This document shows, in pieces, positions 1 to 32,000 of a stretch of DNA of 32,000 nucleotides. The notes below the pieces were generated by a model. That model had not been told where the DNA came from. It worked only from the letters and a program-made list of their open reading frames with translations, and did not search any database. The translations under genes were made by a program, and so were the position numbers. This stretch comes from Paramicrosporidium saccamoebae KSL3 (taxonomy: Eukaryota > Fungi > Cryptomycota), in assembly GCA_002794465.1 (NCBI GenBank), contig MTSL01000179.1, forward strand, positions 5,205 to 37,204. The letters run 5' to 3'. Numbering within the stretch: position 1 is the first letter of the stretch; the number at the start of each line of letters is the position of its first letter.

Positions 1-1610
1 ATTGCTGAGCTAATTGGGCAGCATCCAAACCTAACACATTGAGGAAAATATTTAAATTGGCAATTCCTTTCGTATTGCCGCTTTGCACGACACCCATGAT
101 ACGATCACGCAATTCCATGACCATTATGCGTTTGCGGTCGGCATCAACATTCATTGCCAACAATGCCATAAATTGCCAGCCATAAAATTCGCTGTCCAGG
201 CCATGCAGGTTGGTAAAGACGTCGGAAAGACGCTCCTGAATTGGGTCAAAGAAGGACGCAAAGGATGCAGCGGATGTAGAAGTTGTAGAAGTTGATCCTT
301 CGGCATTGGCGGCCTTGAGAATCTCCAGTCGACTAAAGACAATGCAGCACAACACAATCCCCGCCTTGTTGGTGGTAATCCATGGGAGTCCCGCTTTGGT
401 GGCTAACGTCTGTAGCATTCCTTGCACCGGCTCCAATGGACATTTGGCCATGAATGGCACTAGCGCTGCCAACACTGATCCAATGAACAACTCAATGTCT
501 GCCTCTGGTGCCTCCGGACGACAAATGTCCAAATATTCAAAAAACTCGACTAATCGCACCATCGTTAGTTCTGATAGGCCGGTGCTATCAATTGCCTTTA
601 ATGCCCTCCCCAAAATGCGCTTCGTCTTGGCCTGTGCCATTACACTCAGAAACCGCATCAGCAACGTCTCATTGGTCGCCAACTGGTCAATTGATTGATC
701 TAACAGGAGCTCCCGTTTCAACACCTCTATGGCTATACGGCGACAATCCTGCAAATGGTGGCGATCATAGTCAGTCTCTTCCACATTAGGATCAGTTGTT
801 AATGCATCTTCGACCACAAAGATTGCTTCATAAATGCGCTCAATGGACGCCGATACGGAGAATTGGGCGGCGGCAGCCATCTTGGACGATGCCAACTACA
901 AATAAGCATTGTCTGGAAAGTACCATTTTGGTGGTGGAGGGCACCTGCAGCAACTGACGCGGCTTTCGCGATGAACTTGAAACTGCCTTGCCCAGCGCAC
1001 CCACAAGCGCTTCGCTGGTCTTTAGTTGCTTCTGTTCCCTTTTCCGTGGGGTGGGTAATGGCAGATACAGCGGAGCATCGCTGGTCCGCTTTCTTGTCCG
1101 TCTTTGGGCAAACGCCTTGTAGTAAAAATCCTCAATCTCTGGATGTTCCGTCGTCAGTTGCGTCAGATGGATCCGTGAAATTCCCTCCCTTTCATAGCGT
1201 GTCATTGTACTCCGGTACGGGTCCTCTTCCGTTGGAAAGGTAATCGTTGTTGGACGCACTTTTGTTCGGAACAGCTTTGGTCCGTCTCGCAGCGTCGTCC
1301 CTGCTATTCCCGCCTCAATCTCTGCGAGAGTAAGGACCCGTCGTGGCGGTGACATTGCCATTCCCGGCGGCAGGTCGTCTGTACTGTCCATTGGCACATC
1401 TTTTAAGCGACGCACAATGGTAATGGCCGAGTCGAACGGCAGTTGACCGGATTCCCCGTCATTTTCCCTCCCCATAATGCCACGTGAACCAAACGCAAAT
1501 TTGTCTTGTCCCACCCGACTGACCACTTCCTCGCCAAATGTGTCTCTGTCGTGTTCGTCATGGTCGCCAAATGTGTCGTTATTGTGTATGTCGTCCTCCT
1601 CTTCAAACAT
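1..1610 (-). CDS. PAT1: mRNA decapping activator / P-body scaffold Pat1 (3' end reaches window edge; 28-nt intron 896-923)
   Basis: N-terminal NNDTFGD and VLTLAEIEA motifs, and middle MTRYEREGISRIHLTQLTTEHPEIEDFYYK, match Pat1. Removing intron GTACTT..GCTTAT.TTGTAG (896-923) joins an open frame (SIERIYEAIFVVED...WQFMALLA...ELRDRI...NLNIFLNVLGLD) that runs to base 2. The stop probably straddles the window edge. Confidence 0.85.
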
Positions 1611-1760
1611 CCTGAACCGTCAGGGGTGGGTTAGTTGCAGTATCAGCAGTAGTGGTGGTCAGTCAGAGCGAAACAAAGTAAGAGTATATATCTGCCCCTC
1701 CGTTTTGTCTATTCTGTCCATCTTGCTTATTTATCCACTCAAACCACTCAAGCCACCCTA

Positions 1761-2066
1761 ATGTCAGTAAAGAAACAACACAAACGGAGCTTTTTCCAGG
1801 ACATCTTGGCATCTGTCTGGGAACCTGGCGTCAACAACGGACTTTTGCTCCTCATGCACCTCTCCTTTATCATCCTGCTCGCCTCGCTCCTTGTCATGCT
1901 CTGGGTGGATCGGACCAATATCCACGTCTGGATACTCACCGTCATTTCCACTCTGCTGTATGGCACCATGGTCTGGTTTGTCAGTGAAGTGGCGGCCACT
2001 CTAAAGTTGCAGCAAAAGTTGAAACACGAGCCCGTCAAATCCGAGGACACCACAAAGGTAGAATAA
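1761..2066 (+). CDS. PKR1: ER V-ATPase assembly factor Pkr1, two TM helices
   Basis: SVWEPG, HLSF, NIHV and VWFVSEV motifs with two hydrophobic segments resemble yeast Pkr1 (SVFEPG...HVSF...NIHF...IWFINEL); 101 aa. Confidence 0.8.
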   Translation: MSVKKQHKRSFFQDILASVWEPGVNNGLLLLMHLSFIILLASLLVMLWVDRTNIHVWILTVISTLLYGTMVWFVSEVAATLKLQQKLKHEPVKSEDTTKVE

Positions 2067-2312
2067 ATGAAATGTTTCATCTGTAGTTATTGGGTCCCCA
2101 ATAGTGTATAAGCACGATCCGTTAGTTATAGTGGCCACTGAATCCCCTATAAAATGCTTTTGTTCATGTCTGTCAAGTATGTGAATATAGAAAGTCGACG
2201 ACACCAGTAACGCCACAATACCCACAAGATGCTCTATTTGTGACTAGTGAGCCTTTGATTCAAGTTGATGGGGATCATTACTACTAACTCATTTTACAAA
2301 CATCATACAAGT

Positions 2313-3071
2313 TTATGGATTCTTCGTCACATCGCTTCTACTTGCCTCCCGCATCTTGCTAATCACATTGGCTGGATCGGGTGAGGAAAATATCAGAGTT
2401 CCAGCCACAACCACATTTGCACCAGCTTCAATCACTAATGGCAGATTCTCCAGAGTAACTCCTCCATCAACCTGGATCAACAACTCGGGATGCGTCTGTC
2501 GCAGCTGGCGTACTTTTTCGAGACAATCCAGCAACAACGTCTGTCCCCCAAATCCAGGTTCAACAGTCATAACAAGGACCATGTCCACCAATGCAGCAAG
2601 TGGCATGATTGTCTCAACCGGCGTTCCTGGCTTGATTGCAATCCCAACTTTCATACCGCTTGTCCTGATACTTTCAATAGTTTTCCCAGCGTCATCTAAC
2701 AATGAGCCATGGAACCCGATTACTCGATGCCTCATAATGAAATGTATACTGGGAGGCGCCGGCTCGGGCAAAATCATCAATCCACTGAAAATAAGCTACA
2801 CCCTCCTCACAGTAATACTTTATCAGGATCAGAGACCATTAGATGACAATCCAAAAAGGCATTGGTGTGCTTGCGAATGGACTTGACCACCGGTGCTCCT
2901 ATTGTCAGATTAGGCACAAAGTGTCTATATTGTCAGCGACACCAACACCAACACCCGCTACCCGTCCATGACGTCCACATGAAGCCAATCGGCTCCACAT
3001 TTGAGCATCTTTGCACATTCCCGGTCCAATTGTGCAAAGTCCCCCGACAACAAGGACGGGGCCACGAGCAT
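2313..3071 (-). CDS. RPE1: D-ribulose-5-phosphate 3-epimerase; introns 2925-2961 (37 nt), 2785-2818 (34 nt), 2696-2723 (28 nt)
   Basis: Spliced product reads [64 protein letters not shown]. All three GT-AG introns restore the frame. The exact start (ATG 3071) is uncertain. Confidence 0.92.
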
Positions 3072-3112
3072 TGGACACTAATAAGTTGGCACCACCCTGG
3101 TCATTACTAAGA

Positions 3113-3683
3113 ATGGCGCTCTTCGTTGGTCGTCTCCCCCGTGATATTCGCCCCCGCGAGCTTGAAGATCTCTTCCATAAATATGGCCGCATTACGCGCT
3201 GTGATGTGAAGCGCAATGGCTATGGCTTCATTGAATACGAAGACCCCCGCGACGCCGAGGACGCCATCAAGAGCTGCGATGGAATGCGTTTCCTGGGAGA
3301 CAGGATTGTGGTCGAGTGGGCACGGGGCGCCAAGAAGCAGAGCGAAGAATGTTTCAAGTGTGGAAAGACGGGCCACTGGGCGCGAGCTTGTCCCACCGGC
3401 GGCAGCACGGGCGGAAGAGGCCGGAGTCGCAGTCGAGACCGATATGAGCGACGTGACTATGATCGTCGCGACCGCGATTATGACCGTCGTGACCGCGATT
3501 CTCGTCGTGACCGCAGCCGTAGTCGCAGTCCCAGGTACAAATTCGCAGCTCCTCCTTATGCTCTTTAGACGTGCATCGCCTCCTCCCCCTCCCGTTGCCA
3601 ATGGTGCCGACTCGCCTCGTCGTAATGGAGCCGATTCTCCCCGTCGTAGTCGTTCTCTCTCCCGCTCTCCCGTCCGTGATTAA
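3113..3683 (+). CDS. SR splicing factor with RRM + single CCHC zinc knuckle + RS/RD tail (SRSF7/9G8- or RS2Z-like architecture); 34-nt intron 3535-3568
   Basis: RNP2 LFVGRL, RNP1 GYGFIEY, knuckle [14 protein letters not shown], then RS/RD repeats. Splicing GTACAA..TTTAG joins the RASPPP...[12 protein letters not shown] tail. Confidence 0.88.
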
Positions 3684-3742
3684 TACTACTCTAGCATGAA
3701 TAATGCGTCCATTTATAGTATCAATACATTTACATTCTACAA

Positions 3743-4087
3743 CTAGACGGATACACGTCCAAATATCCGCGTCAAAATTCGTCTGGAAAAGAGCGAGCCT
3801 ATTTGTCGGGCGAGCATCGGGAGTGCTATGAAGAACACCAGTCGAAACCCTTCCGCCAGCTCGCCTTTCCAGTCCTGCAGCTGCTGTTGCTCATCTGTTT
3901 CACTATCTCCGCTCCAGACAGAATCCTGCTCCCCGCTCGCACGCGGGTAATAATCTGTGCAGCAACGGAGACATTCGGGGTCAGAGGAGCTATCCGAGGT
4001 GCAGTAGGAAACCTCTTCTGGCTCGCTCTGGGTGTTGTAGCGGCAAAAGGTGCGGCTAGTCCAGGATGGTAACTCGTCACTCGACAT
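3743..4087 (-). CDS. Small protein with acidic region and C-terminal hydrophobic helix; candidate Mim2-like mitochondrial outer-membrane insertase subunit
   Basis: ATG at 4087 gives 114 aa. DWKGELAEGFRLVFFIALPMLARQIGSLFSRRILTRI aligns without gaps to the yeast Mim2 segment as I recall it (QWEESLQQLNKLLNWVLLPLLGKYIGRRMAKTLWSRF), preceded by an acidic tract. Confidence 0.5.
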   Translation of the reverse strand: MSSDELPSWTSRTFCRYNTQSEPEEVSYCTSDSSSDPECLRCCTDYYPRASGEQDSVWSGDSETDEQQQLQDWKGELAEGFRLVFFIALPMLARQIGSLFSRRILTRIFGRVSV

Positions 4088-4613
4088 CCTGTGGGATGGG
4101 TGCCTTGGTGGATAGGGCCTCAAGAAGATATTTTCGGATCCCCTGTCGACGTCAGTGGTACGGACCTTGTAAAGGACCAGGTGGGAACGATGAGTCACAG
4201 GCAACCATCAGTGTGTTGCATTATTGAAATGATACCACAGGCAAGAAGAGGACTTGTGTATCACTAGCCCAATATTCATTTGTGCTATAGTATCAATGTC
4301 ATAAGGAGACTAGATTAGAACCGCATCATTTCCACTGTAGTTTTTATAACTGATCCATTATAAACAAGGATTGTGTTGCTGAATTCACAACCTCACTAAA
4401 ACAATCTTTAAATCCTTGTTATTTTCTATCGCGCGCGTCTTTGCATCAATATCTATTTTTGCGTCTTTCTATAATCGTTTTTGCCCACCCACCCCGCACA
4501 AAATCGCATTAAAAATCTTGGTACATTTATTTGCACTCACAGTTTTCTTGGAACAGGTTTGGATTAGTGTGAATGTTTGCTCTTCATGCACCAACGGAAA
4601 ACCCTGGTTTCAC

Positions 4614-5150
4614 ATGCTAAAGCCCATCAAGGAAATCCTCTATAATCCCCGCCTGCAATATCGGACGTATGTATACCCCATTACGGAAGGTCTAAGGTGT
4701 ATCCTCCCAACATCTGCTACACATTGCAATTACGGTCTTTCATTGCTGTCGCAATTGCCTCCCACGCCCAAAGACAGTGGTATCTTTGCGTGGTCGCCCA
4801 CAACAGATCCCACAGCCTCCTCCGCTAGCTGTATCGAGCAACCGGCCTTTATCAGTCTGTTCCAGGAGACGCTTCGCAACGCCCATCCACAACTACGCTA
4901 CTTGCTCTCGTCCAGGGCAAAACGCCAGGATGGGTGGATTCCGCTGGTAGATGAGCGCGCGCCAGTTGGGTGGGGACGGGTCGCAGAGAGCGACGACACC
5001 ATTGGAATGTGTAGAGTGCAGGATGGCGAGGTGCTTGTGGATACCTTTGAGGTGATGCCGACCTACAGGCTAATTTCTCGACTGGGAATATTCTCCCTCC
5101 CAAGGCCCCTACATGCACTCATCCTGGATAAGCTAAATACAACCTTGTGA
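4614..5150 (+). CDS. Conserved fungal-type hypothetical protein
   Basis: First ATG at 4614; the ORF-track TTG extension is AT-rich and intergenic-like. The motif series GWIPLVDERAP..GRV...DDTIGM..V..G......VMPTYRLI...G.F.L resembles an uncharacterised fungal family I cannot name. Confidence 0.65.
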   Translation: MLKPIKEILYNPRLQYRTYVYPITEGLRCILPTSATHCNYGLSLLSQLPPTPKDSGIFAWSPTTDPTASSASCIEQPAFISLFQETLRNAHPQLRYLLSSRAKRQDGWIPLVDERAPVGWGRVAESDDTIGMCRVQDGEVLVDTFEVMPTYRLISRLGIFSLPRPLHALILDKLNTTL

Positions 5151-5338
5151 GAGTGTAAGCGTGTTTTGTAGTGGGATGATACCATGTCTTTTGTCACCTC
5201 TTGTAGTATCAATTAAATCATACCCCGAGTCTTCTTGGCTCCATTATTGATAATACGTGATGACTAATACAGCACCTCACAAATTCACCCTACCACAAGT
5301 ACACGGGTAAAGGTCTTGCAAGTTGCGAGGCTAGTAGC

Positions 5339-5384
5339 AAGACCCCTTATTAAATCCTCTGATCTGTATCTATACTGCCTCACA
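5339..5384 (+). repeat. Dispersed 46-bp intergenic element, family A, copy 1
   Basis: AAGACCCCTTATTAAATCCTCTGATCTGTATCTATACTGCCTCACA; 31/46 ungapped identity to the copy at 8770. Preceded by an 8-bp inverted repeat GGTCTTGC/GCAAGACC. Confidence 0.65.
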
Positions 5385-5517
5385 TATAATTATATACTAA
5401 GACGCATTTTATAGATTGCTACCCTCGACACTAGATTATGGAACGACCTTTTAAATTGTAACCACCAATTATCAGCGGGTACTCACAGATGCTTAACCCA
5501 ACACTCACTTGCCGGGG

Positions 5518-6765
5518 ATGCTAATGAAATTCGTAATATGCCTTGCTCTGTGTGGGGCAGTCTTGGGTAGTATCCAAAACCCAGTAGGCCTTAGAAATAT
5601 GGGAAACACATGCTACATAGCGTCAGTGCTCCAGCCACTCTTTCACGCCCCCTCTTTCCGTACCTCCGTCTTTTCGCATGCCTCTGACAGTACGCCGCAT
5701 GCAACCCTCTGCTCGCTCTTCTACCGACTGGCGGCTGGAGACAAAGCACCGGAGATGGACATTGATTTTTTACCGGCAGCAGACGTGGCCGGAAAGAAAC
5801 TATTTCAGGTTGGACGGGGTGATGATGCACAGGCCTTTTACCAATGGCTGACGGCTCATCTATCATGGACAAATGATCTCTTCAAGATAGAGTGGGAAGA
5901 GACCACCACTTGCAACGATATTCTGATTTCCAAGATAGTTGCTTCTGATACAGTCACTATCGGACAGGTCGTGAAGGACGTGCCAGTACACGAGATGCTT
6001 CGTGAAAGCGTGGAGGATGGCGTGAAAGGGTATAAAGTAGTAAAGAAGGACTTTACTGAAGCTCAGTGGGACGACTTGATGGAGAGGGGGGTTCCTGCAG
6101 AGGGACTGACTGGAGAGACACAGACCAGCATCACTCGTCGTGTTATCAATACTCCACCAATGATTGTCCTCCTTGCACACAAGTTTGCGAATACCCAAAC
6201 TCGAAAAGGAGATAAAATTGAGTATCACCAAACTTGGGACGGAACGAAATCTACCACCTTTAGCGAAACGTTTGTCCTGAATGGAGTAACCTACTACCTG
6301 CACGCCGTGACTGTCTATGTGAACAGTCGACGGAATGTGACCAATGTTAAACAAAGCCACCATTACAAAGCATACGTATGCATTGACCACAACACGAACC
6401 GTTGGTTCGAGTTTAATGATTCCGCTGCAACGCCTTCGAGCATTGCTAACATTGGTGATAATGGCTTCATGTTCTACTATGTTCGGGAAGACACTCGACA
6501 GGAATGGATAGACCTTGGCGCATTCGATATAAAATCAATCCCGAGTATGTACAGCGTTCTGGGACAGACGATGAATGCGCTTGTTGATGGACTTTCGATG
6601 CTGCTAGAGATGACGGGACTAGAACTACCCTCAACAAAACAGATAGTGAAGCTCGCTGCTGTCCCTGAGGAGGCTAAAGGTGTTCTAATCAAAGCTGATG
6701 ATGCACTTGACCGTGTTGAACACGATGAGAATAATGCAGAAACTGTTACTGATAACAAACAATAA
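5518..6765 (+). CDS. Putative secreted ubiquitin-specific protease (peptidase C19/USP fold), paralog 1
   Basis: Signal-peptide-like MKFVICLALCGAVLG; Cys box GLRNMGNTCYIASVLQPL; His box HHYKAY...WFEFNDS. Start is ATG 5518 or 5524. Confidence 0.8.
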   Translation: MLMKFVICLALCGAVLGSIQNPVGLRNMGNTCYIASVLQPLFHAPSFRTSVFSHASDSTPHATLCSLFYRLAAGDKAPEMDIDFLPAADVAGKKLFQVGRGDDAQAFYQWLTAHLSWTNDLFKIEWEETTTCNDILISKIVASDTVTIGQVVKDVPVHEMLRESVEDGVKGYKVVKKDFTEAQWDDLMERGVPAEGLTGETQTSITRRVINTPPMIVLLAHKFANTQTRKGDKIEYHQTWDGTKSTTFSETFVLNGVTYYLHAVTVYVNSRRNVTNVKQSHHYKAYVCIDHNTNRWFEFNDSAATPSSIANIGDNGFMFYYVREDTRQEWIDLGAFDIKSIPSMYSVLGQTMNALVDGLSMLLEMTGLELPSTKQIVKLAAVPEEAKGVLIKADDALDRVEHDENNAETVTDNKQ

Positions 6766-6843
6766 ATCTAACAGTGAAAGAGTATCTAGCCATTTGTTGT
6801 TTAAAGTCTGCTGGCACAGCAAATACATGGATCAGAGCGAATT

Positions 6844-7082
6844 GTTTTATTAAAGTTGTAGCGTATAGACCATCCCCCCTCAATATACCGACTTGTGGGA
6901 TCGTGCAGATATCTGGGTTGGGGCCACCAACTATAAACTGATACTGTTCAACGAGGTTGCATCATTAACCTCACAGTTTTATCAAGTGTGTGGCATATAG
7001 ACCATCTTCCTCAACACACCGGTTTGTGAGATGGCCATCTGGGTCGGTCTTTTCAATAACAAGTGGATACTGTTTAACAGGG
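6844..7082. repeat. Two tandem degenerate copies (~6844-6956 and ~6976-7082) of the ~105-110-bp family B element
   Basis: Shared blocks GTTTTAT.AAG, TAGACCATC, CCTCAA.A.ACC, TTGTG.GAT, ATCTGGGT and GATACTGTT.AAC.GG with a period of about 132 bp. A third copy lies at 25751. Confidence 0.75.
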
Positions 7083-7190
7083 CCTGCCTTGTCAAATTTG
7101 ATAAATTAATTCCTACGATCACCTGAGCCAGTCATTCGAGACGGCCCCATAGATTGCACTTGGACAGGGGACCAGGGCAGGTTAATTACA

Positions 7191-8432
7191 ATGTGGCTTT
7201 CGGTCGGTATTCTAATTGCCGCACTTATCACCCTCTCCCATGGCGCCGAGTCCAAGCAGCACAGCTCGGTGGGTCTTGTGAACAAGGGAAACAACTGCTA
7301 CATTTCAGCCATCCTACAGGCCCTTTACCATTTGCCTTCTGTGCGCGAGGCTGTGGTGCGTCAAAAGTCCAACTCTATTGTTCATACCACGTTGGCATCG
7401 CTATTCGCCCGTATGACGATGGGTACCTCGGCACAGGAAATGGACGCTGACTTTTTGGAGGCAGTGGATAGGACGAGCAAGGGATTCATTGGCTTGGCTC
7501 ACGAAGACGATCCTCATGCCTTCTTCAGCTATCTTCTGGGTCAGCACCTGCCCTGGGTCAATAACGACCAGATGATGTTTGACGTGGAGGAAACTATGGT
7601 CTATCAAGATGTCACGCTCACCACCCGGATAGCAAGGGAGAACATTCTCATTAATCACGTTTTGAGAGATCCCGCCATGCCAGTGCATTACGGGCTGGAG
7701 GAAACAATCGACGAAAATTTCGCGTTCAGCTTAACCGTAGCTGAGTGCATTAGCCTGTTTGGATCCGATTCATGTTCCTCTGATCCTCCCATCTCTCATT
7801 CTGACAGTGGAAGCGTTTCCGACCCGATGACCCTCCCTGTAACCCGCATAAGACGAGTCATCAGTACGCCCCCCATTCTCGTAATGCTGGGTGACAAGTT
7901 TAAGATGAATACTCCGCCGAACCAGCAGAACCAAAGTCGCCAAACAATGGCATTTGCGTCTAACTCGGGCAGACATTGGGATGCCTCCACCCAGACCCTC
8001 TATGATCGTGCCTTTGAGTTCCTAGGGAAGCGCTATTACCTCTATAGCACCGTCATTTACAAGCCGGGAGACGGGCTTGTCAAAGACCATTTTTTCACGC
8101 ATAGCTGTATTAATGCCGCCGAGAACCGCTGGGGCCTTTTTGACGATGGCATTGTCAAGCCTTCTGTTGAAACCTACGATCTGGGCAACAATCCGTTCAT
8201 GTTCTTTTACGTAGAAGAATCTCTCGTACAGCAATGGACGCAGATGCCGCCATTTACTGTGGATCAGATTGCTCTCCGGTATCGCTTTTTGGGACAGCTT
8301 TTTCAGTCTTTGGTGGATAGTGTCCATCTGATGATGCGTCTAACTGACGCGCCTTTCCCTAAACCAAGGGCCCCTATTGAATTTACCCCCCTCAAAGATG
8401 AGATAGTTGGCGCGTTGATTGAGGACGAATAA
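7191..8432 (+). CDS. Putative secreted ubiquitin-specific protease (peptidase C19/USP fold), paralog 2
   Basis: Signal-peptide-like MWLSVGILIAALITLSHG; Cys box GLVNKGNNCYISAILQAL; His box DHFFTH...WGLFDDG. Shares with paralog 1 a C-terminal extension (W..L/M..F....I...Y..LGQ....LVD.....T....P). Confidence 0.8.
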   Translation: MWLSVGILIAALITLSHGAESKQHSSVGLVNKGNNCYISAILQALYHLPSVREAVVRQKSNSIVHTTLASLFARMTMGTSAQEMDADFLEAVDRTSKGFIGLAHEDDPHAFFSYLLGQHLPWVNNDQMMFDVEETMVYQDVTLTTRIARENILINHVLRDPAMPVHYGLEETIDENFAFSLTVAECISLFGSDSCSSDPPISHSDSGSVSDPMTLPVTRIRRVISTPPILVMLGDKFKMNTPPNQQNQSRQTMAFASNSGRHWDASTQTLYDRAFEFLGKRYYLYSTVIYKPGDGLVKDHFFTHSCINAAENRWGLFDDGIVKPSVETYDLGNNPFMFFYVEESLVQQWTQMPPFTVDQIALRYRFLGQLFQSLVDSVHLMMRLTDAPFPKPRAPIEFTPLKDEIVGALIEDE

Positions 8433-8769
8433 CTGGATATGATGTTAGATGTGGGAACAGCCATATTAATAGGTAAGTAAACGGGTAATTGGAGACTCAA
8501 ATAGAGAGTCAGGAAAAAATCAAATGGATGCTCAAAACAAAGGTCAAACGGACGTGGGAAACTCAATGAACAATTAAACAAACAATTTCACCCTTATAAC
8601 GCGTTAATATTGTGAGGTGGTATACCCATGAACCAAGGATTCTGGTAGACGTAGTGGATTTATAACGCGCTATAAAATGTTGAAATGTTGTGTTGATCAT
8701 CATGTACCATCAGGAAAGGGGCCAGAGACATTAAGATATGATTAAATTAGCAATGTGAGATTAGAGTAA

Positions 8770-8815
8770 AAGACCCTTTATTGGTATTCCTGGCCCGTAG
8801 TTATACTATCTCACA
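8770..8815 (+). repeat. Family A element, copy 2
   Basis: AAGACCCTTTATTGGTATTCCTGGCCCGTAGTTATACTATCTCACA; 39/46 ungapped identity to the copy at 30931. Confidence 0.85.
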
Positions 8816-8934
8816 TGTTCCCTTTGTCGTCCCTTTGTCGTTCCTTTGCCGTCTCTGTTGCCTCTTTGCCATCCTTTTGTCGCCTGACCCGCTACGCACG
8901 CAGCAGGGCGTCTTGGAGCTCACAAATATGTTGT

Positions 8935-9731
8935 TTAATTATCAGGATCATCTGTTGATTGCTTTCCGGCCCACAATATGTAACGAGTCAACACATTGGC
9001 AAGCGACTTGATCACTACGACTGCCTCGTTGGCTAGTAAAACAATTCTAGAATTCTGACCAAGCTCGCCTTCCTCAGTGAATCTGCCAGGCAACGATAAC
9101 AGAAACGTTTTTAAAGCTTGCTGACCGGGCAGAGGGAGGACATATCCATTATTGTTGACGAGATCAACAACATTCCTAAGTGTCTGAACAACTTCCTTGG
9201 CAACGACTTCCCGGAGGTGCTGCACTCTAGCCATTGCCTGCACCTCTCTCGCTTGGACCGATTCACTCCATGTCTCCAGTCGCTCAGACACTCCTTCCTG
9301 GGCTCCTGCTACCGCGTTTCGCAGCCTCCCCAACAAAAAGTCAATATATGTTTCTGCATTATTTAGTCCCTGCAGAGTTCCTTCCATTTTGCGACGCATC
9401 TCAGCGGTGGGGACATAGGCGTTTTCAAGTCGTTCCAACTGGCGTCCAGCATAGCCATCGATGGTCTTTAGTTGTGGCTCAAAAGTTTCAGTGACCAAAC
9501 GCATTGAATATTCCACAGTACTGGCCCCCATTTGTACCAGACGGGAGCTGTCTTTTCCAGAGGCGTACACACGGGACAAGTGGTCCAAAGTCGAGGTGAC
9601 TAGTGCATATTCTGATAGTCTGCCAACTAGACCCGCAGAAACACCAGTGTCGGGAGCCACACTGGTCTCAGTCGCCTCGACTGATACCATGACCATCAAT
9701 ACCACCTACCCCGTCCACCCCCACAGGACAT
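8935..9731 (-). CDS. OPI1: Opi1-family transcriptional repressor (compact; probable 29-nt intron 9681-9709 after a 22-nt first exon)
   Basis: N-terminal block YASGKDSSRLVQMGASTVE...IDGYAGRQLERL and C-terminal block EVVQTLRNVVDLV...LP...KTFLLSLPGRF...RIVLLANEA match both conserved Opi1 regions. GTAGGT..TCAG intron puts ATG 9731 in frame; alternative ATGs lie at 9696 and 9690. Confidence 0.75.
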
Positions 9732-9736
9732 TGGAG

Positions 9737-9758
9737 CATGTGAAAATGGAATCACATG
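9737..9758. promoter_or_regulatory. Inverted pair of CATGTG E-boxes including a perfect ICRE/UAS-INO consensus upstream of OPI1
   Basis: CATGTGAAAA (9737-9746) equals TTTTCACATG on the minus strand, a 10/10 match to WYTTCAYRTG. A second TCACATG at 9752-9758 forms a 7-bp inverted repeat with an 8-nt spacer. Confidence 0.5.
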
Positions 9759-9984
9759 ATTTAACAATTATTTTAATAAAATATTATGTAAAAAGTACCC
9801 GTCCAATATTAATAGTCCCAATCCAGATATCCACCCCAACAAGCTAGATTTGCCCGAGGGTGGCCACCTATTAATGCGCGAGAATATTTATTTCTTAGAA
9901 GCGTCTTGATAGGCCACCGTCCTCATCTCCGCACACTAGTTATAGGATAACTATCAGGATTACCCTCACTACGCAACAGTTTAA

Positions 9985-10029
9985 TAGACCCTTTATTGGA
10001 ATCCGTGTTCCGTATATATACTCTTCACA
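9985..10029 (+). repeat. Family A element, copy 3
   Basis: TAGACCCTTTATTGGAATCCGTGTTCCGTATATATACTCTTCACA; ends 8 bp from the eIF2-gamma stop codon. Confidence 0.7.
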
Positions 10030-10036
10030 CTTGACA

Positions 10037-11483
10037 TTATCTTTGCGGGATCTCCAAATCAACCACCGCCCCGCGAGTAATCTTTCCCCACCCAATCAGA
10101 CGCCAATGGTTGTCGATACGTCGACTAAGGGCAATCTTTTCGCCAATCTCTGTGCAGGTGGGCTTGTTGAGGAGGATTTTGGCCATGTCGCCTTTGACAG
10201 CAAGCACTTTGCCGCCTGTGCAGGTGGAGCCAATATTGACCATGAGCGTCTCAGCTTTGGCAAGACGCTGCACCTTGAGATCTTCTCGAGTGTCTGCCCG
10301 CACTCCGAGGAGACGACGGAGGAGGAAATAATTAATCTCCACTTCGGAGTAGACGGGCGGCAGATGACCCACGGCTCCCAACACTTGACCAACAAGACGA
10401 TCGGCACGACAAAGAGTCGGATCAATCTTTGTGCCCACTCCAATCAAACCGCCAGGCACTGCAAAGGGAAGGTCATTGGCCTCGGCAAATAGAGAAACGA
10501 CGCGGGTAAAGATGGGACGACATACTGATTTTCCCTCCTCATTCTTCACAATAATACCCGGCCGCACTTCCACCTCATCACCAATCTTGAGCACTCCACA
10601 GAGGATACTGCCACCGGCAACTCCGCCCTTTAGATCCTGCACCTCGGAACCCGGCTTGTTGACGTCAAAGGAGCGGATCACAATCATCTTGGGCGGCACC
10701 GAGAAATCGCGTGGCGGTACGGGAATCTTCTTGACAATATACTCACAAACGGCGTCAATGTTGTACTTTAGCTGTCCCGAAATGGGAATAATGGGCGCAG
10801 ACTCGGCAGCTGTGCCACGGACAAAATCTGTAATGTTCTTGTGCTGCTCTTCAGCCACCGTTTCTCGCACCAAATCAATCTTGTTCTGCAAAATGAGAAT
10901 ATTCTTCAACTTCATAATCTCGACGGCGGCCAAATGTTCCGAAGTCTGTGGCTGTGGACAGGGCTCGTTGGCAGCGATCAGCAAAAGTGCGGCATCCATT
11001 ACCGCAGCGCCGTTCAACATGGTGGCCATCAGAATATCGTGGCCAGGGCAATCCACAAAGGAAATGTGTCTGCAATGTCAAGTATCAAGGACTGAGCGCT
11101 TACCTTAGCAATTGCATGCTGCCCCCACAGCCAGAACGCTCGCAGGGAAACGTCACCGGCTTGTCGCTTTTGTACGACCGATAGCATCCCGGACGGGGAC
11201 ACGCATTATTGTCACACTTGTAAATCTTGGCATTTGCATATCCAAGTTTGATGGTGATATTCCTCTCCAGTTCGTTCTTGAAACGCACCGTCTGAACACC
11301 CGAAATTGCCTTTACCACCGTAGACTTTCCATGGGCTACATGGCCAATAGTTCCTACAAGTTTAATAGTCACAGACGTCCATGTACCGATATTAATGGTG
11401 GCCTGGCGTTGGATAACTTCTGGCGAGAGGGCCGTCAGTTCATTGAGGTTCACCGAGGCGAGGGAGGAGGAGAGACTGTCCAT
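10037..11483 (-). CDS. GCD11: Translation initiation factor eIF2 gamma subunit; introns 11354-11386 (33 nt) and 11070-11103 (34 nt)
   Basis: QATINIG|[54 protein letters not shown] and HWRLIGWG are diagnostic. Both introns are GT-AG and restore the canonical sequence. Confidence 0.97.
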
Positions 11484-11668
11484 GGAATTTGGCAGTTCTG
11501 GACAAAACTTGAGCAGCCGGGGGTAGTCAAAGACGGAGGCTGTCAGTGGGGCAGTCTGCTTATTCACAGTACAGAATCCTTAAGGGCTCTGACACTACTG
11601 ATTGGTCAATATCGATCCCGGTTATATAGTATCCCGGTCGACTAAAGCAACCTTTCCTCAGTCGGTGA

Positions 11669-12190
11669 ATGCCGCCCAAACCCAAGAAAGACGCGGCAGA
11701 CACTTTTGGTGAGATGACATCCAACTCTAAAAATGAATCTGCAGCCCAAGTCGAAACAGAGACAGCAGTAGAGAGCAGAGAAAATGCGACTGGATATACA
11801 GTGGCAGGTCCTTCTACTTCCACGACCACACAATACTACACACCCGCTCAGTTCCTATCAAGCGGATATCATGCGCCGCATACGGCACATGCACCAACAT
11901 CTGGTGGCTATTCAGTGCCGCTAGCAGATTCCGACTATGCAACGTTTATGGCCCAGCACGGCGGACAGGTCGCTCCTCACGTAGTCTATGAAGCCAAACG
12001 AGCCACTCGTCAGATGGCCCACTATTTCGACGTTAGCCAATACAAGACGCAACTGGATCAGGGCACTGCTCCTGTTCCACCCGACCCCTCCACCCTCCCA
12101 AAACGACGGCCTACTAAAAAGGAGCTCGAGCAATTCAGGAAACGCAAGGAAGAACGCAAAAGGATACGTAACCGTTGGTTATTTGAATGA
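11669..12190 (+). CDS. Hypothetical basic-tailed, probably nuclear protein
   Basis: 173-aa ATG ORF. C-terminal RATRQMAHYFD...RRPTKKELEQFRKRKEERKRIRNRWL resembles a tail I associate with some fungal WW-domain proteins, but no WW domain is seen here. Confidence 0.7.
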   Translation: MPPKPKKDAADTFGEMTSNSKNESAAQVETETAVESRENATGYTVAGPSTSTTTQYYTPAQFLSSGYHAPHTAHAPTSGGYSVPLADSDYATFMAQHGGQVAPHVVYEAKRATRQMAHYFDVSQYKTQLDQGTAPVPPDPSTLPKRRPTKKELEQFRKRKEERKRIRNRWLFE

Positions 12191-12243
12191 ATCATTTCCA
12201 TTGGTCAATTGCCCCATAAATGGGACGATAACAAACAGCCGCC

Positions 12244-13503
12244 ATGGCGCCGCGTTTCCTTGATCGTCTGACCCAGAAACAGCGTCGGCCCAGCCGAATC
12301 CATCCCAAAAATGAGCCAACCCGCGATGATTCTGCACCCACCGTGCCCATCACACCGTGTGCCTTGGACAAGCACATTGAAGCACCGCTGCAGAGGAAGC
12401 GTAAGCTTATTACGAGTATCAACGGAGCAGTGAAGCGGGTGATGACTGGCTTTAAGAAGCTGACAATGCGAGATGTAGACTTGTCTATTGTGCATTCGGT
12501 AACATTCGAGCCGACAGTAGAGATGGTCACGACCCCAGAGCAGGAACTGAGATATCGGGCATTGAGACTCGATGAAATGTTTGGTCAGTTTTTAAGACAG
12601 TGCAGAGAGTTGACAGCCGCACAGGCTGAGCATATCTCTATCCCACCAGAACTTTTACAGGAAATGGCCTCGTATACAAAGCTCCTCCAGACTTGGTATC
12701 TAAAGGATGTACAGCCAGAAGTGGAACATGACCAACAAGATGAAAGCGACAAAGAGTGCCAATCCGAGGTGACTGACGCTGTCTGCTCATCAGATATTGC
12801 GGCCAATTCCACGACTATCCTTGACGCTACCACGGCCTCATCAGTAAACGAGTTTATTGATCTGTCTTATCAGGCAAAGGCGGCTCTGACAGAAATTGAA
12901 AAAGGAACTGTTGAAGCGGTCGAGAATAGCGATGAAGCCAACGATGTGACAATTGAGAATAGCGATCAAGCCAACGGTGTGGCAATTGAGAATGCCGATG
13001 AAGCCAACGGTGGGACGATTGAGAATGCCGATGAAACAAACAAAAAAGATGAAACGTTAGATACCGTGATGCATATTCTAGTCGAGGCCCCACAAGCCAT
13101 ATACATGCCCGAAGAACCTCTGGTATCAGAGGCCGATGTTATCTGCCAAGACGAGGTTATTTCTGTCATTCCCAAATCTCTGGTTCCAAATGATTCCATG
13201 CCAAGCCTGACTGGTCTGTTTGAAAAGCACAATTTTTCTAGTACTGAAGCTATTGATACTCTCTGTGACCTCGCCAATTCCAGGGCCATTCTCAGTGATC
13301 GTTCTGTTAGTACCGACATTTCGGACATTGGGATCCTCAGTGACCGCTCTGAAAATGCCAGTCTGACTTCAGTGCAACAGCGAACCAGTCGCTCCTCTTT
13401 TGCAAGCAACAGCAGCCGGCGTCGCATGGACCCGCATATCGCTTACATTGTGTCCCTATACGAAAGCATCCACACTCTTGTGGCCGACTCGGACTCTGAA
13501 TAG
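12244..13503 (+). CDS. Lineage-specific acidic/low-complexity hypothetical protein
   Basis: 419-aa open ATG ORF starting 53 bp after the previous stop; basic N-terminus, acidic centre, Ser-rich tail; no recognisable domain. Confidence 0.7.
   Translation: MAPRFLDRLTQKQRRPSRIHPKNEPTRDDSAPTVPITPCALDKHIEAPLQRKRKLITSINGAVKRVMTGFKKLTMRDVDLSIVHSVTFEPTVEMVTTPEQELRYRALRLDEMFGQFLRQCRELTAAQAEHISIPPELLQEMASYTKLLQTWYLKDVQPEVEHDQQDESDKECQSEVTDAVCSSDIAANSTTILDATTASSVNEFIDLSYQAKAALTEIEKGTVEAVENSDEANDVTIENSDQANGVAIENADEANGGTIENADETNKKDETLDTVMHILVEAPQAIYMPEEPLVSEADVICQDEVISVIPKSLVPNDSMPSLTGLFEKHNFSSTEAIDTLCDLANSRAILSDRSVSTDISDIGILSDRSENASLTSVQQRTSRSSFASNSSRRRMDPHIAYIVSLYESIHTLVADSDSE
12919..13041 (+). repeat. 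Coding tandem repeat, 33-bp unit x ~3.7
   Basis: VENSDEANDVT / IENSDQANGVA / IENADEANGGT / IENADETN. Confidence 0.9.
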
Positions 13504-13547
13504 ATGCTAATGTAGGAGCTGATGAATAGAATTCCGTCTTTATACAA

Positions 13548-13727
13548 TCATTGAGATCTCTTTAGATTTTCTTCAAGATTTCGCACAGCCTCCTCCCGTC
13601 GCCTTGTCAAAATGTCGCGTCGGCACATGAAAAATAGTACAGCACCGCTGCCCAACATTATTGCCCTACAGGTCATTGCACTGTGTATCAAATACCAAGG
13701 GATAAAAACTTCTTTCGGAGAAGACAT
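13548..13727 (-). CDS. Microprotein absent from the ORF track (49 aa spliced via 30-nt intron 13666-13695; 59 aa unspliced); DUF4748-like single-helix protein
   Basis: ATG 13727 to TGA 13548. Splicing GTATTT..AATGAC.CTGTAG gives MSSPKEVFIPWAIMLGSGAVLFFMCRRDILTRRREEAVRNLEENLKRSQ. Confidence 0.55.
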   Translation of the reverse strand: MSSPKEVFIPWYLIHSAMTCRAIMLGSGAVLFFMCRRDILTRRREEAVRNLEENLKRSQ

Positions 13728-13862
13728 GTTCTCCTAACTCTTAACTCTTGGCTTTTGACTGGCTCTCCTAGAACTTGTGAAGAAACGATCGAAAACGAAT
13801 GAAAAAATATTTATGCTCCTTTCCTTGTCAATCTCAGGCTTGTTGGGGCCAATTTCGCCGAA

Positions 13863-15692
13863 ATGGGACGCAAGCGCGCCCGCTCTTCCGGCAAAGAAAA
13901 AGTGTCCGATTCATTACCAAATGATACTGTGATTGATACGGAGACTCTCGCCGGCGTGGAGGAGCCATTGTTGGCTGGCACAGAAGGGCGCAAGACTTAC
14001 AAACACCCATACACTGTTGCTGGCGTGGAAGAGTATGGAACTCGCAAACACTCGCGCACACTCTCTGGAGTCGAGGAACCATTGCTGGTTGGTGCAGAAG
14101 AACACAAGGCTCGCAAATATCCGTACACGATATTCTTTATTATTGGCAATGAGTTTTGCGAGCGTTTCTCCTTCTACGGCATGAAGGCCATCCTCCCCAT
14201 CTATCTCACTTCCTACCTCGGGTTTCACGAATCCCACGCGACCACCATCATCCACACATTCAATTTCAGCGCCTACTTCTTTTCCCTTTTCGGAGGCATT
14301 CTCAGTGACAATTGGTTGGGAAAGTTCAAGACAATTCTGTACCTGTCCCTGGTGTATTGTGTGGGAAATGCAGTCATGTCAGTAACGGCGCTGCCTGGCG
14401 TTACGGGTATACCGCCTAATTGGTGGGGGATGGCGTTGGGGCTTTTGTTAATTGGAATCGGAACGGGCGGCATTAAGCCTTGCGTGGCATCATTCGGGGG
14501 AGACCAGTTTGAGCCGCATCAGAGCAAGGAATTGTCAGTGTTCTTTGCCGTATTCTACTTTGCCATCAATGCGGGATCAATGTTGTCCATGTTCCTGACG
14601 CCGCTACTTCGCAACAATGTCCACTGTTTTGGACAGCAGAGCTGCTATCCATTGGCATTTGGAGTACCAGCGGTGCTAATGTTTGTCGCATTGGTCGTAT
14701 TTGTGGCAGGGAGTGCATTGTACAAAAAGGAGCCGTCACGAAATAACGTCGTACTAATGTTTTTCTCTCTTCTTGGCACCGCTATTTTCAGAAAAATCAA
14801 GTCCATCTTTAAGAGTAATGATGACCGACACTACCCTTACTGGCTCTACTGCGCAGCTGACAAGTATGAGGCATCATTCATTGAAGATGCTCGCCGAGTG
14901 CTGACAGTGTTTCTTGTGTTTTCTCCAGTCTGTTTCTTCTGGGCGCTGTACGATCAGCAAGGATCCTGGTGGGTCTATCAAGCCGTCATGATGAAGAACA
15001 AGATGCACATTGCAGGTTGGAATGTGACCATCCTCCCAGAACAGATGGGACTATCCAATGCTGTGCTCATTTTAGTTCTCATTCCCGTGTTCAGCAAATT
15101 CCTGTACCCAAGCTTTGATCGAATAGGCAGGCCGATTAAGGCACTTTATCGGATTGGCTTGGGAATGGGCTTGGCCCTTGTCTCTTTCGTAATGGCAGCA
15201 ATCCTACAGTTTATAATAGTCGCACGCGGAACCTTTGATGTATCGCCCACCGATCCCACTGTGCAAGTATGTGTCTCGGGATGCGTCAACATTTTTTGGC
15301 AGCTCCCACAGTACTTTATCATCACGTGTGCCGAAGTCTTTCTCTCCGTCACAGGACTCGAGTTTGCCTACTCGCAAGCCCCCGCCAGCATGAAATCTGT
15401 TTGTCAGGCCGGCTGGCTACTCACTGTTGCTGGTGGAAATCTGATTGTAATTATTGTGACCCTAATCGATCCAATTAGCTGGTTCGGTCCTAAAAATGCA
15501 ATGGCCTGGAACTTCTGTCTCTGGACCGTCATTATGGCAGCCGGGACCTTTATCTTCGCCGGTCTGGCCTGTGGATACAAGTATCGGGAGGATGCAAACG
15601 AAACTGGTAGGGAGGAAGAGTACCTACCACTGGCGGCCACCAACTCCCAATTGAGTATCCAGTCAGATACTCCGTTAATTGTAAAAAAATAG
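13863..15692 (+). CDS. PTR2: Proton-dependent oligopeptide transporter (POT/PTR, SLC15A1/PepT-like)
   Basis: EFCERFSFYGMK (ExxERF), GTGGIKPCV, FGGDQF, FYFAINAGS and GLEFAYSQAPASMKSVCQAGWLL motifs; about 12 hydrophobic segments; intronless. Confidence 0.93.
   Translation: MGRKRARSSGKEKVSDSLPNDTVIDTETLAGVEEPLLAGTEGRKTYKHPYTVAGVEEYGTRKHSRTLSGVEEPLLVGAEEHKARKYPYTIFFIIGNEFCERFSFYGMKAILPIYLTSYLGFHESHATTIIHTFNFSAYFFSLFGGILSDNWLGKFKTILYLSLVYCVGNAVMSVTALPGVTGIPPNWWGMALGLLLIGIGTGGIKPCVASFGGDQFEPHQSKELSVFFAVFYFAINAGSMLSMFLTPLLRNNVHCFGQQSCYPLAFGVPAVLMFVALVVFVAGSALYKKEPSRNNVVLMFFSLLGTAIFRKIKSIFKSNDDRHYPYWLYCAADKYEASFIEDARRVLTVFLVFSPVCFFWALYDQQGSWWVYQAVMMKNKMHIAGWNVTILPEQMGLSNAVLILVLIPVFSKFLYPSFDRIGRPIKALYRIGLGMGLALVSFVMAAILQFIIVARGTFDVSPTDPTVQVCVSGCVNIFWQLPQYFIITCAEVFLSVTGLEFAYSQAPASMKSVCQAGWLLTVAGGNLIVIIVTLIDPISWFGPKNAMAWNFCLWTVIMAAGTFIFAGLACGYKYREDANETGREEEYLPLAATNSQLSIQSDTPLIVKK
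13944..14126 (+). repeat. Coding imperfect tandem repeat in the transporter N-terminus (23 aa + 15 aa + 23 aa)
   Basis: TLAGVEEPLLAGTEGRKTYKHPY / TVAGVEEYGTRKHSR / TLSGVEEPLLVGAEEHKARKYPY. Confidence 0.85.
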
Positions 15693-15727
15693 TTAATCTC
15701 GTGATAAAGTGCCGCATTAATGCATAA

Positions 15728-16132
15728 CTAATGTTTATGATTTCCTAAGAGGCCTTGCCGAACAGCCTCTCTTAGACGCTCATTCTCCCTCCTCAGTCCC
15801 TCAATGGACTCGTTGGCCATGCCCAGTAGTCGTGCCTGGCTACATCTTCCTGCACCCACCAGTTCCGCCATCCGAGCCAGCTCGTCTTTTATCTTCCCGC
15901 GACGCTTGTGTTCACTAGCGACGTGTCGCTCGCGGCGTTCTTGTTCGTCCAGACGCGGTGTAAGTGTACAGAGAAACTTTTCAATATAATCCAACTCCCG
16001 GAGGTCGAGTAAACGCGGTCCCTCTGCAGTGTGGTGTGGCATGGTCGCTGATGGCGCATCTATAGTAGGCAGTTCAGCTAAAAGAGAACCGTTAAAGCCG
16101 CAGAGATCCGTAATAGGACCGTCATCCGGCAT
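15728..16132 (-). CDS. Small bHLH transcription factor, Ino2-like (with putative Opi1-interaction motif)
   Basis: Basic region RRERHVASEHKRR (H-E-R class-B E-box signature), then helix-loop-helix and short zipper ANESIEGLRRENERL. Upstream LLDLRELDYIEKFLCTL resembles the Ino2 repressor-interaction domain. Confidence 0.8.
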   Translation of the reverse strand: MPDDGPITDLCGFNGSLLAELPTIDAPSATMPHHTAEGPRLLDLRELDYIEKFLCTLTPRLDEQERRERHVASEHKRRGKIKDELARMAELVGAGRCSQARLLGMANESIEGLRRENERLREAVRQGLLGNHKH

Positions 16133-16653
16133 AACACGGCTTTAATATTTTATTACATTTACCGTAACCTGGATGGAGTGCATCAGTCCCGTTGCTGTAT
16201 AGTGGGGCCGCCTTGTTGATATGTGGTGATCAATCAGTGCTTTACACTGTAACAGATCAGTTTGAGATAGAGATCAAATAGGGGATATGATCATATCTGT
16301 AGGGTGTTATATCGTCATAGAACAACTGGTGTCGACCGTGAAGGTAAAAAGGCAAGCATTGTGCAACATGGACGGGAATATTATTAAATTTGGGGGTTAA
16401 AAATACGGGCACAAAAACTGGCATTGGCTGATGTAGATATATTTCTCCAACTAGTCATCTTTGCTAATTTACTAGTCAATTTCTCCCTTACTCTGTAACA
16501 TCCCCCCTCACAAACATTTAGCAACTTTAGACGGCGTTGTGAGCATAGTGGTTGCCAGTCCAGAGTCATAGTTATTTCTAAATCTGTCTCTATTGGGCAT
16601 AATTACAATCGATTGGGCCTATAATTGAACCCTGCGGATGCCTACCTCAGCAG

Positions 16654-17685
16654 ATGCAGCTTTATGGCTTTCTATGTCTCGCACTGTGCGTTCAGTGCAG
16701 CGTATCTAATGGTGGTCCAAGGAACACGGACTATTCTCGACTTGGCATGGAGGAACTGCTGCTGCTTCCAAAGACAATGCTGCTAGATAGCAATGGCCAG
16801 TATATTCCCATCTATCCACAGTGGGGATCGCAGCAATGCTCTGCAAATCTTTTCCACATGGAAAGCCCTTTGGGGAGAGGCGGCAATGCAGTGGTAGTCC
16901 GTGCTCAACACCGCGACAATGGCAAAACGGTGGCGATCAAGATTTTCACCGTTGATGATTCTGAGGATAATGTCGGTCTAATTGAGGCTATTCGGACGGA
17001 GGAAGTACTGTTGGCGTTGCTCGATGATCCAAGGTTCCCGAAGCTGTGGTGTAGCTTCAAAGAGGGACAACAGGTATTTTTGGTGATGCAATATCTCGAC
17101 GGCGTCAATTTGTTCACCGAACTCTGTAGTACACCCGTCCCGTTCCGGCTTAATTTCACCATAAGAGTCATGGCAGAGATAGTTGAAGCACTGGAATTCT
17201 TGCATCGTCGCCACATCATCCACCGGGATGTCAAGCTGGAAAATATAATTGTAACACAGGATGGCCATGTGTATCTGATTGATATGGAGCATGCTGTGTA
17301 TGCACCCGATGGTGCAACTCTGCCAGCAGGGACATCTTGCAACATGGCACCGGAGATGTGGGAGTCAAAAGGGTACGATGACGGAGTGGACATGTGGGCA
17401 CTGGGATTGGCACTCTATGAGATGACCACTCTCCGACATCCGTTTCAAAATTACCTCTCCTCAAATGATAGACTGTTTGAGGCTATAAGCCGAGGCGTGC
17501 CTGCTACTGGCGAGCCTAATGTTGACCGTTTGCTAAAAAGATTATGCAGCTTGAACCCGGCGGAAAGGTGGTCATTTGCGAATAAGAATCTGGATTTAAT
17601 CAAACTACAATTACATACCATGATAGCATACTCTGAGTTAACGGATTCTACCATAGGATCCGTATCTGAACTGACAGACTGGTAG
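16654..17685 (+). CDS. Putative secreted Ser/Thr protein kinase (AGC-like, DFG replaced by DME)
   Basis: Signal-peptide-like MQLYGFLCLALCVQCSVS; GRGGNA loop, VAIK, HRDVKLEN, IDMEH, MAPE, DMWALG. Confidence 0.85.
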   Translation: MQLYGFLCLALCVQCSVSNGGPRNTDYSRLGMEELLLLPKTMLLDSNGQYIPIYPQWGSQQCSANLFHMESPLGRGGNAVVVRAQHRDNGKTVAIKIFTVDDSEDNVGLIEAIRTEEVLLALLDDPRFPKLWCSFKEGQQVFLVMQYLDGVNLFTELCSTPVPFRLNFTIRVMAEIVEALEFLHRRHIIHRDVKLENIIVTQDGHVYLIDMEHAVYAPDGATLPAGTSCNMAPEMWESKGYDDGVDMWALGLALYEMTTLRHPFQNYLSSNDRLFEAISRGVPATGEPNVDRLLKRLCSLNPAERWSFANKNLDLIKLQLHTMIAYSELTDSTIGSVSELTDW

Positions 17686-17704
17686 TTATAAAACGTATTA
17701 CTAG

Positions 17705-17923
17705 TGTGACGTAGAAGACTGTTTAGTTGGATATTTGAGGATGGTTCCCTAGTTTGGAGAAGGGATAATCAGAACAATCGATGAAGGATAATGAGATCTT
17801 TATCATTTGAGAACTACTACATTATTTTCGAGACCACAAAAGGACTTGCATGTTCATAATAAGAGTTCCCTTACCTCCCGAACAAATGTGATAAAGTCTG
17901 TGGTATTATCCCCACTACGCGGC
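17705..17923 (+). repeat. Family C intergenic modules (17705-17743 and 17887-17923) shared with 25473-25713
   Basis: TGTGACGTAGA..TG.TTAGTTG..TATTTGAG matches the 35-bp tandem unit. TGTGATAAAGTCTGTGGTATTATCCCCACTACGCGGC matches 25677-25713 at 30/37 ungapped. Confidence 0.7.
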
Positions 17924-18023
17924 ACTAGGAAATAGTGCCACGTTGCCGTGTCATGTTGTCATGCTGCTATATTATTAGTCTGTCTATGCAGGGGTTTATA
18001 ACGTCACAATCCTTGAACCAGTC

Positions 18024-18452
18024 ATGAGAATCCTCTTCTTTGCCCTCGCAGTCTTGGCCCTAATATCTAAATCTCACTGCAGCTCTAGCTCTATTAGTAT
18101 CGAAGATATGGACGTTGTCGGTCAACTATACGAGATACCAAGTATCCAGACTCTAAATATTTCTATGCCTGCACCCATACCTGCACCTGTGCTGGTGTCC
18201 GTGTCTGGGGCTGGGTCAAGCCCAGAGCCAAATTACGATAGCCTATTGCGGGATTGGAGTACATTTGGGAACCCAGCGAGACGTGCGCCGAGCAGAAGTG
18301 CATCTCCTAGACCTTCGTCTGGTAATCAACTCGGAAGTAAGCCGTCTGCTCGTGGTAGAGCAAACCTTAGCTCGAGCAGTGATGACTCTTCTTCAGAGTC
18401 AGAATCCTGGATACAAAACTTTGATCAGACAGCCCCATACGCATTCTTCTAA
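18024..18452 (+). CDS. Small putative secreted Ser/Pro-rich protein
   Basis: MRILFFALAVLALISKSHC signal-like N-terminus followed by a low-complexity body; 142 aa. Confidence 0.7.
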   Translation: MRILFFALAVLALISKSHCSSSSISIEDMDVVGQLYEIPSIQTLNISMPAPIPAPVLVSVSGAGSSPEPNYDSLLRDWSTFGNPARRAPSRSASPRPSSGNQLGSKPSARGRANLSSSSDDSSSESESWIQNFDQTAPYAFF

Positions 18453-18636
18453 GGGTGAAGGGAAAAGTCTGCTATCGTTCACTATTAATCAGAGCAATAA
18501 AACCTCGGATAAATAAATGACCAACTATTAAGCTTAGTCACTCTTTAACGGCACTAAACCTGATTCGGCAATACGTCGTCAAATACCATAATGTATAGAG
18601 GTTTATAATGGCTCAAATTTATCAAGTCTAGTCTAT

Positions 18637-18873
18637 TTAGTTTGTCAGGTCCATTGAATAGTCGTCATCAATCATGGAGATATCATCCTCATAGAAGATG
18701 CTCATGGACTCGGATGGGACCTCTAGTTCCATAGCCTCAATGTTGGCAGCGACCTTTGGGGCAAGAGTTGCCGTCCTGGGAACAGGCCTTTGCGGATTGC
18801 TTCGTGTAACTATAGCATTGACTCCAGTACGAGCAAAGGCGACAAGGCAAAACAGGCTGAATAGAATTTTCAT
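18637..18873 (-). CDS. Small putative secreted protein with acidic tail (78 aa)
   Basis: ATG 18873 gives MKILFSLFCLVAFARTGVNA followed by a basic/Pro segment and an acidic tail (YEDDISMIDDDYSMDL). Confidence 0.6.
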   Translation of the reverse strand: MKILFSLFCLVAFARTGVNAIVTRSNPQRPVPRTATLAPKVAANIEAMELEVPSESMSIFYEDDISMIDDDYSMDLTN

Positions 18874-19493
18874 TTGTGCAAGCGTTGGCTCGCAGGGGTT
18901 CTCTTTTATATCTTGCTGACAACGTGGCCGTGGCATCTTGGCCTCGCCACTTGGCCACATGATGAAACTTTATTGGCTGACGCTACGGGAGATGACAACG
19001 AGGTCATGCTACTGGTCAGGGAATCCTGTCTAATAGCATCACAGTGATAGAATATATTAGTCAGGATATTTATAATGTCATAATAATTTACAAGATTTTT
19101 TCAAGTCGTGAGAATGGCAAAAACCTTGACTACGAGTCTGTGCTAGCTCGCACCAAAAAGCAGTGTCACGGGGTAGTTTTGTTGGACAAACGTGGACATT
19201 TGCAGCATTCAGTCGCACTGTGGTCAAGCGCCCTACTCTTAATAACATGATTGGATCTGGGCCATCATCCTAGGATAACTTGTAGATTTGTTCTACTTTT
19301 GTAGAAATTTACATCATATCATTTGCATTTTTCCTCATTATCGTCCTCTTTACATTTACATACTTGCCGAATCCTTGTGCCATGTAAACGTAAAAGAGTC
19401 TAACTTTTTAGAGATAAATGAGCTGGGAGCCTTTGCCTCAACGAGGCCATTTCTGTACTCGCATGCTGACTGGAACAGTCATAATTAATGTTC

Positions 19494-19700
19494 CTATGGT
19501 GTTGGCATAGTGAACTGGTCCTGAAAGGCATGAGAATGACAATTATGGTGATAAATGATTTGCGAATCGCCTGTACCGCACTGGGTAAAAAGTCGACTCG
19601 CAATTGTCAAAAGTTCAGCCGCCTCTGGACCCTCGTAATCCCCTATATACTCTTCTGTATCTCGGATCTTCAGATCAGTCAAGCTGCACAATTGCCACAT
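19494..19700 (-). CDS. Possible small hypothetical gene divergent from SKI2 (may be spliced)
   Basis: 68-aa ATG ORF with protein-like composition; candidate GTACAG donors could extend it to about 86 aa; no recognisable domain. Confidence 0.3.
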   Translation of the reverse strand: MWQLCSLTDLKIRDTEEYIGDYEGPEAAELLTIASRLFTQCGTGDSQIIYHHNCHSHAFQDQFTMPTP

Positions 19701-19732
19701 GGTTAAAGATTAATGAAAGAAATCTTTTCATA

Positions 19733-22700
19733 ATGGAGGAACATTTGAAGAAACGCTTCTCTGACTGTACGTATGACGAGGCCACAGTAGATGTGCTGCC
19801 GATAATTCCAGGGAAAGATATAGAGATGATTTGGAATGAAAAGCTCAATGACTGGCCACCGTATAAATCGACTGAAAGCTGCATGGTATTAGAACCGCTC
19901 TTCGACCTCCTGACTGGGGAACTATACGATTTCAACGTCGAGGTAGCAGACGAAAAGGTGGTGAAGGAGGAGGATGGATTTCTGACTGTTCCACCAGGAC
20001 TGCCGAGGGGAATGATGTTTGAGAAGCCAGTGGGTTTTCGCGACCATGTCATCACATCATTGGCAAAGACGATTGGCGAAAAGCTGGCTCTTGAAGGCGC
20101 CGGTGAAGAGATTGGTGAAGAGACGTCCTCTAATGTTGAGGGGACGCCTTCTGCTGTTGACGAGCTGCTCCCCACTGTCACTGAGCTATTCACTCGCACA
20201 AAAAGGCCTAAAACTGAGGGTATGTGGGCCTATGCCTTGAATGCAAGCCATGTCCCTTTGGACTACGAGTCGGTGGTGGCCGAACCGGCATTTTCCTTTC
20301 CCTTTGAACTGGATGCATTCCAGAAACAGGCCGTTTATCATTTAGAACGCGGTGAATCAGTATTTGTGGCAGCGCACACTTCTGCTGGAAAGACGGTTGT
20401 CGCAGAGTATGCTATAGCCTTGGCAAGGCGACATATGACTAAAGCCATCTATACCTCACCCATAAAGGCGCTTTCTAACCAAAAGTTCCGCGATTTTCGA
20501 GAAACCTTTGACGAGGTTGGGTTATTGACAGGCGATGTACAGATCAATGCAGAGGCAAGTTGTGTAATAATGACAACAGAGATTCTTCGCTCGATGCTGT
20601 ATCGTGGCGCCGACATGATCAGCGACGTCGAGTTTGTCATTTTTGATGAAGTACACTATGTAAACGATCAAGAACGTGGTGTGGTCTGGGAAGAAGTAAT
20701 AATCATGCTACCGCCCCACGTCACCATTATCATGTTGTCAGCAACGATCCCCAACACGCTAGAATTTGCCGATTGGGTCGGAAGAACCAGGAAAAAGGAG
20801 ATATTCGTGATCAGCACTTTGAAACGGCCAGTGCCGTTGGAACATTATTTGTATGTGGACAAGGGAGAAGTGGTCAAGGTGGTGGACCAGACGAGAACAT
20901 TCCTTGAGCCAGGCTATAAAAAGGCGCTTCAGGTGCAAAAGGGAGACAAAAAACTGGCTTCAGGCGCGTCCCATGGAGGGCTGAATCGTGGATTCAAACA
21001 GGAAAAGAATCTCTGGACCGATATAGTGTACATGTTGAAGAAAAAGACTTTACTTCCAGCCGTCATGTTTACATTTTCAAAACGCAAATGCGAAGAAAAT
21101 GCAGACGGGATCATCAACTTGGATCTCCATTCAGCCTCAGAAAAGAGTGCGGTGCACGTGTTCTTGGAGGGATCAGTAAACAAGTTGAAAGCTGAAGATC
21201 GAACTCTTCCACAAATTAGCAGAATGCGAGAAATGCTTTCTCGAGGGATTGCTGTCCATCACAGCGGACTGTTGCCAATCATAAAGGAGGCGGTGGAGAT
21301 TCTCTTCTCAAGAGGACTAGTCAAGGTCCTATTTGCGACCGAGACATTTGCCATGGGTGTGAATATGCCAGCGAGGACGGTGGTCTTTTCCAGCATTAGG
21401 AAGCACGATGGAACTGGGTTTAGGACGCTGCTTCCCGGCGAGTATACGCAAATGGCAGGAAGGGCTGGACGACGTGGACTGGACGAGACTGGAACCGTCA
21501 TCATCACTTGTCCCGAAGAAGTTCCCGGGGAAGCGACGCTGAGGACAATGATCCTGGGTCAACCCACAAAACTGACTAGCCAGTTCCGATTGACGTACTC
21601 CATGCTACTCAATTTGCTAAGGGTGGAAGCGCTGCGGGTGGAAGAAATGATCAAAAGGAGTTTCAGCGAGAATACCAACCAAAGAGAACTGCCACAGGAC
21701 GAAAAGCAATTGGCAGAGAGTGAGAAATTATTGGAAAAGGCTGAAAATCTGAATTGTAGAATTTGTGAGGCAGACATGTCCGAGTTTTACTCCACCAGTA
21801 TGACTATCCTGGACAATGGGAGATTCATATTTGAAAAAATGTTGATGGACGTTAAAATGAGCAATAGACTTGCAGAACCAGGCAGGATTATAGTTGTCAA
21901 CAATGGACTGTTAAGGAATATCCCAGTAGTCGTGCTTAGACTGATACCGACACGGAACGGGCTATCGCTGTCCTGTTTGGCCCTTTGGAACGAGACTTGC
22001 ATGGGAGAGTTGCTCCCGTTGCCAACAAATATGATTACCTGGCCCGATACGGCAAGACCGCTACAGAGGGATACGTTCCAGTTTGGACCGTGTGAGATGG
22101 TAATGATTACAAGCTCAAAAATCAAAGTGCCATCTGATCTAGGGAATACTTCCCAGTATCGCGCCAAAGATCTTGATGAGATTCAAGATTATTTTATGGA
22201 ATGGCTCAAACAAGGTAAATCGAGGGAATTGGAAGAACTAGAGATTCCACATTTTAAATCGATAGATGTGGATGAGCGGAAATTGATTCGATCAGAGCTT
22301 TTAAAGACGCTTCCTCTTTTCTCGTGCCGGAAGTGTCCCGAATTGATGGATCATTATGAGATTTATCACCGACGACGACTGCTGACAGAGAGATTAGCTG
22401 AACTGCAATTCCGTCTTTCTGACAATAGTTTGGCCTTACTACCCGAATACCATGCGCGTCTGGCCCTACTCAAGACCCTCGGCTATGTGGACCAGGCTGG
22501 AAATGTGCAACTAAAGGGCAGGGTGGCCTGCGAGCTGAATACTGTAGATGAGCTAATCACGACCGAGTTGCTCTTTGATAATGCATTCTCCGCCCTGCAG
22601 CCTGCAGAAATTGTAGCGCTGCTCTCAGCCATGGTGTTTCAAGATCGTCATGCCAGCGAGCCAAAACTTGGCGGGGCGCTCCTTGACGGTTACACACGAC

Positions 22701-23017
22701 TCCAAACAATGGCCATACGTCTTTCCACTCAACAGATGGAACATGGCCTTCCCGGAGGCTTGGTAGAGAAGCTTCGGCCGGGTCTAATTGAAGTGGTATA
22801 TCAATGGGCCCTCGGCATCCGCTTCACTGCAATTACAGAACTGACTGATGTGTTGGAGGGGTCAATTGTGCGGTGTATTGTCCGCTTGGACGAGACGTGT
22901 AGAGAGATTCGTGGAGCTGCAAGGATCATGGGTGACACGTTGCTGTATAAAAAGATGGAAGAGGCGTCTATGCTTATCAAACGAGACATTTGTTTTGCCT
23001 CCAGTTTGTACATTTAA
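19733..23017 (+). CDS. SKI2: Ski2 DExH-box RNA helicase (cytoplasmic exosome cofactor)
   Basis: FELDAFQKQA, AHTSAGKT, DEVH, SAT, HSGLLP, QMAGRAGRRG and the C-terminal DSHCT region ending KRDICFASSLY. First ATG is 19733; the ORF track starts at TTG 19604. Confidence 0.93.
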   Translation: MEEHLKKRFSDCTYDEATVDVLPIIPGKDIEMIWNEKLNDWPPYKSTESCMVLEPLFDLLTGELYDFNVEVADEKVVKEEDGFLTVPPGLPRGMMFEKPVGFRDHVITSLAKTIGEKLALEGAGEEIGEETSSNVEGTPSAVDELLPTVTELFTRTKRPKTEGMWAYALNASHVPLDYESVVAEPAFSFPFELDAFQKQAVYHLERGESVFVAAHTSAGKTVVAEYAIALARRHMTKAIYTSPIKALSNQKFRDFRETFDEVGLLTGDVQINAEASCVIMTTEILRSMLYRGADMISDVEFVIFDEVHYVNDQERGVVWEEVIIMLPPHVTIIMLSATIPNTLEFADWVGRTRKKEIFVISTLKRPVPLEHYLYVDKGEVVKVVDQTRTFLEPGYKKALQVQKGDKKLASGASHGGLNRGFKQEKNLWTDIVYMLKKKTLLPAVMFTFSKRKCEENADGIINLDLHSASEKSAVHVFLEGSVNKLKAEDRTLPQISRMREMLSRGIAVHHSGLLPIIKEAVEILFSRGLVKVLFATETFAMGVNMPARTVVFSSIRKHDGTGFRTLLPGEYTQMAGRAGRRGLDETGTVIITCPEEVPGEATLRTMILGQPTKLTSQFRLTYSMLLNLLRVEALRVEEMIKRSFSENTNQRELPQDEKQLAESEKLLEKAENLNCRICEADMSEFYSTSMTILDNGRFIFEKMLMDVKMSNRLAEPGRIIVVNNGLLRNIPVVVLRLIPTRNGLSLSCLALWNETCMGELLPLPTNMITWPDTARPLQRDTFQFGPCEMVMITSSKIKVPSDLGNTSQYRAKDLDEIQDYFMEWLKQGKSRELEELEIPHFKSIDVDERKLIRSELLKTLPLFSCRKCPELMDHYEIYHRRRLLTERLAELQFRLSDNSLALLPEYHARLALLKTLGYVDQAGNVQLKGRVACELNTVDELITTELLFDNAFSALQPAEIVALLSAMVFQDRHASEPKLGGALLDGYTRLQTMAIRLSTQQMEHGLPGGLVEKLRPGLIEVVYQWALGIRFTAITELTDVLEGSIVRCIVRLDETCREIRGAARIMGDTLLYKKMEEASMLIKRDICFASSLYI

Positions 23018-23326
23018 GCGCTCTGGCACTTGAAGATTGAGACATACACGTCATGTTTTGTGTAGTATGTTTATTAAATGTGACAACTATGAGATTTATA
23101 GTAACGATCAAGAGATTCTGATTCATGTGGGATGTGTAGTGGCAACCGAAGGGTCTTGATCCGTAATAAAGACATTGCGAGGTCGTCACTATGAATCTCA
23201 TGAGGAGTTAAAGACTCAAATCACTCGATTGCTACTATAAACCCCACATAAGGTCTCTCGATTGCTACTGCACTCGGTCGCTAATAGAAATCTCACGGTA
23301 GTAAGTTTATTAAAATGCGATGGATG

Positions 23327-24637
23327 TTAGAGATCGAGGAGGAATCGCTGGGGATCCTCAAGGAGCTGCTTCATCCGCACCAAGAAGGAGACTGCCTCAC
23401 GTCCATCAATCAGCCGATGGTCATAGGTGAGAGCAACATACATCATCGGACGCACTTCTACCTTGCCCTCTACCACCACTGCTCGCTCTTTGATGGCATG
23501 CATTCCTAGGATTGCCGCTTGGGGCGCATTGAGGATGGGCGTGCCCATCAGAGAGCCAAAGACGCCTCCATTGGAAATGGTAAATGTACCACCGGCGAGC
23601 TCCTCCAGCGCAATCTTGTTATCACGAGCACGCTCTCCCAGTTCCTGGATGGTACGTTCCACCTCCATCATTGACATTCGCTCGCAGTTCCGTAGCACTG
23701 GCGTCAGCAATCCTTTAGGTGTCGCCACCGCCACCGAGATATCTACGTAATTGTGCATGACAATTTCCTTGCTTTCCATATCAAGACGCGCATTAACCAA
23801 CGGCAATTCCTGGAGGATAGAGGCAGCCGCCTTAACAAAGGGACTCATGAACCCGAATTTGACGCCATGCTTCTTAACAAAATCATCCTTGTAGCGGTTT
23901 CGCAGAGCGAGCAACGCGGACATGTCAATTTCGTTAAATGTGGTGAGGGAAGCAGCCGTGTTTTGAGATTCCTTCATACGCTCTGCAATGCGCAGACGCA
24001 TGCGAGAGAGCGGTTCACGGCGTTCCTCACGAGAAGAGGAGGCAGAATTCTCGGGCACAAAGAGGGAACGCAAGGGTTGTTTGGAGGGCTCACTCTTGCC
24101 CTCCTGGTCCAAAATAGTCTGCTGTGGGGGCGGTCTTAATGGCTCACTGGCCGTCTTTGTATTAGTGGGAGGAGTGGTTTTCTTTGCCGACTTGCTTTCC
24201 GTCTTAGTCTCAGTTTTAGTCTCTGGCTTAGTTTCTGCTTTGCTTGGTGCCGCCTGGTCTGGATCAATCTTGAATAAATCAGCGCCAACCTCGACAGTGT
24301 CTCCAGTCTTGGCAAGATGCGCCGTCAGTAGGCCCGCTTCTGGCGCATTAACGGGGATAGTGACCTTGTCGGTTTCAATATTGGCCACTGTTTCATCCTG
24401 CTTTACCCATTCTCCAACCTCTACCATTTTAGACCAGCCACCAAGTCTTACTCTTCTCCCACGAAGCCAATGTGCCCTGAGTAATAGAGTCGGCCATGAA
24501 GGGCGTCTTTATGACCTTGTCCGCTATCCATCAGTCTGATGCAGTGTAGTACCATATCCACGCAATGCACCCCATTCGCGCCATCCCCCGAAATGGACGA
24601 GACGTGCACTTTTACGAATTCCGCCAGCTAAAATCAT
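23327..24637 (-). CDS. KGD2: Mitochondrial dihydrolipoamide succinyltransferase (2-oxoglutarate dehydrogenase E2); introns 24524-24552 (29 nt) and 24421-24451 (31 nt)
   Basis: Splicing gives a presequence-like [16 protein letters not shown]..., lipoyl domain [22 protein letters not shown] and catalytic [18 protein letters not shown]. Confidence 0.94.
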
Positions 24638-24648
24638 CAAATACTCCG

Positions 24649-24662
24649 ACAAATTAATTTGT
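24649..24662. promoter_or_regulatory. Perfect 14-bp palindrome centred in the 35-bp spacer between the KGD2 and otubain start codons; candidate bidirectional core promoter
   Basis: ACAAATTAATTTGT is its own reverse complement; it lies 11 nt from one ATG and 10 nt from the other. Confidence 0.55.
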
Positions 24663-24672
24663 TAACCTCGTT

Positions 24673-25443
24673 ATGCAGCGGCCGTCAGACGAGGACATTT
24701 TGGTGTTTGAGAACCAAATACGGGAGGAGCAGGTGAATGTGCATCCGTTGATTAGCGTGCCGCTCCCAATGAGCATTTTACAGGACGAGTATCAGGAGGG
24801 CAGCAACCCGAATTTTCTGGCAAAGATATCAGAACTGGACACGCAGTATCGCATGCTGAGGAAGACACGTGGTGATGGTAACTGCTTCTTCCGGGCGTTT
24901 AGTTTTGGACTCGTTGAGGCTATTTGGTCACTGACAGAGGAAAAGCGCAAACAGCACATTGCCATGTTGGAGGCAAACATTACAAAACTGCTGGAGGATG
25001 CCGGATTCGACCGTGTGGCCTATGAGGATTTCTACAGCGAGTTGTTTATCACTCTGCGGGAGAACGCCACTGCAGACTATCTTGCTACAGAATGGGAAAG
25101 TGCGCCCCATCGTTCTCACTCGTTGGTGGTGCTACTGCGATTGGTTGCCTCGGCCTATCTCCGTGCCCATAGTGTCGAGTACGAGCCCTTCTTGTGGGAG
25201 CTTGAGACTGGCATGACGACGTATTGTCAGAGGTTTGTAGAATGTCTGGGTGTGGAGAGCGATCAGATCCACATCATTGTATTGGGTAAGGCGCTGGGGG
25301 TGGATGTGCGAGTAGCATATCTGGATGGAGGGGAGGGACCTCTAAATACACTATACTTTAAAGCAGATGATGCAGAGGAGGCTGAAATTTGCATCAATGT
25401 CCTGTACCGGCCCGGCCATTATGACTTGCTCTATCTTCAATAA
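24673..25443 (+). CDS. OTUB1: Otubain-family deubiquitinase (OTU, peptidase C65)
   Basis: RKTRGDGNCFFRAF Cys motif, ESDQIHI and LYRPGHYDLLY His motif; no signal peptide. Confidence 0.92.
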   Translation: MQRPSDEDILVFENQIREEQVNVHPLISVPLPMSILQDEYQEGSNPNFLAKISELDTQYRMLRKTRGDGNCFFRAFSFGLVEAIWSLTEEKRKQHIAMLEANITKLLEDAGFDRVAYEDFYSELFITLRENATADYLATEWESAPHRSHSLVVLLRLVASAYLRAHSVEYEPFLWELETGMTTYCQRFVECLGVESDQIHIIVLGKALGVDVRVAYLDGGEGPLNTLYFKADDAEEAEICINVLYRPGHYDLLYLQ

Positions 25444-25472
25444 ACCATAATGTGCCCGTAAACCAACAAGGT

Positions 25473-25583
25473 TGTGACGTAGAGGTAGAGGTAGAGGATT
25501 GATTAGTTGGCTATGGGACATAGAGGCAGAGGATTGATTAGTTGGCCATGTGACGTAGAGGCAGAGGATTGATTAGTTGAGTA
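25473..25583 (+). repeat. Three tandem copies of a ~35-bp unit (family C)
   Basis: Unit TG(T/G)GAC(G/A)TAGAGGCAGAGGATTGATTAGTTGGCCA at 25473-25513 (with a 6-bp internal duplication), 25514-25548 and 25549-25583; no spacers. Confidence 0.9.
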
Positions 25584-25750
25584 TTTGAGTGCTAGAGTGG
25601 ATCGCTTTGCTGGGTATTTGAGGACAGTGGAATGTGTATCCATACTATTCTAGTATTAGCAGTGAATGGGTTTCCGTCTGACAAAGTCCGTGGTGTTATC
25701 ACCACTACTCGACAAGGGGATTAATGAAAAGAATTTCAACGAGCAAGAGT

Positions 25751-25852
25751 GTTTCTATCAAGACATACGGTACATAGACCATCATCCTCAATACACCAGA
25801 TTGTAGGATGGCTATCAGGATTATCCATAATAAGCAATTACTGTTCAACAGG
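25751..25852. repeat. Family B element, third copy
   Basis: GTTTCTATCAAG..ATAGACCATCATCCTCAATACACCAGATTGTAGGATGGCTATC..TACTGTTCAACAGG; roughly 70% identical by eye to 6976-7082. Confidence 0.75.
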
Positions 25853-25998
25853 CGTATATCTACATCTGCCTGCATCCCTACTTTAAGAATGCATGTTCCC
25901 ATTCAAAGTGATCATTACAACTCGTTTCACTTTCAACAAGCCATTGTCCACAATTTAATAAAGCATAGTGCACGAAAAGAATATCATTTTATTTATTA

Positions 25999-28900
25999 AT
26001 GCATGGCTCGATTTTCGAGCTACTGCCAGCAGGGAGCATTGACCATGCAGTTGAGGCTCGTCTGACTAACAGTGAACTCTCTGACCTGGTCATTGTCCGT
26101 GGAAGTGTCCTCGAAGTCTACACAGTCCAGGACGGTCGTCTGTGCCTCCGGTCGCGTCACCCAATGGCATCCCGGGTGCTGGACGTGGAGCGAGTGACAG
26201 GTGCTGAATACGACCGTCTGCTACTTGCCTTTGCAAATGCCCACTTTTCTGTCGTTGAATATTGTCGAGAGTTGCTTGAATTTACCACTGTATCTCTGCA
26301 TAGCTTTACGGGCGAGACACAGGACCGACTAATGGAACGTCCTACAATGGCGCTGGGAGAGCGCAAGCTCATTTCCATTGACGGAGAGGGCCGATGTGCC
26401 CTTTTACGAATTTTAGATGGCCGTTTTGCCTTGCTACCAATGGGGCGACGGAGCATTGTACTCGGCTTCTCTGCCATTGATGAGAGACTGCGAAATGTGC
26501 TAGATGTGCGCTTCTTGCCAGGCTATTTGGAAACGACAATGGCCATTCTGTATGAGCCGACCATTACTTGGCCATATCGCTATCCCGTCCGACGAGATAC
26601 TGTTGCCCTGCTGATCGTTGTAGTGGACCTGCAAAAGGAGACGCCCGTCTTTACCAAATTGGCCTCCTACGAGGGATTGCCCTCGGAGGTGCGCAGCATG
26701 TGGACGCCTGATCCCCCGCTAAAGGGAATCTTCCTACCCGGAGCAAATTTGCTACTACATGTTGAACCGGGCCATCCTACAGTTGCAGGTATTGCGTTGA
26801 ATGCGTTTGCGACACAAACCACAAAGTTGCCTGGACTGAGGAAAGGTCCCGTGTACAAGACGACTTTTGCAGGGGCAGTTTTTGTGGAGACGGATGGGAA
26901 ACTGCTAATGACGGCCGATAATGGAGAGTTGATGCAATGTCAAGTTCAGCGTGATGGAGGAGGCCGAAGAATTGAGGTGATGCCTTTTAATGGAACACTA
27001 GTGGAGGGTGTAATCAACAAAGTGACAAAATTTGCCAAAGATTTGTTGCTAATAGTCCCTGTTCTTGGAGATGCTGTCGTGTTAAAGAGGGGCACCACGT
27101 CGTTGGAAGGAAATGCTACCATGATGGATGCCGCCGAAGATGATATTTATGGCGAATCTCTGGTGGAAAAGACTACTCTCGCCAGCCATGATAATACCGT
27201 GCTGGGCAAAATTCCCTGCATTGCTCCCATCAGTGACTTTTGTGTTGGTGGGGCAGTGGAAGACTATGAGATTGTGACGTGTTCCGCAGCCGGTCGGACA
27301 GGACAGGTGAACGTCTTTAAGAAGACGCTTCCCCTCACCCGGACAACCCTATTTCAGATTTCAAATTGCAAGACTGTGTTTCCTCTGGGTGATCTGTTTC
27401 TCGTCAGCGCCGAGACATCTTCCTTACTCCTTGGGCAGGCCAATGGAATGATGGAAAGGATTGCCGGCGCCATTGTAGATACAGAGGCTACTGTATTTGC
27501 TTGCAATACGCAATTTGGGGTATTGCAAGTCACAAATAGTCTGGTGAGATTGATGACAACGGATGCGTCAATGGTTATTGCTGATCTGACAATTAATGCA
27601 TTCAGTGCGCCCATTTCGGTTCAGTATTGTGATAGCGTGGTAATGATTCGTCACGAAGATTACTCATTGTCGCTATACCATCTCAGTGCACCCGGAACCC
27701 TTGCTGAGCTTTCCACTATGACGAACATATTATGCGCTGATCTATACCAAGATGATAATAATATTGTGTTACTGGCGATTATACCTAGAAATTCGGGCTG
27801 TCTGCGCATCATCCGTCTTCAGGACGGTGAGGTACTGTTTGAGAATAATTTATTTCCCTCCCTACCAGCCGTCCTCATCCGAGATGTCCCACTGGCGCAG
27901 GCCATGACAAATGATATTGACGCAATCTGCTTCTTGGACCATGGGAAGCTGATGTGTGTCAATTCGCGCGAGTGTGGAGTAATTTTGTATCGGAGGATGG
28001 CCAATTCCTTTGTCAAGCTCCCTCCGTCCCAATATGCGGCAATGTCACTTGCCGAAGAGGTGGTCTTGAGGAGAGTCCGAATTTCCAGTAAAGAGTGCAT
28101 TCTGGTTAGCAACAAATCCAATTCATGGATCATCTCACTGGGACTACTAAACTATCCGCGTATCCATCCAGTGCGACTGTCGACCAAGCTCGTCTCCATT
28201 TCCGCCACCGATTTTGGAATTTACGAACAAGGAGGAGCCTACTCACGAGTGGTTTTGGACGAAGCCTTTGAGATTGACTATGAATGTCCTTTTCGACGGA
28301 TATCTTTCGAGGACGAGGCAGTCAAAGCAATTGTATATCACGAGCCCTCGTCGACCTATTCGTTGATTTCAACCAAATTGACTCCATTTAGTCTGCCCAA
28401 AGACGACTACGCGCCAATTTCGGACAATGTAGACTTTGTCGTTCCGGTGGACGCCTTTGCCCCCGAAGGGAGTGCCTACAGCCTCAAGCTGTTGTCATCA
28501 CGGGCGTGGAAGGTGATTGATGAGTTTGCATTGAACGAGGATGAATATGGACTGTGTCTGGCCTCAGCCACTCTGGAGACTAAACAGACGACTAGTGGAC
28601 GTCAACCATTTGTAGTCTTGGGCACTTCCATTAACCGCGGCGAAGATCGACCCGCCCGAGGACGGATTGTGATTTTTGATGTAATTGAGATTGTACCGGA
28701 AGTGGATCGACCTGAAACGGATCGACGCTATAAACTGCTGGCAGATTGTGAAATGAAGGGACCGGCTACAGCAGTGTGTCATATGAACGGCTATCTTGTG
28801 GTCAGTATCGGCGCTAAAATTATTGTGCACTCATTTGAGGACAATGACTCGCTCACCGGAGTGGCGTTTGTCGACGTGGGAGTGTATGCAACGAATCTGG

Positions 28901-29532
28901 TGGCTCTCAAAAACTTTTTTGCTGTCGGAGACATTTGCAAGTCAATTTCGTTCCACGCGTTCCAAGAAAAGCCGCCAAAAGTGGTGACTTTGGCCCGAGA
29001 TTATGAGAATTGCATGGTGACAGCCCTGGAGTATTGCGTAGATGGAACGACAGGAAGATGCTGTATTGTGGCGGCTGATAATTTGGGCAATGTGCATTTG
29101 CTCAAATATGCCCCCACATCCATGGAGAGTGATGGCGGAATGTGTCTCGTTTTTCAGGGTACCTTCCGCACTAGTGAATCGATTGTCAAAATGCGCCGTA
29201 TTGCCACAGGCAACAGTCATGTTTGTTTATTGGCAGGTCGGAGTGGCCACATTAGAGCCATTCTGCCGCTCTCTGAGACGCTAACCCGGCGACTCCATTC
29301 ATTATTGCTCCGTCTTTCCGCCAGTATTCCCCACGGTGCAGGGATCCATCCGCGATCACTACCGGCGTCCCCGCTGGTTAATCGACCGCTGGGTCGGACC
29401 GCTCTGGTGGATGCCACTTCGGTGGGGGTTCTGAGGTGGCTGGAGCTGCCCCGGATGGCACGTGGCCATTTGCTAGCTACAATGGGCATTTCCAGTGTCA
29501 ATGCCGCCCTTGCCGAGGCCATTAACTTGTGA
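25999..29532 (+). CDS. CFT1: Cleavage and polyadenylation specificity factor 160-kDa subunit (CPSF1/Cft1)
   Basis: TVSLHSF, DGEGRCA, RNVLDVRFLPGYLETTMAILYEP, and C-terminal GEDRPARGRIVIFDVIEIVPE, GDICKSISF, ADNLGNV are typical of CPSF160; 1177 aa; intronless. Confidence 0.9.
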   Translation: MHGSIFELLPAGSIDHAVEARLTNSELSDLVIVRGSVLEVYTVQDGRLCLRSRHPMASRVLDVERVTGAEYDRLLLAFANAHFSVVEYCRELLEFTTVSLHSFTGETQDRLMERPTMALGERKLISIDGEGRCALLRILDGRFALLPMGRRSIVLGFSAIDERLRNVLDVRFLPGYLETTMAILYEPTITWPYRYPVRRDTVALLIVVVDLQKETPVFTKLASYEGLPSEVRSMWTPDPPLKGIFLPGANLLLHVEPGHPTVAGIALNAFATQTTKLPGLRKGPVYKTTFAGAVFVETDGKLLMTADNGELMQCQVQRDGGGRRIEVMPFNGTLVEGVINKVTKFAKDLLLIVPVLGDAVVLKRGTTSLEGNATMMDAAEDDIYGESLVEKTTLASHDNTVLGKIPCIAPISDFCVGGAVEDYEIVTCSAAGRTGQVNVFKKTLPLTRTTLFQISNCKTVFPLGDLFLVSAETSSLLLGQANGMMERIAGAIVDTEATVFACNTQFGVLQVTNSLVRLMTTDASMVIADLTINAFSAPISVQYCDSVVMIRHEDYSLSLYHLSAPGTLAELSTMTNILCADLYQDDNNIVLLAIIPRNSGCLRIIRLQDGEVLFENNLFPSLPAVLIRDVPLAQAMTNDIDAICFLDHGKLMCVNSRECGVILYRRMANSFVKLPPSQYAAMSLAEEVVLRRVRISSKECILVSNKSNSWIISLGLLNYPRIHPVRLSTKLVSISATDFGIYEQGGAYSRVVLDEAFEIDYECPFRRISFEDEAVKAIVYHEPSSTYSLISTKLTPFSLPKDDYAPISDNVDFVVPVDAFAPEGSAYSLKLLSSRAWKVIDEFALNEDEYGLCLASATLETKQTTSGRQPFVVLGTSINRGEDRPARGRIVIFDVIEIVPEVDRPETDRRYKLLADCEMKGPATAVCHMNGYLVVSIGAKIIVHSFEDNDSLTGVAFVDVGVYATNLVALKNFFAVGDICKSISFHAFQEKPPKVVTLARDYENCMVTALEYCVDGTTGRCCIVAADNLGNVHLLKYAPTSMESDGGMCLVFQGTFRTSESIVKMRRIATGNSHVCLLAGRSGHIRAILPLSETLTRRLHSLLLRLSASIPHGAGIHPRSLPASPLVNRPLGRTALVDATSVGVLRWLELPRMARGHLLATMGISSVNAALAEAINL

Positions 29533-29739
29533 CCCACTTATATTGAATATACACTTTTCTTGGCCAATAGATCTATAATGGAATATAGAACAGTCGAGTT
29601 CTCCCATAATCACCTTTGGTATGTGGTGGGCTGATTCGCGTTTAAGAGATGACAATACCTATACGGAACACGATCAAACGATGATAGGTAACATAATCAA
29701 CTCTTATTTAGCTGTACGTAGGTTGTTGTGACCCTACGG

Positions 29740-29786
29740 AACATTTTTTATTAGAAACCCTGGCATTTAGGTGTACTATTTCACAC
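29740..29786 (+). repeat. Family A element, degenerate copy 4
   Basis: TTTATTAGAAACCCTGGCATTTAGGTGTACTATTTTCACA aligns to the 3' 40 nt of copy 2; ends 36 bp before the Aurora ATG. Confidence 0.55.
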
Positions 29787-29822
29787 TAGTGTATCTTTCA
29801 ATTAAATGAATTCCCATTAAAC

Positions 29823-30851
29823 ATGGTGAAGGGCGGGAAGGAAAATTCCGACCCGCTTGTGGGTAAGAATGAACTTTTTGGTGGAAGGGACCAACTCGGT
29901 AGCGGGAAAGATCAACTTGGTAGTGGCAAAGACCAACTCGGTGGTGGAAAAGTCCAAGTCACTAGCGGAAAGGACCCCCTCAGGGAAAACACACACACAT
30001 TGAACAGTAAACTCGACGGACTTGCTCTTTCTGACACGGAGCAGAAGAACCGCAAATGGTCGTTGGCTGATTTTGAAATCGGAAAGCCGCTGGGAAAGGG
30101 CAAATTTGGGCACGTCTATTTGGCCCGGGAACGACGCTCAGGCTTTATTGTGGCCCTCAAGATTATCTACAAGGCCGAGCTGGAGGCGGCCAAGGTGGAG
30201 AAGCAACTCCGACGAGAAATTGAGATTCAGTCACATTTGCGTCATCCTCACATCCTACGTCTGTATGGATATTTCTACGACGAAAAACGCGTATATCTTA
30301 TTTTGGAGTATGCACCACAGGGCGAATTGTACAAGACTCTGCGAAGGACCGGCAAGTTTGAAGAGGCCACTGCCGCCCGGTACATTCGCCAAATGACTTT
30401 GGCACTGCAATATCTACACAGTCGTCATGTCATCCATCGCGACATTAAGCCAGAAAACATTCTGCTCGGTCTGAATGGCGAGGCGAAAATTGCCGATTTT
30501 GGGTGGAGCGTTCATGCGCCTGGGACTCGACGCCAGACTCTATGTGGCACGCTGGACTATTTGCCTCCGGAAATGGTGGAGGGGAAGGAACATGCCTGGT
30601 GGGTTGATTTGTGGAGTCTCGGCGTGCTGGCATATGAGTTTGTGGTGGGTGCGCCGCCCTTTGAAGAGGCTGCCGGTTATAGGGCAACCTATCGGAGGAT
30701 TGCCAAGGTGGATCTAAAAATACCCGACACTGTCTCCCCCGATGCTGCTGATCTCATTAGAAAGCTGCTGCAACACGACCCTGAGAAACGGTTGCCCTTG
30801 GAAAAGGTTTTGAGACATCCATGGATTGTAAAGCATTGTATTCCCAAATAA
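29823..30851 (+). CDS. IPL1: Aurora kinase (Ipl1/Ark1-like)
   Basis: KEN box; [57 protein letters not shown]. Confidence 0.95.
29877..29981 (+). repeat. Coding 21-bp tandem repeat x5 in the Aurora N-terminus
   Basis: [35 protein letters not shown]. Confidence 0.85.
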
Positions 30852-30930
30852 ATCAATTCGTGGTGGGATACTAGCGCACATACTAATAGACGTAGTCAGG
30901 CAATCTTAGTATTATGTGGTGGCTAATGAT

Positions 30931-30976
30931 AAGACCCCTTGTTGAATTCCCTGGCCCGTAGTTATACCATCTCACA
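30931..30976 (+). repeat. Family A element, copy 5
   Basis: AAGACCCCTTGTTGAATTCCCTGGCCCGTAGTTATACCATCTCACA. Confidence 0.85.
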
Positions 30977-31007
30977 AGCATGGCATGGGGGTGCAATACC
31001 CCCCAAT

Positions 31008-31667
31008 ATGAGGCAGAGATTAAGTATAAATATCAGCCCTACAGAACGTGCTTCTCGTTTGGAATGCCTTCGTGGCCTTCTCAGAAAAAACACGCTGGAG
31101 AAGACCGATTGGGATGCCATCCGCCCAGACACTGTCGAAGACTGGATGAGTCACTTGGGGAGGATCTAGAGCATCTTGGTCCTAAGAATCTCTCAAATTT
31201 GCCAACCAAAGTATGGGTTGATGCGCTGAGGCGTGTGAGAGCATGCGGTATCAGCCCACAAAAATTACAAGTACTCTTGAAAGCAGTGGCGATGCTTGAC
31301 CTTCATAAATTTACGGCTATTTCGGACACGCTGGTAGCGGAGGACGGGGTTGGAATAAGAGGCCTAGAGGCCACTATCACCGATGATGTGTGATTACTTA
31401 CTACGATCCAATAAACATTACCCGGATCAACTGAGCCAGTCTTTTTACATTAATTCGCGCTTGCTCCACTGTCCTGGTGGGGTCAAGGCACTAGCAAAGT
31501 TCCGAGGACAACTGATAATTTGCAACGGTCTGAGTCTGAATGCACATTACATATTGAAGAGTTGGGCCGCCACGCATCAACTAACGCGGATATATAAGGT
31601 CTTTATTAGGGGAAAACCACATTACAATCACGCGTGTATTACTAAGGGTCCTCAAGCGTCACTGTAG
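31008..31667 (+). pseudogene. Probable frameshifted hypothetical gene (three overlapping protein-like frames)
   Basis: Frame 1 (..DWMSHLG) switches to frame 2 (GEDLEHLGPKNLSNLP..TITDDV) at a G4 run (31157-31160), then to frame 3 (CDYLLRSNK..) at a short GT repeat near 31388. Confidence 0.35.
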
Positions 31668-32000
31668 CCGTTTCTATTGAGATGGAGGTAAAGAAGCTCG
31701 ACTCACTGCTGGATTCGTTAAAAGTCAAAGTGTCAGTGGCAGTGGTGGTGGAGAGGAAGGTGGACAGGGACGTGATGGTCCCGGTGGCAGTGGAGATGGA
31801 GGTGAAAAAGCTGGACTCGCTGCTGGATTCATCGAAAATCAAGGTGGTGGTGATAGTTTCAGAAGAGGTAATTTCGAGGGTAACTGTGGTGGTGGAGCTG
31901 AAGCTGAGAGTGACAGAATTGGTGCTAAATCCACTGTCTGTAGTCAACAACAGTGTCTCAGTGTCAGTGGTGGTGACAGTGGAGAATTCAGTTTCGGACT
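31642..32000 (-). CDS. C-terminal part of a Ser/Thr-rich mucin-like (probable surface) protein; 5' end outside the window
   Basis: Frame is open from the window edge and dominated by S/T, with a 114-bp (38-aa) internal duplication: TLIFDESSSESSFFTSIST / TLTFNESSSESSFFTSISI. Confidence 0.75.
   Translation of the reverse strand, partial: SETEFSTVTTTDTETLLLTTDSGFSTNSVTLSFSSTTTVTLEITSSETITTTLIFDESSSESSFFTSISTATGTITSLSTFLSTTTATDTLTFNESSSESSFFTSISIETATVTLEDP

Follow-up and report, generated by a model that had tools for sequence, protein, structure and literature searches.

Family A, a five-copy intergenic repeat of Paramicrosporidium saccamoebae with a possible MITE-like origin

MITEs are typically ~100-800 bp in length, and introner-like elements are introns derived from MITEs. 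Bacterial REP/BIME sequences of 30-60 nt have imperfect dyad symmetry, occupy spacers with gene 3' ends and sometimes occur as inverted pairs, and in Encephalitozoon short CCC/GGG-like and TATA-like motifs are found near start codons. The repeat described here, family A, resembles such compact fungal and microsporidian promoter motifs in being intergenic in a gene-dense genome; those motifs, however, span only a few bases and accompany start codons, whereas family A extends over 46-60 nt and keeps neither a set distance from genes nor a set orientation toward them. Within microsporidia, MITEs are known from Nosema bombycis and N. antheraeae (PMC4405373).

The amoeba parasite P. saccamoebae (Rozellomycota; strain KSL3, assembly GCA_002794465.1) is placed near the base of the Microsporidia lineage, and its 7.3-Mb genome was reported to contain 0.53% repeats, mostly simple or low-complexity, with no dispersed element described (PMC5701793). 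At this repeat content, a very high genome-wide copy number of family A is unlikely. If family A is a lineage-specific dispersed element, it would show mobile DNA to have been active while genomes were being reduced in this group, and it would serve as a marker to date that activity and to find empty sites in sister species; if its copies mark transcript ends, they would provide a handle on transcription boundaries in very compact eukaryotic genomes. On present evidence, family A is a modest annotation gain and not a new mechanism.

Copies of family A and their divergence

The window is the whole 32,000-nucleotide stretch of DNA that was analyzed, with positions counted from its first letter, and in total 45.6 kb of contig MTSL01000179.1 was examined. 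Family A is a real, lineage-specific intergenic repeat family with five copies (Table 1). An earlier note on this DNA had placed same-orientation copies at 5339, 8770, 9985, 29740 and 30931, and all five are there, all on the plus strand. With up to three mismatches, the consensus given in that note matches the sequence at 8770 and 30931 and had no matches in 100 shuffles, and a repeat search grouped all five copies in register. An nhmmer profile built from the five copies recovered them at E = 2e-12 to 4e-8, and no further forward match to this profile was found below E = 4-5.

Table 1. Coordinates of family A copies and associated repeats (window positions)
Feature	Coordinates	Strand	Description
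Copy 1	5324-5384	+	Core 5339-5384; 5' extension TGCGAGGC pairs with 3' end GCCTCACA at 7/8 positions
Copy 2	8753-8815	+	Best preserved, with copy 5; perfect 9-bp terminal inverted repeat ATGTGAGAT / ATCTCACAT
Copy 3	9985-10030	+	One-base deletion near 3' end; 5' inverted repeat not recognizable
Copy 4	29727-29785	+	Most diverged; termini TGTGA … TCACA
Copy 5	30915-30976	+	Exact consensus match; 5' end TGTGGTGG partly complementary to CCATCTCACA
Reverse partial copy	8611-8656	-	nhmmer E = 0.04; 3e-8 once added to profile
10-bp direct repeat TTATAACGCG, left member	8594-8603	.	Candidate target-site duplication
10-bp direct repeat TTATAACGCG, right member	8660-8669	.	Brackets the reverse copy at 8611-8656
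Probable degenerate reverse copy	29645-29690	-	50 bp upstream of copy 4
Possible internally shortened reverse copy	23126-23158	-	TGTGGGATG … AAGGGTCTT; convergent SKI2/KGD2 spacer

Copies 2 and 5 are identical at 39 of 46 positions, exactly as had been claimed, and pairwise identity between copies ranges from 59 to 85%. The substitutions are scattered along the whole unit with a single one-base indel, and pairwise counts give 86 transitions vs 50 transversions. Jukes-Cantor distances between copies are 0.17-0.59, and fourfold-degenerate sites differ by 0.53 between P. saccamoebae and its nearest metagenomic relative; the copies are therefore not older than the split from that relative, and copy ages within that split fit a lineage-specific burst.

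A density of about one copy per 6 kb had also been proposed, of which the five copies stand and the density does not, as the five forward copies (and one to three reverse copies) are distributed over the 45.6 kb examined. All copies found fall inside 25.6 kb of this one contig, and profile searches of the flanks, 8 kb left of copy 1 and 12 kb right of copy 5, yielded none.

For searches elsewhere, a specificity pattern, GACCCYTTRTT-N19-TATACY-N0-1-YYTCACA, was used that matches 4 of the 5 copies with 0 matches expected by chance. This pattern had no match in the JGI/ENA metagenomes, in 596 Gb of GTDB genomes or in IMG/VR, and the profile gave no match below E = 1 in other loci totaling ~400 kb. 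The element was not seen at the syntenic loci of relatives, which are distant (CPSF160 46-48% identical). A sister species at 80-82% nucleotide identity is represented in JGI samples 3300042203 and 3300042204, where two contigs end ~300 bp short of the copy 5 site and the spacer there is unalignable; a metagenome scan with Aurora revealed no relative above 78%. Family A showed no detectable homology to the neighboring family B, as the two profiles had no cross-match, the alignments were not significant and only the 10-mer TGTGAGATGG is common to both. Outside the repeats themselves, spacers show no enrichment of the 10-mer CCATCTCACA.

Unit boundaries and reverse-strand copies

The full unit is ~60 nt long, runs from TGTGAG to CTCACA and reaches ~15 nt further left than the 46-nt core. 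Its 3' edge is sharp, with the similarity of all copies stopping right after TCACA and a different sequence downstream in every copy. A simple array is present only after copy 2, where 11-bp tandem repeats directly follow the unit (8819-8853). At the 5' end, 4 of the 5 copies start with TGTGAG, TGCGAG, TGTGA or TGTGG, located ~13-16 nt to the left of the core.

Short terminal inverted repeats are present in 4 of the 5 copies, with agreement at 9/9 positions in copy 2 (P = 0.005), 7/8 in copy 1 and 5/5 in copy 4, and with an interruption in copy 5; only the repeat of copy 2 is individually significant, and copy 3 lacks one. The terminal pairing is preserved in copies 1 and 2 through different base pairs (GC/GC vs AT/AT). 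Direct repeats of at least 6 bp flank none of the five forward copies, so the defining footprint of cut-and-paste insertion is missing from them. The unit shows no coding capacity, as no frame is open across the copies and no ORF is tied to it.

In addition, a partial copy on the reverse strand at 8611-8656 retains the unit's 3' 33 nt well, while its 5' part has decayed. Together with copy 2, 113 bp downstream, it makes up an inverted pair whose outer ends are TGTGAG … CTCACA; the 10-bp direct repeat that flanks the reverse copy is rare among shuffles (P = 0.0025). This copy had been missed in the earlier note, and it is better than either of the two remnants proposed there. The remnant proposed at 29645-29690 is probable, having a 13-mer, TATACGGAACACG, identical to the reverse complement of copy 3 (local-shuffle P = 0.002), with a profile match that by itself is not significant (E = 16). 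The other, proposed at 23124-23160, possesses both ends of the reversed unit, but its alignment has P = 0.28 and it is 13 nt short, and we treat 23126-23158 as a weak lead only. Overall, the forward copies are better conserved and the three reverse copies far more decayed.

Gene context and interpretation

As had been stated, all five copies are intergenic; non-coding sequence makes up 21% of the 45.6 kb examined, giving a chance of 0.21^5, or ~4e-4, for this placement. Copy 1 follows the stop of ORF 4416-5150 by 189 nt and precedes the ATG of a USP-like gene at 5518 by 133 nt, and copy 2 lies in the convergent spacer between a USP-like gene (7191-8432, plus strand) and an Opi1-like gene (8935-9690, minus strand). 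Copy 3 ends at a distance of 7 nt from the minus-strand stop codon of eIF2-gamma (10037-10039). Copy 4 lies 208 nt after the stop of CFT1/CPSF160, with the Aurora ATG 37 nt further on, and copy 5 lies 80 nt after the stop of Aurora, with the stop codon of a minus-strand gene (31642-32817) 666 nt away. These flanking genes (USP-like, Opi1-like, eIF2-gamma, CPSF160 and Aurora) are unrelated, and segmental duplication therefore cannot account for the spread of the repeat. As a search query, the USP-like paralogue matched only itself, and for an orphan Cys/Thr-rich family the relatives found were from metagenomes, with none on further P. saccamoebae scaffolds.

The earlier note had assigned family A a possible dual promoter and poly(A) role, with three copies 30-135 bp upstream of plus-strand genes and two copies reading AATAAA downstream of minus-strand genes. 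The upstream distances hold for the USP-like gene (133 nt) and Aurora (37 nt), while the gene at the '31008 locus' is putative only; the AATAAA positions are correct, at 153 nt past the Opi1-like stop and 40 nt past the eIF2-gamma stop. The geometry nevertheless gives no support to the dual role, since there is no fixed distance or orientation to genes. Distances to the next ATG are 133, 37 and 3-31 nt, with no plus-strand gene downstream of two copies, the distance to the nearest stop spans 7-338 nt, and the strand of the copies is constant whichever way the neighboring genes run. AATAAA is read on the minus strand in 3 of the 5 copies (missing in copies 1 and 5), only two of which are behind a minus-strand gene, and 10 of the 25 genes of the stretch have an AATAAA within 250 nt after the stop codon. 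These sequence analyses do not demonstrate promoter or poly(A) signal action of family A.

The reading that we favor, with evenly balanced confidence, is that family A consists of decaying copies of a small non-coding, non-autonomous MITE- or foldback-like element of ~60 bp. Its observed basis is the repeat itself, the boundaries, the inverted termini, the inverted pairs, the divergence pattern and the intergenic restriction; mobility, an enzyme and neutrality are what we infer. A transposase encoded elsewhere or since lost would recognize the ends TGTGAG…CTCACA, and the element would have dispersed within the Paramicrosporidium lineage through excision and insertion or through copying. Only the non-protein-coding part of this compact genome, about one fifth, would tolerate insertions, leaving every copy intergenic. 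The copies may at present drift neutrally, with any effects on genes, such as the AATAAA put by copy 3 40 nt after the eIF2-gamma stop, probably incidental.

The 3' edge at TCACA, the inverted termini, the transition-rich divergence and the one copy within a 10-bp direct repeat are best fitted by a MITE relic, and the inverted partners 113 and 50 bp upstream of copies 2 and 4 are what foldback or long-TIR derivatives, or nested insertions, would be expected to show. No transposase gene was found among the genes called on the 45.6 kb examined. The identical orientation of all five good copies has a two-sided chance of 1 in 16, and the stronger decay of the reverse copies is not predicted by neutral decay of randomly oriented insertions.

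Where the earlier note had proposed a tiny mobile element, either a SINE or a MITE relic, the repeat family stands and the MITE relic is the best anatomical fit, while the SINE was rejected, with no tRNA-like or Pol III head, no A-rich or simple-repeat tail common to the copies and no target duplications at the forward copies. A snoRNA or tRNA-derived element was also rejected, as no tRNA, Rfam match or boxes were detected. The TFIIIC B-box has the sequence GGTTCGANNCC, and a likeness of TTGGAATCC to it was discarded because no copy has the invariant C.

Instead of a MITE relic, family A could be a co-opted or native gene-boundary module, that is, a cis DNA or RNA element that ends or insulates transcripts and is selected in 3'-end spacers; we consider this rather unlikely. 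Such a module would work like a terminator or 3'-end hairpin, perhaps also giving an AATAAA to the opposite strand. Copies of families A and B are found only in spacers with a gene 3' end, occupying 8 of the 18 tandem or convergent spacers vs none of the 8 divergent, promoter-only spacers (Fisher ~0.03), but this bias fades when spacer length is considered (P ~0.1-0.24). The best-kept copies, 2 and 5, sit in convergent spacers. In copy 3, TTTATT at 9992-9997 is the first minus-strand AATAAA after the eIF2-gamma stop, and copy 2 has the sole AATAAA within 250 nt after the Opi1-like stop, whereas copies 1 and 5 have none and most genes here lack one nearby. The higher conservation of forward than of reverse copies and the terminal pairing kept in copies 1 and 2 also speak for a module, but the distance to the stop codon varies from 7 to 338 nt, the orientation is identical beside plus- and minus-strand neighbors and a consensus fold is absent. 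In addition, identity down to 59% is poor for a 46-nt functional module, and the repeat is not seen at syntenic sites of relatives, though these are distant. An improbable extension of the boundary module is a eukaryotic REP counterpart, a strand-locked, hairpin-ended module that is mobile-derived and selected in 3'-end spacers. In a genome whose spacers measure 300 bp, it would assist in stopping or processing transcripts, and the same-strand layout and better-kept forward copies would be signs of selection.

The clustering of the family bears on a further explanation, local sequence exchange, in which gene conversion or small duplications among the spacers of a ~25-kb neighborhood would have distributed the unit without transposition. 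All copies within 25.6 kb of one contig and none in the 20 kb of flanking sequence examined, five copies on one strand, the absence of target-site duplications at the forward copies and the very low repeat content reported for the genome are all consistent with exchange. Unrelated genes, however, separate the copies, similarity stops abruptly at the unit edges, five ectopic conversions of a 60-bp tract without flanking homology would be mechanistically awkward, and the inverted partners, together with the 10-bp direct repeat that brackets one partner, suggest insertion; we consider exchange a doubtful account. We regard it as very unlikely that the units are intronic or introner-like, residing in spliced introns of transcripts longer than the obvious ORFs, as the NCBI models would have it. 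The rebuilt NCBI 427-aa Aurora model does have a predicted intron at 29714-29789 (GTACGT…CACTAG), which is essentially copy 4 plus 17 nt, and another at 30828-31016 that includes copy 5, the span of the 812-aa UCH gene model takes in copy 1, and the unit's 5' end, GTGAGA, is splice-donor-like. Copy 2, however, is flanked by convergent genes and copy 3 runs antisense to each of its neighbors, no acceptor site follows TCACA at a fixed position, the N-terminal extension of Aurora is missing in all relatives, and the 812-aa UCH model takes in, by fusion, a gene whose paralogue has an independent start and a signal-like peptide of its own; the NCBI models resemble the output of an ab initio predictor. 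Finally, plus-strand genes for small non-coding RNAs of ~60 nt that carry a terminal stem would share the single orientation common to all copies and the stem kept in copies 1 and 2 by different base pairs, but they are the least credible of these explanations, and we would be surprised to find them here. RNAalifold predicts no pairs for the five-copy alignment, single-copy folds have z-scores of -2.6 to +1.1 with 3 of the 5 copies no better than shuffles, and Rfam gave no match at the gathering score nor at E <= 1. No C/D, H/ACA or Pol III boxes occur at conserved positions, ARAGORN found no tRNA-like sequence in the unit, and a paralogue identity of 59-85% is atypical of a functional RNA family.

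Comparison with known systems

Family A shares with REP/BIME sequences its size, dyad ends, 3'-end spacers and inverted pairs. Unlike them, it resides in a eukaryotic host, its dyad is limited to the 8-9 terminal bases and five copies were seen, and to our knowledge there is no RAYT-type enzyme for it. The 5'-TG … CA-3' termini, short inverted repeat and intergenic dispersal are like those of solo LTRs, but at ~60 bp the unit is far too short and lacks a 4-6 bp target duplication; no internal retroelement sequence was found in the 45.6 kb examined. With introner-like elements it has in common a short repeated unit that was put in introns by gene predictors at three loci, and it differs from them in that two copies are outside genes or antisense and the unit has no conserved donor and acceptor pair. 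Family A departs from MITEs in its unit of ~60 bp, its forward copies without target-site duplication and its strand bias, and no parent transposon is known. Like the Nosema MITEs, family A is short, non-coding, dispersed and diverged, has terminal inverted repeats and is carried by a Microsporidia-related parasite.

Copies and anatomy of the repeat

The five copies of family A, a dispersed intergenic repeat with a 46-nt core, were confirmed on the plus strand at the positions proposed in the earlier note, with a repeat search listing all five in register and a profile HMM recovering them at E = 2e-12 to 4e-8 (everything else on that strand, E of at least ~4). The consensus proposed with them matched copies 2 and 5 with at most three mismatches and found nothing in shuffles, the claimed 39/46 identity of these two copies was reproduced, and pairwise identity ranges from 59% to 85% across the 10 pairs. 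Intergenic placement also held, all five copies lying within the intergenic 21% of the stretch (chance 0.21^5 = ~4e-4). Family A is real and far above chance. The CPSF160/CFT1 protein was matched to one public contig only, MTSL01000179.1 (57,732 bp; assembly GCA_002794465.1), where the window occupies 5205-37204. Sequence of this contig covering 45.6 kb (window -2809 to 42817) contained no additional copy within 8 kb left of copy 1 or 12 kb right of copy 5. A degenerate pattern covering 4/5 copies yielded zero matches in a metagenome collection, 596 Gb of prokaryotic genomes and IMG/VR, and the profile had no match in other organisms' loci (~400 kb). The element is undescribed in the genome paper of P. 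saccamoebae KSL3, an intranuclear amoeba parasite belonging to the Rozellomycota (PMC5701793), and as far as public data go it appears specific to this lineage.

Similarity stops directly after TCACA in all copies, giving a sharp right edge, and runs ~15 nt left of the core, where four copies start with TGTGAGAT, TGCGAGGC, TGTGA or TGTGGTGG, the inverse of the 3' ends ATCTCACA, GCCTCACA, TCACA and CCATCTCACA, respectively. With such starts, the unit is therefore ~60 nt long with short terminal inverted repeats. These repeats, which the earlier note proposed to look for, occur in copies 1 (7/8), 2 (perfect over 9 bp, P = 0.005) and 4 (5/5), but are interrupted in copy 5 and absent from copy 3. 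Terminal pairing is retained with different bases in copies 1 and 2 (GC/GC versus AT/AT).

A second intergenic repeat of ~110 bp, family B, showed no profile cross-match to family A. A weak B-like match sits immediately upstream of family A copy 3, and the 10-mer TGTGAGATGG in family B is the inverse of the family A 3' end, residing in a small hairpin that has kept two base pairs through two-sided changes. The 11-bp tandem array begins 4 nt past the 3' end of copy 2, and the 35-bp tandem repeat precedes a family B copy by ~180 bp.

Repeats and other features, in window coordinates
Feature	Position	Strand	Remarks
Family A copies 1-5	5339, 8770, 9985, 29740, 30931	+	
Reverse partial copy	8611-8656	-	clear; 113 bp upstream of copy 2; E = 0.04, then 3e-8 once in profile
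Reverse remnant	29645-29690	-	50 bp upstream of copy 4
Shortened reverse remnant	23126-23158	-	
TTATAACGCG pair	8594-8603, 8660-8669		
TATGTGGTGG then CT.AT	29620-29635, 30912-30929		120 nt upstream of copy 4; abutting copy 5
Family B, strong	6851-6964, 6983-7094, 25761-25864	+	E = 1e-27 to 8e-33
Family B, weaker	9909-9962	+	
Family B, weaker	9790-9845	-	
11-bp tandem array	8819-8853		TCCCTTTGTCG, 3.2 copies, decaying on to ~8885
35-bp tandem repeat	25486-25579		2.7 copies, 93% matches; OTU-CPSF160 spacer
Tandem UCH/USP-domain paralogues	5518-6765, 7191-8432		31% identical
Protein kinase	16654-17685		
CPSF160/CFT1	25999-29532		1177 aa
Tandem Cys-rich paralogues	31642-32817, 32959-34218		38% identical
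Uncalled protein ORF	3011-3568		RRM, zinc-knuckle, RS-rich; first ATG 3113
eIF2-gamma intron	11070-11103	-	34-nt spliceosomal, GTAAGC…TTGCAG

Neighbouring genes and their models

Gene geometry was based on called genes plus obvious ORFs, and the gene names in the earlier note mostly agree with the Pfam labels of the former (UCH, a weak Opi1, eIF2-gamma, protein kinase). Copies 1 and 4 have plus-strand genes on both sides, copy 3 is flanked by two minus-strand genes and copy 2 lies in the spacer of convergent genes. Copy 5 has Aurora (+) on one side and a minus-strand gene on the other, unless the unconfirmed ORF 30980-31393, which lacks both a PDB relative and conservation in a sister species, is real. 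A dual promoter/poly(A) role, as previously suggested, was not upheld: the copies are plus throughout, at 133, 37 and 3 nt from the next ATG and 7 to 338 nt from the nearest stop, and minus-strand AATAAA occurs in only three of five (copies 2, 3 and 4), behind a minus-strand gene only in copies 2 and 3. Across the stretch, only 10/25 genes have AATAAA at 250 nt or less from the stop. This geometry fits neither a promoter nor a dedicated poly(A) module. The eIF2-gamma stop is followed by a first AATAAA that comes from copy 3, making an incidental poly(A)-signal contribution to that gene plausible.

The NCBI 427-aa Aurora model (29621-31169) is reproducible only with introns 29714-29789 (GTACGT…CACTAG) and 30828-31016 (GTAAAG…AGGCAG), which hold copies 4 and 5 and through which a C-terminal exon and an N-terminal extension are attached. 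These introns are regarded as prediction artefacts because the extension has a counterpart in no Aurora relative and the 812-aa UCH model (3459-6765), which spans copy 1, fuses several separate ORFs or genes; intronic sequence is a lesser explanation of family A. Public gene models look wrong at 3113-3568, 3459-6765 and 29621-31169. The eIF2-gamma intron, just before a conserved 12-residue motif, is an example of the very short introns that can occur in this genome. Both UCH/USP paralogues, one of which found zero relatives in a database search, and the protein kinase have hydrophobic, signal-peptide-like N-termini, which are unusual in these classes.

Reverse copies, footprints and age

The reverse remnant beside copy 4, proposed in the earlier note, was supported by a 13-mer in common with the copy 3 reverse complement (P = 0.002), while the one proposed near 23126-23158, although it retains the two ends of the reversed unit, is shortened and lacks significance. 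An inverted partner lies near 2/5 forward copies, and the outer ends, TGTGAG and CTCACA, are those expected from adjacent insertions or from foldback or long-TIR derivatives. The 10-mer TATGTGGTGG recurs near copies 4 and 5; at the copy 4 locus, the reverse remnant may have come between the 5' end and the core of a forward unit in a nested insertion. Searches of 70 nt left and 50 nt right of each copy yielded no direct repeats of at least 6 bp around any of the five forward copies, and the target-site duplications that the earlier note proposed to look for reduce to TTATAACGCG on both sides of the reverse copy at 8611-8656 (P = 0.0025 versus shuffles), a candidate duplication in 1 among 6 copies that is suggestive, not proof.

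Relatives of the tandem Cys-rich paralogues, which combine a Cys-rich domain at the N-terminus with a Thr/Ser-rich repeat region, were found only in metagenomes, where contigs from JGI 3300042203 and 3300042204 with 80-82% nucleotide identity over two genes reveal an unsequenced sister species. Between the two species, fourfold-degenerate sites differ at 38% (n = 357; Jukes-Cantor 0.53), and inter-copy distances within family A run from 0.17 (copies 2 and 5) to 0.59. Under neutral evolution of the copies, family A would have diversified at about the sister-species split or later, with the youngest pair roughly 3x younger than the split, an age that would fit a burst of a lineage-specific element. 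Such a burst, if true, predicts that the sister species has empty sites. Its fetched contigs stop ~300 bp short of the copy 5 site, and the spacer there is alignable only up to ~50 nt away from the stop codon next to it.

Origin of family A

The likeliest reading, held at about even confidence, is that family A represents relics of a MITE/foldback-type mobile element that was small and non-autonomous. In its favour are the defined ends with their terminal inverted repeats, the partner copies in inverted orientation, a single candidate target duplication, dispersal among unrelated genes and transition-rich decay. Against this, the forward copies lack duplications and occupy a single strand, and the reverse copies are in a poorer state. 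The main rival, a selected gene-boundary module, is less likely; in its favour, elements of families A and B occupy 8/18 tandem or convergent spacers versus 0/8 divergent ones (Fisher ~0.03), a bias that weakens to P ~0.1-0.24 once spacer length is allowed for. Local exchange without transposition is a lesser alternative, as is a small RNA gene, against which RNAalifold predicted zero pairs and hence no structure common to the copies (single-copy folding z-scores, -2.6 to +1.1), Rfam gave no match at gathering score or E <= 1, and no tRNA-like sequence was present. In total, structure, Rfam, tRNA and gene-geometry analyses found no trait of an RNA gene or positioned regulatory signal.

The mobile-element relic suggested in the earlier note survives in its MITE/foldback-like anatomy, but not in forward-copy duplications or as a SINE, the tRNA-like part being absent. 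Family A is not filed as a MITE because the defining target-site duplication was looked for and not found at the forward copies; it most likely arose and spread in a MITE-like manner.

Follow-up and report, generated by a model that had tools for sequence, protein, structure and literature searches.

The stretch of DNA analysed here, which we call the window, comprises 32,000 nucleotides of Paramicrosporidium saccamoebae KSL3, plausibly an early-diverging fungus with a reduced genome. [quoted passage not shown]

Table 1. Coordinates of the two genes, their sequence features and the intervening block (positions of the window).
Feature	Position	Strand	Description
bHLH gene of the pan-fungal Ino2/Ino4-like family	15728..16132	minus	ORF, 134 aa
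RID/TAD2-like amphipathic helix (predicted) LLDLRELDYIEKFLCTL	15962..16012	minus	codons aa 41-57, 10 residues before the basic region
Basic region HVASEHKRR, helix 1, 5-residue loop, helix 2 and zipper-like extension	15740..15952	minus	codons aa 61-131
Opi1-family gene	8935..9690	minus	251 aa from ATG at 9690 (database protein P0001)
E-box 1 ATCATGTGAT, near-palindrome ATCAYRTGAT	9750..9759	minus	60-69 nt upstream of ATG 9690
E-box 2 TTTTCACATGC	9737..9747	minus	47-57 nt upstream of ATG 9690
Intervening block, outside the pair	10037..15692	both	ORFs
eIF2-gamma	10037-11567	minus	introns 11354-11386, 11070-11103
Two unnamed ORFs	11669-12190, 12244-13503	plus	ORF
PTR2 transporter	13863-15692	plus	ORF

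For the Opi1-like gene, the family assignment made at the outset stands, while the proposed extent (8935-9731) does not. A start at 9731 does not share the frame of the ORF and would do so only if a putative 29-nt GT..AG intron (~9709-9681) were spliced; the ORF itself extends over 8935..9705 from a GTG, and its first in-frame ATGs are located at 9696 and 9690. The protein scores 55.2 bits against Pfam PF08618 (cut-off 29.7), with HMM positions 3-81 and 220-322 matched, and the same cut-off is exceeded in 8 of 8 orthologs. A perilipin identity, named beforehand as a result that would refute the assignment of this gene, was not supported: the Perilipin family (PF03036) reaches 24.4 bits, below its cut-off of 33, and matches only the N-terminal PAT/perilipin-like part (aa ~21-96; E 1.8e-5), which is likewise recognised in four of the eight orthologs.

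According to PMC10709064, proteins of the Opi1 family carry an LZ-UCR-AID array of three parts that folds into a four-helix bundle. The AF2 model of the window protein, which is of low confidence overall (pLDDT 58.7), predicts, with moderate pLDDT, helices at 96-137 (LZ equivalent), 142-184 and 190-205 (UCR) and 212-244 (AID equivalent), and these four predicted helices agree with the published fold; a Foldseek search with the model returned nothing significant, the C-terminus of TIP47 appearing only at E 0.6. Only the UCR was recovered by hhalign, against ScOpi1 216-260 (12% probability). Within the UCR, P186, P188, L197, L200 and P201 are invariant among the orthologs, and L197 and L200 match ScOpi1 L252 and L255, mutation of which inactivates yeast Opi1. 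For the C-terminal helix, four orthologs gave an alignment to ScOpi1 329-350, a part of the AID (0-6 of 2000 shuffles), with A223 and I227 opposite ScOpi1 S339 and V343. The AID and LZ comparisons used a ScOpi1 sequence that has the right length and was checked against the literature at 20 cited residues, agreeing at 20 of 20; the pairwise LZ alignment to this sequence was not significant, and the LZ register is taken solely from the Pfam coordinates. Reading of the 251-aa sequence revealed no FFAT motif (neither an FF dipeptide nor an acidic-tract FFAT), no polyQ and no clear NLS. The basic PA-binding helix (ScOpi1 109-138) is absent as well, the equivalent segment being GRQLERLENAYVPTAEMRRK, in which acidic and basic residues are equal in number. 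FFAT is not universal in the Opi1 family, since C. albicans Opi1 also lacks it.

The 134-aa protein is a bHLH with a class-B basic region: HVASEHKRR occupies aa 70-78, and AF2 predicts a helix-loop-helix with helices at 61-93 and 99-131 (pLDDT 82-96). The basic region follows the pattern H-V-x2-E-x2-R-R that the initial annotation had ascribed to Ino2 and Ino4, with 5/9 identities to the former (HVQMEKIRR) and 7/9 to the latter (HVSSEKKRR); the shorter H-x3-E-x2-RR, taken by itself, is also shared by bHLH proteins of the USF and Max types. Against Pfam HLH the window protein scores 18.1 bits (cut-off 20.7) and its orthologs 33-38 bits, and against bHLH_INO2 (PF23179; cut-off 23.4) the respective values are 13.8 and 18-22 bits. 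P0074 from Trichomonascus, a more distant member of the family, obtains 26.7 bits for bHLH_INO2 and passes the cut-offs of both bHLH_INO2 and bHLH_INO4. The profile search of the family yielded 875 matches, and one cluster member carries the JGI name 'heteromeric Ino2p/Ino4p transcription factor'. No second bHLH was found in the window or at five syntenic loci, all six harbouring one bHLH each.

Upstream of the bHLH, AF2 predicts a further helix at aa 44-57 (pLDDT about 80-89), and it was the segment around this helix that had been likened to the repressor-interaction domain (RID) of Ino2. The Ino2 peptide given there is correct, as LLSTNESNAIEQFLDNL is Ino2 118-134 in the UniProt P26798 sequence (supplement of PMC8137143), and its ungapped identity to LLDLRELDYIEKFLCTL is indeed 8/17; the published Opi1-binding site of Ino2 comprises residues 118-135 (10.1101/228536). 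Among the window orthologs the motif shows little or no variation, and across fungal phyla it occupies the same place relative to the bHLH: of the 126 top profile matches, 61 carry it on the N-terminal side of the bHLH, and these come from chytrids, Mortierella, Smittium, Glomeromycota, Pezizomycotina and a basal budding yeast (named carriers are Quaeritorhiza, Mortierella, Smittium, Entrophospora, Golovinomyces, Thermocarpiscus and Trichomonascus). A family-wide motif HMM detects Ino2 117-135 with 20.2 bits (0/20,000 shuffles), and an HMM built from the window clade only has its best Ino2 score inside the RID, at 127-134, a score reached by 2 of 20,000 shuffles; the window-clade profile also aligns collinearly to the RID and bHLH of Ino2. 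Judged by these sequence comparisons, the match to the Ino2 RID is not a product of chance.

A target site had been postulated too, and the promoter of the Opi1-like gene does contain a conserved candidate E-box. In five lineages (the window, L001, L005/6, L007/8 and L011/12), the near-palindrome ATCAYRTGAT precedes the Opi1-like gene by 45-105 nt and is found nowhere else in their available sequences, which contain no lipid-synthesis gene. TCATGTGAT and ATCACATG occur once each in the 32-kb window. E-box 2 fits the yeast ICRE/UAS_INO pattern, TYTTCACATGY, and TATCACATGCT is located in L001 at a similar distance. As a control for chance, random quadruples of 120-nt segments shared an 8-mer in 1 of 5000 trials. 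No E-box was found upstream of the bHLH gene.

Six lineages preserve the linkage of the bHLH gene with the Opi1-like gene. In three relatives (L001/2, L011 and L009/10) they are adjacent and convergent, and in the window and L005/6 they lie within 5-6 kb of each other; the block 8935-15692, the Opi1-like gene included, is inverted relative to L001, and it is inversion of the block between them that has left the genes 6 kb apart in the window. The wider syntenic block also holds eIF2-gamma, an MTR4-like helicase and PTR2. Within it the bHLH/Opi1 junction was broken twice and the Opi1/eIF2-gamma junction never, and the linkage of the pair is part of this larger conserved gene block, i.e. of general microsynteny. 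In Mortierella and Smittium the bHLH-Opi1 linkage is absent.

The Opi1/Ino2/Ino4 circuit is the textbook case of membrane-lipid sensing coupled to transcription. The homology originally claimed for both proteins holds, and is stronger than had been stated. We consider it probable that the window encodes stripped-down, family-level orthologs of the two protein partners in the fungal Opi1/Ino2 switch, and that they work as follows. The activator would be the 134-aa protein, essentially a bHLH-zipper with one amphipathic acidic helix, LLDLRELDYIEKFLCTL, homologous to Ino2 118-135. It would bind CAYRTG E-boxes, possibly as a homodimer because the ATCA flanks of the conserved site are symmetric, and may activate transcription through the motif helix. 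The repressor would be the 251-aa protein with its predicted four-helix LZ-UCR-AID core, whose AID-like C-terminal helix could bind the activator helix and thereby mask activation. Expression of the Opi1-like gene is probably raised by the activator through the E-box in this gene's promoter, a negative feedback comparable to that acting on yeast OPI1. Since the 251-aa protein has neither the FFAT nor the basic phosphatidic-acid helix, a lipid signal, if any, must be a different one from that in yeast; if some part of the protein senses membranes or lipid droplets, the perilipin/PAT-like N-terminus would be the likeliest to do so. More tentatively, the Opi1-Ino2 interaction may represent a module ancestral to fungi rather than an invention of budding yeast: a perilipin/PAT-like protein of lipid surfaces would mask the one conserved activation helix of a still undivided, homodimeric bHLH of the Ino2/Ino4 type, and this lineage would keep the module near-minimal, linked and feedback-wired.

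Alternatively, the two genes could simply be unconnected neighbours, with the motif a generic PhixxPhiPhi acidic activation helix that recruits Mediator/TFIID, the Opi1-like protein a lipid-droplet or membrane protein (LdrA/perilipin-like) devoid of a role in transcription, and the linkage inherited microsynteny. Indeed, Ino2 100-161 has been measured as an activation domain with the core TNESNAIEQFLDNLISQDMM (PMC8137143), and AD2 and RID overlap in Ino2 (10.1101/228536), so that conservation of the motif could stem from coactivator binding alone. However, a pattern of 17 residues that persists between chytrids and budding yeast is unusual for an activation domain, and the motif conserves its spacing as well as polar positions (E46; E/D/T after I/L). 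A function on lipid surfaces would suit the resemblance of the N-terminus to the perilipin PAT region, the missing FFAT, PA helix and clear NLS, and the behaviour of the PF08618 protein LdrA, which binds cytoplasmic and nuclear lipid droplets via an amphipathic helix; yet the protein retains the AID-equivalent helix together with the residues on which repression depends in yeast, the promoter of the Opi1-like gene has its conserved E-box, and the A. niger homologs interact in a two-hybrid assay. Likewise, that eIF2-gamma, the helicase and PTR2 share the synteny block fits mere inheritance of gene order, although the one such bHLH of a genome would be expected by chance within a ~20-gene span around its Opi1 gene in only about 1% of cases, given a few thousand genes (a rough estimate). 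On balance we regard unconnected neighbours as unlikely.

That the bHLH is instead a USF-, Max- or Pho4-type factor for some other programme (e.g. phosphate, sulfur or growth), the E-box of the Opi1 promoter being bound by a different bHLH encoded elsewhere, appears to us highly improbable. It is the bHLH domain taken alone that speaks for such a factor, since under the window-clade profile USF and Max score 34-38 bits vs 15-17 bits for yeast Ino2 and Ino4, the best matches among solved structures are USF2, USF, Max, MITF and SREBP, and H-x3-E-x3-R is a general class-B signature. Furthermore, the regulon of the family is labile, because in C. albicans INO1 is not under the control of Ino2/Ino4 or Opi1, and the Yarrowia homologs control alkane genes. 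By contrast, the combination of motif and bHLH ties the protein to the Ino2/Ino4-like family, its basic region HV(A/S)SE.KRR equals that of Ino4 at 7/9 positions, and each of the six syntenic loci has one bHLH only. The initial annotation had proposed to abandon its reading if the bHLH grouped with factors of the Max type and the motif were not conserved; the domain scores do lie nearer USF and Max, but all orthologs keep LL..E..IE.FL, and as the motif is conserved in them and across phyla, the reading survives.

In the literature, Ino2 is regarded as lacking a recognisable homolog outside part of the Saccharomycotina. The sequences compared here suggest that the switch is far older than budding yeast: an Opi1-docking helix beside a bHLH from chytrids to yeasts, together with a minimal Opi1 encoded near that bHLH in one deep lineage, would move its origin to early fungi. 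If this is true, the RID-AID contact predates the chytrid/Dikarya split, and the isolated two-hybrid result from A. niger would be explained. The pair of 134 and 251 aa suits structural and biochemical dissection of activation-domain masking and, under the same premise, would be the smallest natural system for solving the structure of the RID-AID contact, of which we found no solved structure in the literature.

Compared with Ino2 of S. cerevisiae, the window protein shares the C-terminal bHLH, the HV..E..RR basic region, the upstream helix LL-x3-E-x3-[IL]-E-x-F-L-x2-L and, presumably, a CATGTG-type E-box as target. It differs in length (134 vs 304 aa), in the gap between motif and basic region (10 vs about 105 residues), in lacking a conserved TAD1, in its bHLH_INO2 score below the cut-off, and in a basic region nearer Ino4; Ino2 pairs with Ino4, whereas no Ino4-like partner is present in the window and the symmetric site flanks suggest a homodimer. 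With yeast Opi1 the 251-aa protein has in common the PF08618 match, the predicted four-helix LZ-UCR-AID core, and an E-box in its own promoter; its UCR residues L197, L200 and P201 and AID residues A220, A223 and I227 correspond to positions functionally required in yeast. Yeast Opi1, by contrast, is 404 aa long and possesses the FFAT motif, basic PA-binding helix, polyQ and OSID-like N-terminus, where the window protein lacks any FFAT or FFAT-like motif and has a PAT/perilipin-like N-terminus instead. It also has an invariant Glu opposite yeast N150, and an ionic residue at position 150 of yeast Opi1 blocks zipper dimerisation and causes constitutive repression.

LdrA of A. oryzae, an Opi1-domain protein that acts on lipid droplets, resembles the window protein as a case of PF08618 outside budding yeast, and perilipins (PF03036) resemble it in the PAT-like N-terminus; unlike these, the window protein has neither an 11-mer repeat region nor an LdrA-type C-terminal amphipathic helix that we could identify. 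Finally, the A. niger pair and Yarrowia Yas1/Yas2/Yas3 likewise combine a bHLH with an Opi1-family protein outside Saccharomyces, there reported to interact, although their proteins are several times larger and have no reported linkage. Going only by the Pezizomycotina relatives P0052, P0090 and P0135, the A. niger and Yarrowia proteins may carry the motif too. The A. niger 'ino2' bHLH An02g04350 works in homodimeric form on E-boxes of ino1 and cho1, and in the two-hybrid assay it homodimerises and binds the Opi1 homolog An15g02370 (PMC6962311).

The window is gene-dense eukaryotic sequence with a GC content of ~48%, in which no Rfam match was found. Both genes that the initial annotation had combined into a miniature Opi1-Ino2 circuit, one of the Opi1 family and one encoding a 134-aa bHLH protein, do exist and lie on the same strand. 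To be in frame with the Opi1-like ORF, the start it had given (9731) requires splicing of a 29-nt intron. The eIF2-gamma gene contains two GT..AG introns on the minus strand, of 33 nt (11354-11386) and 34 nt (11070-11103), whose removal restores two conserved peptide stretches; such short introns are a possible lineage marker of a compact eukaryotic host. The N-terminal extension of the PTR2 transporter (13950-14130) carries about three copies of an imperfect peptide repeat, ~AGVEEPLL.G.E..K..K.PYT, and the two UCH paralogs stand side by side, the same pair being present in the syntenic loci L001 and L002 from relatives. In these two loci, ORFs of 143 and 412 aa hold the positions of the 173- and 419-aa ORFs, and unnamed ORFs occur there in a further locus (L007) as well, so that the two ORFs are probably real, lineage-specific genes.

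Genes and promoter elements of the window (positions in window coordinates)
Feature	Position	Strand	Basis or remark
UCH ubiquitin hydrolases, two in tandem	5509-6765 and 7191-8432	plus	Pfam/ORF
Opi1-family gene	8935-9705 (database protein begins 9690)	minus	Pfam/ORF
Second E-box TTTTCACATGC	9737-9747		Follows ATCATGTGAT
10-mer ATCATGTGAT	9750-9759		60-69 nt upstream of Opi1-like ATG; contains TCATGTGAT/ATCACATG site
eIF2-gamma	10037-11567	minus	Pfam/ORF
Two ORFs without Pfam match (173 and 419 aa)	11669-12190 and 12244-13503	plus	ORF
PTR2/POT transporter	13863-15692	plus	Pfam/ORF
bHLH gene (134 aa)	15728-16132	minus	ORF
Protein kinase	16654-17685	plus	Pfam/ORF
MTR4/SKI2-like helicase, 2-oxoacid dehydrogenase E2, otubain, RSE1/CPSF_A-type protein, second kinase	Right of 17685		

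The bHLH protein carries, at aa 41-57, a motif resembling the RID, the Opi1-binding segment of S. cerevisiae Ino2. The published binding site comprises Ino2 residues 118-135 and overlaps activation domain 2 (10.1101/228536). The peptide given for it in the initial annotation is right: LLSTNESNAIEQFLDNL corresponds to residues 118-134 of Ino2 in a supplementary table of PMC8137143, the source of our Ino2 and Ino4 sequences, while a main-text literature search with the RID letters gave no match; S120 and T121, named in the RID paper (10.1101/228536), fit the same register. A family-wide HMM of the motif (46 instances, Trichomonascus left out) scores 20.2 bits at Ino2 117-135, which was reached by 0 of 20,000 shuffles (top score 6.6 bits). 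The HMM from the window clade alone picks Ino2 127-134, a result matched by 2 of 20,000 shuffles, and the window-clade profile aligns collinearly to both the RID and the bHLH of Ino2. By the two HMM tests and the collinear alignment, the similarity between motif and RID exceeds chance. The observation reported in the initial annotation is confirmed and its inference of homology supported.

Close relatives of the bHLH protein are few (four, with identities of 40-84%), and the motif was retained in all of them when its conservation in orthologs was checked. It takes the form RLLDLRELDYIEKFL(C/E)TL in the close relatives and QLLG.SELFYL.DFF.NL in the most distant lineage. The organism's relatives are represented only in metagenomes and one unannotated NCBI assembly. 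A profile search with full HMMER against 1.84 billion representatives yielded 875 matches. Of the best 150, 126 have 45 or more residues ahead of the basic region, and the motif lies upstream of the bHLH in 61 of these 126. Motif and basic region are separated by up to 386 residues within the best 150, the window protein having the smallest distance with 10 residues. Named members with the motif include Quaeritorhiza (Chytridiomycota), Mortierella, Smittium (Kickxellomycotina) and Entrophospora (Glomeromycota), further Golovinomyces and Thermocarpiscus (Pezizomycotina) and Trichomonascus, a basal Saccharomycotina yeast whose protein exceeds the Pfam cut-offs of both bHLH_INO2 and bHLH_INO4. 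The nearest named homologs of the family are fungal without exception, and JGI gives one cluster member the annotation 'heteromeric Ino2p/Ino4p transcription factor'. AlphaFold predicts that the motif of the window protein forms a helix (aa 44-57) with a pLDDT of about 80-89 directly ahead of the bHLH and that aa 1-35 are disordered.

The basic region, HVASEHKRR, is identical to Ino4 at 7 of 9 positions and to Ino2 at 5 of 9. As caveats to the Ino2 assignment, the bHLH domain alone scores 34-38 bits for USF/Max versus 15-17 bits for Ino2/Ino4 in this clade, and the window protein stays below the Pfam cut-offs for HLH and bHLH_INO2. No second bHLH as a candidate Ino4 partner was found within the window and the syntenic loci.

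The gene at 8935, by contrast with the perilipin that was also considered for it, belongs to the Opi1 family as initially annotated. The 251-aa protein and all seven relatives pass the Pfam Opi1 model PF08618, the window protein with 55 bits against a cut-off of 29.7; the perilipin candidate was rejected, since the Perilipin model remains below its own cut-off (24.4 versus 33 bits). Opi1 HMM positions 220-322 are matched by aa 97-205 and positions 3-81 by aa 23-96. The N-terminal part (aa ~21-96, window 9400-9630) matches both Opi1 HMM 3-81 (27 bits) and perilipin PAT region 8-88 (24 bits), and S. cerevisiae Opi1 (ScOpi1) shows neither of these N-terminal matches; this hints at a perilipin-like lipid-surface module in non-yeast Opi1 proteins. 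The ScOpi1 sequence used here and below (404 aa) is not a database copy; 20 of 20 residues cited in PMC6371920 and PMC10709064 agree with it, and it scores 121.7 bits on PF08618.

The core of the Opi1 family consists of LZ (ScOpi1 139-166), UCR (220-256) and AID (321-379), which form a four-helix bundle (PMC10709064). For the window protein, AF2 yields a model of low confidence (overall pLDDT 58.7), which shows exactly four long helices past residue 96 (96-137, 142-184, 190-205 and 212-244; pLDDT 53-85). In a Foldseek search against PDB this model found only generic helical bundles, with TIP47 at a non-significant E of 0.6. Alignment of the clade to this ScOpi1 sequence with hhalign recovers only the UCR, at 12% probability, pairing ScOpi1 216-260 with residues 162-205 of the window protein; L197 and L200 pair with L252 and L255, both loss-of-function sites, and R172 with K226. 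The C-terminal helix SRIVLLANEAVVVIKSLANVL aligns to residues 329-350 of this ScOpi1 sequence in one register in four orthologs (0-6 of 2000 shuffles), with A223 opposite S339 and I227 opposite V343; short C-terminal pieces gave no match to Pfam. When the Opi1-like alignment was used for a word-indexed profile search, nothing beyond the same eight proteins was returned, and a metagenome scan confirmed no further Opi1-like loci.

Of the features of yeast Opi1, the window protein lacks FFAT, polyQ, the basic PA-binding helix and an N-terminus of the yeast type. If aligned by the Pfam coordinates, its LZ has hydrophobic residues at all a and d positions, and E113 (codon 9352-9354), invariant in the clade, stands opposite yeast N150. 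We infer this pairing, since the LZ region does not align significantly in a pairwise comparison with the ScOpi1 sequence used. In yeast Opi1, when residue 150 is ionic, the zipper does not dimerise and the protein is a constitutive repressor (PMC10709064); because E113 would face this position, regulation of the window protein may differ from that in yeast.

Linkage of the two genes extends beyond the window. In L001 and L002 (54-55% protein identity) the order is helicase, bHLH (+), Opi1-like (-), eIF2-gamma, two unnamed ORFs, PTR2, UCH and UCH. The window possesses the same gene set, with the Opi1-like-to-PTR2 stretch inverted between bHLH and UCH; this six-gene block (8935-15692, corresponding to L001 10960-17575) has its breakpoints in the short intergenic regions ~8433-8934 and 15693-15727. 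In L011 (46% identity), eIF2-gamma is followed by Opi1-like (+) and bHLH (-), an adjacent and convergent pair; in L009 and L010, bHLH (+) is followed by an Opi1-like C-terminus on the opposite strand (116 bits), and in L005 and L006 (40% identity) two ankyrin genes separate the pair. For the Opi1 slot of the more distant L015 there is just one marginal candidate, an ORF of 133 aa with 8.4 bits of Opi1 similarity and no Pfam match. By these arrangements, a convergent adjacent pair is ancestral in this clade and the order in the window is derived. The physical nearness pointed out in the initial annotation is retained in these relatives, but the pair is embedded in a broader conserved gene block, and no Opi1-like gene was found within 10 kb of the bHLH gene in Mortierella and Smittium. 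Among the compared loci the bHLH/Opi1 junction was broken twice, the Opi1/eIF2-gamma junction never. That an Ino2-like gene should lie beside an Opi1 gene by chance is unlikely, by our own estimate on the order of 1% (a stretch of ~20 genes, few-thousand-gene genome); any selection for the clustering is hypothetical.

The Opi1-like gene is preceded by a conserved E-box. TCATGTGAT (a 9-mer) and ATCACATG (an 8-mer) occur once each in the 32-kb window, at 9751-9759, and ATCAYRTGAT is present in exactly one copy each in L005-L008, L011 and L012, always at a distance of 45-105 nt ahead of the start codon of the Opi1-like gene; the L001 equivalent is TATCACATGCT at -61. ATCACATG is the sole 8-mer common to the 120-nt upstream regions of the window, L001, L006 and L007, and when four 120-nt segments were drawn at random from these sequences, an 8-mer common to all four turned up in 1 of 5000 trials. 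At its core the element has CATGTG, the asymmetric E-box found in the yeast ICRE. Its flanks are symmetric (ATCA...TGAT), which fits a dimer whose halves are equivalent. ATTGG (inverted CCAAT) lies 20-45 nt upstream of the E-box in the window (9795-9810), L006 (~416-424) and L007 (~8698-8706), which suggests a composite promoter module. L001 has a second ATCACATG where the 412-aa gene begins, and the only ATCACATG of L015 (9593-9600) is located in the promoter region from which the helicase and bHLH genes diverge, away from the Opi1 slot. No autoregulatory E-box was found upstream of the bHLH gene in five lineages, and TTCACATG and CACATG are not enriched across the whole window.

Homology, motif, element and linkage are observed in these loci, and from them we infer binding, activation, a lipid input and a regulon. 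They are best read as a minimal activator/anti-activator pair with negative feedback. The bHLH protein would bind ATCAYRTGAT-type E-boxes and activate through the motif helix, its only conserved element outside DNA binding; the Opi1-like protein would dock on this helix through its AID/LZ face and mask it, and the activator would drive the gene of its own repressor. As the main rival, the helix could be kept purely as an activation domain while the Opi1-domain protein acts on lipid droplets, for which LdrA of A. oryzae, an Opi1-domain protein acting there, provides the model. The two readings are compatible, given that the yeast protein Opi1 is itself also a coat of nuclear lipid droplets. As proposed in the initial annotation, the circuit and its role in lipid control are plausible hypotheses.

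The literature confines Ino2 similarity to part of Saccharomycotina (including PMC6962311); that the docking helix is conserved across phyla is thus apparently not widely known. Precedents outside Saccharomyces are known: a two-hybrid result is available from A. niger (PMC6962311), and Yas1-3 of Yarrowia and the system of C. albicans are likewise comparable, but serve another regulon.

Follow-up and report, generated by a model that had tools for sequence, protein, structure and literature searches.

Conserved E-boxes in the promoter of an Opi1-family gene of Paramicrosporidium saccamoebae and its relatives

The Opi1/Ino2/Ino4 system is a textbook case of a transcription factor that senses membrane lipid, and the circuit is usually seen as a budding-yeast invention that has been rewired even in Candida and Yarrowia. 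Does anything of the kind exist near the base of the fungi? A locus of Paramicrosporidium saccamoebae raises the question, as two E-box-like sequences are found there shortly before the start codon of an Opi1-family gene. The locus provides a testable case on whether the coupling of the repressor to a bHLH factor and the autoregulation of the repressor are ancient. A preliminary description of the 32,000-nt stretch of DNA analyzed here (hereafter, the window) had read the two sequences as a palindromic ICRE/UAS-INO pair upstream of OPI1, and had proposed that a bHLH protein activates its own repressor from them. The precedent invoked in that description is correct: a UAS-INO is indeed present in the OPI1 promoter of Saccharomyces cerevisiae, and Opi1 represses its own gene (PMC6122994).

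The locus and its pair of E-boxes

P. saccamoebae belongs to the Rozellomycota and is a parasite of amoebae that lives inside the nucleus. Its genome assembly (GCA_002794465.1) contains 3750 gene models in 7.28 Mb of DNA (46.9% GC); the paper that reported the genome does not mention lipids or transcription factors. Public data contain the Opi1-family protein once, encoded on contig MTSL01000179.1 of that assembly. Other recognizable genes of the window encode two UCH proteases, eIF2-gamma, a PTR2-type transporter, two kinases, an MTR4-like helicase, the E2 component of a 2-oxoacid dehydrogenase, an otubain, a CPSF-A/DDB1-like protein and a ribulose-phosphate epimerase. Lipid-synthesis genes were not recognized among the genes of the 32,000-nt window.

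The open reading frame of the Opi1-family gene extends from 9705 to 8935 on the minus strand, and contains two in-frame starts, ATG 9696 and ATG 9690. A third ATG, at 9731, had been considered a possible start in the preliminary description; it turned out to be out of frame, and opens a predicted uORF of 11 codons whose TGA overlaps the main ATG (TGATG). The cores of the two E-boxes are therefore placed at −46 and −62, counting from ATG 9696. Upstream ATGs are also present in the interval between E-box and start in three relatives (L003, L004 and L014). On the other side, the promoter cannot exceed 340 bp because the eIF2-gamma gene ends at 10037. The features of the locus are listed in Table 1, together with the E-boxes found upstream of orthologous genes.

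Table 1. Features of the Opi1-family locus in the window, and E-boxes of the window and of orthologous promoters (gene strand; positions of the core counted from the ATG)
Feature	Position in the window	Strand	Sequence and core position	Remarks
Opi1-family gene	8935..9696	-		253 aa from ATG 9696; 251 aa from ATG 9690 (public gene model)
uORF, predicted	9696..9731	-	MSCGGGRGRWY*	11 codons; out of frame, between E-box B and the main start
E-box B	9735..9746	-	TTTTCACATGCT	core CACATG, 46 nt before ATG 9696
E-box A	9750..9761	-	AATCATGTGATT	core CATGTG at -62; symmetric TCA..TGA flanks
CCAAT box	9818..9823	+	CCAATC	about 126 nt upstream of ATG 9696; antisense to the gene
eIF2-gamma gene	10037..11567	-		one short intron; same-strand upstream neighbor of the Opi1-family gene
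bHLH gene	15728..16132	-		small, 134 aa; candidate factor for the E-boxes
E-boxes, window			AAATCATGTGATTC (-62), TTTTCACATGCTCC (-46)	gene strand, core from ATG
E-boxes, L003			ATCATATGAAAA (-94), TTATCACATGCTTT (-46)	gene strand, core from ATG
E-boxes, L004			ATCATATGAAAA (-109), TTATCACATGCTTT (-61)	gene strand, core from ATG
E-boxes, L007			GTGTCATGTGCTTC (-90), AAATCACATGCTTT (-64)	gene strand, core from ATG
E-boxes, L008			AAATCACATGCTTT (about -60)	from corrected start ATG 1366; two further upstream E-boxes
E-box, L009			ATATCATGTGATTC (-52)	gene strand, core from ATG
E-box, L011			CAATCACATGATTT (-105)	gene strand, core from ATG
E-box, L013			CTATCATGTGATTT (-45)	gene strand, core from ATG
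E-boxes, L014			GATCATATGATTT (-112), TTATCACATGCTAT (-84)	gene strand, core from ATG

The plus strand reads ggagCATGTGAAAAtggaaTCACATGattt between 9733 and 9761. Within this segment, CATGTGAAAA (9737-9746) has the reverse complement TTTTCACATG, which matches the consensus WYTTCAYRTG at 10 of 10 positions; if the next base, a C, is included (TTTTCACATGC), the match with the longer consensus WYTTCAYRTGS is 11 of 11. The second site, TCACATG at 9752-9758 of the plus strand, matches the TCAYRTG core only. Both sites lie 41-62 nt 5' of ATG 9696, and make up a 7-bp inverted repeat with 8 nt between its arms. The preliminary description had reported the site sequences and the repeat at 9737-9758, as well as distances of 5 nt from 9737 to ATG 9731 and of 40 nt to ATG 9696; all of them were confirmed. 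An AT-rich, TATA-like tract is found upstream of the E-boxes.

Neither form of the motif is enriched in the window: WYTTCAYRTG was found twice, compared with 1.51 expected occurrences (43 of 100 shuffles reach two), and TCACATG was found 5 times, compared with 7.1 expected. A chance of 0.002 had been calculated for a match within 60 bp of this start, and the arithmetic is right; the figure is, however, post hoc, and the window shows no enrichment. Taken alone, the window offers an unremarkable post hoc match, and the significance of the motif comes only from its conservation in orthologous promoters. Further matches in the window are found only at 4607, at an orphan ORF, and at 13623, upstream of the PTR2-type transporter gene. 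The former (4607-4616) had been put forward as a possible further target, an idea that we abandoned: the site overlaps the first ATG of the orphan ORF and has no independent support. In its longer version (4607-4618), the motif includes that same ATG, the ORF has no family match, and the sole support is an 11-nt identity to site B. A scan of the intergenic region for bacterial-type promoters and terminators was discarded as irrelevant to a eukaryotic genome.

Conservation of the E-box in orthologous promoters

Relatives of the Opi1-family gene were retrieved in several ways. A word-based search with a single sequence detected three, and a query made from an alignment of three sequences detected eight, with identities of 40-80%. 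These eight come without exception from metagenomes or unannotated assemblies. An exhaustive profile search added both closer and more distant relatives, and a scan of metagenome loci with the protein alignment gave no confirmed relative.

Every orthologue with available upstream sequence proved to carry the same E-box near the start codon (Table 1). In L003, TCACATGCT occupies positions −47 to −39, the same offset as E-box B of the window, and the counterpart of E-box B in L004, L007, L008 and L014 is ATCACATGCT. L009 and L013 have a single site each, in the form ATCATGTGATT that is found in E-box A; the single site of L011 is AATCACATGATTT. When words were counted without any bias toward the motif, the 8-mer ATCACATG was the most widely shared, as it occurred in all eight independent upstream regions of 150 bp (an earlier count with seven promoters had given 7/7). 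L003 was left out of the eight lineages because its promoter can be aligned with that of L004. In 2000 shuffles that preserved dinucleotide composition, the best-shared 8-mer reached 5/8 once and 4/8 four times, and never a higher number. As a control, the 150 bp that follow the stop codon of the same genes were examined, and the top 8-mer was common to only 2/8; this control replaced the upstream regions of the eIF2-gamma genes, whose called starts fall inside coding sequence. The preliminary description had pointed to orthologous OPI1 promoters as a place to look, and the outcome there is strongly positive.

A second element was detected in the same promoters. The 6-mer CCAATC occurs in 7/8 independent promoters, a level of sharing that no 6-mer attained in any of the 2000 shuffles. 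A CCAAT-binding complex probably acts at this promoter together with the E-box factor.

Orthologous proteins are 40-55% identical, which means that neutral DNA is saturated; their promoters cannot otherwise be aligned, and the elements are reordered from one lineage to another. The sharing of the E-box therefore reflects selection, and not unaltered shared ancestry. Judged by its conservation, the E-box is a real control element that is under selection in eight independent lineages.

The element can also be assigned to one of the two genes that flank it. The eIF2-gamma gene is the upstream neighbor in L004, L009, L011, L013 and L014, as it is in the window, and the distance from its stop codon to the conserved E-box varies from 122 to 551 nt; in contrast, the distance from the E-box to the ATG of the Opi1-family gene falls within a narrow range (45-105 nt). 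In L008, the eIF2-gamma gene is replaced by a bHLH gene, yet the site is kept at about −60. On these distances, it is the Opi1-family gene, rather than its neighbor, that owns the E-boxes. TCACATG has 18 matches in 66 kb of DNA from the clade, nine of which are within these promoters, a distribution unlike that expected from a general promoter word. E-boxes were also noticed near a 412-aa gene of L004 and a 384-aa gene of L013, and were set aside: the two genes are not homologous to one another, and the orthologue of the 412-aa gene in the window lacks such an E-box.

What is conserved within the element can be summarized as follows:

(i). Relative to the gene, the core is either CACATG or CATGTG, so that orientation is free. 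This points to an element that is read as double-stranded DNA, and not to an RNA signal or a directional initiator.

(ii). The core of the primary site always combines one CAC half and one CAT half, and CACGTG and CATATG were never found; the flanks are roughly symmetric (ATCA..TGAT). Such a strict asymmetry of the core suggests recognition by a heterodimer, or by a factor of the Myc/Max or MITF kind.

(iii). The number of copies per promoter ranges from one to three, with centre-to-centre spacings of 16 to 48 nt in promoters that have more than one. Because spacing and copy number differ among orthologues, the hairpin or palindrome was rejected as the functional unit, and the palindromic pair of the preliminary description is not a conserved arrangement.

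(iv). The flank that is kept is WWATCACATGMT (TTATCACATG, AAATCACATG and CAATCACATG in orthologues) and not the WYTT of yeast. The sites of orthologues match the 11-mer ICRE consensus at 10/11 positions at most, and the 10/10 ICRE match is confined to P. saccamoebae among the species compared. Identification of the element as an ICRE/UAS-INO was right in that the window site does match the consensus, and wrong in that the part of the consensus that precedes the core is not conserved.

(v). In L009, an in-frame ATG lies just 11 nt 3' of the E-box.

Conservation has a limit. Two more distant Opi1-family genes, L015 (P0026) and that of Amoeboaphelidium (L017), have no CAYRTG E-box in the 520 nt scanned upstream, and neither has an eIF2-gamma neighbor. 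Because the E-box is missing from these two genes, conservation of the element is limited to the Paramicrosporidium-related clade, and the likeness of the clade E-box to the UAS-INO of yeast OPI1 could be convergent. In L015, the Opi1-family gene is separated from its upstream neighbor by just 62 nt.

The Opi1-family protein and a candidate bHLH factor

The product of the gene matches the Pfam family Opi1 (PF08618) with 55.2 bits, above the cut-off of 29.7. Precomputed annotation assigns PF08618 to all eight metagenomic orthologues, and the six that were rescanned gave 32-55 bits. A piecewise Pfam scan divided the match into two blocks: residues 23-96 align with positions 3-81 of the Opi1 profile and also with positions 8-89 of the Perilipin profile (the PAT region), and residues 102-210 align with positions 220-322 of the Opi1 profile, including the UCR. 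At 24 bits, the Perilipin match of the window protein does not reach the cut-off (33), which is exceeded by relatives from aphelids and chytrids. This observation hints at a relationship between a family of lipid-droplet proteins and a family of transcriptional repressors. In the exhaustive profile search, 381 relatives were detected at E <= 0.001. Most of them have 400-900 aa, with the two match blocks split by an insert, and they include proteins of chytrids and other early-diverging fungi that bear the name Opi1 in their source records; Synchytrium ('Transcription factor Opi1'), Hyaloraphidium, Homolaphlyctis and Amoeboaphelidium provide named examples.

The Opi1 family has been defined as a repressor family with an array of LZ, UCR and AID, and the UCR and the AID of yeast Opi1 span residues 220-256 and 321-379, respectively (PMC10709064). 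An hhalign comparison with an unverified sequence of yeast Opi1 matched residues 162-205 of the window protein to its residues 216-260 (E = 0.0018), a result that should be taken as a lead only. The AID, the part of Opi1 that contacts Ino2, did not align with the protein by either Pfam or hhalign; the UCR alone aligns. The yeast leucine zipper, again from the unverified sequence, gave no significant hhalign alignment; a helix is predicted at residues 96-137 (pLDDT 68-84), in which L109 and E113 are conserved, and N111 and A112 mostly so. A C-terminal helix (residues 212-245, SRxVLLANEAVVxIKSL) is also conserved among orthologues. These two helices are plausible candidates for the zipper and the AID, respectively. 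The AF2 model, inspected for the antiparallel four-helix bundle expected of the family, is all-helical and of low confidence (mean pLDDT 57.7, pTM 0.51). Comparison of this low-confidence model with the PDB by Foldseek yielded generic helical-bundle and ABC-transporter matches, none of them significant, and a sequence search of the PDB with the Opi1-family profile yielded nothing meaningful. The 251-aa sequence contains neither an FF dipeptide nor an acidic FFAT-like tract, and hence no FFAT motif (EFFDAxE), which serves in the binding of Scs2/VAP. On the basis of these matches, the gene product is a minimal member of the Opi1 family, made of a PAT-like N-terminus and a predicted helical bundle. 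The name OPI1 used in the preliminary description is right at the family level, as the PF08618 score attests, and not in the narrow yeast sense, since the FFAT motif is missing.

A candidate for binding the E-boxes was located by tblastn, using as queries the bHLH proteins encoded next to orthologues. The bHLH gene directly follows the Opi1-family gene in L004 and L011, where the two are convergent, and directly precedes it in L008. In Paramicrosporidium, the bHLH gene is about 6 kb away from the Opi1-family gene, and the neighboring position is occupied by two tandem UCH genes. A word-based homologue search defined a family of nine members, all of them unnamed and from metagenomic relatives. 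The basic region of the protein reads RHVASEHKRR (His5, Glu9, Arg13), and bHLH proteins of the His5-Glu9-Arg13 class read CACGTG or CATGTG. All nine members match PF00010, the window copy with 18.1 bits for a cut-off of 20.7; matches to the Pfam families bHLH_INO2 (8/9 members) and bHLH_INO4 (5/9) are all below the cut-offs.

Resemblance to Ino4, based on the shared pattern HVxSE.KRR, looked attractive, and was dropped as specific evidence because the Max control scored higher: in hhalign comparisons of the family profile with unverified reference sequences, Max reached a probability of 95.9 (E = 6e-9) and Ino4 one of 87.7 (E = 3e-6). Max is also the best PDB match of the bHLH. Since Max outscores Ino4, we do not call this protein an orthologue of Ino2 or Ino4; from its sequence features, it is a generic class B bHLH. 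Hence, the bHLH invoked in the preliminary description is indeed present in the window, and is syntenic in relatives, and yet it is not specifically Ino2/Ino4-like. The family shares an acidic-hydrophobic N-terminal motif, LLDLRELDYIEKFL, that looks like an activation or docking motif. The promoter of the bHLH gene itself lacks a CAYRTG E-box in the four lineages inspected, and a second bHLH was found neither in the window nor in the sampled loci.

A possible feedback circuit, its alternatives and known systems

In the mechanism that the data support best, a dimeric class B bHLH would bind the E-box TCACATG (clade consensus, WWATCACATGMTWT) as the functional unit, of which the short promoter contains one to three copies, usually with a CCAATC box nearby. 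E-boxes and CCAAT box would constitute a promoter-proximal control region, and the E-box would set the level at which the Opi1-family gene is transcribed. The 134-aa bHLH encoded at 15728-16132, whose gene is directly adjacent to that for the Opi1-family protein in three related lineages, would be the most likely factor. Should this bHLH be bound and inhibited by the Opi1-family protein, in the way known for family members of S. cerevisiae, Yarrowia and Aspergillus niger, the outcome would be negative feedback, with an activator driving synthesis of its own lipid-sensing repressor. The steps deserve different degrees of trust. Binding of the sites by a bHLH is probable. That the factor is the bHLH of the window is a reasonable guess, which we rate somewhat below an even chance. 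Closure of the loop through repression of the bHLH by the Opi1-family protein, which is argued by analogy, is a more doubtful proposition. The reading that we favor, namely that a bHLH-type factor controls transcription of the Opi1-family gene through this element, has in our opinion an even chance of being right; a feedback loop is the circuit that we prefer for it, as a hypothesis. Several observations speak against it: an upstream activating sequence would not usually be so near the start codon; the bHLH is not specifically Ino2/Ino4-like, and the promoter of its own gene has no such E-box in four lineages; two more distant family genes also lack the E-box; the asymmetric core suggests a heterodimer, and yet the sampled loci contain no second bHLH; and the AID is unaligned in a family whose members can be lipid-droplet proteins, as exemplified by LdrA of Aspergillus oryzae.

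A possible alternative, toward which we remain sceptical, is that the E-box is read by some other bHLH or bHLH-zipper protein (of the Cbf1/USF, SREBP/Sre1 or Myc/Max type), that the Opi1-family protein is mainly PAT/perilipin-like, and that no loop exists. The Opi1-family gene would then be one lipid-related target among others, and the conserved E-box would become an ordinary promoter motif. The PAT-like N-terminus, which exceeds the Pfam cut-off in early-diverging fungal relatives, is in agreement with this possibility, as are the undetectable AID and the control of lipid droplets by LdrA, an Opi1-domain protein; the UCR block is, however, well conserved, and the family is defined as one of repressors (PMC10709064). 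A similar tension is found on the DNA side. Many bHLH-zipper factors bind E-boxes of the TCAYRTGA type, the bHLH of the window is of a generic class, and the co-conserved CCAAT box is typical of composite promoters; against this, a motif nearly confined to one promoter in 66 kb does not befit a general housekeeping factor, and the bHLH gene has remained linked to the Opi1-family gene through rearrangements.

It seems improbable that the conserved sequence serves as an initiator or other core-promoter element, or as part of the 5' leader, and in this way determines where transcription begins or operates at the level of the mRNA, perhaps in combination with a uORF. The occurrence of the core in both orientations and the variation in copy number and spacing are difficult to reconcile with such a role, and the E-box contains an ATG that, if transcribed, would provide an extra upstream start. 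These considerations have to be weighed against the short distance between the sites and the called start (45-105 nt), the TATA-like tract upstream of the E-boxes in the window, and the upstream ATGs or uORFs that follow the E-box in several lineages. Lastly, a chance match devoid of function, for which the lack of enrichment across the window and a probability computed after the site had been seen could be adduced, is effectively refuted by the presence of ATCACATG in 8/8 promoters, compared with a single 5/8 among shuffles and 2/8 in the downstream control.

Returning to the bHLH-controlled Opi1-family gene as the preferred interpretation, a bolder extension can be considered, which we regard as a rather long shot: that a lipid-sensing Opi1-bHLH circuit, in which the E-box factor activates the gene of the repressor that inhibits it, is older than the divergence of Rozellomycota from other fungi, that Opi1 began as a perilipin-like protein, and that the two genes have stayed linked and minimal. 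Were this true, a lipid-binding protein with a PAT domain would have been recruited as a bHLH repressor, and the Paramicrosporidium clade would retain a 251-aa Opi1 linked to a 134-aa bHLH. The small size of both proteins would also make them convenient for structural and biochemical work. As for the yeast-type reading of the preliminary description, the reality of the element and the gene family survive scrutiny; the ICRE flank, the palindrome, Ino2/Ino4, a regulon of lipid genes and a loop shared with yeast, taken together, find partial support.

Comparison with known systems is instructive in this regard. Like the UAS-INO of S. cerevisiae OPI1, the E-box has the asymmetric core CACATG, with a T before CAC, and lies upstream of an Opi1-family gene. 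It departs from the yeast element in the conserved flank (WWATCACATGMT instead of WYTT), in its location at 45-105 nt from the ATG, and in the co-conservation of CCAATC. Differences are also found in the proteins: yeast Opi1 has an FFAT motif, a poly-Q tract and a long N-terminus, none of which is present in the 251-aa minimal form, and the bHLH is not demonstrably an orthologue of either Ino2 or Ino4. Yeast INO2 is autoregulated, unlike the bHLH gene of the clade, whose promoter is without such an E-box in four lineages.

Circuits outside S. cerevisiae offer further parallels. The Yarrowia circuit comprises the bHLH activators Yas1 and Yas2, which bind the E-box-containing element ARE1, and a repressor of the Opi1 family, Yas3, which binds Yas2 (PMC9925530); its targets are other than INO1 (PMC9925530, PMC4300220). 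The pairing of an Opi1-family protein with a bHLH and an E-box is common to both cases, and in ours it is a putative one. In Aspergillus niger, homodimers of the bHLH 'ino2' (An02g04350) recognize E-boxes, and the same protein interacts with the Opi1 homologue (PMC6962311). A single small bHLH is also what we find, and the A. niger protein sets a precedent outside budding yeasts for one bHLH in both roles. The A. niger sites, however, are CASSTG, and the core of the clade is strictly CAC/CAT, for which a heterodimer, or a tolerance like that of Myc/Max or MITF, is a better fit.

The flank symmetry of the clade sites, TCAYRTGA, brings them close to targets of bHLH-zipper proteins. Non-canonical E-boxes of Myc/Max and MITF/TFE include CATGTG and the M-box TCATGTG, and it is with Max, among solved structures and the reference sequences compared, that the bHLH of the window aligns best. 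In contrast with Max and MITF, it has no comparable leucine-zipper extension, and the lineage is fungal; orthology is not claimed. LdrA of A. oryzae and the perilipins provide the remaining term of comparison: the former is an Opi1-domain protein that regulates lipid droplets, and the PAT region of the latter is matched by the N-terminal 70 residues of the Paramicrosporidium protein. The C-terminal two thirds are nonetheless of Opi1 type, and differ in this from perilipins, where 11-mer repeats and a four-helix bundle are found. Altogether, the E-box that precedes the Opi1-family gene plausibly belongs to a known kind of circuit, and is found in an unexpected, deep-branching lineage.

The CCAAT box and other E-box-type sites

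When words were counted in the 150-bp upstream regions of Opi1-family genes, the CCAAT-box word CCAATC was found to accompany the E-box in seven of the eight independent promoters (window included, L003 left out). In 2000 shuffles, no 6-mer was common to seven of the eight promoters. The co-conservation of CCAATC and the E-box suggests that the Opi1-family promoter is a composite of both elements.

Two further E-box-type sites are present in the window. The site TTTTCATGTGC, detected in a consensus scan, lies about 230 nt upstream of a PTR2-type peptide transporter gene (13863-15692). The base beside its CAC half is G, in contrast with the T of the conserved E-box sites, and one to two matches of this kind are predicted by chance alone. 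The other site, TTTCACATGCT, had been named in the preliminary description as a possible further target. That proposal is unsupported. The ATG within the site is where the first start codon of an orphan ORF falls (4614-5150, 178 aa; a Pfam search with this ORF returned no match).

Features of the window and of related loci (coordinates of the window unless a locus is named)
Feature	Position	Strand	Remarks
CCAATC	9818-9823	+	also in L004, L009, L011, L013 and L014 promoters
TTTTCATGTGC	13623-13633	-	second WYTTCAYRTGS match, 11/11
TTTCACATGCT	4607-4618	+	11-nt identity to E-box B, one of the two E-boxes upstream of the Opi1-family gene
uORF	9696-9731	-	11 codons, out of frame; TGA overlaps main ATG of the Opi1-family gene (TGATG)
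UCH (ubiquitin C-terminal hydrolase) gene	5509-6765	+	tandem paralogue of 7191-8432
UCH gene	7191-8432	+	tandem paralogue of 5509-6765
eIF2-gamma	10037-11567	-	2 ORFs, one short intron (about 11057-11099) between
MTR4-like helicase	19604-23017
Small bHLH gene	15728-16132	-	6 kb from Opi1-family gene
bHLH gene	L004 5311-5796		immediate neighbour of Opi1-family gene
bHLH gene	L008 450-1100		immediate neighbour of Opi1-family gene
bHLH gene	L011 2998-3612		immediate neighbour of Opi1-family gene

Leader and gene neighbourhood

Besides the uORF of the window, several orthologues carry additional ATGs in the stretch that separates the E-box from the called start (upstream regions of L003, L004, L007, L009 and L014), and those of L007 and L009 are in frame with the Opi1-family gene. 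The start codons and the 5' leader of these Opi1-family genes are thus uncertain. The ENA contig that carries P0003, the L003 orthologue, starts in degenerate GATTC/GGTTC/GATTT short repeats (L003 1-110), and a TG-rich tract is found 3' of P0003 (L003 1200-1260).

The upstream neighbour of the Opi1-family gene, eIF2-gamma, is conserved in six lineages. The place of the two UCH genes is filled in relatives by a bHLH gene and an MTR4-like helicase, the latter found elsewhere in the window; hence, the region has undergone rearrangement. In three relatives, the bHLH gene directly adjoins the Opi1-family gene. Members of the small-bHLH family have in common the N-terminal motif LLDLRELDYIEKFL, a candidate motif for activation or repressor docking.

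Perilipin-like N-termini

In early-diverging fungi, Opi1-family proteins begin with a segment like the PAT region of perilipins, and its matches to Pfam PF03036 (positions about 4-114) exceed the 33-bit gathering cut-off. Scores were 71.6 bits for P0024 (Amoeboaphelidium KAI3629710.1), 43.9 for P0026, 43.1 for P0027 (Synchytrium) and 44.9 for P0036 (Homolaphlyctis), and all four proteins also possess the Opi1 domain. Residues 21-91 of the window protein match the PAT region too, but below the cut-off. These similarities hint that the Opi1 family and perilipins have a lipid-binding head in common.
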